This document shows, piece after piece, positions 1-64,000 of a DNA stretch of 64,000 nucleotides. The translations under genes and the position numbers were made by a program. Positions within the stretch are counted from its first letter, which is position 1, and each line of letters begins with the position of its first letter. The DNA lies in contig NW_019091355.1 in the NCBI RefSeq assembly GCF_001949145.1, positions 1,635,107 to 1,699,106 on the forward strand. Direction: 5' to 3'. Below the pieces are notes generated by a model. The model saw nothing but the letters and a program-made list of their open reading frames with translations, was not told the origin of the DNA and made no database searches. The stretch comes from Acanthaster planci (taxonomy: Eukaryota).

Positions 1-391
1 CTAACAAAAACGTGCTACACCATTGACTTTTGCATTTCACAATATTTTGTTACAAATGCTCATATCCTGTTATCAAGCATCAGAATTTTTTACTCTTTTT
101 TGTTTAATGACGATTGTCCCATGTCATCACAATATCAGTAACAGTTGCAGTTTTTCTTTTAGCCAGAGCAATGTCTTCACACCTCCAAAATGATTGGTTA
201 GAATGCATTATTTGTTTCCTGATCCATGTTCAAAAAGCCGCAAAATCTTTGAGTAATCCCTGTTCACCACTTTCTAAGTTGTATCGTGTCAAATTGGGGT
301 GTGATCCTTGGCTGTATGGTGATTCAGGTTCAATGGCTTTTGGCTGCCCCCCCCCCAGAAATATTGACAAATGGGAAGAGCTACCGACATA

Positions 392-495
392 GGGCTGGAT
401 AGCTCATTTGGTTGAGCACTGGTACAGTATTAATGAGGTTGCAGGTTCGAGTCCTCTTCCAGTCAATTTCTTTGTTCATCTGTATAATTATTATT
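392..495 (+). mobile_element. tRNA-derived SINE, family A copy 1
   Basis: A-box-like tagctcatttgg and B-box ggttcgagtcc, followed by ccagtcaatttctttgttcatct, which is shared with the copy at 32376. Confidence 0.7.
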
Positions 496-2265
496 GTTCG
501 AATGCAGTTTGATTTTTCCCATTTATGTCCCTAACAGTAGAGGCAATCAGCAGTGACAAAAGGGAAATATATGTACCACAAGATGTTTTCGAGTGTGTAG
601 TTGTGTTGGAAAAATCAGTTTTGTTGTCACTATTTATCTCTCACTGATGATTCTTTTTTTATTGATGGTGTCCACATTTATTTTTGTGTATTGTTTCCTT
701 CTCAATTGAGTATTTGAGTTAAAAATTTCCGCATGTCAGGGCTGACATTGTTAGTACCAGTATTGAAGTACAAATTTAACTTCTGACTTTAATCTTCGCG
801 ATTGTAAATGTCATTGATATGTTTTTACGCCATGTCACCAGGAGCAATTCTGCAACCCAGGTGAATTATTGGAGTTTTTATGCTTAGAGTACTGTATTGT
901 TGACTCCATCCTCTTTAGTAACAATAACAGGTGCATTTTCTGGAGTCAATTTGGTGAAAATACTTAACAGCATTTACAATTTGTACACTGTGTACCATGC
1001 CCAGATATGAATGGCCTAAAGGGCTTTTAGAGAATGGCAATTTACCTGAGTAGCAGATTGTGTAATATATGTTTAACATTGTTGTTTATGAATGTACTAA
1101 ATGCCATTGAAATTTAATTTATAAAATCTCATGTTAGACCAAGATATTGAAAATTGGTATTTTGAATGGAAATGTGTATGAGAAAAATTGACCAAGAAAA
1201 CAAATGGAACTTATTTCATTAGCCGAAGACATGCAATGCTCAAGAACTGAGTCGTTACTGCGCCGATTCCTATTTTAAAATCCTGATGGCTAATGGAAAA
1301 TTGCAGCTCACAGAGGAATATAAAGATTGAATAGTTACTGATTAATGCACTTAATATTTTATTTCCATCAAGATCACTAAAATGTTTATCAAACATAATG
1401 TTTCTCACCAGGATATATTTAATCACAATTGATGGACACCACCAAAGAAAAAGAATATTGCTTTTTTTGTATCGAATCTTTTTCAAAAGTTACATTTACC
1501 TTGAAGAATCCTTACCAAATAGAGTTCCAAAGAGCACAAAGAGTTAAGACTGAATTTGTTGGAGAATGTGAACCACAGATAATTCATTTTTCTTTTTTGG
1601 TTGGGCAACATAGTTTGCAGGGATGGGATTGGCCACTTCAAATTAAAGCTAACAAGAATCACCCAAAAGCTGGAATTAATGTAAAAGGTTCCCATACTCA
1701 GTACAGAGCAGGAGTATAAAAAAGCGTCAAATCTAGGCCAACATCTGAAACCCCAAAAGTTTAAATCAGCTAAACAGCTTAATTTGTTTTTGGATTACCT
1801 TTGGTGTTAATCAAGGAAACTTTAACATTGTTGGGATGCCTTACAATTTGTACCGAGAAGCGAATATGTAAGTGAATACTGGTTCTTTACCAAGTTGATT
1901 TCTGAGTAACAATGAGATTAAAGAATTGTGACCAGGTTGATTAATGACTATCAGATTAAACTGCATTAATCTCATATAAATCTTGGTGTACTATCTCTCA
2001 TTTAAACACACTCAGTACAAACATTGGTTTCAAGCAATGTTAAGAAGGTACACTAAATATACCAAACTAACTATTTTTGTATTATGATGATACATGGAAC
2101 GATTTAATAAATTTCTAACCTGTTTACACAAATCAAATGTATTTAAATTGACTTAGTTGCCTGCATTTCTTTGTGCAGGCTCGCATCACTGTGATAAACG
2201 AACATTCCCCAACCTAGTTATATTGTCCAACTCGGCCACCTTTTCCATGCTATACTGAAAAAAGC

Positions 2266-5200
2266 TTAGATGGTTTTACAGTGTTCACACTGGAAATGCA
2301 TCTGTGCTGCCTCTCTTGCTGATACCTTTAAATTTATGCATTCCTGATGAAACCACTGGCAGCATGTGCAACAGCAGATCCACTTGATTTTCTGAAAAGT
2401 AAATGGATGATGATCATAACGTCAAACACTCCATTCACTCTGTTTATCTTTGTTTACATTTTTTCAATACAAAGGATTGCATTTCTAAAATCGGGCGCAC
2501 CTTGTGTTGTTTCCGTGTTCTTTTTGTGGGGTTCAGCTTCTTGCATTTTCCACACATATTCTGCTGAAAGAGAGAACAGAGAAGTAGGGTCACATTCAAA
2601 ATACATACTTGAGTAATTGTATGCCCTGACCAATTTATCACATATATGTTTATGTTTTAATAATGCCTTGACCTGATCAAACCCTCCTCATGATTACATT
2701 TCTCATCGGATAAAGTCATTTAGGCGTAGCATTTGGTACGTTATGAAAAAATACTTTGGCCAGTTTATTTGCACTGTCAGTGGTGACACATAATTAGCAA
2801 TTCAACCCGTGAAACAATGCCAGTTTAATCATTATCTCTCATGGACTCTGCTAAGAAAATTACTCAAAATGAAAGAAAACAAAATCAATGTTTACTTACA
2901 TGTTTTACAATCAATTACTACTTTTGTATCGACAATGAACTTACCAGCTCGGTGTCCACTGGTTGAACTTTACAACGTTCACTGAAAAATAATATTGGTA
3001 CACCAGAAGGAAGTACTTTAAGATGCGTCTGACACAACAATCTAATAGGGAAGGATGTGTTGATTGTTGAACATGATAGTACAAGTAAATGTATATAATT
3101 TGAAGCTTTCACTTGAATACTGAAGCCTGAAATTGTGTTACCTGAGTTCATTATGGTGAAGACTCTTTGAAAACAGACGTCGAGTAGCTTGCTGGAGAGA
3201 GACTGAAGTGTCTTCCTTTGATACTGTGTCATGATTTTTAAAGTGTAAAGCGAAATGACTGTCAGTATGAATGTCCAAAACTATTTGCTTCATGTAAATG
3301 GTGAAATGAAACTGTACATTTTTTTAATACATTTAAGGTGGTAAAGTTTTCATTGGCATTCTTTTCAATAACAATGAAAGCACTGTCACAAACGACTGTT
3401 CAATTTACAGTCAGATGCTGCGCTAAAAACCATTACAAAAATCCATTATTTTAACATACTGATGGTTTACTTACCGTCTGTCTCATGTTCATGTGCTTCC
3501 TCCTGCACATCCCCTTCTATTGGCTCATCCTCTCTGTCTTCTCCTGCTTTCAATTTATCACCTGCATTTTTGGTTGAATGTATAAATCTTAGTTTTTCAT
3601 TGTTAAGCATGCACAGATTTAATAGATTTCAAATGAATCAAAAAATAATAAAACTTCAGAAACCATTAAACTAGACAGTACCCAATGTGACCAGAATGAT
3701 TTGTTTGGTCTTCTTTTTAAACCGTTCTCCAACATGCTCTTGCAGTTAAAGGTGTGTTGTTAAAGACAATTGGAGTTTTTCAGTTGCATGTTGGTGGCAA
3801 ACAAACTGGTCCTTTTCTATTTTTGTGCATGTGGTTACAATTGCATGTCCACATTATCCAAAAGGACCACCGTGTCTGCCCCCACCAAGTTTCCTAAACT
3901 CTCCCAATCAATCCAAAGTTAGATGTTCACTTTATCACAATGTACAATGAATACCATTGCACATAAGGCCAAACAAAATAATAGTTTTGCTTCCTATTAC
4001 ATTGAAAACAAAATGGTTGGCAGGTAGGTTGTAGTTTTTTTCCCTTTAAATTGAAAGTTACAAATGTTTATGTTGGGTTTGATTGTCTACTGTGTACTCC
4101 TGCTGCTGTTTTTTCTCGGTGGATTTAACTTGAGGAACGGTCTGGTAAAAGAATTTGTCCAAGTAACTGAGAAGATTTAGGGTTGGCACAATTTGCTATG
4201 TCGCGGCTGGTAAAAAGAAGTGCAACTATTATTTTTTTGCGTAACATTAATGGTTTACTTACCACCAGTCTCTTGTCCAGTTTTTTCCTCCTGCATGTCC
4301 CCCTCTACAATAGGCTCTACCTCTCTACCCTCCTCTGGTTCCATCGTGCCACCTGCATATTTTGTAAAATATTGAGATTGTATTTGGCAATGGGATCAGT
4401 GTACATATATTTCAGTTCCATTCTGGTTCTTTTTATCATGTCATTATGTTTTGACTTGTGAGGCAACAAACTAAAATAGAAATGAACATTAGCTTTCCTT
4501 TGTTTACCAATTGACTCCCTGTGATTTAGACTCAGCATATAATTCCCTAAAAAAGCATGTGAAACCCTATTTTAAAGAATAATGGGAAGATGATTCATTG
4601 CGAAAAGATTTTCACAAAGGAAATGTCCTTTGGACTTGGAAATTTGTCTGCCCATTTTCCTTATTTGCAGCTTCAATATGTTTCTACAGAATTTATAACA
4701 GAATAACTCAACTCCTAAACCTAACAATTTCCAGGGTGAAAAAATGTATTATGGTTATTTTTCAATCTCAACTCCACCTTGTTCTTTAACTGAAAGCTGT
4801 GTTGGAAAAGACAATGGGGAACTTGGAGAGGGCCGGGGGGCAGACAAATTGCTTCTTTTCCACCTTAGTGAACGAATACATATGCCCGGAATTCATTGCA
4901 CATGGCAAATCATCCAGTAGGGCCACTGTGTCTGCTGGCACCAAGTGTCCCAAACTCTCCTATTCCATTACAGTCAGATGTTACAATGAAAACCATTACT
5001 CAAATCCAGTGTTGTAATATATCAGTGGTTTACTTACCATCTGTTTCCTGTCTAAGTGCTTCCTCCTGCATGTCCCCTTCCTCAATTTGATCAGTCCCTC
5101 TTTCTGCTTGTGCTTTCATTTTGCCATCTGCATATTTTTTCAATGTATAATTCATATTTTGCCACTGTGATACGTATCTTTTAGTTACCAATCTGGTTCA

Positions 5201-8200
5201 TTTCATTGTACAATTTGATTTTCATTTGTTGGACATTAAACTGAAAAAAAGTTGAAACATGCATGATATTTGTTTTCCTGTATTGATTAATTCCAAGTGA
5301 TCTATGCTAATTGTTTCACTTACACCTCTAAGTACACATCCGTATAATGTAAAGAGTACGTGAAAAAAACCATTGCCAAAACGGGCACTCACAGGAATTT
5401 CAATTTGTAGCTTGAACTTAGTCTCTACTTATTACTTAATTACAGATTCAATGTTTCAACTGAACCTATATTAAAATGATTAGAATAAAAAATCCTTTTG
5501 CATTTAGTTTAAACACTTTGACAAAATCCATTCTTCTGACAATCTTTCCTGTTGATGCTTTGAAATGGTCTGACAATGAAAGCAATATTAACAAGGGCAA
5601 TGGAACCTTTTGAGATAAAATGTGGCAGCAGAAAAACCAGTCCTTTTCCAAGTTTGTGGACATACTTTATCATAATGTACACTAAGACTATTGCACCTAA
5701 TCCAGTCTTGGGATATACACATATTAATGGCTTACCACCCGTCTCACGCTCCAGCACATCCGCTTCTTCAATGCGCTCCGCCTCTATATTCTCCTCTGGT
5801 TCCATCGTGCTGCCTGCATGTTTTTTAAAAACACAAAACTAATACTCGCAGATGTGTTCCTAGCACAAATAAATAAACACGCGAATGGTTGTTGTGACAA
5901 CAACAATGCACATGTTACAATCGGTTAATGTGCACATACTATTTTGTCTTTCACTTTAAATTGTTCATTTTTTTTAAAAAAGCTTTATTATCAATTCTTA
6001 AATGGACATATACGGAAATCCAACAAGTACAGATTTTTTTACTGAATTTATTTCTCATTTTCTATAATAGTTTCCAAATTTGATGACCAAATTTGATCCA
6101 CATACACTTAAGAAAATAGTTTCTGATATATAAATTTTACAGAAATGGTCGAATGCTATTTTCCACAGCCATAAGTTATACATGTATGTGTGCAGACACC
6201 TTGTAGATAATGTGCCCTCAATGTATAAATTCAAATATGATATTGTATATAAACTTTTAAAGCAAAAATCTACTCCAAAAAAGTCATTACCCTCCTCTGT
6301 GATCCCTTCTTGAGTCTTTATCTGGAAGGCTGAAGAGAAAAAAAATTGTCATATCATATCAATTTCAAGTTTCATATCATCTTCCTTTCATTGCTTTTTG
6401 AAATTATGATGTATGAGTTTTTATGCCTGCACTGGAGAATCCATAGAACTGATACATGTATTATTGTGCAGTGGTTAATCCTTTTCTCCTTCAAATTTTT
6501 TTTAATGTTATTTTTGGTGAATTTTTTCAATTGGTTTAAATTATTGGCAGTTAATATTGTTAACTACTGAGTCAGGTGCCATGTAATTGTCTTACTCACT
6601 GTAAATGAGGATACAATATACTTCTTGAGATTGCTTCAACATGGGGAGTCTTCCAAGTGTGGCAAATATCGAAGAGAGCATAACACAAATTAACACAACT
6701 GAATAAGAATTAGTTTGTGGACCCAGAAACTTATTATACAACCATATATATGTAATATGCATCTAGTAACTGTCATGCACATTACTATAACTTTCTATGG
6801 CTTTTTAATGCGTTCTAAGAATGGGTTCTTTTACAAAACACATAGCGTGCATGTTGATTTGTGTAAGCTCCACTTAACACTGTACAACGGAGAAGTAAAA
6901 GGAAAATCAAGAGGAGTGGTCTATGCACATACAAATGTGGCAACCACACCTTTTTGGTCACATGATTTGTACTAATAGTTTGAATTCTTTACTTCGATGG
7001 AAAGTGTTGGCTTAAATTACAACTGAAGATGCAATTGATGATAACAAGTATACTTGTAAAACATTGGTAATCTGATATGAACAGATTTTTTGAAGGGCAT
7101 TGGAGCAGTAACAAAATTTTCAATTCCTTTCGCTATTGGCAAACTGTAAAGGACAGGCATTTTTACAGTACAGTAGAGTAATCAACAAAGTCAGTGGATT
7201 GAGCACAGAAAATATAAACTTTTTAAATGGATACTTATCTCGGTTGAAAATGTAAAATTCACAGGGATGTTGGGCAATGAAAGTGCTGTTTTTTTATGTT
7301 GCATGGAACAGTTCAACTAATGAAATATTACAAAATGTCTTAAAGAGTACGCTCAATTGCAGCATCCTGTATATGGTGCACTTTGGCGTGAATCATTAGT
7401 ATGGTATCTCGATTTGGCTGAACAATTGACTAATATCATTTAGCATAGCACAGTGCAAATGCATGAAAAGCAAAACTGCGGTCGAATCGCCAGGCAGGGT
7501 AAACAAATTTGCACCACTTTGCATGTCAAAAGCATGAATGAAGTAAGCAGAGGTGTGTGGAGAAATCCCACACTGGGACAAATTACAAGTGTATACAGTA
7601 GTTGCAGAAACTTTACTGCAGAAACTGAAAAATTTCAGGAAAGGTTCACTTACCGTCTTCAATTTCTGATAGCTGTATGCGGGAAAACCTGGCAAAGGGT
7701 ATCCATACACATCTTCTGTTCCTGGGTCCCGATGAGTTCCCTCCTCTTCTGCAAATCCTTTGATGAGTTGACTCTATGTTTAGGAAAACCTGAATAGTTG
7801 TCATCATGGGATCTGAAGCAATCGCCTTTTTACAAGCCTCCTTTGGTGGGTGAGGGATCTCTTTGGCATCTAGCATATCCATTAGTCGGGCAAGGTTAAA
7901 TGCCAAGCCTTTGCTGAGTTGATACTCAACCTTCGGATTTATGGCAGTCAAAAGCTGAAAGAACATAGTTCTAAACTTAGTTTACTTAAAGTTCATACAT
8001 TAAAGAAAAACACGTAAATTAATTGCCAAATGTAGTGTTTGTGGTCAGAACATAATTTGGAAGTTAAAATAAGCCATGTATGCATTTCAGTTGTATTTTC
8101 ATTGTATTTATACAAATACAACATTTGGGGGTTTGTAATGATTTTGAATTAGAAAAATCATTCACACTTTGTGAATTTTTTGTGAATGAAACAATACTGC

Positions 8201-11200
8201 ATGTTGTGAGTTGCGCGCGCGTTTATATGTTTTTTGTTTCTTTGGCCAACACGAAACCGTCAAAGGTTGAAGCTCAGGCAGTAGAATCCTCATGTTGATT
8301 GAAAGTGTTATTTTCATGTATGAGCGTCATTGATTAAAATATGCAGTGACAGCGAGAATCCTTGTTTGGGTATTACCTCTCAGAGGCCCAACACTCTTGT
8401 TGCATCGATGATCAAACCGGCAATGTCCGCAATGTCTTTGCTGGGTGATGGGAACCCTCTCATTTTTGCACTCCCAACCTGGAACTGTTCAATGCCATGG
8501 GTAACAATTGTACTGTTGAAGAATTCCGTAGCGAGGTCAGGTGGGTAGCTTTGAAGATTAGCCTTCCGTAGGAGCTATCATGTATGAAATGGATGTGAAG
8601 ATTACTGACAATGTTAGTAATCACACGACAGAAGTTGCGTGCAAAATTCTTTTGTGCCGTAAAAAGACTCTCGCCAAGTAATGGGCCTACTTCAACTGAA
8701 ATTTTACTAACTTAAGGGGAAAAATAGTTGTCTTTAAATAGAAGACAATAATTTGTCCCCCAATAACTGTAAACCACAGAAACGGGAGGCTCAAATCCAG
8801 AAGATGTCACCCAGAAACAGCTAGATTCAACAATTCAATCAGTTACACATGAAAACTTTGAAGGCATTCATGACCTAGAAGTGTTTTTAGTGGAATGAAC
8901 ATGATGTGTAAAAGCATAAGGAAAATTCAAGTGGTGCACAAACCACTGCATTTTTATACAAAAGGCAACCATAAAATCTCTGCTACTACCTAAATTCTTA
9001 ACAACTCATGTCAACTACATAATTCAGTCTGATTCAAAGATCCTTTTGGAGCCGCATGATTGAGAAAGGGTGTAGGGACATGCATTATATATAAAACAGA
9101 CCATAATAATATCTGGAAATGAAAATTTGATAAACCCCACTAGTCTCCTTAATTTTAAAAATCCATGCTTATTTGTAGATAAAGGCGAGAAGTGATTGAA
9201 TTTCTAACAACAGGGACAGTACCTGCTCCATTCCCTAAAATTTATCCCAAACCTGTGAATCTAAAAGGGTCATGTTGTGACAGACCAAGTACATAGGAAA
9301 ATATCATCAGTCTAAAGTAGATAAGATTCACAAGTTATGTGCATACGTACGTATTCAGTTAGAAACAGAAGTATCCCATAGGTCAGATGTAAGCGGTCAT
9401 CTGCATCTGTGAGATGGGATAATGCTCTTGCTACAGCAACTCTACTTGTCTGGGAGATTTTTCTTCTGTTTTCTCTCATTTCCACACCAGCTGCAATAAG
9501 CACAGGCATACGCTGCACAGCAGAGTTTTCGAGTTCGTGTCTGTTGCTTTCTGCCTGAAATTGACGCTCGTCACATCTTCTTTGTGTACTGAGAAATGGT
9601 ACGATCACCGCCCTTGTCATCTCACTGTAAATTAAAAAGAATTGCTCAGGTACCTTCAGTGTAATTGAAGTATTTTTTTTGTACTGTCCATCTTGCTAAA
9701 AACAATTTAAAAAATGGATTTTATAATATGACATAAAATATGACAACAACATTTCAAGAGATCCAAACCACATTTTTAAAAACTACAATGATTTCTTGGT
9801 GTGAGTTTGTTTCCTTCTAGTCCAATTTCAACCTGAATAGAACAGTGTTGTCCATTTAAAGGATTATCCAATTTATCCGGTTATATCAATGTATGTGGGC
9901 TTTTAAAATCATTCTGGATTTTAAAACCATGATTTCTATTATTTCAACAATAACTGACAAAACTTTTTTCAAAACTGGATGACACTTGCATAGAGACCCC
10001 CGTCTGGAAAGATTTATTGATTTTGTTGATCATTTTACCTACCGCTCACATCCAGCCAATTTAGAGAGAGCAAACCAGTTTGCACTCACAACAGGACAAC
10101 ACTTTGGAGTTGCTTCCACTGAGCATGTCGCATCAACCCCAGCATTAAAGTACTTTGTCATCAAGCCCTTAATACTTGCAGGCTCAGCATCGTCTATGAT
10201 GACTGGGATAGAGGAAGAAGCAGTTGCCTTTGGCAAGTATCTCTCACGTGCATACCCAAGTAAAGCATTCTTCGCCCCTGTCATTTTAGATGCCATCCGG
10301 CAAGAGGTAGTTTTGCCTGGAAATGTACATTTCACTGTCTGTTAGCTCATATGAAAACCAGTGAAATAATCCAACGTAACAATAACAATTTCAGCAGTTG
10401 ACATGTAGCTCGTATTTTTGCACTATACTGGTTTTGTGATATGGAAAAGGTCCCCAGATGTATTCCAGACTTTGACAACACTAGTGTTGTCAAAGTTCTC
10501 AACTTAATGAAACTGTACTTATTTTTATACACGAATTGCAATATTTCGTTTTGAATACAACAAAAAGCATGATGGCAGCTTGATGACTTTTGGTGGGCAC
10601 CAAGGATGCCTTTTCATGTAAAAAATCTATGAATATTGTTAAACCCTTCTTCAATTGGTAACGTGACAGAAAAATGTTCTACAAATTTCTAAACGACAGT
10701 GTGCAAAATGATTGGCACTAACCTGTATTTATATCCCCGATAATAATTGGCACCGGGCAGCACTTATACAAATCTATTACTGTCTCATAGTGCAAGGACA
10801 TGCAGACACATGCTGAAAAACCAATATAATGGTTCATCGTTAGAGTTCCTCACAAACATAAATCAGGAACGTCAGCTTGTAAGCATACCTTCTCTGTAAT
10901 CATGGTTATTCAACATTATAATATAACTTCATAATCTCTTGAAAGAATTTAGACTAAAAATACAAATGAGCTAGCAATAAATCAGAATAGTAGCCAAATC
11001 CAACAAGAAATAAAAGAAATTTCACCCCTTAATGTTATTATAACCTCCACAATTCCAACTGACAAAGTGCAACAGACTGGAGTCATCGGGACCGGGCTAA
11101 CAAAATAAATTGTGCCTCAGGTCTTACACTTACAGTTGTTCAAAGCAACCAAACAATTTCCTTACCTACAGTGAAAAATGCGGCCATCGCATTTTCGTGC

Positions 11201-14200
11201 AACGTTTCTGCCAACGATAGAAACACATCTCTCAGAACTTGCTCTGAATTGGCATTGTTGAAATGTTCTGGCACTTCTAGGTTGCTTCCTGACATTGGAA
11301 GGAGTTTGTCTACCCAGTAGTACATCTGTCTTTCTGGTGGTATCTCCTCTCCATGCGCATCTAGCTGGAGAGTAGGTGACAGAACCCAGATGTCTTCCTT
11401 TGGCTGTTTGCCAACGCAAACAGCCGCCGGCTGCGTTGTTGGTATTCCTTCCTCTGTACACCGCCTGGAAATAGGACCATAGGGTCATTCTATGAGGTAG
11501 GGTCACAATTTGTAACAGTGTCTTGGTTGGATGGGTCAGTCTAAAAAAACTCACTTCTGTGTTTAGTCTTGATATCTACCAATGTCAATTGAGAACCAAA
11601 TGCAGGGAAGTAGCATTTCGTTTTTACAAACCCGTGTAACAGTGGCATCGTTACACATTGTGCCCCCAACCTCATGGAATGACCCAAGTAGTTAGCTCAT
11701 TCGATTTTGATGTATCATCAATGTAAATGCCACTTCGTACCGTACAAACCAGCTGATACGCAATGTTATTGTATTTAAATAAAGTGATCCAAGTCATTCG
11801 ATTTAAGTCATAACAAGTTTCATTTCTCTCATCTTAAAGAAGGTTTTCAAGTAAAAACATAATTATATCTCTTTCTGTGAGGATGGGGGTAGGAGTGTTT
11901 GAACCTAGAAGACATGTTCTAAATGTGACATGCCTATGGCCTGCGTGGCAGGTTCGTCAAAATCATACACCATTAGGATGAGGTTCAAATTCATTTTTCT
12001 GTTATTTATGCGCTTTATGCCAGCGAGCGAATTTCCTAGGTCTGATGAATTGAGGGGAGTAATTGCTCAGGTTCCGAATACTGAAGTCTATGTCCACATT
12101 TCTTCTTAGGCTTATTTCAAAAAATTCAGTCAAAGTGGCCAACGACGTCCACATCTCGGACTTAAAGAAGGCCACTGCGGTAAAACCTACCGGGCATTTG
12201 CATTTTTTTAAAATTAATGTTGAAAAAGTTTGCGGTAGGCCTACCCGCTGCTTATCATGAATCGGACCGGCCAGCCGACCCCGGCAAGCTCAGCGGTCGA
12301 GTGGTTAAGATGTCAACACCTGCAAGCAGGAGGTCGCGTGGGTTTGGAGTCCCACTCGAGTCTTAAAGCCCGTGTGTTTTTCACAAGCTATCGGACAGGG
12401 ACTGAGCATACAGTGTTTATCAATATACATGTATACGTTGGGTAAGGGCAAAACAAGTTATGAAAATTACATAGTATCTGTTTTCCTTCCTCCATGATAG
12501 GATGAAATACTTCTGCAGCAATTTTGCATGCATATTTGTGTTAGGATATGGTAATATTTACAACTATTAAATCTTAATCTCGAATTAAAAACACTGTGTG
12601 TCGTTGGTCATGAACTATTTTGTCGTAATAGGCCTAGTCTGATACTAGTGGTTAGGTCGGACTTAGTGCTTCTTGGTCGCCTCATTTAGACAAACCAACC
12701 ATGAAATGACAGGGCCTATGTGTTAATATTTGCCTCTTATTTCAGTTTAATGATTATTCATCTCAAGTGTCCCTCGTAACCAAGTGACGCAAATCGATGC
12801 ACATTCATGAGTACAGCTTCATTTTGTCAACTCGATTATGCAACGGAGGCGTCATAAGATTTTTGTTATTTGGTTGTTTACATATCGTTTTGGTACTACC
12901 AGGATGTGAGAAGCATATCAGCAGACCATAGGCACTAGTACCCACGTATAACGCGCCTTTGCACGACTCGGCCCTCATGACGAGAAGACAAAAGTTCTTC
13001 GTTTCAAATTTGAAATTGTGACGTCTCTAACGCAAATGCTGCGCGAGTATTTGATTTATCACGGCAGGAATTTAAGATTTGAAGCGGGCATAACTCACCT
13101 GTAGAACTTCTCTACCTCACACAAAAAGAATTCCTTTAATTCACTCTTGCTGAATGTGTGAAGGAGTCCGCCACAGCCAGCTCCTTCGATGCCAAAAGAC
13201 TGTGAAAGTTCCGTCGTGAACTTATCCAAGCCAGCTTGAATGCAGGAGTGCGTGATGAAGCACAATCTGGTAAAAATGTTCGGTAGCTTATCAGAATTCA
13301 GGTTATATGAACACAAAAGTAATCAGAGGCGTTGTATGTCAGCACAAATGCATTTACGTTGGTCGATACGATTCATCGACCATTCATGAGAAAATAAAAA
13401 ATTACTTATTCCAAACACCGAAATGTTTTTGGCTATGCAAAAACAAGTTTCAGAGGTTACAAACCCACCATTGATTCTTATTCGTAGATTACACATTTTC
13501 ACAAATCAATTTAATTTCAAACGTTACCGCTAAGAGTTTTTAAATTGACATTCAGAAAGACTTTACAATTCCTGTGCGCACGTGATTACCTGTCACAAAT
13601 CCAGCTTGGATAAGGAATTTATAGCAAAACCAAGAACTAGTTTCAATAGGCCCGTGCTACCAAAGCCATTGCTTCAAGTTCAAATGGGTGCATAATTACT
13701 AAATCATTAGTATAGAACTAGTACAACAGTCAGGATTGGTCTTGGATGGCACAGATCAATTACAATTCCAGAAGCCGGGGAAACGACAATTTCAACTCAG
13801 GTGATGCCATCAAGTTTATAAGAATCTCCGCCACATCACTATGCAAAGCCTGACCGATAATCCTTTTTTGAGATTTACGACACAAATGAGGCTACCCCGG
13901 CCCGCGGCTGCCCTCTCATGGGCGCCGTTGACTGTGATATTGCTAGCCGACAGTATTCGTAAACAAGTTATCTTTGTCCTTGCTCCATGATTAAAGCCTC
14001 TTCTTCTTTTTACAGCGGGTTTTAAAAAGACTATCGATGGTCAAGGTATAAGGATAATCTGGGACTTAATTCTAGTTTATTATCAAATACTTCTGCCGCC
14101 GCCGCCGCATCCATCAATACAATCAATATGATGTTTGCCAACCCAACGAGCCATGTTACTTTAACACCGAGGGACGATATCGCGCAAAAAGTTCTCTTTC

Positions 14201-16011
14201 CAAATATGTGATAAACGACAATAAAAAAACCGAGGTCTTAATCCTAAAAACCATACCACTTTTGAAATTATCTCCAATTCAAACTTAATCAACAAAATGA
14301 GCAATTACCCGCATTTATTATTCAAAAACACGGCAAACGTGTATTGTGCAACGTGAAGTTGGCTGACCACCCACCTCACACGAGTACCTCTGTACTGGAG
14401 AATGTACGTTTTTCTAGCAATGAATGTTTGTAACCGAGGAAAAGGGTTTGGTGCAGGTTTCAAAACCGAATTTATTATCAAATGACACTGAATGTCAAAA
14501 TTGATATCAGCAGCTGGGACAAGGAAAAAAATTAATAAGTTGGGGGAACTGCGAGGGAATCTCATCCCGGAAATGATTAATATCATATGCTACATACACA
14601 CATCAGATTTCATTCAAGGTCTGAATAAAAATTAACATGACCACCGCCAAAAAAATCAGAACGTTTACAACAATGTCAATGATAATCTAAAACCAAATAA
14701 TAAAAATTAGGGTATACATTAAACAGATAACAATCGACGCAGAACCAATACTCTACCAGATACAATGTCTAGCACAAAGCAAGTTGCAAACCTTTTTCAA
14801 TGGGTCTGTCAAACTCCCAAGTCAGATTGACGCAGAAGTAAATTTGACCCCGGGATTTTTGTCGAGTGGAGTGCATTTATAAATTGTTGAACGTGCAGGT
14901 ATCAGAGGCAGCTTCAACATGGTATGAAATTGAATAGACAGTGCATAAATCCCCAAAGTAAGAATTGTAATACACGGACATATTACCGCAAATGTTATTC
15001 AAAACAGTTATTACAATGAATTGACAAAGCACAACCGTTCAGGTTAAACAGCTAACAGACAAACTACAATATCCGCTCTTTGGCCTCACGAGAAAAACAC
15101 GTTTCTGTAATGCATCATCCAAAGGTTTAGGCCTTGGTGCGATGGTGTGGTATGGACAAATGTAATCTCCAACCCTCAATAAACAAGAACGTAATTACCC
15201 AGGCCCAGCCGACTTGGCTGAACCCTGTGATAACTCTAATTATTAATTGAAAGAATAAACTGGGAGCTTGGTCTTTGGTTTAATCCACCCACACGTTAGA
15301 ACTGGAGGCATTCTCATGTTACAGGGCACCAGTTTCTTTTCCACCAAAATGTAATATAAAAACCATAGCATTAGCACCATACCTTACATGCAAAGTTCAA
15401 TGCACAATCTCAAATCGTAACCCTATTACGAAACGTCCACTGTCCATTTCAGCCAGTAGTATTTTGACCTCGCTAAAAATCCATGACAGACGAATTCGGA
15501 GTTGTCAGTGGGGCTCAAAACATTACTTGATAATGGACATGGACAATGAAAACGTTCCTTGGGATGTGCTAGTTGAAGTGATGTTTTCATTTTCTTATAT
15601 TATGATAGAGGAATCGTTCACATACATGTACTGCTGTTCGCTTCTTCTCCATACAAATAACACCAGCTTATGTAAAGAAGATTCTCAATCAATCGTTTTC
15701 AAAAAGTGCGTATTAAACTCTTAATGAAAAGTATATGTTTTGAAACAATTCCTCCCGTTAATTCAGTTTATGCCATTTTACATTTACGTATAAAGTACTG
15801 GTATGTAAATAATGTTAAAAAACGGTTTGTTTGCTTACCTGGTGGTATTCATCAAGGCACTACTAACATCAATTAGCAACCCAGCACTCTGCGACTTGTG
15901 TCCGGCATTTATGATTTTTCGTACCGTCATGGTGAATGATGCGACCTCCTTTCTGCTTATTATTTTATTTTGTTCATTTCTCCGGATTTTCCAAGTTCTA
16001 TTGTCCGCCAT
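2266..16011 (-). CDS. 17-exon gene: P-loop AAA+ helicase-like domain (DUF927/Cch- or SF3-like), acidic repeats and C-terminal PHD finger; about 815 codons with one in-frame TGA at codon 491 (possible recent pseudogene)
   Basis: Exons, all GT-AG and phase-compatible: 16011-15839, 13266-13099, 11464-11166, 10812-10723, 10316-10043, 9624-9351, 8574-8377, 7954-7654, 6329-6291, 5813-5736, 5127-5038, 4352-4263, 3561-3475, 3202-3142, 2981-2945, 2563-2501, 2391-2266 (2448 nt). Motifs: Walker A PIIIGDINTG|KTT split by an intron, Walker B PVIIDD, sensor-1-like VVSAN, Arg-finger-like TRAVIVPF. PHD finger: CGKC...KIKWICCCTCCQWFHQEC...FQCEHC-stop. The ATG at 16011 directly follows an acceptor, so the true start may lie upstream (17095-17049 is open in frame). 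Confidence 0.8.
12275..12455 (+). mobile_element. Degenerate tRNA-derived SINE, family B
   Basis: tRNA-like head gctcagcggtcgagtggttaag...gggtttggagtccc followed by body gagcatacagtg...gggtaagggcaaaac. Confidence 0.55.
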
Positions 16012-19000
16012 CTGAAATAGTTCTGTTTTGAAAAGAAAACTTTCATCAATTTCAAAAACTTGTAAAAGCAAGATTACAATGCCCGTAAGAGGAAGAAAGG
16101 CAAATAATTTAAGATCGGTGATGCTTGGCCTTAAAGCATGGTCTGTCACAAGAAACTGTTTCCGTATAGGTCTAATTCATTTCGTTCGGCTCTTTTAATG
16201 TACAAAGATGACGGGTATAGTTTTTGTATTACTTTGCTTACAAGTGCAAGGAAAACAAAATGGGAACAACAACTGATGGGGTCCGTCTACTGTACGCTCC
16301 TGCGCCACAACTGCTAAAAACGTTAGACGTCGATAATGAACAAAACATACAACAGCTACATCCATGTACAGACTATCACAAGTGTTTTTGGATATCAAAT
16401 CACGCACAAATCGCACAAATCACTATTCATTAAAATGTGATTTGAGATTGATAATGGATGTTGTAAGCCAAATTCAAATTCCAAGTTTAGTTTGAAAATT
16501 TTGTAAAAGTTTGATTTAATTGATCGAATTCCAGCATCTACCGGTTTCATTTCCGTAACCGCCCATGCGATGAACACTACAACGATTTCAGCCCCCCTAA
16601 TAAATATACACCATTCTGTTACACTCAAATTAATAGTTTCCTTATTATGATGCACCAGTGTAACTGCATTTTTTCAACAGGTACGTCACGAGTGTGGTCC
16701 GATGTCCGCTCCTTTCACACGTAAGTGAGAGCGGGCGGACGCCGGATAGATAGCACGGTTTGAATGGTATTGACAGCCACTTGTAGTTTGAATTATTGGT
16801 CTTCTTACCAACGACTTCTTGGAATGGTGATGAAGCATAAAGACTCCATAAACACGTGCGAAATATACACAGCCTCCTTTCAAAATTGAATTGTACCTGA
16901 GTTGGTAAAGCAGCTTGTAAATATTTCCCCACAAATCGTGTCAGTTGAAACATGGAGAAATGAAATTTTCCTTTCTCTGTGACCGAAATGTAGATGTTTC
17001 ATCTAAATTGTTAAGTGCATTTTCATGGTCAAACTTCTATGTACTTACCGTTGCGTGACATTTTCCTTCTGATACCGTCAATCTCTGTCGAATACCTGTA
17101 TCTTTCGGCAATATGTAAAGCTTCAGGGGGATACGATCATAAGAATTTAGAGTCAAGGCAGAATGCTTCCTAGACCAAAAGCAACTTCGAGGCGACTGTA
17201 AGAATAAACAATCACTTAATTAATGTTATCAGGTGCAGTACGATACATATTCATTACGTGGACGATGTGATAAACATTGCTGATGGTCAACCCGTACTCT
17301 GTCTGGATCGACTTATTCTTTAAGAAGACCCACGAAAACATATTAATACAGCTAAGACGGGTCATCGTGTGGGTGAAATCATTGTTTCGAAAGGTCGTTA
17401 AGAAAATCTGGGCCCACCTAGAAATGTGCTCCGTCGGGAATTGCATTTGCTAAAGGGGGTATCTTTCGATGTCGTATAACGTGTAGCTGAAAATGGAACT
17501 TCTTTTAATTAAAAAAGAGACGCGTGGGACTTAACAATGTACAACCAATTAACTTGCAGTGATTTCTCTCATTTTACATTTAGGCCAAATACAGGCTCGA
17601 GGCTAATGCCTTATGGTTTGCGGTGAAGTGTGATGCAACAATTCTTCTCCTGTTTGTGGATTCATAGCATCTGTTATTAGGAAAACAGAAAGAAACAACA
17701 GGCCCACATAAAAGAAATCAGAGAGATCAACCTGCAACGTACACGACATATTTCTGGCTTGTTTGTTCTCCTGAAAACAGATGCGATACAGTCTGTTGGA
17801 CTGCCGAAATTCTGTACATGGGTACAAAGTAGTAAGTAATATGGGCAAACACAATCATTGCAAGCGCCCTTCGCAACTCATCTATGAAAACACAATAAAT
17901 ACTACGCTACGTAATGTTCCATAAATGTACATTGGCAAGTGCAAATCTACCGCATCAGCGGTAAACAGTCAACTGTTTCTTGTAAACGCAGGCGTCGTAG
18001 ACCGACCGACCTTCGCATCTGCAAAATAAAACAATCTGTCCAAAAGCTACAAAGGTTCGTTTGATCAATTGGACTAAAAAATTGATCATTTGGGAGGTTT
18101 CAATGCGTAGGCCATACCGTCGACAAATGCAATAAAGGAGTTCATCTTGTGAACATCACATTTAATGCAGGTTTTTCCAGCGGATGTTATTTCTGTCACC
18201 AACATTCACATATGAGAATATTACGAAGAGGCTTGTCCCATCTCCTATTTACGTGAAAAAGTCGAATACGTTTTGAAACAGCAATTAGTGTGGGGTCCAT
18301 GCTGTTTCAGTGTTAGTGGCAGCTAGGGGTCCATGCCATGCAGCAGCCTTCTGCATAAAAAGCGCGTCAATTCATCACCTTAGCCACGATAGTGATGAAG
18401 GTCTTTTCTTGACATACCTCAGGGGTGTTTTCAGTTTGTATTGTGTAATTTGTAATTCTCCGTGTCAAGTGTTATGTTTGTTGTTTATGTCTTGATACAT
18501 TCCCCTTAGAAATGATATGAATGAGCGCTGGAGCCAAGCGTTGGGTAGCCGTTAAAACCGCTGTAACTCACACGTCCGTTAGGTTTATTTCAATAGTGTA
18601 GGAGAAACGCGTTTACGAATCATGCACGGATGTAAACACGTACATACACTACAGGCAAATGTTGATCATTTTAAAAACTAAAAAAGTAGAACAATCGAAT
18701 ATGCATCATTTTGAAGTCATAACACCTAGATGACTATATACAAAGGCTATAGAATCAGAATGTGACAAATCATGGAGGAATGTCTATTTCTTCCTCTATG
18801 GACAAATGCAATCCAGAGTGGAGGACTAGCCAAAAGCAACATGGTCTTCAGCGATGAGAATGGGTAATGAGAGCGCCCTCAATATCATGAAAAGAACTGT
18901 AACAATTTCATATGCATCCTGAGTACTAAAAGATGACGTTATTGATAAAAAAAACCACATTACCAAGTTGACGGCAAGGCTCTTACTCCCTATAAGGAAA

Positions 19001-22000
19001 CCAGCGACAACGATAACAATATGAAACTTGTTCAAAAGAGTTCTCAACGCTTTTCAATACCACCTTCTCGTACGTTTGCAAGTCCTCGGCAAGTGTGAAT
19101 AAATGGTGTACACAACGTCTTGGATTATAATTTACATCATTTTCCGAAAGAAAGGAATAACTATTACCGACATTGTGTGTTTGTTGACAAGAAGAACGAG
19201 TGTTTCCAGACTTCAGGCTGCGCTTAAAGCAATAGAAAATAGCTGCCACTTGTGTATGGGTAAAAGTCAATAGAGCTTGACTTGACCCCTCATCGCGCGC
19301 TTCCGCAACCCTTGGATAGGAATACTCACTTGCATTGATTTCACAAGTTTTGCTGTTTTTCTTTTTATTTAATTCCCAAAAAAATCCAACTCCGAAAAGG
19401 GAAACATCCTGCCGAAAATTGACCCATGCATCATTTCCAAAAATATAAAATTCACGAATAACAGTGGAATGCGGCAGTCTCGTACGCAGATGAACATTTA
19501 CAGTTTGAGATTTGATGGTAGTCGGGCGGTAAAAGCCGAACTATTTTACACAGTTTATAATTTATAAGTAATACACTTAAAGTGCACTTCATTTACGAAA
19601 GTTTTTTTTAATGTTACCTATGCTGAAAACTGCGTGATGCGGAATATGGAACCCATGGCCTGCAAGTAGGTAAATCTGACCAATGTTATACAATCTCATT
19701 TCACTAATATTAGCGTGAGAAATGAAAACAATAACGTACACGAACATTGTGAGACCGAGGTACGATATCGCCGGAAGTGAAAGGTGGTTATGAACTAAAC
19801 TTCGTTTTTAAGAATCCCATGTGATTTATCTTGTATATTGCTCGAGGGAGAAAAAGGTTAAAATTCCAACACGCGGTTTTCATGGGATGGTTTCAGAAAG
19901 GATTTATTTTTCCCAAATTATCAAAACGTGATAGGACGGCACAAGGTAAAATCGCCACAGGCAGACAGCGCAGGGTTCCAGAAGCTCGCAGCATGACCTT
20001 TTACTTTCAGTCTCTATAACGGGAAGGAAGCAGATGACGAGACAATGGCGGGGCAAGACGATATGCAAGTTTATATTTAAAGTTTATGCGTAAAGTATAA
20101 AGGTTAAGTTTATATGTAAAGTAAATTAATGGGTTCAATTTGAGTAAAAGCCAAGCGACAAGATATTTAACAATGCAAAATAAAATGAAATTAGATAGAT
20201 TACATTTGAATAAACACACACAAAAAACAAACAAACAAACAAACAAACAATGACCACATATCCTGGCCATTCGTCAAATGATATAACAGTTCTTTTAAGA
20301 TGGGCACTTGCACTGACATCTCATAGAAAAGAATTTGGTATGACATGATATCATACGGTTGAAGTAAAATCCAACACACGGATTTGGGTTCAAAATTTAT
20401 TCCAAAATAACTGCAGAAAAAGCGCCAGAGAAGGTTAATAACTACCCTTTACAATTTAAGGTAAAAGACGTAACAATTAAATGTGCCAGATTTGACGCTG
20501 GGGGATCAAATCAAGCAATAACAAAGACCAGAACATTAAATTTCCTGGGCGTGAAGAGAGTTTTCGTGATAAGAATTACTAACGAAAAATTATGGTGGTA
20601 CAAGAGGTTTTTTGTGGTTTTGAAAGTGATGGTGCGTAGCAAGCGCTGGCTGGGTGCTTTGTCAATGGACATTACAGGCATGCCAGAAAATGACGAGTGG
20701 CCAAATGTTACGGCCTTGGCGGTTCAAACTTCAAAACTGCGTCCTTCTCTGGATTGAGCATCCAGTTGGGGTCACTGTAATCTATCACATGTGACACTGT
20801 CGAGCACAAACGCAATGTTCTTAATATGAGGTATAATGAAATGTTATCAGTCAACAGATTTTCGACTAAGTCAAATGAAATGTTGCATCCAGCTTACCAC
20901 TTTTAAAGATTTTCTAAAACATGTCAAGTCCAAATGAACTAAGCAGTATACATACTTTATTTCACATTAACGAAAGCTATCACAATGAATACTAACAACC
21001 AAAAGCACCAAAAAACCCAGAAATCAAATACCATGGACAAAACTAGGGGACACATATTTCGTCTGTACACAAACGTCTACAGGAGTAAGTTTTATACACT
21101 GCGTTCGCATACAGAAAAGGTTAATTTGTATGTCGAACTATTGAAACATAAGTCCACACATGAATCATCTTTACTTGCGCCAAAAATTAACAAACATAAT
21201 AAATGATGAAAATAATCACACACTGTGCATGTTAAAACAAATACACATTGCCGCATGACTAGAAAACAACAGATATCAGTAGTAAAATTAAAATTCTACG
21301 CATACTGAGTGGTGCTTAATCAAATGTTCAACCCGATCCAGAAATGATTCATTTATACAAAAACCACTTCAGGCAAACACTACACATACAAAGTCATCTA
21401 CAAAATGTAATACAAAGGAATACAGGATACACGTACAGGATCGGGCAGCATGGATATACATGTAAACGAAAGTCAACATGGCAACCGTTGGTATCAATAA
21501 ACACTCCACGTCAACACCTAAACATCTAGCAAAAGCTGAGATGTAAGAAGTTCCCACACCTTTTGTATGCAGCACGCGTGCAACAATGCTGAAATCAAGG
21601 GCAAATATTTCCAGTAAAGAGCTAAATCAGCCAATGGCATGAAGTTTGAAATATCTAGGAAATACAACTGACCATACAAAAGTTTTGATTAGAAAGTGAT
21701 GCAGGCAGGTATTAAAATTAAATTTTATCGGATAACAATTGTGCCACTTAATATTACCACGTAACAGCAGTGCAGTAAATCGTTCCTTTCAATAACAACA
21801 CTTTGAAATGAAGGTCGAAAACGAGAGTTACGCAAACCAAATACTCGTATTTGTGGTGGAAGTTTCAAGAAAATCGGAAATTAAGCAATATATTCTTGTA
21901 AAGTAAGTTTCCCTAATTTATGTTACATTTGTTCTTTTGAGGTAAAAACAAAGTCAATCAACGACCAAGAACTCGAATCAAAGCGGCATGACCGAAATAC

Positions 22001-23097
22001 CCTGTTGACAAAAACCAGGCTTGTACAGTGTCAGGCCAGAGCTATAAATGTCATTTATCGGAAAACAGTGACAGCACAAAGGTCTAGATCAACCATCCCA
22101 AAAAAAAAAATTAAATAACTTTGACTATGCTTTTGGAAAATACATCTTTAGTTATCAGCACTCAAAGGGAGCACAACTGATTAACTGGAGCACTGTGCAA
22201 TTTACCCTTGGAACTAATTTTCCGAACAAACCTTCATGCAAGTTCAAGATGGAATCCCATCACCTAGCAGTATCCATGATATACATTTACCTTTGACAAT
22301 TGTTAATTCCCTGCAGATAGTCAATGTTCCTTCTGGTTTTCTCCATAAAATTATGCTGGATTTCAAGCTCAATTTTGGTCAGCTTTCAGGGGCAACACCA
22401 ACCCACTACCAACACTAACCAACACTAATAAAATGATTGGTAAGTCTGAACAAGTTATAAAAAAGTACAGGTTTCGTGTTTTTCAAGCAGCATGTTTGCT
22501 CAAAGACACACAATGTCACTTTCCAGTTTTGTTTGCACTTTAAAATTGCCAAATACCGTAGTTTGATTGGATTTGGCCCATTAATAAATAAATGATAACA
22601 GCAAGAATTAAAAGTGTATACATGCTGCAAGACAACTGCAAAATATTGGGTTGGGTTGAAAATTGCATCATTTTAAAAACACTCACTTATCAGTCGGCAA
22701 CCTTCTTTTACACGATTTAGTCTTGTCAATTTCAGTGAACAAAAGAGAGGCCAACATATACCTTAAATGTAAAAGGTAAAAGTGACGTAAAGAAGAAGCT
22801 GAAACACCACTGCATCGGGAACACCTTTTAAATCAAATGCCATTTTGATTACATTAGTCATGCTTGGTCAGAAATACTGAACCAGTGTTGTGAACAAGTA
22901 TGCAAAGCCACCACAGTATTACATTGTCAATATATACTTTCACCTGTTCCATGTACATAACAGGAGAAAGCTCGATTTTTAATTAATTGGAATATAACAC
23001 TTTCTGCATGTGAGCTCACTTTGTGGATAGAGGTTACATACAGTTACTTTTTACCACAATCCTAAATATTGAAAGTAGCATCAAGGACTGCTTCAAA

Positions 23098-26000
23098 CTA
23101 AGTAGTGCTGGTGCTCTTTACAACTGGAAGCAATGGGTCGTAACCGCTATTGTAACAATACTCAGTGTACTTGTTACGCCGAACCACCATTCTGTGCAAA
23201 TAAAACAAATGGTGTAATTTTGGCATGGCACACAATATTTTTTTATATCGTGACAGCCACACGAAAGTTTGCTCAGCACAAAGAGTATTGTCCGTCTCCA
23301 ACAGATGATCATCTGGGTTATACTTTGTTCTGCACAGCTTGTCGGTGTGGTTTCGTACATGTAACCTGTCTACACACTTGTGCAGATTCAACCACATGTG
23401 AGACCATGGCCACGCAAGTGGTAACGGTTTCCTAGCAACGTTCATGTTGTCCAAGTGGCACATATTATCGTACACTATGGACAAATTGGACCACGAAGTA
23501 AACGGCACCGTCCTCAAGAAAGGAAACAGCCAGGCTATGAGAATCAGGAAGACCTGTGAGGGTGACTCTGACCTGTAGACATACAATACATTTACAAAAA
23601 TACAAAGTAAAAAGGGGAGAATTATATGAAAATGCTTTTTTTTTGTTAATGAAATATGAAATCACGATATCGTTACATCTTGTTTACTTTCGGTGCCGAT
23701 TGAAATTGAAGAAAAAATCAAAGTAAATGGGAGCACAAATTATATGGACTCTTGGGCAGAAATTACAGATTTTGTCTGTATAAAACACAGCGCAAATGGC
23801 TTTTTATTTTTTTTGTAATTATTTCTGATTTAATACTTTACACATGTCAACATATTTTAAGATCATTACATGACAGTAATTTAAAATGACAACCTTTCCG
23901 CATCTAGCAATCTCCATAATTTTGCACACCATGGTTATTTACTTCAGAGGATAAAGTAGGTTAAACTCTGTCAAAGTTAATGACTTCAGGTCAAGGAACG
24001 AACTAAACGTTCACGACTGGCCTAGCAACAGTCCGGATCTCAACGCAATAAAAAATCTCAGAAAGGTTGAGAAAGAAAAGGTTGCAGAAAAACAGCCATC
24101 AAATACCAAGGCCTCAGTTTAAGCCATCAAACAGTCTGTTAGAAGGAAATAAGGGTGGACTACTGTCAGTCTCTCGTAACCAACATGCCATATAACATTC
24201 AGGAGGTAATCGCAGAAAATTGAGGGCACGTTAAACATTAGACTGTCCACACATATTGAGTTATTGACATGCGGTCAACAAGCAATTCAGGCAAGACAAA
24301 ATAATGAACATTTGAAATCGATGTCAATTCCAAACATTTATTTCAAAAAAGTTAGGTTTTTCCTCCGAGCTAATGCATTTTTTAATGGGCAGTCTTCAAC
24401 TGTTCATACTGTCTGGAATTCTTTTTACTTTAGCTGCACTTTTAAAAAAGGTGCACTAGATAACAGCTTAAAAAGAGGAGCATTATGAAGATTTAACAGA
24501 AAAGGATCAATGTCCAATGCCTATTTCAGATTAAATTTCAGAACATACTCACTTGTACAAAGTTTTCCAAAACTCAATATGGCCACCAGCACGAACAACA
24601 AATAAATGCCCCCTTGACCACTTCTGAAGTCGTTTCTTGCCTCCAACATCCTTCTTACAGGTCGATGGTATTTCTTCCACACATTCATTCAGCATGGTGG
24701 AAATGGAGTAGCTGTGTTCATTGAGGAAGGCTGTTGTTCCTATTGTCAATGTGGGTTGCGATAGTAAGAAGAGTAGTTCAGATCACAGGAATATAGGGTT
24801 ACATGAGGAGATGTTCAGACTCCTTTTGTATAGTGTGGTATTTTGAATGAATGACAATAATGTCTCCAACCTTGGTCTGTTTCATACTATCTATATGCAA
24901 AACAAGACATGGGATGTAGGGTAACCCCTACAAGTAACTAAAAATATTTTTCTCACATAAAGCCAATTGACGGGCAAAAGCAGCTCCAAAAATTGTCAAA
25001 GTCTATGGTAGCACATGCATATTCGAATGTGTATGCATGTTTCGATTGCCAATTGCATGTGCGTCACAAGAGTATGGAACTTAGACTCTGTTGATATCTA
25101 TTTAAGTTGTACCCCAAGTCACAATTCATATCAATGATAACAAGACAGACATTATAGACTATTGAGAATGAACACATGAACCTTGCCCTTTTTTCACATA
25201 ACACAAAATAATGAGATTCACATTGGATACTTTATGGAAAGCTTGGGTTTCGAAAGGTCAACCGTAATTTGTGGTTGTTTCACAGATAAACGAGAATTTT
25301 ATAATGTCTAGAATGTAATGTATGCTTGCATTTCCATACGTGTACATTTATCTAACAATATTCCAGGCACAGAATTTCTTTACATCTTTTCAACACAGTG
25401 GTTTGTTAAGGTAAAAACAACGCAATGTAGAATTTTTGGCAAGAATTATTCATTCATTTACAATATGATTGTACAGATTACGCATTGAAATTTCAAAGGA
25501 GACAATTCAGGTGTAGGCAGCAAGGGTAACTACTGAAAAATAAATGCCCCTGGTGCAGCATTTCTCACCTTGGGCATCCACTACAGATTCACCACAACAC
25601 GACACTGGCTGCAACTTGGACAGGACTCCACCAACTTTAGTGATTGTTTCTTCTGTTGAAAACAAGAACAAAAAATCAGCATAAATTTGCATATCATTCG
25701 GTAAATGTATCTTACACATTCAGATCAGTTTGTAATAATAACAAATATAATGGTTTAAAAATAAGGGAAAAAAAACTAAGAGGGTGGATGGCCTTAAGAT
25801 GTGCACAGGACAATGGGCACAAGTCACGTCAAACCAGGCTTACCCCATTCAAAGATTTATTCGCATTAGCACATGCCCTTTGAATCAAAACAGCTCAAAA
25901 TATGATGGAGTTCACTTAGAAATTTCAAGAATGTTATTGAACTACTCAAGCACTGAAACCCCTCGGCATAACTTGCAAACAGCAGCTTTTTGAAAATAGA

Positions 26001-29000
26001 CTAACTTTTTTATGGGGGGGGGCCTAATACCTTGCGAGTCTTGAGCAGTTTTTAACATGATTGCCATTTTGCTGCTGGCTTTTGAAATGTACATTATAGT
26101 GCCTCCATTGCTTCTTTATCAAATGGTACCAGGTCTGGCCAGTTCATGAAATTTTGTATTAACAACAGGAACAAGCGTAATTGTATAAACAGGTTACATT
26201 CAATTTTTCAATGACAATGTATGCAATACTGCAATTCAAGATTACACTTACAGAGATGACTACCCCACAAGGGAAAAAAGAAACTTTTTTTTTACCATGT
26301 TTGGATGTTCATTTTGGTCTAAAAACATCAGACACAAAAATTATTGAAAAAGGTTATAAACAAAAAGGGCTTTAATTTGGAACAGGTGCCTGTGGCCGTG
26401 ATTAACAATCTCCACATGGAATGACGAATGCACCGAACAATTTGCGTGGACCCAATGGTCTTTGTCATTCTACTGTAAATACAACATAATGATCAGAACA
26501 AGTCAGGGCCAAAACAAAATGGTTCCACCAAACAAACTGGCCAAATGGACTTACGATTGCAATTAGCATCACATGCAAGGACTAAGTTCGCAGCAGTATT
26601 GTCAAGAGGTGTTGATGGGTCTTCACTCGCAGTCAATGTTGATGCCCCGTCACATGCAGTCAGCATAGTTAAGCCTTCACTTGCAGTTGACGTTGATGGG
26701 CCTTCGTTCGCAGTTGATATGGATCTCCCTTCACTTGCAGTTACTGCCGATCTGCCTTCCCTCGTAGTTGATGTTGATGGGCCTTCGCTATCACGCAATG
26801 GCGTAGGGCCTCCAATGTCAGCAGCGGAAAGGCCTTCAACACAAAGATTACATCAATAACAAGTCCGTTTGAAATTCTTCTTTGAATAAATGCAAGTTAC
26901 GATGGAAACGTAAAGAAAGCATGAAAAAGGTATGATAGAAAAATTTAAAGGAAGTACATTTTGAACATACAAACTACAACTTGCTCAAACAATGCAGAAG
27001 AGAAAATAATAAGATGCAAAAAGAAAAACACACAAAAACACAAGGAATAAAAGGTCCCAATCGGCCAGCTATATAATCATGCAAACATGAAGAAAAAAAG
27101 AAGAGTATTGCGGCCCATGTGAAAGAACAGCCACAGTACAAAAAGAATTAATCTTTTCAGATTAAATGTACAGTGTTCTCCACAGCCTAAGATTAAAACT
27201 GGGCGACATATGATGTGAGCCCGGACCTTGAAACCATAACGGCATCTGGTGCCCGCCACAGGAAATTTTTTATTCTAATTGCTTTGTGGTGCAATCTGAG
27301 GTATTTCCTGGGCACCTTTTTTGGACTCCTTGAATCAGATTGGCTTATGTTGAAATGAAGGCAAGATTGTTATCAGTAGGTCATCAAAAGTTGATTTTAT
27401 TTTGCGGGGTATTTCTTTATTTACTCATCAGAACTTGCCATTGAGCGGATGGTTCGGGATTACATGTACGTACGTTTGCGCAACATGAATGGATCGTGCA
27501 TGGTCGCTTTCTAAAATCTGGGTATCAAAAATAACTCCATGGTCTGATTCCAGCCACAGAATCATTTCACTTCGGTGAAATGCAGTCAGTCATCAAGTTC
27601 AGTTTTGACTGTTTTTCAGCTGTACTGTGAGCAATCAGCATCTATCCCCCTGCCCTGCACAGTTGACAAACCCATTATGTCACATACATGTGCAATGTAC
27701 AATTCACAACTAGGAAAAATATGCAATGATTTTAAGCCAATTTACATTAAAAAGTCTCCAAAAATTATTTTGATTACTTCTTTTCTGCATTGTATATGTT
27801 TGCAGAAAAAAAAAGTGTACAAGAAGTTACACTTCACCAAAAATTGTTTGAGAATTTAGAACACATAAGAAGATGTTATCGAAGCAGAAAAAAGGAAGTT
27901 TTATTCAAAGCAATTCCAATCTATGAAAAAAAAATGGAAATGTGGAGATCAACTTCAGACTCATATCTGGGAAAACAATTTGGTAATAATCTGAAATGGG
28001 AAAGTCACATTTTGGATGTTACCACTAACTGTAGGAATCATTGGGCATTATCGGGAGAAACTTCAAAACCTGTCAAGTTGGTGTATAAACACAGTTATAC
28101 AAATCATTGATCCTGCCTAAACTTATGTATGGTTCTGCAGCCTGGTATCCAACAAAAAAGAATGAGAAACCCCGTCTTGACATGATCCAGAGATCGGCTA
28201 CTCATCTGTGTTTGGATGACTACTCTAGGGAAGGGAGTGTTACTGAAATGCAGCACCGACTGGACTGGCCAAACCTTGAAGTTAACTGGAGGGTCGTTAG
28301 ATTATCTCTGATGTATCAAATTAGCCCCAACTTATTTGATATAAAGTGGGAACATCACCTGTGTAAACCCTCTAGAAGCACCAGAGGACACCATTGCTTA
28401 TCATTTATACAAATAACAGCAAAATCAACTACTTATGTGAACAGCCTTTTTCCATGAACAATCCCTCACTGGAATACCTTGCCACACAATATTTTGGACA
28501 TAGATATGTATGACTCCTTCAAATCTGCACTAACAGATCATTTTCAGTAATTTCATAGCCCAGCCAGCACCAGGTCTTTAGGTCATCTCTGATGAGAAGC
28601 GGATACCTGTTTCAACAGATTCACAAATCCTGATCCACAACTTTGATCACTAGTGGTGCCAAGTGCTTTTCTGTTGTGTTGAATAATGATGGCAAACTCA
28701 TCCTGTTCGTTTCATAAAGTGCGATAAACTTTCTTTGGGTTTGCATAAGTAGTGCAGATGGTGGAGAAATCCAATAGAAGAAATAGCAGGCCGGTGAGAA
28801 TTTAAGCGGGGCGGCACAAGTTTGGTGGGGCAGTCTAAAGTTTTGCCAGGGTGGCCCGCCCTGCTAGAACAATGACTGTAAATTTTCATTTTATTTATCA
28901 AGCAAAATGTTCTACATAACAATAGATGCAGGCATAGACAGGAGCACACAAAAATAATAGTATTCACAGTGATTAAGCTTTAACCCTTGGAGGGATTTAC

Positions 29001-32000
29001 GTTTTACTCCTATCAAAATGACAAGTACATGTAAACTCGACAAACAGGCAAACAGAAAATCAACCAAGTATGGATGAATGCAAGAGGACAAAAGGAAAGG
29101 TCAAGAAAGCTGCAGGCTGGATAAAGGGGAAAAGGATCAAGGGGACTGGTTGAATAACAAAGGAATGTAAGCAGGGAAGAGATCAAAGAAAAAATACAAT
29201 GGATGGAACTGGACTGCAGACAAAAAAGAAGGGAAATAAAAGAGTGTTAATTAGTAGGTTCATTCTTGGATGCTCAGGCCATGGGGTTGTACAGTATGGT
29301 GCAGAGGTATTCATTCAGAGCTTCTCCCAGGTGACAAACAGGCAAACAGAAAATCAACCAAGTATGAAGGAATGCAAGAGGACAAAAGGAAAGGTCAAGA
29401 AAGCTGCAGGCTGGATAAAGGGGCAAAGGATTTGTGACCTGTCACCACAAAATGAGCTAACTTCACACATACGAGATATTGGTAATTTTTGAATTTAGCA
29501 GAAATTGAGCTTTCCAATGGCATGTACATGGAACACTTAGGGTAGAAGTACAAGGTGACAATGTGACATTATTCTGGCAGGTTTGCATCTTTGTTCCCGA
29601 CATTGTTTCAACATTTCAGACCAGGAACAGATAGTGCTATCGTCAAAATTGCTAAGGAAATGACAATTTGCAATATGTTATTCTGCAAAATATTTGAAAA
29701 TAAATAGGAAGTGGTTTACTCTTTCCAAAAATTAACAAACCAAAACATTGACCTCTAACTTCAATATGACTCTGAACCCTCAAAACAGGAAAGAGTGGGA
29801 TGCTACTTTACTCTCATTTTGTCGTGACAGGTCACATATTTGACATCAGAAGAGCTACAAGTGATGGTACCTCTGGTTCAGTGGGTGGTAACGCAGGAGT
29901 GTCAACAGAAATGTATCTGATTCCAGGACATGGTTCTGGCAAACAGCACATCTGTTAAAATCCAAGCTCAAGGTGCCATGCTGGGATGGGGAAGGGTAGG
30001 GGGGGGGGACTCTGGCCGGGTGAAAAGGTCAGATGGCTTGCAGGGTCGCCTTTAGAAGTTTTGTATTACAAAAACCCCTGGACACAATTAAGCATGACAC
30101 TCTCCTCATTAATCCTCAGCCAAACCCATTACTCCTCAGCCTAACTATGGAATGCCCTACCATGGCATATACAGAGTGAGCAAAGCCACACCATTGTAAC
30201 ATGTACAGTTAAAACTTAACTTTGTAATATTGCATTTGTCCAGTGACATATTAAACTGCAAGATTCAGGATTTTATTAATTTTAACTAGTAGGGTTATTA
30301 AAATTTTTTAGTTTTTATCTTAACGTAGGTTCAGCTGTGATTCGTTATTTTAGTGTCACTGTGTCTGGTATAATTACTTTTCTTTTATCGTAGGTAAGGA
30401 GCAGGCCAAACAAAACAATGTTCGAGGAAGTTTCTGTTTCTTTGGATAATTGATTTGGTTTAAGCAGTTCACATGTTTATAGAATAGAAGGTCAAATCGA
30501 AATGTTCCTAGGATGGCTATTAGATTTCATTTGAAAGCAGTCTTTTAGGAAAGTGCATCTAACGTAAGGTTACCATACTTTGGAGAACATTGGTTTTTGT
30601 AAGCTAATGCACTGTAGTGAGGTTTTGAGGAATTTAGGATATGGGAGTTCCTCCTTTTTTGTATAGCCTTAGATTGAAAGTGCCTGAAGTCATACGAACC
30701 GATTTAACCTTTCCATGTTATCCTTGTATATCTTAGTCATGAGTTTTGGGTATATGTGTACACTTTTGTATTCTTCTATTGCCATGTGGTTGAACATGTA
30801 TCTTGGATAAGACAGTTTTCTTTGTTCACCCTTCCTATGCCTCAACACATGGTTGGAGCAATTTCAGTTTATGACTAGGGATTAGGATTAGTGTTGCCTG
30901 CCTTCCAAGAAGTGGCCAAGTCCTTTGTTAATTGCATCATGATTATTCATGAGTTAAACCTGACTTCTTGTATATACATGTAAGCCCCATGCTTAAGTTG
31001 GGATAAGGATGAAGCCTTCACATGTACATGTACTAGCCTTGTATAATGCACTGAATAGTTCTTTGTTGTAGCATTCATTTATAAGTTTTCCATATTTATT
31101 CTGGTTGTTGAAGTTTGATCGTAATTGATTTGTGCCTTTTCTTGATACTGTGTTTGGTTTTGGTTTGTTTTTTGGGGGGGTCGTTATTTTCTCAATACCC
31201 GTTTCTGTTTTTTTAGTACTGCTGATATTTATTGAGAGTATTTTACTAAAAGGTTAAGGTTTACTGGGTCTAAAAGTTGACTTTCTAGGTCTCAAGTTTA
31301 CGGTCTGAGGTATTTTCACTAATTTGGGTTTTTTTGCTTTTCTTTGACTTTTCATTTTTGTTACTTTTTTATCGGCTAAGAAGTTACTTAATAGATTGTA
31401 GATTAGTTTTTTTCTAGATTGGCTCTTGTTTGTTGAATCAAATATTTTTTTCTTTTGACTATTTTTGAGATCAAACACTTTTTCCGTCCTGTCGTATTTT
31501 TCTTAAAAATACCTCACGATTTCTCCTTAGTTGATCCCTAGTTAGGTATTATTTTGTGCAAGCGATTTCCCCCCAGAGTTGTCTTCTTCCAGTGTTCCTT
31601 TTTTTCAAGTTACATTTTTAAAAAATCATTTTCGGTACAGGTACGTGATCATCTACTTGTCAATGTACATGTACGTGTACTAGCAAGTCACTATCAAACC
31701 TTTTAAAATCCAAAATGGCTCTATTTCGGATTTGAGGTGATACAGCATGGAAAGCTCTTTGCAGGACATGTCTAGGATGAGTTCCTCTTAGTAACAAACC
31801 TGACTAAATCAAGCATACTTTGACCAGACCAACTGGAAAGAACCTACAGTACATGTAGCAAAAAATGCTGTTACGTGTTATGGGTGCTGGGTTGTTAGGG
31901 CTGATATACATAGCAGCAACTGAGACACTCAATAGAAAAAACAAATGGTTTTTCTGGAGTATTTAACAATATTCAAAAATTGTATATGCACTGCAAAGAA

Positions 32001-35000
32001 ACTAATGTACAGTTCTAAACCTGGTATTTACAGTTACATACCATGCATAGGCTTAACCTCTTCAAAATAGTAACTTTTACCTGTGGAATCGGTATGAGCA
32101 TCATCTCCTTTGACTCCACAGTACTTCAGAAAGTCAGCCAGACCAGTTGGAATGCTCGACTGTTTCGCAACTTCGCAGTGCTCTGTGCAAAATGCCTGGC
32201 CATATAATGGGGATTTGGTACAGACATCTGGTAGGCTGGGGACTGGGATGCCAGACACTTTATTCTAGAGAGTGGAATGGACAAAATAAGAAAAATTAAT
32301 CAGGAAATGTTTAATAAATTAATTTAAAAAATGCAGTTAAATGAAATCAAACAAGTTACTAAGCAAAATAAATATGGCTGGGTAACTCAGTTGGTAGAGC
32401 ACTGGTATGGTATTCCACAGGGCACAGGTTCAAGTCCCCCCCCCAGTCAATTTCTTTGTTCATCTTTGTAATCATTCATAAGCACCTAGTCAGCTTCCCT
32501 GTATGATTTGTTTCAAATAAATATAAAAAAAGACCTCATAAACAGTACACTGAGAGAATGCAGAGAGCTTGCCTGAAACACAGAGAATGGACAAATTCTG
32601 AAAGGAAACAACTACATGAATGCAAACCTGAATGATCATAATATTCAGAAATTTTCATCCAACTTAAACAATAAATGGCCATAAAAAGTCTAATAAAGCA
32701 CTGAGCACACTCTCACTAAAAAGGAACGATTTACTGTCAAAAAAAGGAAACAATAAAGTGGATGAATATGGTCATGGTCAAGTTTTTTCATGGCATTCAT
32801 TGAACACTACATTCAAAGATCTATTTACAGAACTATGACCATATAGGAAAAAGCAATTTTATAATGTAGATAAATAATGCATCTTCTTCATTCTTAATGT
32901 GAAGTCCTTTTGCGAGAGGTATTAAATACAATTATGTCTCACTGGTAAGCATTCTTTAAAATGTAATATATAGGTTCTAGTAACACTGAACATAAAAAGT
33001 GAAACTGTTTCAATTTACACTCATACCTCACATCGATGCATACAATGCGGAAAACTCAGTTTCCAGATGCCATCTGCCACAAAGACACGGCCGCAACCTA
33101 TTTCAAATGATTGCAATGATTTCAAAGTATTCATTCTACAAGAAAAAACGACAATAGCAAGCGTACAATTGAGTTGAATGATAATGATCACCTCTATTCA
33201 CCCAAAGGATATTTACACATACGAACATCACATTTGCTTTGCTACAAAAAGGAAAAGAGGCATATAGAACCCCTTAAAAACATGCCTTAACAATTACAAT
33301 GCGGTTTCAGTTCTCAAATGAAATTCCAAAACAAGAGTTGTTCCTCAGGGGTTTTAAAAAGTCGAAGGTGGTATCTTACATAAAGGGAAACCAAAAAACA
33401 TTAGCAAAAAATGTTATAAAGGTAACATAACATAAGCTAAATGCATGCAATTAAATGCAAACACTTCTGCTGCAAAAAATTTAAAAGACAAGTAACTAAC
33501 CTTTCGCTTCACATTTGGGATGGCAGTTGGTATGATCATAAATCGTCTGCCGACGAATACTTTCAATCCGCTCCAAGAGTTTTTCTCGGTCTCCATCTGT
33601 CTTGAGCAAACCAAACATATCAAGTCGTCTGCGTTCACGTAGTTCATTGTGCAGCTCTCCATGAAAGAATGCTGAGGAAACCTGTTTACTGGAGATCCCT
33701 AAAACAAACACAAACCCAAGGGTGTGATTTCATAGTAATTAAATATGAAAATTGTGTGCGAACACACCTGTCACAGTAACATTTAGGTACTGCAGGCCTG
33801 GGTCAGGGTGGTTACATAAACATCCATTGGTTCATTGACTTCAGGGGTGTCACACAAAAGAGGAAAAAACAGTATCTACATTTACCACACAAACTTGTCT
33901 GTGGGGGATAGAATGCACTGTTACGAAATCATACAATAATTTGGTTTCTGATGCCATCCACAAACACATAATATACTTATTCTTTGCTACATATATGACA
34001 CATTTGATGGAGTGATGGTTTCATTAACAGTGTACTTCCAAGATGATAGAGTAAGGTCAGCTTTAATTTGCACTTTTTATAAATGATGTCCGAAAGTTGA
34101 ACGGATGTAACGCTGCATTTGGGATGATAAACGAAATGATTTTTCAGATTTTTAGAAGTTTTTGATTTGTTAAAAAGCTTGAGTTTTATTATTTACAACA
34201 TAACTATTAATATTTATGATAAGGTTAGGGCAACACATGCTAAGCAGCAAAAAGCGGAAGTTGAATACTACAATGTACTATGCAACATTTCAGTACAAGT
34301 ACATGTTGGCCTGAGTCAGAGATTGTTGCAAGCCAGTTAAAGATCATGTGATGTAAGCTAAACATACGCATTTCGAATGCGAAAATGCAATTAATTGATA
34401 ACCGCCTTTTCCCAAGATACTCCTGAACTTAAAAACAATGCGTTCAGCTATAAATATAGCCGCCTGCCTCTATCCAAAAAAGCCCCCAATTTGGGGTTTT
34501 TGGCGAAAGCCCCAAAATGGAAACTTTCAGTCCCTCCTGATTAGGACATGTGTAACTGTACAAACCATGTGAGCTCACACAATAGGTCCTTATCAATTAA
34601 AACTGCTGTCATTAATTTAAGGACCCTGAGCTGATGAAAATTAGAAAAAATTGATAGCAATGAATTTAAAACTACTGACAACAGATTAAGTTTATGACAG
34701 AGAAAGACGACAATAATGGCAAATAATCTGTGCACGAATCTTAAATTTCTTTCACAGGAATTGATAGGAGTACACATACCTTCACTTCTTGATAGGCCAA
34801 ATGCAGTGTTGAAGGACTCAGCAAAGCCTACGAAACTGACCCAAGAATGATTCCTGAGGAAAAAAGACAATACAACCAGTAGACTCCAATATAGAAAAAA
34901 AAGAATTTAAATTGATGAACAAAATTTTAAACTGTAGAAAATCAGTGCAGGTGCTAACTCGTCCAATGAATCATATGTCAATGGAAACTTTTGTCAGCAT

Positions 35001-37701
35001 AAAAACAAGAAAGTGGCAAGTAAATTACGAAACATTATGTGGAATCATAGCACAGGTTGGACACCTTCTACATTGCATTACGACTATAACGCCCAGGGTA
35101 TAAATGCAAAAGTGTTATTACACATTTTTGTCTCAAAATGTCATTTGGGAGTGCTACCAATGACTGTTTCACGGTGGCAAAAAAGAAAGGCGCTTACTTG
35201 CTGCAAGTGAGTTTTATGGACAGTTGTGATTTGGGGGAGGGGGCGGTACCTGAGCACTGTATTTGTTTCTGGGAGGGCCATGTTTCACCCATAGAGTTAT
35301 TGCAGATTCAAAATCAAAGTCTGCGCATTTCAAAGGAGCAAGCAGCGAAATGTTTCAAGTGTCATGCATGTGTCAGCAAAAACGGTCAGATTTGGACACG
35401 TAACATGTATGTCACAAAAGATATTGAAGTGCCAAAAGTTTGCCGGCCATTTAAAACAGACATTAGGTGGGGAAAAAAGGGGTTTTGGGTGAGTTTGGGA
35501 ATTTTTGAGAACCATTTTCACTGAACTGTATGGTGGTTCATTAGCACCCTGTTCCTATAGGCCCAAATGAGGAAACATAGTCCACTTTCTCAAACTAACT
35601 TACATTTTGACCTTAAGGAACCATTACTCAATCCTGATAGGCCTAGTTTAGGTAAATGTTGACAAGATCTAAGCAAGAAAACTTCGAATTTCTGACAAGA
35701 GTTTGGCAAAAGACAACCACTCATTCAAATGAAGCCATTTTGTTTTTCGTCTGGTTACCCTATTCTGGCTTTTTACATTCATCAGAAACAATCCCGACCC
35801 AGGTCAAGGAACCACACTGTATCTGCTTATTTGTCATTCACAACTCTATTTGGGGCAGTCATTTACGCTGCTGTTTAACCAAAAACCAAAAGCCCTGTCC
35901 TCTTTCTGATATGAAAGAGGACATCACCAAAAACTTTTTTTGATAAGTTATTTCAAAAAAGTAGAATTTGTTCCCTTATAATCCAGTTCATAAGTGTGAC
36001 GTCACTTCAGTTTAAATCACACCCACTGCACATGAACTGATCATACAGTTACATGTATTGATCGTCATTTACTGGAACCGTGCAACCACAAGTTAACCCA
36101 CAACAACATCGACCACCCATTAAGAATCTGTTAAGTGTGGCGTGTTTTCCTTTGTGACAAATTTACTTACAAAACGGATAGGAACTGAGTGCTAAAGGTA
36201 ATGAACCCCACTATAGGCCTACATGTACTGTTGTGTAGCATTACTAGCTGCATGTATGACCGATCCCATCCAAGAGGAATAGGTTACTCATGCTCCACTT
36301 TTGTCATGTCAGTTGAGTCCATGATTTGGAAGAGTGGCATAAGTGAACATAGTGAACCGACTTTATCCTTCCACAGCAACATAAAATAATTACCATGGCT
36401 GTTGTTACCGCAGCCGTAACGCATCTCCCATTTTCTATCGTTACGGCACTGCAACTGCGCAAGCACGCCAACTTAGCACAGATTTTGGACTTTATTTCCC
36501 TTTAAAAAAATCCTCCAAAGCCTCCAATGAAAAAAGAAAAAAGATTCCTGCTTAGGCCTATACAATTAAAAAACAACGTAAAAAAAATAGGGATATGGTA
36601 TAAAACATTAAATTTAGGCAAAAAAAACACAAATGAAATGGTCCAAGTGCGGATTCCAACTCACACACCAGTGGTTCCCAATCTTCTACCTTGACCATAT
36701 ATCGACAGGAATATAATACCTTGTGAGTATGCTACTTCTGAACTGAATCTGCTTGCCCTGAAGAAGGTTCTTAGTTAACTGAAAGCTCAACAATCACAGA
36801 TTTTCGAGCACTGTTTGGATAATCCTGTCCATATTCTGATCTCGGAGCTACGCAGCCCTCCCATATTCCATCTTGACCACGAGAATTCGGGGATCCAGGT
36901 AATTTTAAAATATATGAACCGTCGTGATGATCAGCTACGTCATCGCACTTGCACAAGTTCAGTGTCGTATTAACAGAAAATGAGAAATGCGTTATGACTG
37001 CTGCAACAATAGCCACTTCTTATAATAATTATTCAAAGCAAACATAAGTAGCATACTCACGCAAGGCTGACCTGCAGTTCAAACAAGTCGCGTTGAAAAT
37101 ACACAACATTACTGGCCTCTATGAAGGGTTGAACCTTTTCATACAGATGAAACGATCTGGAGCTACTGCCATAACAGTCGTATCTATATGTCAGACTACA
37201 ATTGCGGCAGCGTAAGTTCGACTTCAGCCCTTTGAAGCACCCCTGCAAAGTCACGACTTTCACCTTCACCGGCTGATTGTGTGGCTTCAATTCAAGTCCA
37301 CATTCAAGGCAGGTTGAGTAGGGTGGAACCAAGAAGAAGTTGGGCCCCGTTGCTGAGCTGGCACTGGTAGTGGTATGATCACTTGCGGTAGATCTCAGTT
37401 GCCCCAATAAGAGTTTAATCAGTTTGACGTCTACTTCCAGCGTTGAAGCCAAAATGCAAGGGTCATATAGCGTGGAAATACTACTGACTTCGATGGCTCT
37501 GACTACTCGGCTCACTTCCTCAAATCCAAATTTAGACACTGCAAGTCCAAACTGCTCGTTTGGCGACAGCAGACGAACAGCATGTGAGGAAAGGTCCAGA
37601 TTGGACAAAGCGTCCTTGTACTGCTGCACTGCCCTGTCCTCTTCTTCAAGTTTGCCCACAAAAGAACCCAAATCAAACTTTGCTATTTTCTTTTTGGGCA
37701 T
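23098..37701 (-). CDS. 9-exon KDZ-family (Kyakuja/Dileera/Zisupton) transposase-like protein with CxC5-like N-terminal and CxC6-like inserted Cys clusters, about 730 aa, uninterrupted frame
   Basis: Exons 37701-37061, 34853-34780, 33698-33501, 33097-33027, 32264-32081, 26833-26555, 25652-25569, 24739-24553, 23572-23098 (2193 nt, phases consistent). CxC5-like region PPYSTCLEC...LRCRNCSLTYRYDCY...FIEASNVVYF. Core motifs VADGIWK, CTKSP...FCTEH, SESPSQV, YDNMCHL, VDRLHVRNH...C, NTLCAEQTFVWL. Additional small exons in the 5.2 kb intron (26834-32080) cannot be excluded. Confidence 0.85.
23990..24241 (+). mobile_element. Tc1/mariner transposase C-terminal relic in the last intron of the KDZ gene
   Basis: Translates as DWPSNSPDLNAIKNL...LVTNMPYNIQEVIAEN*GHVKH*, matching Tc1 WPxxSPDLNPIENxW...MPxR...VIxxKGGxTKY; has stops and a frameshift. 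Confidence 0.8.
27955..28550 (+). mobile_element. 5'-truncated non-LTR retrotransposon (CR1/L2-group) ORF2 3' end, frameshifted
   Basis: YLG..NLKWESHI; LILPKLMYGSAAWYP..LDMIQRSA; LDWPNLE..RLSLMYQI; TRGH; YVNSLFP*TIPHWNTLP. This is the canonical post-RT C-terminal segment of these LINEs. Confidence 0.85.
29040..29430 (+). repeat. About 95-bp direct duplication (29040-29135 and 29335-29430)
   Basis: acaaacaggcaaacagaaaatcaaccaagtatg...aggtcaagaaagctgcaggctggataaagggg occurs twice, nearly identically. Confidence 0.9.
29430..29839. mobile_element. MITE of about 410 bp with about 27-bp TIRs
   Basis: Left atttgtgacctgtcaccacaaaatgag; right ctcattttgtcgtgacaggtcacatat (near-perfect reverse complement). 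Confidence 0.75.
32376..32515 (+). mobile_element. tRNA-derived SINE, family A copy 2
   Basis: taactcagttggtagagc...ggttcaagtcc...ccagtcaatttctttgttcatct; clearly homologous to 392-495. Confidence 0.7.
36740..36868 (+). mobile_element. Further copy of the same Penelope-like hammerhead repeat, in KDZ gene intron 1
   Basis: gaactgaatctgcttgccCTGAAGAaggttcttagttaactGAAAgctcaacaa...atattctgatctcggagctacgcagccct, homologous to 46642-46772. Confidence 0.7.
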
Positions 37702-37940
37702 GGTATTGATTCATCATAAATACAACTGTTTCAAACGCAAAAAGACAAAGATAAGCAGAATACCCAACGAGAAATGTAAGTCGAAAAGCAATGATATGAA
37801 AAATCTAAACACGTGCGTGCGATGGCTAGAAGAAAAGGGAACGTAAAGGGAGGGAACGCGCATGCGTGGGGTTTGTAGCAGGTAGCGATGCTACAAACTA
37901 CCAGCCCTGATTTCTTTCGTCCCATTTCGTGCATCAATTG

Positions 37941-38700
37941 NNNNNNNNNNNNNNNNNNNNNNNNNNNNNNNNNNNNNNNNNNNNNNNNNNNNNNNNNNNN
38001 NNNNNNNNNNNNNNNNNNNNNNNNNNNNNNNNNNNNNNNNNNNNNNNNNNNNNNNNNNNNNNNNNNNNNNNNNNNNNNNNNNNNNNNNNNNNNNNNNNNN
38101 NNNNNNNNNNNNNNNNNNNNNNNNNNNNNNNNNNNNNNNNNNNNNNNNNNNNNNNNNNNNNNNNNNNNNNNNNNNNNNNNNNNNNNNNNNNNNNNNNNNN
38201 NNNNNNNNNNNNNNNNNNNNNNNNNNNNNNNNNNNNNNNNNNNNNNNNNNNNNNNNNNNNNNNNNNNNNNNNNNNNNNNNNNNNNNNNNNNNNNNNNNNN
38301 NNNNNNNNNNNNNNNNNNNNNNNNNNNNNNNNNNNNNNNNNNNNNNNNNNNNNNNNNNNNNNNNNNNNNNNNNNNNNNNNNNNNNNNNNNNNNNNNNNNN
38401 NNNNNNNNNNNNNNNNNNNNNNNNNNNNNNNNNNNNNNNNNNNNNNNNNNNNNNNNNNNNNNNNNNNNNNNNNNNNNNNNNNNNNNNNNNNNNNNNNNNN
38501 NNNNNNNNNNNNNNNNNNNNNNNNNNNNNNNNNNNNNNNNNNNNNNNNNNNNNNNNNNNNNNNNNNNNNNNNNNNNNNNNNNNNNNNNNNNNNNNNNNNN
38601 NNNNNNNNNNNNNNNNNNNNNNNNNNNNNNNNNNNNNNNNNNNNNNNNNNNNNNNNNNNNNNNNNNNNNNNNNNNNNNNNNNNNNNNNNNNNNNNNNNNN
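37941..38700. other. Assembly gap
   Basis: Run of N. Confidence 1.
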
Positions 38701-39021
38701 TGTATACATATTTCATTGCAACACATCAACACGAGGAAAAGCTGACATGCCAGACGTGATCAACAGGAGAGATGTTTTTCCTCGAGTTTTAAGACGTGAT
38801 TTATATGTAACGTGACGTAAAATGACAGAGTCTAGAGAGGGATCCTCAAATAAGGTGTGACTGTCAGTGACTGTGAATAATATGTAGCCATTTTTCTTTT
38901 TTTTTCTCGTGTCTTGTCCGGCTTGTGATTGTCTGAATTTGTGGCCTAGACACGCGTGACATGTACTAGGCCTAGTCTGGTACTTCCCAGTCGTTTGAGT
39001 AGGCCTAGGCCTTTTCTGTTT

Positions 39022-39952
39022 ACCTTACTGCACTCCACCTTTTTCATGGTTCCGCATGCTATAGCATTTTGAAAGTTGCCCAGTTGGAGTAGGCCTAGGC
39101 CTACCAGATAACACCTCCGTTTGTGCTTTCTGAAGTAAATCTTCCACTAAACACTAGTGGAACTGGCTACCCATGGTACCAGCATGACCAGGCATGATTG
39201 TATTTTGTGGCGTTTAAACTATATTATTGGCCCAAAATGAGGGTTTTTTGACCATCCTTAGGCCTACCTCTCATCCCATAACGATCCGCACCCATCTGCA
39301 TTCTCCGTGGCGGTGCGTCACGTGACACAAACTGGCACAGCATATTTACATAAAGAACGTTTAGGCCTATTGCTTTGGATATCAGTCCCCATAATTCCAA
39401 CTACTCTCGCTAAGATTATGTATAGAGATGTCTGGGAAATCTGTTTTCACGGAACCACACTATTCACATACATGCATATTGGCTCGATCATTTTGCAAGG
39501 GGGGGGCAGCGATGTCAGAGTGCGCGATACATGCTGCGTTGTCAAGCTAGCTGTTTACAGATTTCCCAGACGTCTCTATTCATTGGCCTAATCTTAGCGG
39601 GAGTAGTCACAATTATCGGGACTGGTATCCAAAGCAACATAAATTTTCATTGCACGAACACATTGTGCCTGTCTTTGTCAAGTGACGTACGGCCCCGGAG
39701 AATGCAGATATGCACAGATCGTTGAGGAACAAGAGGTAAAGATGGTAGGAAAAACCTCAGTTTTGCCATATAGAATATAGATTAAACGCTACAAAATATA
39801 ATCATGTAATCAGTTCCATATGGATTAGCTATTATTATCAGCTTTTTAGGGGAAGATTTGCTTCAGAAAGTGCAAATGGAGGCTTCATCTGGTACTCCAA
39901 CCGGGCAACTTTCAAAATGCCGGAAACATCAAAAAGGTGGGGTGCAGTAAGG
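39022..39952. mobile_element. About 930-bp inverted-repeat-bounded element upstream of ZCCHC7
   Basis: ccttactgcactccacctttttcatggttcc...gcattttgaaagttgcccagttggagta (39022-39090) is the near reverse complement of tactccaaccgggcaactttcaaaatgc...aaaaaggtggggtgcagtaagg (39893-39952). Confidence 0.65.
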
Positions 39953-40483
39953 TCTACGGAATAGTACCTTACTGTTCAGGAAGTAATCTGGGTCATTCAT
40001 CATGTTCGTTGTCAAGATCATTTGAAACATCAAACAGTCGTAAGTTGAACATGTTGACAAAAGTTCCAGAATCATCATGACTGTCATGACTCACTTCAAG
40101 TTCTAAAACTGTAAGGTACAACTTGCGCACAGGTCATGCCTGACAGTTCTGGAAGTAGTTATGACCATAATGACTGCAATGTCTATCACTTATCAGTATC
40201 AACTACATTTCAATAAATTCAATTGTGCACTAAACCGTGACCATGCGAACCTGTAAATTGAGCCTAACATGCTTACGACAAAGAGTTTTAGTCTGTCCAG
40301 GAGCGGTTTCCCCCTACATGGATTTCCCCTGTACAAAACTACTAACTCAATGTCTTTAGGCCTACATTGTTTTGTAAAAATTTGCTAATCCAAATACATG
40401 TACATGTACAAGCAAGGTTGGTTATTTCCTTTTCAATTCAGTGGCAGTAACTGTAAGTTGAAATTCACCGATCTCAGCCAAAG

Positions 40484-43400
40484 ATGGATCCCTTGCAAAG
40501 AATTATCACAGCTGGCAAAGGAAGCGATTGGGACAATGATTTGCAGAACAGCGAGGAAGAAAGTGAACAAGACTCGAGTGAAGACGAAATCGGAGAAATA
40601 GAGGAAGCCCTCCTCCAACGCATTCACTACGCCGAAGACTACCCGGAGGATCATGGCTCCACCCCTGGAGAAGGAGCAGAGGGCTTACTCCCACAATGCA
40701 GTGGAGAGACTCTCTCCAATATAACAATCAAAAGATTAGGCAGAGAGGACATTACGATTGAAAGGATAGATACCAGAATAGGCATTCAAGAAAAAGGAAG
40801 GAGTCTGACTTCGGCAAAAGCTGAGAAAGTGTTTGAACCTATAAGTGGCAGCGTAGCATGTGACTTTGCCAAATCTACTCAGGTTGAGTCTATAAAGGAC
40901 CACAGGGAGACATTCGACAGTGACAGTCCTCAGACACTGACGGTACACGGGTCTGACTCAGAGAGTGAATCCAAATATAAAGCAATCAAGTCTAAAACCA
41001 AATCTGGCAAAGAGGCAGAGAGTAGTTCCGCATCTGTGATTGAAATTTCGTCTAGCAGTGGTGAGGCAGAGGGTTCAACGGGGAGAATCAAGTACTTGAA
41101 GATGAGAAATGACATTGATGTTGTATCAATCAACTGCAGAGAAGGTGATTCGGACGTGGGTTCCTACAGCGATTCTGAAATTGTCTTCACGGACCAAATG
41201 TTACCAACTCCGGAACCGTCTCCACCGGACAAAGCAACAAAACGGCAGTGGCGGAATTCTGGAGATAGTACTGGCATCACCAATCCAGTCAAAACATCGA
41301 CAAGGGTAAAACTGAAGAGAACGGTCATTGATGCAGAACTGAGAAGCATTTTAAACGAGTTGAAGAATGAGTCCAGTGAAGACGATTACTCAGAAGCCAT
41401 GGTGATAGAGTCACACAGTGAGGATGAGGCACTGAATGTGAACTTTGACTCTGACCCCATGCAAGGGAAGGTTCACAAGCAGGTGAGAGGTCATGAAAGA
41501 TCACTACTTAGAACAGTTATAGTAAACTTCAAACTTTGAGTTGTTGGAGAATTGTGCTTAGCCATTTGTAAATTACCTGCATGAGGCAGTTAGACACTTC
41601 TGCCTGACTGGGAAGTCAGGTGAGTGTAGTGGTCCTTTCCTCGCCTTCCACCTCTGTGGTCCCGGGTTCAAATCCCGGCCCGGTCCACATGTGGATTGGG
41701 TTTTCAGTCCCTACCTGATTCCATGGGTTTTACCCAGAATATTCCTGTGGGAGTTTCCTCCCACCTTTGAAACTATAACTGCCTCTCATTGTCTCATATC
41801 TACAGGTTTCTTCAAGGCTTGAAGCTTACAGTGCCTTGGGCGCTCACTTGAGCAATCCTTAGGGTCATTACCAGAAACTAAAATAATAATAATTTTTATG
41901 AATATTGTAATTTCCTTTATATTGAAGTTTGTCTTGTATATGTATGCTTAAATCCCATCTTTCTCCAGGATTCCCAGAGTTCGTTGAATGAGAACAAACG
42001 CACAATACACCGCTATTATCAAGAGTCCGAAGGTCTGCCATACACATTTTTCAACTGCTCCAAGTATGGTCACATGAACAGACACTGTCCGAATCTAAAA
42101 GTAAGTGGCTCCTTCCCCCAACCCCCCCCCAAAAAAAAAACAACAGAGATTTGTAAGAATGGATAATTACTGGTAATGTATACTGTTTTAACATTATGAA
42201 AGTGTTTTTACATTGTAAAAAGTTACCCCTGCCCAGTGGGCCCATAGTTCCCCAGACCATTTCTGCTTTCTGGCAAGTGTACGAGCTCAGTCTATCTCAA
42301 TCTCAGTTCTCTCCTGGATCAATAGAAGCAGTTAGTTGCAAAGTATCTTGCCTGAGGACACAAGTGGGCCCGTAATTCCCCGACCATCTCTGCTTTCTGG
42401 CAATCGTGCAGCTCATTGCTGCCCTTTTTGCATAGACTGCTCACTGAAACATCATCTCAATCTCAGTTCCCTCCTGGACGAATGGAAGGTGTTGTTAATC
42501 TTGTCATAGCTTACATGTAAGCACTGCATCCTCAAGGTTGGACGCAAACCTACGACCCGCCAAACTACATTCCAAATTCTGAAAGTCAGCATACCAACCC
42601 AAGAGACCTTAGTAATTCATAAAGTCAGCACACAAAACCAAGAGATCTTAGCACTTCATAAAGTCAGCACACCAGCCCAAGAGACCTTAGTAATTCATAA
42701 AGTCAGCACACCAAACCAAGAGATCTTAGCACTTCATAAAGTCAGCACACCAAACAAAGAGATCTTAACACTTCATAATGTGCGACACATTCAGCAAAAC
42801 AAACAATTGACATGCATTCATTCTTTTTTGTATTTTTAATTGTGGAGCTTTTCTTTTCTTTCTTTCAGCAAGAAAAGATACAGACATGCACACTTTGTGG
42901 TACCCAGGGTCACAGGTCTCGGCAATGCTCAAATGCCCTATGCTATATCTGTTTTCAGCCTGGGCACAATGCCAAAAGATGTCCCAACAAGAAACTGCGG
43001 TACCTGACTTGTCGTCGATGCTCCATGAAGGGACATACAGAACAGGTACAGCCCTCTTGTAAATGCCAGTTGCTCAATGGTTTGAGTTCCCAATCTACTG
43101 ATATGGGGCAAAAGAGTGCACTTGAGTCATTTTCATCTGAATGTGCTCAAACATGCTGTATCTTTACATTGGTGCTTGGCATGTAGCTTCAGCATTTGGG
43201 GTTTGAGTGTGACAACAATATACATGCATAATTTCTCTCTTTCTCAAGACTCAGTGGGAACATATCTTCTTGTTTTCAGAATTATTGTTAAATATCAAGC
43301 CGTTCTGGAATTTGGAAGCTCGTTTTCATCATTAGCAATTGCTCCAAAAATGGTCTTCCAAATAATATGTACATGTACAGTGTTTTGAAGAGCCTGAGTT

Positions 43401-46400
43401 GGAAATCTTACAAATGTTTTCTTGATCTTTTCCTTCAGCTTTGCCCTGATAGATGGCGACAGTATCATCTAACAGTAAGTCTTGAATGTAAAATCCACTT
43501 ACACTGAGATGTTTCAAACTTGCATCTTCAACCAACAGTGTGGTGACGTGCATGTCAGTGTGGTGCATCTCCTTGGCTGTGGCTTTATTTTTAAATAACA
43601 CCTGTAAAGGAGAAAACACAGTTAACAAGTCAAAAGTGTGTTGAATTTGCTCTAACCATGTTGCAAGAGGTGAAGATGCAAGATGATTTGTTCCTCTGTG
43701 GTTGCAGACGAAGCCAGGCAACATCCAGTGCGACAAATCCAGGCCAGAGACTAGCAAGCTGGTGGCAGTGAACGGCAAAGTCTTTTGTTACAATTGCGGC
43801 AAGGAGGGTCACTTTGGTCATGTAAGTAGGGCTGAGCCAATTCAAATAATTCACCATTCGAATATTCAACCTTCAATTTGATCGAATATCCGAATTTTCG
43901 GTCGCACAGAGCGGTAGATTGTTGATGAACAAACCATATACAAAATCAATTGCAATAACACACACAGTTGTACATTATGATCAGTATAATAATGAATAAT
44001 TTTACATTTTAAATCGTTGTAGGATTTTTTGACGCTTTTCATTTGAAATTGCTTGAAGCAAGCTTCCATAGTGTAATTTTTTTGTGTGATTAAATTACAG
44101 TTCAATTGTGTACGCATTTTCCCTTGTGTGGAAAGGTGCCCTGCTTAATACTCACGAGTTTGTTCCTTACAGACATGTACATAATGGTGCAAAAAATCAT
44201 TTTACGCCACACAGCTATATACTTTTAACCACTTTTTGTAAGCTTTTTTAAAGAGGAAAAAAAAATCAAAGGTAAATTTGCTGACTGCTATTCTTAGACA
44301 CAAAAAAAAATCAGAAAACAGTGCCAATTTGGCCTTGATTTTTACTTGCCCAAAAGAAGAAATTACTTGTTCCGGGCATTCGGACCGACGTTAATGTCGA
44401 GACCTGTTGTCAAGCAAAATGTGTGACTATTGAAAGCATTCCCCCTTGTCAAGACACACAAAGGATCTTATACCAATACTTAGCATTTTCACCAATTTTT
44501 TGCCATTTTGGACCCTGGCAACGTTGGCAGAAATGAGCTTATATAACAAGGAATGATTTCCATGAATGTTCATTGGGATGGGTTTTAATACCTGGTCACC
44601 CAAGGAATGCTTGGAGATCCGCATGGAGCAGCACATGCCTCTGGTCTTACCGTACGTGGTTCGGTATGGTCAGATCCCACAACGGTTCCGGCAAGTTCAG
44701 CTGGACAGGTCTAAGCCACCTCAGGATGCCAGAGGGTTCCATGCCCCAGGGCCCGGTGCAGAGGTGGACAGTAGGCTGCCCCCCGCTGCCCCCAAGAAGG
44801 AGAGACGCAAAACAAAGAGGAAGAGGTTGCGAGCAGGTGAACGATCAATCATTTGTTTGAAGTGCAACTTTGCAGAAGTTCATCTTCCCTCAGGTTTCAG
44901 TTTTGTGGATTGAGTCTCCCGAGACAAAAATTCAGCCTCAGATTCTTCCAATTTTTCTGATAATGCCAACATGTTGGGCATTCTCATTTTGGTTTCAACA
45001 TCAAATGTTTAAAACTCGTTGTGGAGCTAAAGGTGAAGCTGTGATTTGGAAAAAGATTGTGTAGCGGTTTAGATCTCAACTTTAATATTGACACACAGAC
45101 TTGTTAAAGTGCTCTTCTGCAATGTAACAGTTCCCCAAATTAAATTCCTGCTTGTCATGTGACCTTTTGGGGGTTAAGTCCATTCTACCAATTTGCCGGT
45201 ACAGCAGAAAATACCAGTTGCTTTCCAAATTTGTATGGGTACAGATGTTGAGAAGGTTTCATTGGCTTTGGGGGATTTGCTCTTTTTTGTCCCAGAAAAA
45301 CTTGCTGCAGCTGCAGCAAAATCTCTCACAGCAGCAGGCAGTACAGGCAAGACAAACGAAATACAAGCTCCCTCTGCAGAACAGGGAACGAAGGGAAAGA
45401 AACGAAAGCTGGAACCAGTGGGTGAGTTGAGAGATGGTGTAACATTCGTCAAGACCAGAAGTTGATTCCAATGACCCAGTTTAGGGAACAGCACAGGGTT
45501 TCCCCTGAGGTGTGAGGAGGGCAAACAAAATTCTAAAATCAGTGAGGTGGGCCGCAATAGGCAGGGAAACCTGGAGCAGCATACAGGGAATAAGACCTTT
45601 TGGTATAGGAAAGACATTCCCTGTCTACATTAAAGGGTGGCTGCAATAGATTTTTGTGATAACAAACCTCTTAAATGCACCTTTTTGCCTCTACCAATCT
45701 TATATTCAACTTCTGTTTCATTATTTCAAAGGATATTTTAACACCTTTGGGGGATTTATGCTAATGAGATTTCCATATTCATGAGCAAAACTGTGATGTA
45801 ATCTCAGGAAGAAGCCTCAATGTTACATTGGTTTGTACACAAAAAGTCCTGCACTTTTGTAGAGTTTCCTGGACCAAGTTTTCTCTTCTTTGCAGAATCA
45901 TTGTTGTTTCTGTGCATAGCAACAAGAAAGCACCAATCCCTCTTTCAGAAATGTTTTCAGGAGGTAAATTCTGGGTTCACAATTTGATCAAAACACCCAT
46001 GCACTGAACCATGTCTTCCCTTGATGATGTCACAGCAACAGTGCCCTCAGTTGCATGGATAATTTTCATTGTTTAAAAACATGCACTTTTCAGTGCATTT
46101 AACTAAATAGGAGTGTAAAGAGTTTTCATACAAAGAGGAAGAGTACAAAGATGCAGAAAAATTGTGTAAAATAAATATTCATTGCAGCTACACTTGAACC
46201 AGTATGGGCTAACTGCTATCAGTGACTGTTTGGCAGCCGCAGGTCAATCTAACCCATTAGCCATTGCGTAAAATGTATCCTTGGAACCTGTCACCGACAG
46301 TACTTGGTCCTGAGAGTAACAAGCTGATTCCATGGGGGAGCACGCTCTCATTGAAACAGCCAAGTTGCACTGGAAGCAAATAAGCTGTGTTTTGTGATTT

Positions 46401-48762
46401 TATTTTCTGGTGGTTTTTTTTTTCCAAAGAATTGGCAACCACAGACAGCAAAGATTGTACCAAAGAGCAATTAGTCAAGAAGTGCCGTAAGAAGACCAAA
46501 GCAAAGACTGAGGCAGACGAGGTAAACACAAGATTGGGTTCTGAATATAGACAAAAATATAATATACAATCAGTGCTCTGAACTGTATAATTGTCGAGCT
46601 TTCGGTAAGTAACTGGGTACCTTCGTTAGGGCAAGGAGATGGAACTGAATGTGCTTGCCCTGACGAAGGTACCCAGTTACCGAAAGCTCAGCAATTTCAC
46701 AGGTCAGAGCACTGATTATACGTTATATTTTTGTCTATATTCTGATCACGGTGCTACGCAGCCCTTTCATATTTCTACAAGGTTGTGTTCTGTTGTTTTT
46801 CTTGCCCTGACCAGATAATACAATCTACCCGTTACTTTCTTAGGTCTTTCCTTTCAGAAACAAAACTGAGTGGGCAATCTTGTTAGAGAGTGTGTTTACT
46901 GTAAGCCAGTTCCCTGATAACTATAATCAACACTTGGTAGAATTTGTGAATTATTGTGGAAATTATTAAAAAGAAGTCATTGTTATACATCAGTCAGGGT
47001 TCCTGCAACCTGGAAAAGTTATGAAAAGTCATGGAAATTTGTTTTTCCTTTTTCAGGTCAGGTAAAGTCATGGAATTTTGTCATGGAAGTCATAAATTCC
47101 TGTGTGATTTCCAGTGTTGTAGGTCTCGAGACCTGGTCTCAGTCTCGAGACCGTCTTGAGACCTTTTTTTGCGGTCTCGGTCTCGCCCTGTCAAAGTCTC
47201 AGTCTTGGGAGGGCCGGTCTCGGTCTCGAAAGCGCCAGTCTCGGTCTCGATCTGCGAAAGGCTCGGTCTTGAATTCCTGGTCTTGGTCTTGAAGGAGTTG
47301 GTCTAGGTCATGGTCTTGGTCTTGTAAGCGCCGGTCTCGACCAGCAAAAGTCTCCATCTCGAAGTCCTGGTCTTGGTCTTGAAGGAGTAGGTCTCGGTCT
47401 TGTGTGCCTTAGTCTAGGTCTTGGTCTCGGACATCAAGGTCTCGAATACAACACTGGTGATTTCTATTATCAGAAATAAGTGAATAAATTCTCTGATTGT
47501 ATTTGCAACCTAAAAGGCCGAATAGTCTAAGAAATTGCGTTAGTTGGTCGTGGATTTATCATTATTTGGTCATGGAGAAGTCATGGAATTTTATTGTCCT
47601 TTAGGTTCAGGAACCCTGTTCAGTTGTTGGATACAGCAGTGTTCTTTGCAACAACATTCTGTTTTACTGTATCCTAACAGAAGCTTGAAAACCAGTTGTC
47701 ACACCTCCCAAAAATGGAGAGAAAGACCATTCTAGGGGAGATGGACTTGCAACACAAGCAGGAAGCCAGTCACCGGGAGGAGATATTAGATGACTATGAA
47801 GAAACCGACGGGTACAGGCAGGAAATTGCTCATGAACTGGCAAAATTGCCAGCAGAGACCCAGGCAGTACCAGTGGGGAAAAAGAAGAAGAAACGACAGC
47901 CAAAGAGCGTACGAAAGATGTGGGCAGAATATCATCGGGGACTGCAACAGCAGCAGCAACAACAACAGAAGCTGTTGCTGCAGCGACAGCAGCAGCTGCC
48001 ACCGCCCAAGCAGCAACACGTCTTTTTCAGCTTCAATTTTGGCCAGTTTGCCGAGCTGGAGAGGAAGTACCTCGAGCAGAGTTTGGACACCGGTTTGCAG
48101 GATGCAAGTTCTGATGCGTCCCAGATCCCCACAGTCCAGCAGTCGCAGTTAAACAGAATAAATGCAAAGCCAGATGCCATGCCTGCAAAGAAGAGACGAA
48201 AAAGAAAACCAAAACATAACAAAGGGGAACCCAACCACATCCAAACAAGCTTCAAAGGTCCGTATGCAAGATATAACTCTCCCCAAATACTAGAAGTGTA
48301 AAATTACATGCTACAATTTCTTTATCCTTGAGAAAGATAACACATAGAATTCATCTCAGTGGTGGACTGTGGTTGATTAATTTCCCCTCCCCATGGGACG
48401 AAGTAATAATGACAAAATGCCTTGCCTATGGACACACACCACAGCCCTCATAACTATCTGCAGAATTGTCCATGCAGACAAGATTTTCGAGCGTCATGAT
48501 CGAGAGCACGTTTTCATGACTTCACTTGAAAGCACACCTGTTCCTTTTTATACCAACAGGCAATGACCCACAACGCAGTGTATCCATGACAAGCAATCCA
48601 AACTTCAAACCACTGTCAAAGAGGCAACAGAAAAAAGCGAATTACTACAAGAGATTGAATGAAGCAAGGATCAAGGGGCAATACATCAAGGGAGATGAGC
48701 AAGGTGTAGTCAGGCCAAGCTTCAGGTCAGACCGCGGCTTCCAAGTGCAGCTCAAGTTTTGA
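40484..48762 (+). CDS. ZCCHC7: Zinc finger CCHC domain-containing protein 7 (Air1/Air2-like TRAMP subunit), 10 exons, about 895 aa
   Basis: Exons 40484-41482, 41969-42100, 42869-43045, 43439-43474, 43708-43821, 44605-44836, 45296-45421, 46430-46521, 47681-48257, 48560-48762 (phases consistent). Acidic/Ser-rich N-terminus and five knuckles (FFNC..GH..C, CTLC..GH..C, CYIC..GH..C, CRRC..GH..C, CYNCGKEGHFGHEC), with the diagnostic CPDRWRQYHLT linker between knuckles 4 and 5. Confidence 0.9.
41611..41893 (+). mobile_element. tRNA-derived SINE, family C, in ZCCHC7 intron 1
   Basis: A-box gtgtagtggt, B-box gggttcaaatccc, body atgtggattgggttttcagtccctacctga...tttcctcccac, and an (AAT)n tail. Confidence 0.7.
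42582..42777 (+). repeat. Minisatellite, five copies of a 39-bp unit
   Basis: aaagtcagca(c/t)acca..ccaagaga(c/t)cttag(taa/cac)ttcat starting at 42582, 42621, 42660, 42699 and 42738. Confidence 0.9.
45634..46195. mobile_element. Possible non-autonomous DNA transposon with imperfect about 15-bp TIRs
   Basis: aagggtggctgcaat ... attgcagctacactt; the left end is preceded by ttaa. Confidence 0.4.
46543..46772. mobile_element. Penelope-like terminal repeat fragments in inverted arrangement, each with a minimal hammerhead ribozyme-like core
   Basis: Arms 46543-46635 and 46654-46742 are near reverse complements. The right arm reads ttgcc-CTGACGA-a-ggta-cccagt-tacc-GAAA-gc-TC-agcaa. Confidence 0.7.
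46995..47618. mobile_element. Older MITE (TIR cagggttcc; internal aagtcatggaa repeats) that hosts the nested hAT MITE
   Basis: cagggttcctgcaacct ... aggttcaggaaccctg; gtcatggaa repeats on both sides of the nested insertion; TSD not clean. Confidence 0.7.
47112..47456. mobile_element. hAT-type MITE with internal (GGTCTC/GGTCTT)n repeats and a perfect 8-bp TSD
   Basis: TIR cagtgttgta...tacaacactg; TSD gtgatttc at 47104-47111 and 47457-47464. Confidence 0.9.
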
Positions 48763-51585
48763 AAGATGCAGGGTGTTTCAACTCCTTCAGAACACGCCAG
48801 CAAGTCTAACCCTGTTGCTACAGAAACGGATAGCTGAGGAGAACTTTGCTGCATGGGTTCTAGATCTAATACATGTATGTGACCGAATCTCTCCAAGGAG
48901 TCTTCAAATTATATTTCCAGTAATAACTGCATTAAAAAGAGCAAACTCAGATCCTCATTTTGATTAACCTCTAGTAATCCAGCAATTCGACCATAGTGCT
49001 GTTAAGAGGCACCGTCAATTGGCATTTATACTGTTGCCCTAGTGTTTTGTCTTGCAGCTTGGGATTCGAACCCATAACCGCCTTATTGCTGGTACAGATG
49101 TCGGCCACTCAGTCACTGAGTTTGTTTTGGTCAGCTAGCAAGTTTAAATCCAATACAGAAACAGATTCTGCTGTCAACAATTACTGAAGGATTTTTGTTC
49201 CTTAGGCTTTCAGAATTCAGAGTTTACGGTGAGTACATCACATTGGAAAAGGACTGTATCCAATATGAAAAATGTACGTCTCCCAACTGGCCCATTTTAT
49301 GTCAAGTTGTTCATACTTTGTTATTCATTTATCTGCTAAAGACTTCCACCGAATTGGACTGGATGTACAGGCAAAACAAATTTTCGAAGCAGCCTGTATC
49401 ATGTCAATGCAACACAAATTTTAATATTTTGTGTCCATTTAGTTACGGGGAAGGTTGTCATACACTAAAGTTTATTTTGGTGAAACCTCATGTTACAATA
49501 TACTGCAGATCTTTCTCACGGTTCTTACTTCTCACCTGAAAAATGGAAATATGTTGTAGCACAACGACTGTAAATTGTTTTCATTTAGTAGATAACTTGG
49601 TGAATTACTTAAAAAATAATGATATCTTGCTCTTTTTGCATTCTTGTGCACAACTTTCCCTTTAAAAAAGAAAACATATTTATTTGGGGTTGCATAAGAT
49701 GCGTCACAAAAGCAAAACAAAGTCACGTATTGGTAATCGCATATCACTCTTTTTTTTGCTGCATCTTTATACGTGTACATGTACGTGCATATAACTGATG
49801 AAAATAAAAACAGGATCTGAAATGCAGTTCAATTTTCAATTGTCAAATAATTTTGTAAATGTGGCAAATCTATTTAACTTGGCTTAACCAGACCGATATA
49901 GGTAAATTGTAAATTAGGCCGTCAAATTCAGATGATTGGAAAAAGAGATTACTCTCAGGGGAACACGTCTATCATTTTCAATTCATTAAAGAAATGCATG
50001 TAATAAAAAAAATTTCTCAAATGAGATAAAAGCTTTACACATGAATCTCTTAAGAATTTTTTTAAATGTCTGCTCAAATCTTCCAAGTTCGAATCAGTGT
50101 CGTATACAGCTTTTGGTGTGGGGGGGGTTCAAAAGCAAATGCACTTTCGAGCTCATTCAACATAATAATGGCGAAAAAATTATAGTCTATTTATTTGATA
50201 AATAGGGGGCAAGCTGCCCCCCCCCAAATATGCCACTGGTTCGGATTCAGGGGCTGAAAGTGCTCCAAAGCAGTTAAGAACTAGTGTGGACAATTAATGT
50301 TAAAAATTAGAAGACACCCGCGTAACTACAGCTTCAGAAGTTGATATTGTTGGGGCTATAGTGAAACGGTTATTCATCGTTATTTTTCAGAGCTTCTTTT
50401 TCTGCGGAGAACAAAGAAGGGGGGTCTTTGAGGATAAATATATGAAAAAGTACGAAAATTTTGAAAATGACAAGATAGTTAAGACACAAAAGTAACTTTG
50501 TGTTCTCACATCACTTGCTGAGAAGTTACCAAGGTATGGAGGCGGAATACCTTGCAATTTATACATTTTGCAAAACGCAATACGGATTCCAGGAAAGTCA
50601 TCAACGCTTCTCTTCCCTCAAACACAATTTCTTCGAATATTACTTAGATTTATTAAACAAGGCAAAGTTTTAATCACATATTTTAACATTTTTTGGGCCT
50701 TTAGCTTGTGTTTGGCACCAAAAGTTTAACTGAATGAACTAGAGAACTTGTACAATTATTAATAAGCATGAATCTCTGTGTTTTTTTTAAGTGGATGAAG
50801 CATATGCTGACCTGAGGCATCACAATATCTTAAGTGAAATAATTCCAACTGAAATGGGTCACAACTTCTTCTGTTGGAAGAAATCCATCTTCACGTTCTT
50901 TTCTTGAGCTGGTTGTGCCAATTCAACTAAGTTTACATGAATTGGAAAGAGTTCCATATATGGACAACAGTCTTGATGCCCCTAGGCCTCGTGCATAAAC
51001 CAAGGATTTAATATGAAAAACCTAAGTGCTTTCTGGGTAAATGCTTCGGGATTTCTTAGTTAAATTTCACTTTTTAGGACATGTTATCACTGTCTGATGG
51101 CTGTTACAACATTTTAAGGAAAAATTGGTGTTGTCCATGTATGCGGGAACTCTTTCCTGTGAACTTTCTTAACAAATTGGGGTCCGTGATGATGGGCTCC
51201 TTGAATGGAGGTAAGTATTCCAGCAAACATTTCCCAATGTGTAGGTGTTGGTTCAGGTAGCGCACAGCTACGAAGTGAAAATCTGAACTAGAAAAACTAA
51301 GCAATAACGTTAAGTTGCGGTTTCACTTACCCCGACCCAGGTATGCCACTGTATATGATGAAAGGGCAACAAGGACACGATGGTTAAATAAGGCACTATA
51401 CAGCTATAGAAACACCTGACTGATATTTGTTTGCTCTGCAAAAAAAAATCCGGATTTCTGGACCAGTCTGCTTTCGGAATATAACGCAACGACACGCATG
51501 CAGCGTCAGAATGCAACAGCATACACGAGTAATACGCTTGAATACACTCAAGACATTTGGCGTTGTCTGTCAATTGAAGGTTTTC

Positions 51586-51827
51586 TTGGCCCTTTTCCAA
51601 CACTCGACTTGGGCTCCGTCGGAGGCTTCGTTCCCAAAACCAATCCCCGATTGTGGGTCTGAAGCGTTTAAATTAAATTGGATTACTGTAATTTCTGGCT
51701 CTCTTGCATCTTTTTTGATGTTTTGTGGCACTATTAAACTAATTACTGCGCTTACAGCTTCAACGTCAGCTAGTTAAAGAACACTAAGCCTCCGACGGAG
51801 CCGAATTGAGTATTGGAAAACGGCCAA
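51586..51827. repeat. Inverted repeat or MITE, about 42-bp arms
   Basis: ttggcccttttccaacactcgacttgggctccgtcggaggctt versus aagcctccgacggagccgaattgagtattggaaaacggccaa. Confidence 0.75.
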
Positions 51828-53353
51828 CGACTTGCCAATGAAACGAACACTGACTTCTGATCCACCTGACATTGCTTCACATGAACACAAACTTTAACGC
51901 AAGAGTGCGCTTTGCGCACGTGGTTTACATAACTTCAGCAAAAGAAAATTGTTAAAAGCTATGTCATTCCAGCGGCGGATTTAACACTCCACTTTCTTTT
52001 GCTCAGTAAACATTTTCATTTCTGTCATGAGAATTAAAATCTATGACAAGCAGAACGAAAACCACTTCTGAAGGGCTTCGGTGAGTGAACCCCATTTTCT
52101 CATTCCTCTGCAAGTTTTGCCACTCCTATTTTTGGGAAACGCCATGGACATCGCAATCTTTTTTTTTCTTTTTTTTTCTGTAAATTACGCAACTCATTTC
52201 TGGGAACAGTTGCAACCAGTTCTGGGTTTCTTTTCTTTAGATGTGCATTTGATAATGGATTTTGTTTCTTTTTTCTTTTTTTTTTACTATGCGGGGCATG
52301 TAATCAAAATGAGGAAATATTTCGAGATATTTTTTTCGCAAACCGGAAGCATCTCACGGTATCACTCACCACCTGTTGTTCTGCAAATATCCTGTCTGAC
52401 GAACTTTGCACCTGGAGTTGTTTGAACACACCTCATTTTGTGCAGTCGCGGTGGGGGAAAATGCCGAAGGTATAGCATGCGCGCTGTAATGTGACATTCT
52501 TTTGGGTGTTTTGTCGGTTTCTTTGCAGGTGTCAAAATATTATGCCATCTGTAACTTTGTGTTGACTGCCACGTGGATTTCCATGAATTCACCAATATGG
52601 AAGTATTGTTTGCCACCGAACAACGCTATTGCACAATGTCTTTTTTTAGGTATGACCAACATGGTTGTGAATGTTTGTCAAAGCAAGGTTACAAGCTTTA
52701 ACACTTTGCAGAATTTTTAACATGGATGGATTCATTGTTAAAATCAAAGCGCTCTTCACAAAGAAATCCTTGAAAATTAAATATTTATTTGCTTTACTGT
52801 ACAAAAAAAACTTGCAGGTGAAATTCTCATATAATTCATGTACAAATATAATTCAACTCAATAATTACACTGTACAGCGACACGAAGGTGCACATGGCCA
52901 AACAATATTTTTTCCTGTTTGCTTTTTTTCATGTACAAATTAATCCAAATAATATTGCATAATAACAGCTTTTTGTGTCTTCACATCCAACATAAATATA
53001 CACACATGATCAATGAAAGACGAGCATTAATCTTTTGTCGTTCAGTTTTGCAGCTGAACAAACAATACTCTCTGGAAAATAATTATTACTGAATTTGATA
53101 ATTGCTAATGAATACAACGGGTAAATTACAATGTAAAATCGCAATGATTACAATAAATAAAATGAAAACATCTCAACAGATAAAGACAGCATGGTAAACT
53201 TTTTTAAACAAAAGCAATACTCCTACGATTGACATCTGTCTCACAAAAAAAATGAGGTTAACTATAGTTCATATTTTTTCCCCAAGAGCGGCACAACTGA
53301 AGAGTTTGTTTATAGAATTCGATAAATAAACTGTTTTGAAAATAAACTCTTCG

Positions 53354-53492
53354 TGAGATATAGGCTTGCGGGTACACCACGGAATCAATCCTCTTTTGGA
53401 AGAGGTGCGGTTCTTAGAAGAACCGGTGATTTAAAACCACACATCCTCCAAAAGAGATCGATACCATGGTGTACCCGCAAGCCTATATCTCA
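53354..53492. repeat. About 140-bp near-perfect palindrome (fold-back element)
   Basis: tgagatataggcttgcgggtacacca...tggtgtacccgcaagcctatatctca, with imperfect pairing continuing to a short loop. Confidence 0.85.
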
Positions 53493-55734
53493 TGTAACTT
53501 CCATCATGCAAAGCTTCAGATCTAGGCCGTGTCCGAAACGGGCTTCCACAACTACGGCTAGGTCTATTGTCCACGCGTCTCCACACATTTCCAATAGAGC
53601 GAAGACCTAGACCTAGCTCTAGACAACAGATTTGGATGCAGCCTTAAACTCTTTGTACATGTACACGTTCAGGGAATGCCCATAATCACAACCTTCTGCG
53701 TCGCGTAAAGATCTTCCTCTTTTTTTTACATCAACAAACCAACCGTGCTCAGTTGTAACTTGCAATGCAATTCGGTGGAAGTAACGAACGTTGCTCTTGA
53801 AATCACTCTTTATTACACCATGGCAACGACACTAACCGTTGCAATCCAGAGTGGCTAAACAAAATGCCAGAAATGTGGGTACGTAGACATTTCTACTTGC
53901 GAATTGCCGTCTAAACTAAGTAGATGGGGGACAGTTTTTTTTTACCAATCGTTGATGCGGTATCGGTTGTTCACTTCAACTTTGCAATGATGTTCGTTTA
54001 TGTTATACAGAGATCAGTTACAAACCTTTTTTGACTAGGGATAGAAGAGTTTGCATTAATTACAGGGAAGAAGTTATGTGCTATAGTGTCCAAAAAAGGA
54101 AGAAGTGTGGATTAACCTGCATAAAAATGTATTTCTAGAAGTCTCTGTTGCATAAACGTGCATTGTAACAAATTTGTCACATTAGGAGACATACATGTAA
54201 GGTGCATAAAGTGATCTGCGATGAGATCTGAAACTGCTGAAATGAGATCCTTTCTCAGTTCGAAATGAAGATCAAGAACTCAGCAGTGTACGTCAAAAAG
54301 AACTCCACCGTATGTGCACAACGTATGTGTAGGCATGAAACGGGGTTATACAGTTTTTGTTGGAACGAATATTGTATTTTCTTTTGGAAAGCTGATTTTA
54401 TCCTGATAATCCCGGTCAGTCATCATGATCCCATTTAACTTTTACATGTAGCTGTAACAGCAAATTAAAACTGCCCTAATTGTGCTCAGTTCACTTTCTT
54501 CTCTGCAGATTTTCAAGGGCTTTTGATGCGAGAATTTTTCAAACGCTCAGTCCTGTATCTTCTGAAAAGATTCTCAATTAACGGAACTGAAAAGTATAAC
54601 TGAATAGACCTGCTCGCCAAAATAGCAGAAATCATGATCGATGAATTACCAAATTATTATAGTTGCCAGCCTAGCAATATGAGAATAATTACTACATCTA
54701 TTCCATGTTTGAAAAGTAAAAGTAGGAAATGTTTCAGAGAATTTTTCTACCCTACCAAATTGAAAACAAAAGTAAGAATCAAAAAAAAAAAACCTGTGTG
54801 AATATTCAAAGACAATGCATAATGCATTAATTTTCATACAGGTATGCTTCTCTTTGCTTTTTCTCGACATTTACTGCTGTATTAATCTGAGTATTAAAAT
54901 GACAAGACCACGTACATTCACTCGTTCACGACAATCTCACATCACAACATCTTTATGTGATATTCTAAAAACTACACGTACATAATCCGTATGAAGTACA
55001 GTGTACTTCTAGAACAAAGTTAATTTAAAAAAAGATCCCCTTTGGTCTATCACACATGACTGTACCATCTTGCACTTGCACTTTATTTTACAATAAAGAT
55101 CGCAAGTTGGAAAATTGTCACACCGTAGAAAAGTGATAAAAGTGGTAGGTAATAAATAAACTTTCACATGTACATTGGTCATCAGGTGTACATGTAACTC
55201 ACGACTGACAACACACTGATACGTCACACATTACAAAATATATGATGCTCGAAGAAACTAGGACAAATACTGCCTTGAACTGAACTCGTTACTTTTTGCA
55301 CTAGTACCATTTAAGGTGATGCTTTACGTACAAATTGATAGTTTTCTTCTTTCACTGATGTTATTATTCAACTTTTCCTTCTGAGAAGTTTCTGATTTGA
55401 TAAAAAAATCTCAACTCATTTCTAACACACACACCTCTGCCTGTGACAAAAAGGAGTCAAGATTCTTGAAGTTGAAAATCACCAGTTGTCAAGAACTGAC
55501 CAACTGATCAAAAAAGTCATATCCTTCAGGATTCGGAATGACTGTAATTCAGGATCACTGTAATTACTACTGACCACCATTGGAATCGTGGATGAAAACC
55601 GAAACGCTGAAAAAAAAAATTCCATGATTTCGTTGCCAGCATGGGATGGCTCAGGGTGCCACTGAAACCACTCAGGTCCAATGTCCACATACAAACTATG
55701 TGATGGATAAATAGAGCAAACATATCTCTACTTG

Positions 55735-58700
55735 TCATAGGTTGATATACTCTTCAGAGCGTTCTACTTTCCTAGCCTCACTGAAGACCACTGTGTCAAC
55801 ATCAGCGGTGAAACTGATCCCATTGTCCTGATTTGTAGGTTGTCCCCTTTTGGCTTGAAGTTGGTTGTACTCCATGCTGGGGGGAGCTGAAGATGTGCCA
55901 ATGTTTCCTTCTAAGGGTGGGGGGTTCTCTAACATAAACTGGGTGAGGCTTTCACTGAATTCAGCATCATCCAAGATGTCTACTTCAACAGGGTTGTCGA
56001 TACTCTCCATCCGAGCCTTCAGGCTGGCACGCCGGGCCACATTCTCCCGGTCAATGCTGGCATAGTTATGCTTGTGCCGTGGTCGCGGGATGTCCATCTT
56101 GACTGCGCCCTCAGAGCCCCCGCGCTTGCGCAGGAAGCGCTCCACGAAGCCCATGCTCGCTTTCCTGTCTCCCGGTGGGGTCCCCGCAAACCCGCGGGTG
56201 GGGCGCTCGCGGAGGCTCATGGCACGCTGGCTGAAGCGCATTGGGGAGAGTGAGCTCACCTCTCCACTCACCGTAGCCGAGCGCTTCAGCTTTGACTGCA
56301 GGAAGGAGGGCTTCTTCTCACCTGAGTGCAGCGGGCTCTGCGGCATGGTCTGGATGATGGGGCTGGAATGCTGACGTGACTGGAAACGCTTCAACTTTTC
56401 TTCATACACGGGCTTCATGATTAGATAACCGTCACCATCTGGATCATCATTATCATTGGGATCACGACACCATGCTGTGCCGTCACCAGGGGTGGTGAAG
56501 ACAACCGAGGGATCTGTATTGCAGCGTTTACGTCTTGGGATGTTCACGGACTTGTCTTCAAAGGACCGGGCCTTTGCCTCATCTGCAGCAGACAAAATCA
56601 TGGATATTAACAAGATTAATATTATAATCTAACTGGCACAAAAAATCTCAGAAAATACACTACAAACTGCAATTATCAAGCTCTTAAATTGGACTACACT
56701 TGAATACACATAACATGGAAAATTACCCAATGAATAATCAGCCCTTTGTAAGGACTGCCTTCTCCTAGTGATGTAGGATGTGACAGATGGGGCACTGGAT
56801 ATTGGGCTCTCTGGTCTCCGTTCGATTGATCCTTTCCTCGCGTACACAAAAGTCTCTACGTCTTCATCTCTTTGTCCCATCACTCTCTGGAAGTCAGGAT
56901 CTGAACTCCGAGATGGGAATTTTAGTGCTGTGGTATCGATGGGAGGGGATGATGGCCGCTCGTCGTGGCTGCGGGAGTGAATCTTGGCAAAAGCTCTCTG
57001 GTAGGACGCCCCGATGGAGGACTGTCGTGGCCGGCTGAAGGATGCACTGCGGGAGGTTTGGGACTCGAGTAGGGACTCACTCGCCGAGCTAACTGACTCA
57101 CTGCTGCTGCTGGAGGTGCTGTTGAGTCTGAGCTTCGCTAGAGGCCCGACGGGCTTCACCAGATCCCCGTGCTGGAATGGAACTGGAATGTTGCTGCGGG
57201 CATCTCTTGGTGGACGGCCCCTGGAGGTCCTCTCTGCGTTTGGCAAATCCTGGAGCATGTCTTGCAGGGTGCTTGCTGGCAGGAGATCATTGAATGGTGG
57301 GGGGAGAGTATCCGAGTACTCCAGGGAAGGGTGAACTGACAGGCTCCTGGCATTCCCTGACTTACTTGATGGAGGTCTGGAGTTCTCATGCTCATATTTT
57401 GAAAGTAAATAATCCTCGTTAAGTGGCAAGCTCATAGTTCGTGCATGCACAGAATTACTGGAAAATTTAGGTGTCTGCTTTTTACTTTGCTCTGGTGTGT
57501 TCTCCAGAGCATGTACATGGACCTGACTCCTGTTCAGGTTTTTGCTGTCTGCAGGACCCTGTTGATTGGACCCTTTGCCATTTTTAGGTGGGGGAAGATT
57601 GACATATTCATGTTCTTCCCTGTCGCTGTCCACACCAGGGACATTCTTGCCTCCCTGGCAGATTGCACAAGCCTCGTGCAGTTCACCCATGTGGGGCTCA
57701 TTGCCATTGGAGGAGTCCTCCGCCCCCCTGAGGTGGTTGAAAGAGGCCATGATCTCGTAGTTCTGTTCCCGGATGGGCGTGGTCTTCTTGGGAGAACGCA
57801 GCCCGTCACAGGTGTTGAAAATGGTCTCCACGCTGCTGCCACTGCTGCTACTACTGCCACCACCACTCGCTGCCCAGGACTGGTCCATCTCAATCATCTC
57901 AATAAAGCGGCCGCCCAGGGCCTGGTTGCGATAGAGCTGGTTCCGTCGGTTGGAGCAGTGCTCCAGCATAGTCGGGCTCCTGATCTGGTTGGTGCCCAAT
58001 TGGTAGGGTAGCGTCCCTCCCTGTCCATTGCCGTCTCCCGACAGGTGGTCGCCATTCTTGCTTGAGCCCAGTAAGCAACGCAATTCCTCCGAGAAGTCTT
58101 TCCTCCTAGGAACTAGCTCCTCGTGAATGGACACTGCCAACAAAAAAAATTATTAAATACTTCACTCGTTCACTGAATGAATACAAACAAGTTCAGATTT
58201 AGTGTTTAAGCTATGACCTGGTGGGGCTGTAATTAAAATCAGACAACCAACAGCCTATAACCACGCCAGGAAACTTGCAAACATTTGAGGGATTTTCAAT
58301 GATCAAAGAATGGTCTTTCCTGATTGAAGAAACACAACGCTAGCAAGCACAGCAAATCTCTCATAATTCCACACCCCACAGGAAGGCCCCTGCCTTGGGT
58401 AGACTTATGTAGAGTGCATAAATGTATGATGCTGGCACAGTGAGTGGGACATGCCCAATTGGATTTGGAAAAGTGAGATGCATCAAACAGGAGTTCACGG
58501 GTTTCAGTAAATGGCAGAAAACCTACCTGTGCTGGATACATGGGACCACCTGTTGGACGTACAGCTGCTGTATGTCGCAGCATCAAAATGAGACTTGAGA
58601 GATTCCGCTTGCTGCGTGATCACAATGAAAGCACCCCCATCTGTGGAGAGGACAGGTAAATATTTATGACATGCACATCATCTTGAAAAAACCAGACTCT

Positions 58701-61248
58701 TAAAGCTACATGGTCACATTTTAGTGAGGTGTTGCTGGGACAAGCAGTGGTAGGTCTAGGTTCAAATTCTTAGAATTATTAAAACAGGTTTAAATCCTAG
58801 CAGAGAGTAGAGTTTATGAATCTAGGGCAAAATTCAAAAAGTTGCTCAGTACGAAATTTTGCTTAACTTAAAAATGTACTGCTCAGAAAAGCAAAAAGGT
58901 GGGTCACATTTATCTCTTATTGTAAGTGTCCAGGTGGTTGAAAATGTCGTAGAAAAGCGTTCCAGGTTTGTATGACCTCAAGCATGAAGCAGTTAAGAAG
59001 CCCAAATAACGTTGACCCTGATATATGAGGGTATGGATAAGCAGTAGGGTTGGTACACATGCATCCCTTCGCAACAAATTCAAAATTTTGGTCTCACCTT
59101 TACTAGTTGATCTCACTTCGAAGGCGAAGCCTTCCTCAACAAGGCCGTAGCGGGACAGGTTGGACAGACTCCAACCACCGACCAGCCTTGAGGGCACCTC
59201 GTCGGTGATGGCAAAGTGGTTGTCGTGGAAATAGAGGAGACCAGGGCCTGGCCGGAGACGGCCCCCATTGGGCACTTTCACCGTACATTTGAATTTGCTG
59301 GATGCTGGAGAGGGCAAAGAAAGTGCCACATAATTTGAAAACAACTCATGTTGATACCTTTCTCTTGTTGTCTGATCAGAACAGATGCTGCATAAGCGAG
59401 CCTTTTTGTCTCAAATTGGCCACTTGACAGTGAATCACCTGGTTTCATTGTTAACATGTACAGTGTCGGTGCAGAATTGCGCAAATCAAAAATGAACACA
59501 AAAGTAATGTAAATTATGAACTCATTGCTATTTACACATAAAAAGCTGAACTTTGACAAAACATTGCAAAAATGTGCCGAGTCCTTGCACAAAAGGTTGC
59601 TGTTTGGAATAAGGTACATGTACCATAAATCTGAGGTATTCTTCTAAAGCAAAATCAAAAGTGGCCTTCCCAGTTTCATTGGTGATATGAGATACACAAG
59701 TACATGTATGTTTTGAAGTATTCTGATTAATTTCACTTCAAACTTCTTTTGTTTATTCATTGGAACTATTCCAGGTTATTTTCCAAGAATTTCTGGGATA
59801 AAGCAGTATCAGTATTACTTCAGTATTTGGGGTCCGATGGGTTAAAGCTAAAAGGGACTACATGTGCTTACACTGTAATGCATATCTAATGTAATCCCCG
59901 AATATTTACACATGTACATGTAAGCATTGAAATGACTGGAACACATCACAAAAAATCATGTTGAATTTTTTAACACATGAATGTACATATAACTTTGATG
60001 CGAGTGGGGTGTAATGTGGAAGATTGACAAATTAACGAGAAAAAATATAAACGATAAACAGAGACATCAAGCATGCATTTCCAAAAAAGGTGCAAGCCAT
60101 TTTATTGTTTTTCCCTCACAAAAAGCCAAGATGTTAAGTGAAACTTTATACATGAGGTTCTGTTACCGGAGCAGTTTAGGTCTGAATAATTGATACAAAT
60201 GGGGGTATTTGTTGGCAATCCAACAATGGAGGCCCCGGCTCCATTTCCAGCAGATTGATGAGATGACATCAATTTAAAGTGCACCACGCAGAATGATGGT
60301 GCAGAGCCTGCATAATAAACCCTACATGAATTTCAGACATTTCAATTATACATTGCAGGTATGACTTATGGTTCCTGGNNNNNNNNNNNNNNNNNNNNNN
60401 NNNNNNNNNNNNNNNNNNNNNNNNNNNNNNNNNNNNNNNNNNNNNNNNNNNNNNNNNNNNNNNNNNNNNNNNNNNNNNNNNNNNNNNNNNNNNNNNNNNN
60501 NNNNNNNNNNNNNNNNNNNNNNNNNNNNNNNNNNNNNNNNNNNNNNNNNNNNNNNNNNNNNNNNNNNNNNNNNNNNNNNNNNNNNNNNNNNNNNNNNNNN
60601 NNNNNNNNNNNNNNNNNNNNNNNNNNNNNNNNNNNNNNNNNNNNNNNNNNNNNNNNNNNNNNNNNNNNNNNNNNNNNNNNNNNNNNNNNNNNNNNNNNNN
60701 NNNNNNNNNNNNNNNNNNNNNNNNNNNNNNNNNNNNNNNNNNNNNNNNNNNNNNNNNNNNNNNNNNNNNNNNNNNNNNNNNNNNNNNNNNNNNNNNNNNN
60801 NNNNNNNNNNNNNNNNNNNNNNNNNNNNNNNNNNNNNNNNNNNNNNNNNNNNNNNNNNNNNNNNNNNNNNNNNNNNNNNNNNNNNNNNNNNNNNNNNNNN
60901 NNNNNNNNNNNNNNNNNNNNNNNNNNNNNNNNNNNNNNNNNNNNNNNNNNNNNNNNNNNNNNNNNNNNNNNNNNNNNNAGGGCGTACAGACAGCCCGGGG
61001 AAACTCACCGTTTCCCAGCGTCACATAAGTCTTCTCAAACCAGGCCAAGAGGTCCTTGTGGCAGGCAAACGAGAGCAAGATGATCTGATCCAGACAGACG
61101 ACGGTCAGCACAAAGGGGTTCTTGGGGTGGCGGATGCAGGACTCCACACCGCAGAAGTTCTGGGCCGAGATGACAATCTGTTCCCTGCGGATCTCCTTCC
61201 CTGCCAGCAGCTGGTCCTGTCCCTTGTAGAATTTCAGGACAATTTGGT
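55735..61248 (-). CDS. DOK7: Dok-7-like docking protein (PH + IRS-type PTB + long Ser/Pro-rich tail); 5' exons not located
   Basis: Exons 61248-61009 (PH: LKFYK...LSFACHKDLLAWFEK), 59304-59098 (IRS-PTB: GGWSLSNLSRYGLVEEGFAFE, resembling DOK7 WxLSDLRRYGxVxxGFxFE), 58640-58527, 58133-56727, 56582-55735. All junctions are phase 1. The symbol reflects best recalled similarity within the DOK/IRS/FRS family. Confidence 0.75.
60379..60978. other. Assembly gap within an intron of the DOK7-like gene
   Basis: Run of N. Confidence 1.
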
Positions 61249-64000
61249 CTGGAGACGAAGGAAAACAAAACAGTTTGGATTTAGTCTTTCAATGACAGAA
61301 CATTCAGAGCAGAGATTGTTCTGGCACATCAAAGTATTCGATGATCATCGCTGCCAGGTCTGACGAACAATAGTAAACATTCCAAAAATTCCTAATTACT
61401 GCCTGCAGCTTAGGCGGACAAGTGGGGCCAGTGATATCGTAGGAATATTTGTGGTGTTTTCTTTGCAATTAACTACAAGGTATCACAGTGACCAAGAAAC
61501 GGATAGAAAAAAATATTTAACATTAGATTTACTTTTGCCGTTTTGAATGATTTTTTAAATATTTTGATGTCCTTTTCCATTATCCATGCATATATGTTTG
61601 TAATTTTATTTTGTCACTCCAAAACATCAGTTTTCAAAGTCTATGTACGAGTTTGGCTAAGACTGGCCAACAACATGTTGAACACTACAGGACAGTTAAA
61701 TTCACGAAAACCAAAATGCACTGTTTCATTACAGGGAGTGATCATGAGATTTCATAAAATACCTTTTGTATAAATTCCTTAAAAAATATGATTCAAATAA
61801 AACTCAAAATCTTACAAACAACGTGGCTATTTATTCCCAAAAGAAGTCCAGGAGAAAGCGTTTGATAAGGGCAACAACTGCACATGAACACTTCGGGTAC
61901 ACAGCCTAATAAAAGCAACTGAGCAAGCACTAAATTTTACGTTGTTGTCAGATCATACCGAGCACCAACGATGGCATGAATATTCAACTTCCTATACTGC
62001 AGTCCACACCATTTTAAGGATGCAGATTACCAACGAAAAATTGCCGCGATGATCATGGGATACAAAAGGGACTTATGATGGCAAAAACAGGTGGTGCGTA
62101 GCAAGCATGCACTGCGCTCTGGCTATGGACATACCGCAGGCATGCCAGAATGCGATTATTGGCCAGATGTTATAGCACTGGTAGTTTAAACGCCTTACAT
62201 GTATGCGCCCTTCTCCAAGATTTTATAAACAATGTATGTTCAGGGCTGCCTGAAGGCTTGTGAAATTAAGTTCACCAGCTTCCAACCCACAACATCCTGC
62301 TTACTAGTCATGTTATTTTTATTGGCTTGTCCCTTAATCATTAACTTGAGCAACTCTAACGGCTGGTTTCAATGCTAATGACGAGGAGTTGAACAACATT
62401 TCTCTATTGATTTTTTCCTTATTTTGTGAAAATTTTCCCGACTGCAAGCTTGAGCTGTCTACCGATTCCTGCATTTTTTATTGTGCACGTACATGTACAA
62501 GTAAAGTACGCTGATCAAACAGTGTACCATACACTGTACAGGTACATTAATATCTACGTACATGTACAGTACATTAAGTGAAATATGCCATACACATGTT
62601 ACTTTCAAGTTTCTCCCTTTCTGTAGGAGTGATCAAAGTGGCAATTTTGATGACAAATTAATGGTGCACAAGAACATGGAGATCTTAGAAGTTATTTCAA
62701 AATGATTTTTGGAAAATACTGTGTGGAAGCAGATCAACAAGGGATTTGAGAATGGGTTCAAATACACTAAAAACATGTTTAAATGTTCCCCATGTGTAGC
62801 CTGTTTAGCCCCTACCAGTGTCTCTTGATCAATTCGTGTAACATCACTGCCTGGGTTTTTGATATGCATGTGCACACAATGCACCTGTCACCACATCCAC
62901 AGACAACCAAAATGCATCCAGCTCTCTCACTTCCATGCGATCAACTCCGCTAACCCCATGTGACACACACAAACAATTCCTTGGGCTGACTCTTCACTGC
63001 ACACACCCAGCCACCTGTTCAGCCTCAGAATAAAGCCGGTTTTGATTTCCTCTCATCTCTGCTTCCAATCCTCTCTTTAGAAGGATACTCAACCTTTTTT
63101 TGCCTTTTGGGACATCACCCCTTGTTGGTGAGCAGCCTCACATGAAATCCCTGCTCTGAGCAGCGGACAACAAATCCGGCTGTTTACAATTGATTTGGTG
63201 ATATTGATGGGGCACCCTTTTTTTTTCGCTTTCAAAGGGTACATGTGGGCGTGAGAAAAGCCAGTGCATGACGGGGACTTTGTCTTCTAATACACTGTGT
63301 TAGGACTAGGCCAGCTTAATTAATTAGTCAGAGGGTCCATTACAGGTAGATGCCTGGATCTTGTGTCAGATCCACTGTTGCCAATAAACAATATCCAAAA
63401 CTGCATGCACATGGCCTGATGAACTCAATTCACAATGAAGACATCACATTTTGATGCCTGAAACTGAAATTTCTGAATGATTTTAAACCCCCAAGAAAAA
63501 AAATCACACATCAACATGTGAGAATGGCAATACCTTCCAGTTTATTTCATCACTTCTCTGCCAAAGTAATAACTACAGTAGAGTGTACAAGTTAGGTTTG
63601 GCATGGTACCAGTGCTCTGTGTAATTATAATTGTAATTTTTGCAGACCATAAAGCTTCTTAATAAACCTCGTACATGTACGTACAAGTCCATGCAACACC
63701 AGGCACTTTAGGTTTGTCACATCTGCGTAACCAACTCCACCAACTCCACCAACCACATGCATGTGATACATAGTGTACAAACGATTCCTAGGAGTGAATC
63801 TTCATTCCAAACTGCACAATAGTTTACAGTATATATTAGCAAACATCAAGGTGACAAGGATTCTGGCCTCTGACTTTAATGGCTGTTTAAGCCGCAATTT
63901 TAAAAAATCTACGTCAACCAAACATTTGGAAAGTCACCACGTGGAATACGGATAATAAAACGTCTGGCCAACCTGCTTGTAAATGTCACAACGTTCCCAA

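What the first reader, a model, noticed from the sequence alone, without database searches (positions are those of the whole stretch)
2266..37940. Candidate giant intron-rich transposon: KDZ transposase co-oriented with a helicase-PHD gene
Seen: a KDZ-like transposase gene (37701-23098) is followed about 7 kb downstream on the same strand by a spliced P-loop helicase-like gene ending in a PHD finger (16011-2266), and no recognisable host housekeeping gene lies in these 38 kb. Known: KDZ transposons carry chromatin- and DNA-modifying cargo (TET/JBP in fungi; SAP, SWIM and Ulp1 in Zisupton), and DUF927/Cch-like and SF3 helicases are typical of phages, genomic islands and virus-like elements. Inference: this may be one large element coupling cut-and-paste transposition with its own helicase and a histone reader. 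I do not recall this pairing being described.
Basis: partly seen in the sequence, partly recalled or inferred. Interest (0 to 1): 0.9.

Follow-up and report, generated by a model that had tools for sequence, protein, structure and literature searches.

The report
Giant KDZ transposon carrying Cch-type helicase
Two intron-rich starfish genes, a KDZ-type transposase and a protein predicted to be a bacterial-style ring helicase ending in a PHD finger, sit side by side here and recur as neighbours in other DNA, so they are likely the core of one large jumping gene that would help copy itself, although this copy's helicase gene is broken and its ends were not found.

Summary
Both genes are real. 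The transposase gene (37701-23098, 9 exons) equals Acanthaster planci XP_022102484.1 and keeps CxC5 and its conserved acidic motifs. The second gene (16011-2266, 17 exons) has Walker A/B motifs and a PHD finger; a paralogue's model matches the SCCmec helicase Cch best (Z 22.4). This copy carries an in-frame stop, and two other animals hold a version lacking 12.4 kb of it.

The pairing recurs: consecutive accessions on a second A. planci scaffold, accessions 12 apart on one Patiria scaffold, and a helicase hit in 5 of 80 metagenome KDZ loci (4 of 8 with a flank of at least 4 kb). Orientation varies, so co-orientation is not a defining trait. One of three DNA runs covers the transposase gene at about 2.8 times the neighbouring gene's depth, falling back across the N-gap.

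Ends, TIRs, TSD and an empty site were not found. Eight literature searches showed no description, but key KDZ papers and Repbase were unavailable. The scan noted this pairing before on other DNA. Verdict: a probably decaying copy of an apparently undescribed two-gene KDZ variant.

The parts
23098..37701 (-). KDZ-type (CxC5) transposase gene, 9 exons, 730 aa, open frame; conserved motifs VADG (D313), YDNMCH (D608), DRLHxxNH (641-648), AEQTF (E673)
   Evidence: 100% match to XP_022102484.1; Pfam CxC5; motifs in alignment A3
2266..16011 (-). Cch/DUF927-type AAA+ helicase-like gene with low-complexity linker and C-terminal PHD finger; 17 exons, 822 codons
   Evidence: gene model from splice sites and paralogue alignment; 64% identity to P0020 and 46% to P0058 over the core; fold of paralogue P0020
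10043..10812 (-). Exons 4-5: Walker A (GDINT-GKTT across the intron), Walker B (VIIDD) and the conserved Asn (SANW)
8380..8382 (-). In-frame TGA stop in exon 7 of the helicase gene (codon 491), upstream of the last core exon and the PHD finger
   Evidence: its state in other animals was not resolved (rows hidden)
3475..5813 (-). Four duplicated small exons (78-90 nt) encoding the acidic low-complexity linker
   Evidence: direct repeats D3 and D5; exon scan; joint 3559/4261 spliced in X24
2266..2563 (-). Last two exons: PHD finger
   Evidence: Pfam PF00628 above cut-off
3452..15863 (.). 12.4-kb stretch missing in a second allele or copy, removing most of the helicase gene
   Evidence: contig joint 3451-15864 in both DNA runs laid (X3, X14), with lower depth inside; shorter side only 26 letters
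16012..23097 (.). Intergenic spacer, CpG-rich (o/e 0.84) against CpG-poor gene bodies (0.41-0.44); no ATG-ORF over 102 aa
34932..36955 (.). About 2-kb repeat-rich insertion in intron 1 of the transposase gene, absent from some alleles or copies
   Evidence: joint 34931-36956 in X3, X14 and X5; lower depth over 34902-35631
37941..38700 (.). Assembly gap; the likely place of the transposase-side end (inferred)
   Evidence: X14 depth about 90 on the left and about 31-34 on the right; extra coverage over 37007-37940 in all three DNA runs

Best explanation
The window holds a KDZ-type transposase gene and, 7 kb downstream, a broken gene for a predicted Cch-type ring helicase with a PHD finger, and the two are likely the core of one large DNA transposon whose helicase would unwind the element so that host polymerases can copy it. 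Shown: both gene structures, the ATPase motifs, the fold match of a paralogue, the recurring linkage, the stop codon and the deletion variant. Inferred: the DDE-type transposase cuts at ends lying in or near the N-gap and left of position 1 (unit over 38 kb); the helicase self-loads on element DNA as Cch and SaPI Rep are reported to do, raising copy number during or after excision (no primase or polymerase gene was found here, so host enzymes would be needed); the PHD finger would dock it on chromatin. This copy is probably helicase-dead and decaying. Odds: one mobile unit by descent about 0.8; replication role for the helicase, given that, about 0.55.
For: Linkage: A. planci helicase-PHD XP_022111568.1 (LOC110990775) and KDZ XP_022111569.1 (LOC110990776) are consecutive records on a 32,084-bp contig. 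Patiria miniata KDZ XP_038066277.1 and helicase-PHD XP_038066289.1 share the contig length 21,754,841. Of 80 metagenome KDZ loci (the best 80 of 88), 5 hold a helicase-core hit (E 3e-64 to 2e-05): 4 of the 8 loci with at least 4 kb of flank, plus L059; 12 of 80 hold the core or a neighbouring PHD ORF, in 7 of 39 DNA families. Reversed-ORF control: best helicase E 0.95. Expected by chance 0.005-0.05 hits if a 400-Mb genome has 3-30 copies (assumed figures). L061 and L070, with the same assembly prefix, are about 90% identical across both genes and the spacer. Several copies per genome: 4 KDZ and 3 helicase loci in A. planci counting the window, and two near-identical KDZ records on one Patiria scaffold. 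Depth: 4 of 5 listed X14 pieces over the transposase gene are at 88-93 against 26-32 for 3 of 3 pieces over the neighbouring gene. Helicase identity: AF2 model of P0020 pLDDT 77.6; Foldseek best 5DGK Cch E 2e-08; VIA-align Cch Z 22.4 (rmsd 3.9, 296 aligned), SaPIbov1 Rep Z 19.6 (rmsd 11.1, 369), MCM Z 14.6; atlas first hits bacterial unnamed and DUF927 clusters at 0.98; Walker A Lys in 96 of 96 aligned rows, Walker B Asp 83 of 87, Asn 70 of 75. Sequence relatives include Prim-Pol/PriCT-2/DUF927 fusions, one of whose relatives lies beside a phage integrase in a cyanobacterial genome. Cch role: passages of PMC7581432.
Against: No TIR, TSD, terminus or empty site found. X3 and X5 cover the transposase gene at about the neighbouring gene's depth (18-22 vs 17-24; 35-44 vs 31-35), as a fixed single locus would; the tool warns that contig depth is no copy number, and X14's excess could be a tandem duplication. 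All 18 best DNA holders hold 92-100% of the sampled words of 7600-11500 (selected as holders). 3 of the 8 long-flank loci (L024, L043, L067) show neither helicase nor PHD on the one side held. Helicase LOC110985028 (contig 2.18 Mb) has no KDZ partner among the proteins found, and Patiria P0058 and P0004 share a scaffold but lie 2,852 accessions apart. Linkage in the named genomes rests on accession numbers, not coordinates. Gene bodies are CpG-depleted like the host neighbour, which fits long residence. The KDZ model was too poor to test the RNase H fold (pLDDT 51.5), and P0001 itself does not hit Pfam KDZ; its 51%-identical relative P0005 does. No helicase or transposase activity was tested.
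Confidence: 0.6

Rival explanations
1. Same element, different job: the ATPase is a target-selection adaptor (in the manner of MuB, TnsC or IstB; recalled) that reads a histone mark through its PHD finger and brings the transposase to chosen chromatin, with no role in replication.
For: PHD finger kept at the C-terminus from sponge to starfish; weak profile matches to PHD fingers of KDM5, BPTF, DIDO and MLL (E 0.02-0.2); the inferred end lies about 2 kb from the first long exon of a host gene (one site only); no primase or polymerase gene in the 38 kb.
Against: Fold matches rank Cch, SaPIbov1 Rep and MCM first; no MuB, TnsC or IstB row is among the 50 shown (absence is weak). Sequence relatives are primase-helicase fusions. 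Binding to the transposase was not tested.
Confidence: 0.2
2. A domesticated or immobile gene pair: an old KDZ element fixed beside the zinc-knuckle gene, the transposase gene kept, the helicase being lost, and X14's extra depth a local segmental duplication.
For: Open, spliced transposase gene with an NCBI model and a few RNA reads on exons in X24 (9 at 25579, 4 at 26802); host-level depth in 2 of 3 runs; stop codon and 12.4-kb deletion confined to the helicase; CpG-poor gene bodies.
Against: Divergent paired copies at other loci and in four gene arrangements-by-family; extra coverage of the 5' end in all three runs. This rival concerns this locus, not the family.
Confidence: 0.15
3. The helicase gene is a passenger or belongs to a separate virus-like element that happens to co-occur with KDZ transposases in repeat-rich regions.
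For: Variable orientation; one A. planci helicase with no partner found; DUF927 folds are common in phages.
Against: Neither protein alignment finds a relative in viral contigs (0 of 65 and 0 of 79 pattern matches confirmed); both genes are intron-rich; genes lie within a few kb of each other in compact loci (L074: helicase, PHD and KDZ within 6.2 kb); pairwise identities of the two proteins correlate over 7 pairs (Spearman 0.61, Mantel p 0.012; weak, driven by three starfish pairs, L059 poorly aligned).
Confidence: 0.05

Closest known systems
KDZ (Kyakuja-Dileera-Zisupton) DNA transposons, including giant forms
   Same: CxC-type zinc cluster plus KDZ-type transposase; extra genes; large size (Cryptococcus KDZ1 10.9 kb with 236-bp TIR and 8-bp TSD, PMC11588098 passages; Ectocarpus up to 30.3 kb, PMC12477816 passages; Chlamydomonas Zisupton-3 31.7 kb, PMC9977147 passages).
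   Different: The accessory gene is a Cch-type helicase-PHD, not TET/JBP or an unknown ORF; none of the passages read names a helicase in a KDZ element; no SAP, SWIM or Ulp1 domain in the Pfam scan of P0001; termini not found here.
Cch of SCCmec and SaPIbov1 Rep (DUF927, MCM-like self-loading helicases)
   Same: Best fold and profile matches; ATPase motifs kept; sits beside a recombinase gene in a mobile unit (PMC7581432 passages).
   Different: About 12% identity; spliced animal gene; PHD finger and repeat linker added; partner is a DDE-type transposase, not a serine or tyrosine recombinase (recalled); no SSB or primase gene beside it.
AcademH and KolobokH helicase-carrying DDE transposons
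   Same: A cut-and-paste-type transposase paired with a helicase in animals and fungi.
   Different: Their helicase is DEAD/Helicase_C (SF2) type (PMC10799480 passages), not an AAA+ ring helicase; different transposase superfamily. The AcademH paper itself was not held.
Helitrons, Polintons/Mavericks and Teratorn
   Same: Large eukaryotic DNA elements with their own replication-related genes (PMC6431247 passages).
   Different: No HUH Rep, polymerase B or capsid gene found in the 38 kb; no relative in viral contigs.

Membership tests
KDZ transposons | N-terminal CxC zinc cluster | tested here: met
   CxC5 54.9 bits, cut-off 26.9
KDZ transposons | KDZ transposase domain (PF18758) | tested here: inconclusive
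   P0001 has no hit at E 5; relative P0005 (51% identical overall, 68% over the last 224 aa) passes at 29.9 bits, cut-off 26.6
KDZ transposons | Conserved acidic catalytic triad candidates | tested here: met
   D313, D608 and E673 present and conserved in alignment A3; their catalytic role is recalled, not tested
KDZ transposons | RNase H-like fold | tested here: inconclusive
   AF2 model pLDDT 51.5 from 13 sequences; not searched
KDZ transposons | Defined termini (TIRs in Zisupton; CA..TG without TIRs in Kyakuja) | tested here: inconclusive
   No end-to-end inverted repeat; one end is probably in the N-gap and the other outside the window
KDZ transposons | 7-8 bp target site duplication and empty site | not testable with these tools
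   No genome held; ends not located; read laying takes 20 kb at most
KDZ transposons | Dispersed multiple copies | tested here: inconclusive
   Divergent paralogues on several scaffolds; raised depth in 1 of 3 runs; no near-identical copy with different flanks shown
Cch/DUF927 helicases | MCM-like AAA+ fold with DUF927-type N-terminal part | tested here: met
   Tested on paralogue P0020 (64% identical): Z 22.4 to 5DGK; window protein not folded
Cch/DUF927 helicases | Walker A, Walker B, sensor Asn and Arg motifs | tested here: met
   Present in window exons 4-6 and conserved in A2
Cch/DUF927 helicases | Pfam DUF927 above cut-off | tested here: inconclusive
   P0020, P0058 no hit; animal relative P0089 20.3 bits against cut-off 22.6; P0183 passes
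Cch/DUF927 helicases | Hexamer formation, 3'-5' unwinding, origin binding | not testable with these tools
   Needs biochemistry; no complex prediction was run
SF3/D5 helicases | Closest fold among D5/E5/PriRep helicases | tested here: inconclusive
   They match (Foldseek E about 2e-05) but rank below Cch and are not among the 50 VIA rows
AcademH | RecQ-like SF2 (DEAD, Helicase_C) helicase | tested here: not met
   No DEAD or Helicase_C hit in P0020 or 29 relatives; fold is AAA+

The most novel reading that the evidence does not exclude
An animal-wide lineage of KDZ transposons took an MCM-like initiator helicase from prokaryotic mobile elements, fused it to a histone-reading PHD finger, and uses it to replicate its own 10-40+ kb DNA on host chromatin: a eukaryotic counterpart of SCCmec/SaPI-type excise-and-replicate islands built on a DDE transposase, still changing copy number in crown-of-thorns starfish.
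Probability: 0.35. Interest if true: 0.87.

Novelty: new variant of a known kind. Interest (0 to 1): 0.68.

Why it matters
Cut-and-paste transposons are not known, in the papers I could read, to carry their own ring helicase. A Cch/MCM-like helicase with a PHD finger kept beside KDZ transposases in starfish and other animal DNA would point to a copying or targeting step missing from current models of giant DNA transposons, and would trace a replication enzyme of bacterial genomic islands into animal genomes. Compact copies such as L074 (both genes within about 6 kb) make the mechanism testable.

Tried and rejected
No whole genome is held, so copy counts and synteny come from protein records and read depth only. 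Search for end-to-end inverted repeats in the window and in 6 long loci: nothing that brackets both genes. The shared boundary of L061 and L070 (2586/2515) is not a terminus: it lies in a transposase intron. Viral contigs: no relative of either protein. The 97-row helicase alignment was too divergent for the search for related loci, so the metagenome scan was seeded from the transposase side only. No RNA holder listed for 7600-11500; that is no evidence on expression. The stop codon could not be checked in other animals because 205 difference rows were hidden. The KDZ structure model was too poor to use. The search of earlier findings by sequence and by place returned nothing. The PHD profile control on reversed ORFs reached E 0.014, so the weakest PHD hits (L070, L074, L035) are marginal alone. 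GC bias as the cause of X14's depth is unlikely: depth is 96.7 at 37337, in a 44.7% GC kilobase. Atlas search with the transposase did not complete. Literature: 8 searches listed no paper on a KDZ-helicase-PHD element; Iyer 2014 and the AcademH paper are not held; Bohne 2012 is known only through citing passages; Repbase and all supplements were not seen and may describe such elements.
Full report
Observation. The window is eukaryotic, with N-gaps at 37941-38700 and 60379-60978; no whole genome is held. The last exon of the first gene is 100% identical to P0001, which NCBI names LOC110985613 of Acanthaster planci. All 730 residues map to 9 minus-strand exons between 37701 and 23098 (my notebook's '10 exons' was a miscount). 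Pfam finds CxC5 above cut-off; the KDZ profile is passed by the relative P0005 but not by P0001. Alignment A3 (13 sequences) conserves VADG, YDNMCH, DxLHxxNH and EQTF, all intact in P0001; reading these as the DDE triad is recalled knowledge.

Second gene. Guided by paralogues P0020 and P0058, the gene from 16011 to 2266 resolves into 17 exons, all AG/GT, 822 codons. It has Walker A split by an intron, Walker B VIIDD, the conserved Asn and Arg motifs, four duplicated small linker exons and a PHD finger. One in-frame TGA lies at 8382-8380, and no identical protein came up in two searches. RNA run X24 shows 2 of 16 introns spliced (3 and 4 reads); X21 shows none. Both DNA runs laid on 1-20000 hold a contig joining 3451 to 15864 and lower depth inside (X3 11-13 against 17-24; X14 51-52 against 77-114), so a version lacking most of this gene exists (the joint's short side is 26 letters).

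What the second protein is. The AF2 model of P0020 (97-row alignment, pLDDT 77.6) matches Cch of SCCmec first by Foldseek (E 2e-08) and by VIA-align (Z 22.4, rmsd 3.9, 296 aligned), then SaPIbov1 Rep (Z 19.6) and MCM (Z 14.6). A profile search gives Cch as the best match over the ATPase core, though only at E 0.002; viral-structure hits are DUF927 and primase-helicase proteins; the atlas returns bacterial unnamed and DUF927 clusters at 0.98. phmmer with P0058 finds 289 proteins at E 0.001, 150 listed, some through the repeat tail only. Of 10 looked up, named ones come from Acanthaster, Amphimedon (with PHD), Branchiostoma (2), Clytia and Ptychodera; two unnamed ones are Prim-Pol/PriCT-2/DUF927 fusions, and a relative of one sits beside a phage integrase in a cyanobacterial genome. 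PMC7581432 (passages) describes Cch as a DUF927, MCM-like helicase thought to replicate the excised element, with replication in vivo not yet shown; PMC9371898 (abstract) describes SaPI Reps as self-loading helicases.

Do the genes travel together? In A. planci, helicase-PHD XP_022111568.1 and KDZ XP_022111569.1 are consecutive on a 32,084-bp contig; they are 42% and 66% identical to the window's proteins over the compared parts, so this is a separate, old lineage. In Patiria, XP_038066277.1 (KDZ) and XP_038066289.1 (helicase-PHD) share a contig length. Against this, LOC110985028 has no partner among the proteins found, and P0058 and P0004 are 2,852 accessions apart. These are accession-level arguments, not coordinates. 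In metagenome contigs, 80 KDZ loci were fetched (281,744 bases, most under 5 kb). The helicase profile hits 5 of 80 (L074, L013, L061, L059, L070), including 4 of the 8 with a flank of at least 4 kb; with PHD ORFs it is 12 of 80, in 7 of 39 DNA families. Reversed ORFs give no helicase hit under E 0.9. Orientation: convergent in L013, L061 and L070; helicase first in L074; transposase first in L059 and the window. L061 and L070 are about 90% identical through both genes and the spacer. Identities of the two proteins correlate weakly across 7 pairs.

Is this copy a mobile unit? Per-contig depth (the tool warns it is no copy number) over the transposase gene against the neighbouring gene: X3 18-22 vs 17-24, X5 35-44 vs 31-35, X14 88-93 vs 26-32 (leaving out, in each run, one piece over the intron-1 insertion: 10.7, 15.9, 61.7). 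X14's excess spans both genes and ends between 37940 and about 38701-39292, that is at the gap. All three runs show extra coverage over 37007-37940, as short derivatives sharing an element end would give. On the left, depth at 1-487 resembles the helicase interior in both runs (12.7, 46.4), so the unit probably continues beyond the window. No TIR, TSD or empty site was found. L061 starts with a 50-bp tandem array about 650 bp before its transposase ORF, the position of the gap here; a satellite end was mentioned in an earlier AI note and is only a lead.

Mechanism. I commit to a large KDZ transposon whose Cch-type helicase would unwind the element for host polymerases, with the PHD finger docking it on chromatin; every functional step is inferred from fold and motif. 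A targeting role for the ATPase is the main mechanistic rival; a fixed, domesticating locus is the main rival for this copy, whose gene bodies are as CpG-poor as the host neighbour.

Known and new. Giant KDZ elements with extra genes are in print: Cryptococcus (PMC11588098, passages), Ectocarpus (PMC12477816, passages), Chlamydomonas (PMC9977147, passages), fungal TET carriers (PMC12730594, abstract and passages). Helicase-bearing DDE transposons exist with SF2 helicases (PMC10799480, passages). PMC6431247 does not mention KDZ or Zisupton. Eight searches (listings only) showed no KDZ element with a DUF927/Cch helicase-PHD gene, but Iyer 2014 and the AcademH paper were not held and Repbase and supplements were not seen. 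Earlier AI notes of this scan report the same pairing on other DNA; they are leads, not support. Verdict: new variant of a known kind, interest 0.68.

Noticed in passing
window:39011-39964: About 950-bp nested palindrome (five inverted arm pairs, 77-96% complementary), high coverage in all three DNA runs: a fold-back or MITE-like repeat between the gap and the host gene.
   Followed up: no
window:46540-46745 and 36740-36867: A 206-bp inverted-repeat element whose arms recur inside the 2-kb insertion in intron 1 of the transposase gene (repeats I1, I8, D13, D17).
   Followed up: no
window:389-492 and 32372-32476: Two copies of a tRNA-like SINE-type repeat (label recalled), very high coverage.
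   Followed up: no
window:27751-28457 (+): Broken ORFs resembling the C-terminal part of a LINE reverse transcriptase (recalled; no Pfam hit) inside a transposase intron.
   Followed up: partly
window:40457-48303 (+): Host gene with zinc knuckles (Pfam zf-CCHC), divergent from the transposase gene; the name ZCCHC7 was not verified.
   Followed up: partly
window:55735-60378 (-): Multi-exon host-like gene with two long low-complexity exons (506 and 297 aa), no Pfam hit in the three ORFs scanned.
   Followed up: no
window:1-1162: Depth drops to the level of the helicase interior in X3 and partly in X14, suggesting another breakpoint or diverged stretch near 1130-1160; unexplained.
   Followed up: partly
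window:26611-26789: 27-bp tandem repeat forming a Ser/Thr-rich insertion exon in the transposase, at a site where relatives carry different insertions or none.
   Followed up: partly
L074:3377-9502: Compact copy: helicase, PHD and CxC5-KDZ gene in one direction within about 6.2 kb; a frame break lies in the last KDZ exon.
   Followed up: partly
L070:1502-1954 (-): MADF/Myb-SANT ORF replacing the first transposase exon region present in L061, probably a nested insertion.
   Followed up: no
L081:617-5859: Cyanobacterial phage integrase gene divergent from a Prim-Pol/PriCT-2/DUF927 primase-helicase, a distant prokaryotic relative of the animal helicase.
   Followed up: partly

Follow-up and report, generated by a model that had tools for sequence, protein, structure and literature searches.

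A spliced gene for a predicted helicase with a C-terminal PHD finger beside a KDZ-type transposase gene in the starfish Acanthaster planci

In the genome of Acanthaster planci, exons for a helicase-like ATPase are followed on the same strand by two exons that encode a PHD finger. The locus raises the question of whether motor and finger belong to one protein and, if so, what a motor equipped with a putative histone reader would do. It was examined in a window of 64,000 nucleotides (contig NW_019091355.1; all positions given here are those of the window, the whole stretch analysed). The initial annotation had proposed an element-encoded motor tethered by its finger to histone H3 tails. The explanation preferred here, at a probability of roughly 0.55, is that a spliced, transcribed ring helicase of the Cch/DUF927 type with an H3K4me-reading PHD finger serves as an accessory gene of a giant KDZ transposon.

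Exon chain, splicing and an in-frame stop

The gene consists of 18 predicted exons, with the following features:

17049..17195, minus strand: candidate first exon with an ATG at 17061, proposed from sequence only
10723..16058, minus strand: N-terminal domain to Walker A, exons 16058-15839, 13266-13099, 11464-11166 and 10812-10723, from the open frame
10043..10316, minus strand: ATPase exon with the end of Walker A (GKTT), Walker B (VIIDD) and sensor-1 (SAN), from identity to starfish proteins
9351..9624, minus strand: likely arginine finger (REMTRA) and helical lid, from contigs of runs X1 and X2 and a paralogue match
8377..8574, minus strand: exon absent from the earlier chain, from joints 7954/8377 and 8574/9351 and its translation
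7654..7954, minus strand: C-terminal alpha/beta domain of the motor, probably winged-helix-like, from joints and a paralogue model
2945..6329, minus strand: linker exons 6329-6291, 5813-5736, 5127-5038, 4352-4263, 3561-3475, 3223-3142 and 2981-2945, from RNA joints
2501..2563, minus strand: exon with Cys1 and Cys2 of the PHD finger and a basic stretch, from RNA contigs
2266..2391, minus strand: last coding exon with PHD Cys3 to Cys8 and the His, both pocket Trp and the stop, from Pfam PF00628 and joint 2391/2501 in X1 and X2

X1 and X2 are treated as RNA runs on the ground that GT-AG introns retained in DNA-like runs are missing from their contigs, a comparison made over two introns. RNA contigs hold GT-AG joints for 11 of the 12 introns between the Walker B exon and the PHD finger. 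These 11 comprise every intron downstream of exon 9624-9351; their joints come from contigs of X1 and X2, runs of two studies, and seven joints are common to both runs; joint 7954/8377 is carried by one contig, with 32 letters on its short side. Every intron between exons 7954-7654 and 2391-2266, a link that the initial annotation had singled out, has such a joint. The remaining intron, 10043/9624, has no RNA joint among the listed rows of RNA contigs, and no single RNA contig spans ATPase to PHD. The 10043/9624 junction is bridged by XP_022101414, a single protein with 63% identity over 499 residues whose sequence continues across it without a break.

The initial annotation had also described an unbroken chain of phase-compatible exons from ATPase to PHD. 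RNA joints link those exons from 9624-9351 onwards, but the chain had left out exon 8574-8377, which is present in RNA contigs and, being symmetric (198 nt), was skipped unnoticed by a chain built on phase alone. This exon contains an in-frame TGA at 8382-8380 (minus strand) in the window assembly, so that no fusion protein is encoded by the allele in the window. Base 8382 differs from the window in all four runs that cover it (one RNA run and three DNA-like runs of one study). All four read a sense codon, which leaves a private allele or an error in the assembly as the source of the TGA. Window differences at 7732, 8533, 9512 and 10156 are common to RNA and DNA-like runs. The 82-nt exon 3223-3142 is required to keep the frame, and its joints are seen in RNA contigs.

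RefSeq annotates the PHD half only (LOC110985910), with a start Met downstream of the TGA, in exon 7654..7954. RefSeq isoform X1 (P0153, 306 aa) matches the C-terminal end of the exon chain residue for residue, and the isoforms of 306 and 305 aa match two acceptors of exon 2501..2563 (at 2563 and 2560, 3 nt apart), each of which is used in RNA contigs. Together with the stop in the window, this model would make the PHD half a separate 306-aa protein, which is exceedingly improbable given that RNA joints extend upstream of it via 7954/8377 and 8574/9351, that the covering runs do not have the stop and that the paralogues are single proteins. RNA joints connect the PHD exons with those of the helicase, which contradicts a separate PHD transcript, and the truncation of the RefSeq model is due to a stop not present in other individuals. 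Within the PHD region, one X1 contig leaves the intron at 2364-2530 unspliced and one X2 contig departs from the sequence at 2449, a possible case of intron retention or of an alternative 3' end.

Towards the 5' end, two exons are 49% and 44% identical to the Patiria protein P0004. RNA cover of the upstream exons extends only to 11347-11166, plus 10812-10723 as a loose end, and exons 16058-13099 have none in the RNA contigs. X7 and X11 are raw-read runs; the fifth or so of them that was analysed covers repeats and a little 3' flank and no coding exon, and is uninformative either way.

The motor and its predicted fold

The ATPase exon is 81% identical to Acanthaster and 70% identical to Patiria proteins. 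The motifs GDINTGKT, VIIDD, SAN and REMTRA are all intact in the window gene, and the motor motifs are conserved across 100 homologues, with the G and GK positions nearly invariant. The labels Walker A, Walker B, sensor-1 and arginine finger are assigned by analogy with AAA+ proteins. Pfam gave no match on the ATPase exons, and PHROGs gave only matches at E 0.26-0.51. The Pfam DUF927 profile did not match the paralogue, and the sponge homologue scored 20.3 bits against a cut-off of 22.6; DUF927 was found at E up to 0.01 in 9 of 100 family members.

A 63%-identical paralogue was modelled from an alignment of 100 sequences at a mean pLDDT of 76 (32 in a three-sequence version) and compared with 48,161 solved chains. 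The model matched Cch (5dgk) at Z 22.2, with 311 aligned residues and an rmsd of 4.1, and SaPIbov1 Rep (8tch) at Z 19.7-20.2 with an rmsd of 10.7. The next-best matches had Z 13.4-14.4, and the scores for MCM8/9, D5, papillomavirus E1 and MuB were 13.4, 11.8, 9.0 and 7.3, respectively. Foldseek likewise returned a Cch-like fold for the model (E 1.5e-7), and matches in the Atlas and a viral structure library were DUF927 proteins and phage primase-helicases. The fold is thus predicted to be nearer to Cch and SaPIbov1 Rep than to MCM, D5/SF3 or MuB. The motor probably functions as Cch does; it is a distant relative of the Cch/DUF927 helicases and not a formal DUF927 member, because the starfish protein lies below the Pfam cut-off.

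Helicases of the Cch/DUF927 type are known from bacterial islands and phages. Cch of SCCmec and SaPIbov1 Rep are AAA+ helicases of staphylococcal mobile elements that contain DUF927 and are related to MCM, and Cch moves 3' to 5', according to the available part of the source (PMC7581432). The starfish motor resembles the two in predicted fold over about 310-350 residues, in Walker A and B, sensor-1, arginine finger and C-terminal domain, and in the position of its gene beside that of a mobility enzyme. It differs from them in its many introns, in an identity of only 11-12% and in the addition of an acidic linker and a PHD finger, and its partner is a DDE transposase whereas theirs is a recombinase. 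By analogy with Cch, the starfish protein may form a ring and unwind DNA 3' to 5'. For the predicted C-terminal DNA-binding domain, the alignment of the model with SaPIbov1 Rep extends to residue 509-518, at an rmsd of about 11. In the available text on Cch2, proteins of the Cch type bind the origin repeats of their own element through the C-terminal domain (PMC7581432).

The motor could also be a target-selection ATPase, in which the PHD finger chooses the target DNA and the ring, in the way of MuB or TnsC, marks it and recruits the transposase without any copying of the element. A precedent for such a finger is RAG2, whose PHD sets the chromatin binding sites of a transposase-derived enzyme in the accessible part of one report (PMC10462144), and none of 15 open frames (at least 70 aa) near the gene matches a primase or polymerase in Pfam, a search that short exons would escape. 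The predicted fold is far nearer to Cch and Rep than to MuB, however, and an origin-binding domain of the Cch type argues in the same direction, which makes target selection quite unlikely.

PHD finger, acidic linker and homologues

The exons 2563-2501 and 2391-2266 (minus strand) encode CGKC-x17-WICCCTCCQWFHQEC-x14-FQCEHC, followed by KTI and the stop; the protein had initially been read as ending directly after FQCEHC and is three residues longer. The C-terminal C4HC3 PHD pattern described there is confirmed by profile: on the last exon alone, PF00628 scores 24.7 bits (E 2.4e-5) against a Pfam cut-off of 24. Full-length homologues score 27-33 bits and the RefSeq isoform that is one residue shorter scores 18 bits. 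The Cys/His pattern occurs once in the window in six frames and not at all in 30 shuffles. In the paralogue model, the finger is predicted to be folded with confidence.

The closest PDB sequences to the finger are PHDs of Alfin-like proteins and KDM5A/B, aligned with Trp at both pocket positions. Like the starfish finger, Alfin-like PHDs and KDM5A/B PHD3 are C4HC3 fingers with both Trp, and the Alfin-like motif WICC..C..WFH is nearly that of the starfish. We take the two aligned Trp to be the pocket positions of KDM5A. The W preceding the second Cys pair presumably occupies the histone-binding pocket and the residue before the last Cys pair is here F, both by a PHD numbering that we assume. 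Both pocket Trp are present in four starfish proteins and in the sponge and absent from the tardigrade finger. Directly after Cys3, the starfish proteins have C, G, T and G, none of them acidic, while the sponge has E. This departs from H3K4me3-reading PHDs with an acidic residue at that place, which we take to be the Arg2-pocket position and to be common, though not universal, among such readers. H3K4me3 readers have an aromatic cage with an invariant Trp that readers of unmodified H3 do not have, as described in the available part of PMC3241642. On these residues, the finger is probably a reader of H3K4me2/3. The tethering of the motor to H3 tails suggested in the initial annotation is plausible because the two Trp align with those of H3K4me3 readers.

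Motor and finger are separated by an acidic linker of seven small exons with 31% D+E. Four of these exons (within 3475-5813) are tandem duplicates, 61-80% alike including their flanks (repeats D1 and D3), and in paralogues unrelated repeats have expanded at the same place. The linker of the paralogue model has pLDDT below 50 and is predicted to be disordered. Long homologues have a low-complexity stretch, in many cases a repetitive one, that either separates motor and finger or forms the C-terminus.

Homologues were sought among 1.84 billion representatives, with 235 matches at E up to 0.001, the best 150 of which were considered. Named homologues among the matches listed are from starfish, sponge, hemichordate, amphioxus, a hydrozoan and a tardigrade. 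The ATPase and a PHD finger stand in one protein in Acanthaster (XP_022101414, XP_022111568), Patiria (XP_038066289), the sponge (XP_019860089) and the tardigrade (XP_055330522). Homologous helicases do carry the finger, then, and the fusion is kept in starfish, sponge and tardigrade relatives, but among the listed matches of at least 500 aa the finger is present at the C-terminus in only 4 of 14: two from starfish, one from the sponge and one, below the cut-off, from the tardigrade. The query paralogue also bears one. Amphioxus and Clytia models have no PHD. The finger is an optional module in this helicase family, whose starfish paralogues are 33-63% identical.

The KDZ transposase neighbour and the status of the pair

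A second gene lies upstream on the same strand:

23098..37701, minus strand: KDZ-type transposase gene LOC110985613, 730 aa, nine exons, from the RefSeq protein mapped exon by exon

Its frame is intact and it ends about 6 kb upstream of the helicase gene. The protein matches CxC5 at E 1.2e-14; precomputed PF18758 (KDZ) matches exist for 3 of 18 transposase homologues and not for the window's own protein. A 27-bp tandem repeat within one exon (26611-26789) gives a Ser/Thr-rich insert. An intron contains an open frame (28089-28454, plus strand) with no Pfam match, which presumably resembles the end of a LINE reverse transcriptase.

The pairing recurs, with co-location read from equal size of contig or scaffold. 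The KDZ homologue LOC110990776 and the helicase-PHD gene LOC110990775 have consecutive ids and are both on an Acanthaster contig of 32,084 bp. Both Patiria helicase models share a scaffold size with a KDZ homologue, at the level of scaffolds of 21.8 and 46.7 Mb only. A KDZ homologue is found on the same contig for 4 of 5 starfish helicase models; the fifth, LOC110985028, has no KDZ match on its contig, and two starfish KDZ matches have no helicase match on theirs. Because it stands beside a KDZ transposase gene, the helicase is likely a helper gene of a giant element. The earlier proposal of an element-encoded motor thereby gains support from the RNA joints, the fusion in paralogues and the recurring KDZ neighbour. 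Helicase and transposase trees of four pairs are discordant (Ap32k with Pm46M at 95/98 versus Pm46M with Pm21M at 94/95), which would count against strict co-inheritance of the two genes.

Among 14 metagenome loci, most of them shorter than 9 kb, two (L004 and L009) carry, on the strand of the helicase and upstream of it, a DUF6729/Zisupton-like ORF, which in L004 is 6 kb away. With a likeness of 92-95% over both genes, the two loci may represent copies or alleles. Neither a PHD nor a KDZ of the window type was found in these 14 mostly short loci. In L004, the Zisupton-like ORF is intronless and encodes 930 aa (1176-3965, plus strand), with C-terminal motifs that we take to be OTU-like and cysteine-cluster motifs; L009 has a deleted version of it beside retroelement remnants. 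In a third locus, L011, broken frames of a small AAA/Rep-like ATPase with weak Pfam matches (5836-6706, plus strand) lie 1.7 kb upstream of the helicase homologue.

Incongruent trees, together with phage primase-helicases as the closest predicted viral structures, would also suit a remnant of an endogenous virus or self-replicating element with the KDZ gene as a chance neighbour. This is very improbable: three scans of viral contigs yielded a single match, of 29 residues (L015), no phage record matches the hemichordate homologue, no capsid or polymerase match in Pfam lies near the gene, the gene is intron-rich and the pairing recurs on the 32-kb contig.

A rather unlikely reading is that of a domesticated pair, in which both genes derive from a KDZ element and are now fixed host genes, the helicase-PHD being a chromatin-targeted DNA motor of the starfish. 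No terminal inverted repeats or target site duplications were found between 1-1900 and 37760-40400; an end may fall in the gap 37941-38700 or beyond the window, and terminal inverted repeats are absent from Kyakuja elements. The stretch 7600-10400 is one contig in each DNA run, and the locus was found in all six runs containing it, from three studies. There is no sign of recent copies, since each DNA run has a single contig and the starfish paralogues are only 33-63% identical. With searches for element ends, a primase and recent copies all negative, the window copy may be fixed or domesticated, and because it appears single and widespread it may no longer move. Its spliced structure points the same way, as does the transposase core, which is 80% identical to a Patiria protein and thus closer to it than to any Acanthaster paralogue. 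Against domestication stand the intact transposase frame, the nonsense allele or error in the reference, a window gene that does not group with any Patiria helicase, and paralogues that cross species lines, as in long-lived transposon families.

The surroundings contain several other features. Just past the gap upstream of the transposase, at 39011-39964, lies a MITE-like fold-back element, about 950 bp long, whose inverted arms are nested. At 389-492, 32372-32476 and 12254-12462 there are tRNA-like SINE copies (identified by eye) and a high-copy repeat with heavy read cover. Two probable host genes follow, one for a zinc-knuckle protein (zf-CCHC; 40457-48300, plus strand) and one for a long low-complexity protein with no Pfam match (55735-61288, minus strand).

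The accessory-gene reading finds its nearest parallels in known transposons. Giant KDZ (Kyakuja-Dileera-Zisupton) elements with accessory genes have been described, and like the starfish pair they combine a CxC5-bearing transposase with a transcribed accessory gene. The accessory genes named in the available parts of these reports are TET/JBP or unnamed, with no helicase among them, and the elements reach 30-32 kb compared with about 36 kb for the starfish two-gene unit (PMC12730594, PMC12477816, PMC11343200). KDZ elements have 7-8 bp target duplications and termini, neither of which was found at the starfish locus. AcademH and KolobokH are, in the accessible text, likewise low-copy DDE transposons with a helicase gene, but their helicases are DEAD/Helicase_C (SF2) proteins and not AAA+ rings, and their transposases belong to different superfamilies (PMC10799480). 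RAG2L of the echinoderm RAGL transposons has the same layout as a second gene with a core, an acidic hinge and a C-terminal PHD with a methyl-lysine Trp, as far as the available source goes (PMC10462144). Its core is a kelch propeller while that of the starfish protein is an AAA+ motor, and the transposases are unrelated, so that the likeness is one of analogy only. In the literature covered, which leaves aside Iyer et al. 2014, the AcademH paper and Repbase, no KDZ element with a DUF927/Cch helicase was found, and a giant element of this kind is apparently undescribed.

If the helicase is an accessory gene, the PHD finger on its long acidic tether would place the motor on H3K4-methylated, open chromatin, and the C-terminal domain would bind DNA repeats of the element. 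The ring helicase could then unwind element DNA for the adjacent KDZ transposase, and unwinding might help the latter to copy or release an element of 30-40 kb during transposition. More tentatively, a giant KDZ lineage of animals may have captured an initiator helicase of the bacterial or phage Cch/SaPI Rep type at an early stage of animal evolution, added a reader of H3K4me and come to copy itself from active chromatin. If that possibility were true, the element would be a DDE transposon that replicates with the help of an MCM-related ring motor of its own, and the starfish locus would be an intact, expressed example of it.

What the starfish locus contributes is evidence of splicing, an assignment of structure and a copy that, over the stretch compared, has an open frame in other individuals. 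We know of no mechanism established for the movement of KDZ elements of at least 30 kb; with a two-gene copy that is intact and expressed, in vitro tests of such a mechanism become possible. A helicase-PHD beside a KDZ transposase would parallel RAG2L, and an intron-rich animal family of Cch/DUF927 type, joined to a histone reader and a KDZ transposase, would constitute a new accessory motor of eukaryotic DNA transposons.

Follow-up and report, generated by a model that had tools for sequence, protein, structure and literature searches.

A 17-exon gene on the minus strand

The window, a 64-kb stretch of the genome of the starfish Acanthaster planci, contains a spliced gene of 17 coding exons at 16011-2266 on the minus strand, which runs from an ATG at 16011-16009 to a stop codon at 2268-2266. 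A reading of the splice sites in the window sequence showed that all 16 introns are of the GT-AG type, and exon-by-exon alignment to Patiria proteins gave tblastn E values from 1e-10 to 1e-43. The original prediction had followed the gene as far as exon 8, which ends at 7654, and had missed nine more coding exons that lead to a PHD finger.

The first eight exons encode the helicase part. Exon 1 (15839-16011, residues 1-58) carries the ATG, begins an N-terminal beta-rich domain, matches residues 1-61 of Patiria P0003 (tblastn E 4.6e-11) and is followed by a GT donor after 15839. Exon 2 (13099-13266, residues 58-114) is flanked by AG and GT splice sites and matches P0003 residues 59-116 (E 5.9e-13). 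Exon 3 (11166-11464, residues 114-214; E 1.6e-19), overlapped by an X1 transcript contig over 11166-11347, bears the conserved VGKQPKEDIWVL motif (residues 131-142) of the DUF927-type N-terminal domain. Exon 4 (10723-10812, residues 214-244; X1 contig over 10722-10814) supplies the opening half of Walker A, GDINTG, at its end, and exon 5 (10043-10316, residues 244-335; X1 contig over 10098-10315; E 2e-43 with Acanthaster P0001) contributes GKTT with K245, Walker B and sensor-1. Exon 6 (9351-9624, residues 335-426), supported by the RNA joint 8574>9351 and by X12 raw RNA reads, contains TRAVIVPF, in which R340 is the putative arginine finger, and the beginning of the helical lid. The remaining helical region lies in exon 7 (8377-8574, residues 427-492; E 7.8e-16; RNA joints 7954>8377 and 8574>9351), and exon 8 (7654-7954, residues 493-593; RNA joints on both sides) encodes a C-terminal winged-helix-like domain, in which the basic loop RRGG..PRNRR sits between the last two strands.

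As had been predicted, the Walker A loop is interrupted by an intron. Exon 4 ends with GAT ATA AAT ACA G at 10723, followed by GT, and exon 5 starts with GC AAA ACT ACC at 10316, directly preceded by AG, so that the phase-1 GT-AG intron 4 (10317-10722) divides the codon of the Gly that precedes the Walker A lysine. In Patiria proteins, GDVNTGKTT runs unbroken across this site. The spliced product contains GDINTGKTT (239-247), PVIIDD (281-286), VVSAN (319-323), TRAVIVPF (338-345), a helical region, RRGG (561-564) and PRNRRCVWIP (569-578). This reproduces the motif order of the original prediction, except that PVIIDD follows GKTT after 34 residues and not after about 30. Walker A K245, Walker B D285/D286, sensor-1 N323 and the Ser/Thr-R340 pair are all kept, and in a family alignment the catalytic motifs line up and are conserved across the window product, other animal members and cyanobacterial proteins. 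We take R340 to be the arginine finger, by analogy with the SRF motif of MCM proteins.

Downstream of the helicase part, exon 9 (6291-6329, residues 593-606; RNA joints 5812>6290 and 6329>7654) is identical to the corresponding part of the RefSeq product XP_022103185.1. Duplicated acidic exons then lead to the PHD finger. These are exon 10 (5736-5813; direct-repeat family D1), whose donor was first predicted and later confirmed by letter-for-letter identity with XP_022103185.1, and the direct-repeat exons 11 (5038-5127; RNA joint 4350>5036), 12 (4263-4352; RNA joints 3559>4261, spanned by four X9 raw reads, and 4350>5036) and 13 (3475-3561; RNA support). Exons 14 (3142-3223; RNA joints 2981>3142 and 3223>3475) and 15 (2945-2981; RNA joints) precede exon 16 (2501-2560; RNA joints 2391>2501 and 2560>2945), which carries the first PHD cysteine pair; exons 11 to 16 are likewise found in XP_022103185.1. 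Exon 17 (2266-2391) contains the rest of the PHD finger, including WICCCTCCQWFHQEC at residues 784-798, and the stop codon.

Splicing is directly visible in RNA, where the junction check suggested by the original prediction found the predicted joints. X1 transcript contigs contain 11 GT-AG joints, and 8 of these 11 recur in X9 raw RNA reads, with 1-4 reads each. Among the 11 is the Walker A joint 10315>10722 (cut +1), present in one X1 contig of depth 2.7; the joint leaves out 406 bases bounded by GT..AG on the minus strand, and its shorter flank is 93 letters long. Expression is very low (about 2 reads deep at most), and the 6 reads of X12 are confined to exons 3-6. Across four RNA runs, the region 12941-16200, which holds exons 1 and 2, has no read or contig; these two exons are less well supported because they are defined only by homology to Patiria P0003 and consensus splice sites.

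This copy of the gene carries an in-frame TGA at codon 491 (8382-8380) in exon 7, where the starfish relatives P0001-P0004 all have Gly. As the sequence reads, a full-length product would be impossible, and translation would break off after the ATPase and helical lid. XP_022103185.1 (LOC110985910) equals residues 517-821 of the locus letter for letter and begins at Met517, downstream of the TGA. The helicase part falls entirely outside what is annotated as coding. Two paralogue models similarly begin at the first Met past Walker A, which indicates that the family is systematically under-called.

Homology, fold and the PHD finger

Sequence comparisons establish the gene product as a homologue of DUF927 helicases. 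A phmmer search of 1.84 billion sequences with residues 1-609 of Patiria P0003 returned 275 representatives at E<=1e-3, 66 of them at E<=1e-10, and reached P0116 and P0141, two proteins of Prim-Pol, PriCT_2 and DUF927 domains, at E 3.6e-8 and 6.9e-7. With Pfam DUF927 (cut-off 22.6), P0116 obtains 32.5 bits and the related cyanobacterial protein L001 23.8 bits. When the animal profile was aligned with a cyanobacterial DUF927 profile by hhalign, the probability was 99.9% (E 3.2e-34) over 334 columns, which cover the Pfam-matched region of P0116, and the neighbours in the ESM Atlas, at cosine 0.97-0.98, are DUF927 clusters. The Pfam model itself (PF06048) has no match in the window exons or in P0001-P0004, even at E<=10, which places the window protein beyond its current reach; among 47 scanned family members, 7 match at E<=0.01 and one (P0116) exceeds 22.6 bits. 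Single window exons compare weakly with the DUF927 profile (hhalign probabilities of 12% and 62%), the higher value being that of exon 3, which aligns in register with the cyanobacterial proteins at E 7.3e-5. A Pfam scan detected no primase domain in the protein.

The full-length fold was assessed on a model of a Patiria paralogue (pLDDT 88.5, pTM 0.76). The model has a three-domain fold like that of Cch, which consists of an N-terminal domain, an AAA+ core with lid and a C-terminal winged-helix-like domain. Its best structural match is SCCmec Cch (5DGK), with a Foldseek E of 7.8e-10 over 603 columns and a VIA Z of 21.2 (389 aligned residues, rmsd 4.8), and SaPIbov1 Rep (8TCH) follows at Z 19.3 with 434 aligned residues spanning model positions 14-605. 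Phage DUF927 and primase-helicase proteins align over 610-660 columns, with E values down to 7e-19. For the window protein, an AF2 model of the exon 8 domain (pLDDT 91) gave a best VIA Z of only 4.6; most of the listed matches are winged-helix proteins, and the C-terminal domain of SaPIbov1 Rep ranks third at Z 3.8.

The PHD finger is recognizable from its sequence. Exon 17 by itself scores 24.7 bits on Pfam PHD (PF00628; cut-off 24) although it lacks the first Cys pair, which is supplied as CGKC by exon 16 and completes the Cys4-His-Cys3 pattern. The exon is also matched by tblastn with the PHD fingers of P0001, P0002 and P0004. The solved sequences nearest to the Patiria PHD finger are the PHD fingers of KDM5A, KDM5B, DIDO1, ALFIN-like proteins and BPTF, and the domain likely reads histone tails.

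Origin and role of the gene product

Taken together, these results make it probable that the locus is a transcribed 17-exon gene, TGA-interrupted in this copy, whose product is a Cch/DUF927 ring helicase homologue with a PHD finger, and that this product is by prediction an ATP-driven hexameric DNA translocase, likely held on chromatin. If it works like Cch and the SaPI Rep proteins, it would form a ring, hydrolyse ATP and translocate in the 3'-5' direction. The basic wing of its C-terminal domain would bind DNA, and the PHD finger would likely hold the helicase on chromatin. Such a protein may descend from a replication gene of a mobile element or phage; in the process the primase partner would have been lost, and introns, an acidic linker and the PHD finger acquired. 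The original prediction of a virus- or prokaryote-like replication gene with many spliceosomal introns, distinct from standard metazoan ATPases, thus agrees with the nearest folds, the phage DUF927 matches, the phmmer and hhalign results and the 16 GT-AG introns. Its suggested layout, DUF927/Cch or SF3/D5, holds for the first, MCM-like alternative (Z 21.2 and 19.3) and fails for the second (Z ~11.5).

The family is widespread in marine invertebrates. Relatives are present in at least five animal phyla, with members in sponges, cnidarians, acorn worms and amphioxus besides starfish, and each starfish genome contains several paralogous loci. Passages in two papers place all DUF927 proteins known so far in mobile elements or phages (PMC5862659, PMC4889955), and in a literature search we found no report of DUF927 in animals, the titles and abstracts of the DUF927 papers in this search being concerned with prokaryotes or their viruses. 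A broader reading, which we put forward tentatively, is that of an old, expressed family, ranging from sponges to amphioxus, that descends from a self-loading replicative helicase of bacterial integrative elements or phages and was rebuilt as a chromatin-tethered ring helicase with a DUF927 core, an acidic linker and a PHD finger. Possible roles are replication, repair and genome defence; alternatively, it may form the replication module of an as yet unrecognised class of eukaryotic mobile DNA. Annotation would have overlooked the family because Pfam is blind to the DUF927-like core and introns cut the motifs. If true, this would be a clear case of domestication, in which a mobile-element replication protein was taken into animal genomes, and would add a new candidate chromatin-associated helicase that is missing from the usual model organisms.

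The genomic surroundings bear on what the helicase does. Within the 64-kb window, no primase, integrase, capsid or polymerase ORF and no origin-like repeat adjoins the gene. Among ten larger ORFs scanned elsewhere in the window, Pfam matched only one, a KDZ-transposon cysteine cluster 21 kb away. A replicative role is thus not implied by context, and the missing primase partner would also suit a protein that kept the fold and changed its job, becoming a non-replicative AAA+ machine such as a BrxL-like NTPase for nucleic-acid sensing or restriction-type defence, or a chromatin remodeller. Structural neighbours include the AAA+ phage restriction factor BrxL (Z 12.1), and the family has lineage-specific paralogues and fast-changing repeat tails, as immune gene families of invertebrates commonly do. 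We nevertheless consider this change of job unlikely: the two closest structures, ahead by 6-8 Z units, are proven replicative helicases according to passages in PMC7581432 and PMC9371898, and all ATPase motifs are kept together with the putatively DNA-binding C-terminal domain.

It is quite improbable that the locus belongs to an endogenous virus or an integrated mobile element, with the helicase as its replication initiator, now or formerly, and the PHD finger tethering the element to chromatin. The mobile-element setting of the known DUF927 proteins, with L001 encoded beside a tyrosine integrase, would fit this, as would the stop codon in this copy and the scattering of B. belcheri members over different branches of a rough tree. 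Some clusters of relatives at 90% identity also have many members on different megabase-scale contigs (13 in the P0105 cluster and 6 in the P0051 cluster), although one species with several assemblies may account for this. The sixteen GT-AG introns and the presence of spliced mRNA argue against such an element or virus, as do the surroundings described above and the starfish paralogues, which are annotated as ordinary multi-isoform genes. That the protein comes from an ordinary eukaryotic P-loop family, be it STAND/NACHT, kinase-type or some other cellular ATPase, and resembles mobile-element helicases only superficially is hardly credible, since the sub-threshold Pfam matches to nSTAND3, nSTAND_NTPase5 and generic AAA over Walker A in 4 of the 47 members, and the one ESM Atlas neighbour cluster with nSTAND3 on 14% of its members, stand against the hhalign alignment to DUF927 proteins, a Cch and SaPIbov1 Rep match that extends beyond the P-loop over the N-terminal domain and AAA+ core (and the C-terminal domain for 8TCH), and the absence of STAND, NACHT and kinase chains from the best 50 matches listed by Foldseek or by VIA.

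Comparison with known helicase systems

The ring helicase homologue that we favour can be set beside several known systems. The SF3 proteins, poxvirus D5/E5 and SaPI5 PriRep5, have a similarly compact spacing of Walker A, Walker B and sensor-1 and Foldseek E values of ~1e-4. They were rejected as closest relatives, with VIA Z scores of ~11.5, below the MCMs and far below Cch and Rep at 19-21, and with no D5_N or Primase_Cterm signature in the animal protein; whether DUF927 is classed as SF3 depends on convention, since a passage in Kazlauskas et al. counts it among putative SF3 helicases (PMC4889955). MCM2-7, archaeal MCM and MCM8/9 have an AAA+ core of the same clade, and the model has a beta-hairpin before the sensor-1 strand. 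Membership in the MCM family was also rejected: the alignment is limited to the AAA+ core (model residues 130-475; Z 12-13.4 over ~260 residues), the N-terminal domain is unmatched and there is no Pfam MCM match.

SaPIbov1 Rep resembles the model with its C-terminal domain included, but belongs to a bacterial pathogenicity island and binds the iterons of its own origin, whereas the starfish locus has neither iterons nor an island context. Cch, described in passages of PMC7581432 and PMC9371898 as a DUF927-containing hexamer that unwinds 3'-5' and binds its origin via the C-terminal domain, has the same domain order as the animal protein, from the N-terminal domain through AAA+ with helical lid to the C-terminal DNA-binding domain. 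It gave the sole long alignment in a profile search of PDB sequences, a weak one (E 0.06), and is ~11-13% identical. Introns, a long acidic repeat linker, the PHD finger and the location on an animal chromosome set the animal protein apart, and its gene lacks the adjoining LP1413-type partner gene and origin.

The nearest non-animal sequences that we found are the cyanobacterial PrimPol-PriCT2-DUF927 proteins of integrative elements (P0116, P0141 and L001), and phage DUF927 primase-helicases match the whole Patiria model. In contrast to the animal protein, which has no primase, the cyanobacterial and phage proteins carry an N-terminal primase and have neither a PHD finger nor introns, and integrase and cargo genes lie beside such relatives. 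The cyanobacterial proteins and the animal family have in common the motifs G-x-Q..(W/Y)V, Walker A, WDD/IDD, (T/S)xN and SR. So far, descriptions of DUF927/Cch helicases have been confined to phages and to the mobile elements of bacteria and archaea, a range that the animal family would widen.

Gene model, transcription and interruption of the reading frame

The window is AT-rich animal DNA, and its minus strand carries a gene that begins with an ATG at 16011 and ends with a stop codon at 2268-2266 (LOC110985910). We modelled this gene from tblastn searches with two Acanthaster planci (P0001, P0004) and two Patiria miniata proteins (P0002, P0003), from splice consensus and from RNA joints. 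The queries came from word-indexed searches, which overall returned only these four starfish proteins and, with exon 3 as query, no relatives of greater length. The model consists of 17 coding exons with GT-AG ends at all 16 introns and a coding sequence of 2466 nt (821 codons plus the terminal stop). Its residues 517-821 are identical, letter for letter, to XP_022103185.1, isoform X2 of LOC110985910, which confirms exons 8-17, including two boundaries that had previously only been predicted.

According to the original prediction, the Walker A motif is split by an intron between 10723 and 10316. The exon sequences bear this out: GDINTG closes exon 4 at 10723 and (G)KTT opens exon 5 at 10316, the divided codon being a glycine (G|GC), while the Patiria proteins have an uninterrupted GDVNTGKTT and a transcript contig carries the junction. 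The motifs expected after splicing were all located in the product, in order: GDINTGKTT (residues 239-247), PVIIDD (281-286), VVSAN (319-323), TRAVIVPF (338-345), RRGG (561-564) and PRNRRCVWIP (569-578).

An index of sequencing runs listed no RNA data set with this sequence, so RNA reads and transcript contigs were aligned directly to the window, and the predicted junctions do appear in transcripts. Intronless contigs of run X1 define ten minus-strand joints between 2391 and 9351 with GT..AG ends, eight of which also occur in the raw RNA-seq reads of run X9 (1-4 reads each). The Walker A joint (10315/6 to 10722/3) is present in one X1 contig, at a depth of 2.7 and with 93 letters on its shorter side. 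A further 11 letters of this contig correspond to the end of exon 3, and the joint between exons 3 and 4 is known only from this loose end. A third run, X12, contributes six reads that fall on exons 3-6, while the intervening introns have none. The e1/e2, e2/e3, e5/e6 and e10/e11 joints are not among the RNA matches listed, and exons 1 and 2 have no coverage in the aligned reads and contigs. With an RNA depth of about 1-2, the gene is expressed at a low level in these samples. RNA-seq depth in the region peaks, by a wide margin, within intron 2 (~11650-12450). All runs have 95-99% matches to this stretch, along with numerous loose ends and joints on the opposite strand, a pattern suggestive of a dispersed repeat that is expressed from many loci. 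A tRNA search there with ARAGORN was negative.

The reading frame has a single lesion among its 821 codons, an in-frame TGA in exon 7 (8382-8380, minus strand; codon 491), where P0001-P0004 have glycine. The RefSeq product begins at Met517, downstream of this codon. As read, the locus would therefore yield a 490-residue product or the annotated 305-residue tail rather than the full protein; the former would contain the N-terminal domain, the ATPase and the lid. An assembly error was set aside, as an X1 contig covers 8377-8408 with no differing letter listed, and so was selenocysteine, the position being a conserved glycine. The locus is an interrupted paralogue; it is the family that is of wider interest.

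Relationship to Cch and DUF927 helicases

The helicase part has no significant match in Pfam, NCBIfam or PHROGs: Pfam returned nothing for eight ORFs of the window, NCBIfam nothing relevant for the four starfish proteins, and PHROGs only matches at E 0.27-0.51, including one to a family of DNA primases. The ESM Atlas placed residues 1-640 of P0003 next to bacterial DUF927 clusters (cosine 0.97-0.98), which we treat as a lead only. A phmmer search with residues 1-609 of P0003 against 1.84 billion representatives gave 275 matches at E<=1e-3; among 47 of these scanned with Pfam, seven contain DUF927 at E<=0.01, one of them above the cut-off. The scanned set includes two cyanobacterial proteins, P0116 and P0141, that combine Prim-Pol, PriCT_2 and DUF927 domains. 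Comparison by hhalign of an animal-centred alignment (95 sequences) with an alignment of three cyanobacterial DUF927 proteins gave a probability of 99.9% (E 3.2e-34) over 334 columns, spanning a G-x-Q..WV motif, Walker A, Walker B, sensor-1 and the SR motif and reaching into the lid. Single window exons gave only 12% and 62%, in the same register. Against phages, tblastn returned one match for P0003, to its repeat tail only, and one for P0116, a primase match of 76 residues.

A full-length relative of P0116 (55% identical) occurs in a Chroococcidiopsidaceae metagenome-assembled genome, where a tyrosine integrase and metal-efflux genes adjoin the DUF927 gene, marking the locus as an integrative element. 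At positions 1-9811 of this locus (L001), the integrase lies divergent from the PrimPol-PriCT2-DUF927 gene, with genes for cadmium and cation efflux after it, an arrangement that looks like a small integrative metal-resistance island.

The AlphaFold and Foldseek checks were run on the Patiria paralogue P0003 (residues 1-609, animal-centred alignment; pLDDT 88.5, pTM 0.76). The SCCmec helicase Cch (5DGK) ranks first in Foldseek against the PDB (E 7.8e-10 over 603 columns), followed by MPXV E5, vaccinia D5, PriRep1 and MCM at E ~1e-4. Structural alignment with VIA on the 970 chains from Foldseek likewise favours Cch (Z 21.2, 389 aligned, rmsd 4.8) and SaPIbov1 Rep (8TCH; Z 19.3, 434 aligned, model residues 14-605) over MCMs (Z 12-13.4), BrxL (Z 12.1) and D5, E5 and SaPI5 (Z ~11.5). 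Phage primase-helicases in a viral library align over 610-660 columns, the lowest E being 7e-19, and four of the best 50 matches listed are named DUF927. The layout had been likened to either Cch/DUF927 or SF3/D5 helicases; the first half of this proposal holds, and the second does not, the predicted fold being nearer to MCM than to SF3 helicases. The best 50 matches listed by Foldseek and by VIA include no STAND, NACHT or kinase chain, and a P-loop protein of these kinds is very unlikely. The proposed kinship with DUF927/Cch proteins is thus supported along four lines, ESM Atlas, phmmer, hhalign and structure, which agree that the protein is a divergent member of the Cch/DUF927 lineage.

Exon 8 encodes a C-terminal domain, whose own-sequence model with nine relatives (pLDDT 91) has the order beta-beta-alpha-alpha-beta-loop-beta-alpha. 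The basic RRGG..PRNRR segment, described earlier as hairpin-like, is modelled as the loop between the last two strands. Foldseek found no match for this domain at E<=0.001, and a wide VIA comparison gave a best Z of 4.6, with none of 5 or more; its entries are mostly winged-helix DNA binders (FOX, PadR, ORC, RFX), and the third-ranked is the C-terminal domain of SaPIbov1 Rep. Judged from the model, exon 8 likely forms a winged-helix-like DNA-binding domain.

Acidic tail, PHD finger and neighbouring sequences

Exon 8 is succeeded by an exon of 39 nt, four duplicated acidic exons and three short ones, and the gene closes with a PHD finger. The four acidic exons (78-90 nt) and their flanks are segmental duplicates spaced ~690-790 bp apart at 3400-5830 on the minus strand, with direct repeats at 4246-4368, 5021-5143 and 5707-5829 and at 3405-3517 and 4968-5080. 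A TRF scan of 2000-7000 for tandem repeats with periods up to 500 was negative. Aspartate and glutamate make up 28% of tail residues 593-780. The Patiria and Amphimedon paralogues also have repeat tails at this place, but these are unrelated to the Acanthaster acidic exons.

With only the last exon as query, the Pfam score of the PHD finger is 24.7 bits (cut-off 24). A phmmer search of P0002 and P0003 against PDB sequences gave PHD fingers and low-complexity matches only, and the solved sequences nearest to the Patiria finger are those of KDM5A, KDM5B, DIDO1, ALFIN-like and BPTF. These PHD fingers are readers of methylated H3K4, and the domain is predicted to place the protein on histone tails.

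Elsewhere in the window, an ORF at 37057-37710 (minus strand), beside a run of N at ~37.9-38.7 kb, contains the CxC5 cysteine cluster of KDZ transposases (Pfam, 41.5 bits) and is therefore a transposon remnant 21 kb upstream of the helicase gene. Its suspected kin at 23098-23661 (minus strand) has no Pfam match. Two adjoining long open frames of 297 and 506 aa at 55735-58149 (minus strand), likewise without a Pfam match, lie in the one part of the window that is rich in GC (0.54).

Distribution and comparison with known systems

The family is present in five animal phyla, counting the four starfish proteins. Organism names are available for 11 of the 30 representatives looked up, each of them an animal: Amphimedon (2), Oscarella, Clytia, Paramuricea, Ptychodera, Branchiostoma belcheri (3), B. 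floridae x japonicum and Acanthaster. In Amphimedon, a single annotated protein, P0023 (864 aa), combines the N-terminal domain and the ATPase with a PHD finger at its C-terminus. P0001 and P0004 lack the N-terminal domain and P-loop because their RefSeq models start at a methionine just after Walker A (MAS.M.G); like the RefSeq model at this locus, they are likely truncated.

Many further matches are fragments of ~250 residues on megabase-scale contigs, as would be expected from prokaryote-style gene calling on eukaryotic exons. Two clusters with at least 90% identity (P0105, 13 members; P0051, 6) are spread over different megabase-scale ENA contigs, which means either that one species is represented by several assemblies or that the family is multi-copy. 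One relative, on an AT-rich metagenome contig (L003, 1761-3540), is intronless; it is of P0095 type, with the Walker A GDPGTYKTT, and is read in two frames, which implies a frameshift with respect to P0095. Upstream on this contig, an ORF on the minus strand resembles the end of a LINE reverse transcriptase. A rough FastTree phylogeny (56 sequences, ~225 columns, rooted on two PrimPol proteins; 96 of 152 input rows were left out for covering <80% of columns) did not group the named taxa cleanly, and we draw no inference from it on transfer events.

In the non-subscription literature searched, titles and abstracts place DUF927 only on prokaryotic elements or their viruses, and no animal DUF927 or Cch-like family was found there. 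DUF927 is described as one of the helicase domains that occur in fusion with primases in mobile elements and phages (PMC5862659, PMC4889955). Cch contains DUF927, forms hexamers, unwinds 3'-5' like MCM and uses its C-terminal winged helix to recognise origin DNA in double-stranded form (PMC7581432, PMC9371898). The gene has no primase, integrase or origin repeats beside it in the window, and hence its context does not indicate a role in element replication. The animal proteins retain K245, D285/D286, N323 and R340 as well as all three domains, on which basis the protein would act as an ATP-driven ring translocase on DNA. Compared with these systems, the starfish gene represents a helicase family that is already known, but in a host domain and an architecture that are both new.

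Follow-up and report, generated by a model that had tools for sequence, protein, structure and literature searches.

Among KDZ-group transposases, those of Zisupton carry further domains (SWIM, SAP and protease), and we know of no biochemistry for any KDZ enzyme. Zisupton elements are described as DNA transposons with several exons that occur in fish, nematodes and other animals, and homologues are reported in sea stars, lancelets and mussels (PMC9297572). An intact multi-exon animal KDZ transposase is already known in kind. Zisupton and Dileera are described as making 8-bp target duplications, and Kyakuja as making 7-bp duplications, with CA..TG ends and no terminal inverted repeat (TIR; PMC12730594). 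Giant KDZ elements with accessory genes include fungal Kyakuja, Dileera and Zisupton elements that carry TET/JBP genes (PMC12730594) and Ectocarpus elements of up to 30.3 kb, which are reported to be still mobile despite nested insertions (PMC12477816). A CxC5/CxC6 fragment is reported to have disrupted MSH4 in Pleurotus (PMC7641404).

We identified a KDZ-type transposase gene in a 64,000-nucleotide stretch of the Acanthaster planci genome (the window). The gene has nine minus-strand exons (37701-23098) separated by GT-AG introns, and its 2193 nt of coding sequence yield a protein of 730 aa, with a frame of 730 codons whose sole stop is at the end. The product is identical to RefSeq XP_022102484 (LOC110985613), and the gene was therefore already annotated but uncharacterised. 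Its parts and the adjoining assembly gap are as follows:

37061..37701, minus strand: exon 1, with the start codon, a helical N-terminus and the bulk of the CxC5 zinc cluster (residues 122-232); Pfam, RNA joint
34780..34853, minus strand: exon 2, end of CxC5; RNA joint
33501..33698, minus strand: exon 3, helical region with conserved H294, C297 and C301; RNA joint
33027..33097, minus strand: exon 4, predicted first catalytic Asp, D313 (33074-33072); RNA joint, alignment, model
32081..32264, minus strand: exon 5, Cys/His insert with C343, C354 and H357, possibly CxC6-like, without a CxC6 profile match
26555..26833, minus strand: exon 6, linker of low complexity built from 27-nt tandem repeats and predicted to be disordered; RNA joint
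25569..25652, minus strand: exon 7; RNA joint
24553..24739, minus strand: exon 8, RNase H strands; RNA joint, model
23098..23572, minus strand: coding part of exon 9, with predicted catalytic D608 (23469-23467) and E673 (23274-23272), the DRLH..NH motif and the stop
20940..23097, minus strand: putative 3' UTR, from RNA depth (the libraries look unstranded) and the lone canonical minus-strand poly(A) signal in 20800-23098, at 20956
37941..38700, no strand: assembly gap of 760 bases, 240 bases upstream of the start codon, which may conceal an element end

All eight introns were seen as RNA joints. RNA run X14 contained the full set, with 3-9 reads each, and other data recovered part of it (5/8 in X11, 4/8 in X15 and 5/8 in contigs of X1). 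RNA depth over the coding exons is low, at about 0-3 per bin with some 11 million read records per run, and rises at 21000-23000, downstream of the coding end. Together with the single poly(A) signal, this likely marks a 3' UTR of about 2.1 kb. Additional candidate exons (37000-36720, 29951-29871, 26472-26296 and about 26134-26031) contain stops or are in the wrong phase, and are skipped by the RNA joints. Searches with Rfam and ARAGORN returned no matches.

The CxC5 domain (PF18718) was identified at residues 122-232 with 54.9 bits, against a Pfam cut-off of 26.9. Pfam named no other domain at E<=0.1, and the protein itself has no KDZ match. Homology to the KDZ family is instead supported indirectly through its relatives: the KDZ domain (PF18758) matches 39 of the 145 aligned family members at E<=0.01 (CxC5 matches 29), among them the 49%-identical Patiria P0005, and the second row of the Atlas structure search labels the aligned part PF18758. 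The Atlas ranking places fungal CxC5/CxC6 and rotifer CxC5/KDZ clusters on top, the best cluster being CxC5/CxC6. The CxC6 profile (PF18721) matched none of the 145 family members at E<=0.01, although the alignment of these 145 rows reveals a conserved C323/C343/C354/H357 insert. Thus, of the CxC5/CxC6 type given in the initial annotation, which proposed profile searches as a check, only the CxC5 half is confirmed by profile. The same annotation held that the type is best known from fungi and little characterised in animals. It is not rare in animals, as named relatives come from sponge, coral, molluscs, amphioxus, a tardigrade and four lineages of echinoderms. A profile search with the protein returned 3720 representatives at E<=0.001 (225 at 1e-30).

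All of the putative catalytic or metal-binding motifs that had been noted are present (DGIWK at 313, SES at 574, YDNMCH at 607, DRLHVRNH at 641 and NTLCAEQ at 668). A structural model based on 145 alignment rows reached a pLDDT of 82 and a pTM of 0.79, with disorder confined to the exon-6 linker; an earlier model from 11 rows had a pLDDT of 57.7 and no Foldseek match. With the 145-row model, Foldseek returned nothing at E<=0.001 (the best row being Mos1, E 0.008). In VIA-align, the top 34 rows are all transposases, integrases or RAG-like proteins. The best is ISCth4 (Z 9.3, rmsd 3.9, 210 aligned), and the list includes foamy-virus integrase (Z 9.1, rmsd 3.1, 131 aligned), IstA (8.2) and Tn5 (8.1); these Z values barely exceed the usual background of 7-8, yet the list is uniform. 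No solved structure close to the starfish transposase surfaced in the Foldseek and VIA fold searches. Among the rows that cover each residue, D313 is conserved in 49/53 (92%), D608 in 105/112 (94%) and E673 in 117/122 (96%), and the model places D313 on a strand, D608 just past a strand and E673 on a helix. Strand, after-strand and helix are the usual positions of the catalytic acids in RNase H folds. Judging from the model, the protein has an RNase H/DDE core in which D313, D608 and E673 form the predicted triad, with a predicted catalytic role. The RNase H-like fold suspected at the outset is borne out by this uniform list of DDE-type enzymes, as is the proposal of an intact, multi-intron CxC5/KDZ-type transposase in an animal, given the stop-free frame, the RNA joints, the CxC5 match and the DDE fold.

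A scan of metagenome contigs yielded 39 related KDZ loci, and these indicate the age of the introns. In a spliced and genomic pair of loci (L002/L007), introns match those of the window at residues 305 (phase 1), 329 (phase 0), 511 (phase 1) and 573 (phase 2), and there is also one linker intron; L011 adds introns at residues 214 (phase 2) and 239 (phase 1), as read from its translation. Six of the eight introns are therefore common to L007/L011 in position and phase. The residue-573 intron is found in 23 of the 29 loci with the SESPSQ motif; the other six read through, and three of these match genomic loci as spliced forms. In the tree, a protein from an L002-sized contig groups with a protein of the coral Oculina (100/100). 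Since most introns are shared with such distant relatives, they are older than the insertion at the starfish locus. We also tested an origin of intron 1 from a MITE, based on a 14-nt inverted repeat at its donor, and this is ruled out by the identical intron in L011. The introns contain the following relics:

23955..24119, plus strand: in intron 8, a Tc1-like relic matched by Pfam DDE_3 at E 3e-4, short of the cut-off
28089..28457, plus strand: LINE-like relic in intron 5, classed by motif only; no Pfam match
29430..29839, no strand: in intron 5, a high-copy repeat resembling a MITE, with arms of 27 nt and high depth
about 30300..30900, minus strand: possible Penelope-like relic in intron 5, classed by motif only; no Pfam match
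32372..32500, plus strand: in intron 4, a SINE-like repeat headed by a tRNA, with high depth and another copy at 389-454 (77%)

Thus, of the relics listed in the initial annotation, the SINE and MITE are supported by repeats and depth and the Tc1 by its sub-threshold DDE_3 match; the segments at 28089-28457 and about 30300-30900 are possibly a LINE and a Penelope element, which they fit through motifs only. The old introns, which the annotation took as a hint of selection in an active lineage or after domestication, do not point to domestication, as they are a family-wide trait and multi-exon KDZ/Zisupton elements have been published. Nor are nested relics proof of immobility, given that giant algal KDZ elements with nested insertions are reported to keep moving (PMC12477816).

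A second gene, on the minus strand at about 13266-2265, lies some 10 kb downstream of the KDZ gene in tandem orientation. It was missed in the initial annotation and is the more notable feature of the locus. The gene encodes a predicted P-loop ATPase of DUF927/primase-helicase-like type, followed by acidic repeats and a PHD finger:

7654..13266, minus strand: ATPase part (13266-13099, 11464-11166, 10812-10723, 10316-10043, 9624-9351, 8574-8377 and 7954-7654)
8380..8382, minus strand: premature in-frame stop, in the assembly
3475..6329, minus strand: acidic part, with five short exons, of which four are duplicated together with flanking intron sequence
2265..2560, minus strand: final two exons, PHD finger (named on paralogues) and stop

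All splice sites as modelled are canonical, and the stop is the one lesion visible in about 2.2 kb of coding exons. The 5' start was not found, and the small exon required for the 3475 to 2560 join was not identified. No RefSeq protein identical to the ATPase exon was returned; the partner shares 63% identity over 499 residues with A. planci LOC110985028, on another scaffold, and 46% with a Patiria protein. The Walker A motif GxxxxGKT, interrupted by an intron, is invariant in 4/4 aligned rows, and the Walker B motif hhhDD, near 10200, in 5/5. Pfam names nothing in these ATPase-PHD proteins except the PHD finger, and the DUF927 profile has no match at E<=1 to P0182, P0181 or the ATPase exons. 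In the Atlas, the first 510 residues of the paralogous partner P0182 rank with bacterial and phage DUF927 and primase-helicase clusters (score 0.97, TM 0.61-0.67), a likeness that falls short of the Atlas bar for a family name. The resemblance to DUF927/Cch is thus one of Atlas features and predicted structure only, and we do not count the partner as a member. Cch contains DUF927 and is described as an MCM-like helicase of SCCmec (PMC7581432). We detected no relatives of the partner in viral contigs, PHROGs gave only rows at E>0.3, and a sequence search of the PDB returned PHD fingers and low-complexity matches only.

The pairing of the two genes recurs in other loci. In both L011 and L037, a P-loop gene sits tail-to-tail with the KDZ gene and matches the window at 10819-10042; the window partner aligns to these ATPases at E 5e-16 and 3e-16, and shares four intron positions and phases with that of L011. 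Among six downstream exons in L011 and L037, four give alignments that beat every one of 200 shuffles and two do not. We examined 27 related-locus flanks, ten of which offer at least 1.9 kb of 3' flank. An ATPase or a PHD-type end lies on the opposite strand, tail-to-tail, in 7/10 of these (ATPase in L011 and L037; PHD-type end in L001, L005, L014, L015 and L020), and L022, L030 and L039 have no partner in the flank; L014/L015 and L030/L039 are near-identical pairs, so that the merged count is 6/8. The orientation differs, the starfish genes being in tandem with about 7.7 kb between them whereas those of the related loci are tail-to-tail. In Patiria, the KDZ protein XP_038066277 and the ATPase-PHD protein XP_038066289 are on scaffolds of equal length (21,754,841), with accession numbers 12 apart; from the shared scaffold length and accession spacing, we infer that the genes are adjacent. 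Because related pairs adjoin in other marine-animal DNA, the two starfish genes are likely halves of one giant two-gene element. Chance adjacency within 10 kb is very unlikely, as both genes are rare (three and two copies found). In the literature searched we found no account of KDZ elements that carry a helicase-like ATPase-PHD gene, although supplements, Repbase or subscription papers may contain one.

We ran the copy-number check suggested in the initial annotation. The KDZ protein is the only member of its 90% identity cluster, and contig depth is flat over nine bins at 21096-26936 (X7 191-256, X8 79-104), a stretch read without a host-gene baseline. Thus, neither cluster size nor contig depth indicates a near-identical second copy in A. 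planci. Depth runs to thousands in repeat-bearing bins, and the exon 1 bin is 2-3.6 times higher than the flat stretch. We found three A. planci KDZ genes, on three scaffolds and 46-65% identical in local alignments, and two ATPase-PHD genes, the second of which is on a 2.18-Mb scaffold without a KDZ neighbour among the proteins found. In the tree, two Patiria genes form the sister of the window KDZ protein (100/100); this closest Patiria protein corresponds to two genes on one scaffold that are identical over 676/676 residues, and the twin may be an assembly duplicate. The starfish gene is head-to-head with the host gene ZCCHC7. Patiria ZCCHC7 is on a scaffold of 23,093,800 and the KDZ genes are on scaffolds of 12,237,465 (two genes), 46,651,055 and 21,754,841, so that none of the four KDZ proteins found shares a scaffold with ZCCHC7; this concerns one species and one neighbour, and a missed copy is possible. 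The identical twins, the ZCCHC7 scaffold without KDZ and the spread of A. planci KDZ genes over three scaffolds are signs of mobility in the lineage.

Scans for element ends covered TIRs as well as duplications of the target site (TSDs). Around the KDZ gene they gave two candidates at 8 bp, against a shuffled mean of 1.95, and 12 at 7 bp, against 8.6 (maximum 15). Imperfect repeats around both genes numbered nine (best 16/20), compared with 2-8 (best 15-17) in ten shuffles. We detected no terminal motif in the 3' flanks of L013, L016, L028 and L030. One end may be hidden in the 760-base upstream gap, and the far end may lie outside the window. Contig X8:11 (20258-26022) was considered as a shared insertion site and dropped, as its flank is probably inside the element.

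Given these analyses, we suggest, with modest confidence, that the starfish locus holds one resident copy of a long-lived two-gene KDZ transposon, giant in size (at least 35 kb), that consists of the transposase and the downstream ATPase-PHD gene. The CxC5 zinc cluster and N-terminal helices are predicted to bind the element ends, and the RNase H core (D313/D608/E673) to use two-metal DDE chemistry for cutting these ends and joining them to target DNA. The partner would assemble into a ring ATPase. If it works like TnsC, MuB and IstB, to which it is analogous, the ring might load or license the transposase on target DNA; alternatively, by its likeness to Cch (PMC7581432), it might unwind the transposition intermediate or replicate the element. 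The PHD finger might read a histone mark and bias the action towards that chromatin. Joint action of the two proteins is proposed from the pairing of their genes. The family appears to maintain itself in few copies through slow copying, introns included. Given the stop in its partner, this copy is likely starting to lose autonomy; with the partner broken in the assembly it would need a paralogue in trans, a role that could be filled by the intact partner (63% identical) encoded on another scaffold. Several observations point against one element: the absence of TIRs or TSDs above shuffled levels, the tandem orientation with its spacer, the lack of a near-identical second copy, a silent-variant excess that fits host-level selection, the lack of a Foldseek match at E<=0.001 and an ATPase that has no Pfam match outside the PHD finger.

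It is also conceivable, if rather unlikely, that the transposase is immobile and retained for a starfish function, for example as a DNA-binding or rearranging nuclease, while its partner decays. Purifying selection, proposed in the initial annotation, has modest support and fits such domestication. Among the coding variants listed (40 of 105 and 40 of 549 rows), 6/9 are silent, where 23-30% would be expected under neutrality (P 0.006-0.026); by region these are 4/4 in exon 9 (P 0.002-0.007) and 2/5 in the linker. The catalytic segments are 79-83% identical to the Patiria sister, as against 45% at the N-terminus, and at assumed rates an unselected frame would seldom outlast 2% divergence. The gene is thus single-copy, expressed and apparently under purifying selection, as a domesticated gene would be, with selection read from nine sites and depth without a host baseline. 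The spliced transcripts (three raw RNA runs and one contig set), the one-to-one sister relation in the tree (100/100) and the head-to-head position with a host gene point the same way. However, KDZ and ZCCHC7 are on different scaffolds in Patiria, which also has identical twin genes, the introns are family features, the partner still adjoins and is nearly intact, and the silent excess comes from nine sites among the variants listed.

The element might instead be fully autonomous and active now, the partner stop being a private allele or an assembly error. The single visible lesion, the canonical splice sites, expression of the transposase and the Patiria twins all agree with this. We nevertheless consider it improbable, as neither a second copy nor ends were found and no RefSeq protein identical to the partner ATPase exon was returned; possible indel alleles in KDZ intron 1 and the UTR also suggest long residence at one site. 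Still less probable is a stand-alone, one-gene KDZ element near which an ATPase-PHD gene landed, on its own or from another element. The long spacer and an orientation unlike that of related loci favour separate genes, as do the other A. planci ATPase-PHD gene without a KDZ neighbour among the proteins found and the 3/10 related loci without a partner in the available flank, but related loci, and apparently Patiria too, show the same pair.

A single two-gene element, the reading that we prefer, gives the partner more importance than the transposase. To our knowledge, eukaryotic cut-and-paste transposons rarely bring their own ATPase. The pair has been kept, with introns, between the starfish and coral-like relatives, which implies a lasting function, in target choice or element replication; such an ATPase function would, if true, be a new mechanism. 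More tentatively, and as a possibility rather than an expectation, the locus may represent an ancient, undescribed lineage of animal transposons in which a KDZ DDE transposase works with a dedicated ring helicase of phage type, itself fused to a PHD finger that reads chromatin. This would be a eukaryotic counterpart of the ATPase-steered Tn7 and Mu, or a self-replicating transposon, with the starfish transposase intact, expressed and possibly en route to RAG-style domestication. The locus supplies an RNA-verified, full-length and confidently modelled enzyme with a predicted triad, open to expression and assay. It could also serve to test how giant, intron-rich transposons endure at one copy and when they turn into host genes.

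Compared with known systems, the starfish transposase is, like Zisupton, a multi-exon, gene-like member of the KDZ group in animals. It differs in length (730 aa, against up to 1400 aa in Zisupton; PMC9297572) and zinc cluster (CxC5, against CxC7 in Zisupton; PMC12062965), we found neither TIRs nor an 8-bp duplication, and a helicase-like partner is not mentioned for Zisupton in the available text of these sources (PMC9297572, PMC12062965). Because of its length and its lack of any cluster but CxC5 by Pfam, we do not class it as a strict Zisupton. The fungal CxC5/CxC6 KDZ-type genes resemble it in size (Pleurotus ORFs of 660-739 aa) and in the CxC5 cluster, with a Basidiomycota cluster at the top feature score of the Atlas (0.95, TM 0.60-0.65). 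In contrast to their 44-60 copies, the starfish gene is single, has no CxC6 profile match and has a partner gene. With the giant accessory-gene KDZ elements the proposed starfish element shares a very large size, a second gene and nested transposon relics; its accessory gene, unlike theirs, encodes a helicase-like ATPase that bears a PHD finger, and distant animals have this gene in common, introns included. Neither 'ATPase' nor 'PHD' occurs in the main text of the Ectocarpus paper (PMC12477816).

The partner shares Walker A and B motifs and Atlas features (through P0182) with DUF927/Cch and phage primase-helicases, but is eukaryotic and intron-rich and combines its ATPase with acidic repeats and a PHD finger, with no primase domain seen and no DUF927 match in Pfam. 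A DDE transposase is paired with an ATPase in Tn7 (TnsB/TnsC), Mu (A/B) and IS21 (IstA/IstB), and in RAG1/RAG2 the second protein, RAG2, has an acidic linker and a PHD finger. The starfish transposase matches IstA, MuA and TnsB in fold (VIA Z 7.5-8.2). The resemblance of the partner to TnsC, MuB, IstB and RAG2 is one of analogy only. Overall, the two-gene architecture, with ancient introns in both genes, is a new variation on the giant accessory-gene KDZ elements.

The KDZ transposase gene (LOC110985613) has a ZCCHC7-like gene as its neighbour on the promoter side, and the coding starts of the two genes are about 2.8 kb apart, with an assembly gap in that interval. The features of this side and of KDZ intron 1 are as follows.

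40457-48300, plus strand: ZCCHC7-like gene (RefSeq LOC110985490), head-to-head with the KDZ transposase gene
42560-42781 and 47185-47444: 39-nt tandem array and degenerate short-unit array, within the ZCCHC7-like gene
39011-39964: palindromic element of about 950 bases between the two genes, with nested inverted arms that are 77-96% complementary
36723-36736 and 37047-37060: perfect 14-nt inverted repeat, one arm being the intron 1 donor site

The palindromic element is likely a foldback or MITE repeat. Across 37321-37940, depth in X7 and X8, two sets of contigs aligned to the window, is 2-3.6 times that of the other KDZ exons; this excess could reflect, close to the promoter, either a short repeat or the end of an element. 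The 14-nt inverted repeat brackets a high-copy repeat akin to 46540-46773. About 2 kb of intron 1 (34932-36955) is absent from some X7 contigs (about half depth) and some X8 contigs, possibly representing an allele without the repeat block, with an aligned short side of only 30 letters.

Variation was also identified further along the gene. Exon 6 is composed, over 26610-26800, of 27-nt tandem units, and all three amino-acid-changing variants among the variants listed fall within it. RNA reads and X7 and X8 contigs carry an A-rich run in place of 103 bases of the likely 3′ UTR (22763-22865); this replacement is an indel allele.

In the partner ATPase-PHD gene, the acidic exons (3405-5829) are tandem copies of one exon, including its splice sites. 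The same place in the partner's relatives is occupied by repeat linkers unrelated to these duplicates. The spacer between the two genes and the far side of the window contain two further coding candidates.

18986-19540, minus strand: open frame of 185 codons between the KDZ and partner genes, overlapping a repeat in part
55735-61288, minus strand: gene whose exons are in part PH/PTB-like and in part long and of low complexity

Neither the 185-codon frame nor a spacer ORF at 20368-20754 has a Pfam match. Two pieces, 20675-20729 and 62137-62191, share 75% identity, and their translation presumably resembles a kinase subdomain. We take the gene at 55735-61288 to be DOK-like; a Pfam scan of four of its ORFs gave zero matches.

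Among KDZ-related loci from metagenome contigs, L019, L020, L021, L023, L024 and L032 lie in separate records and are mutually 95-99.8% identical across gene and flank, as is a second set in separate records (L008, L009, L010 and L012). On this pattern the relatives, like the window copy, appear to be fixed single loci whose frames are open.
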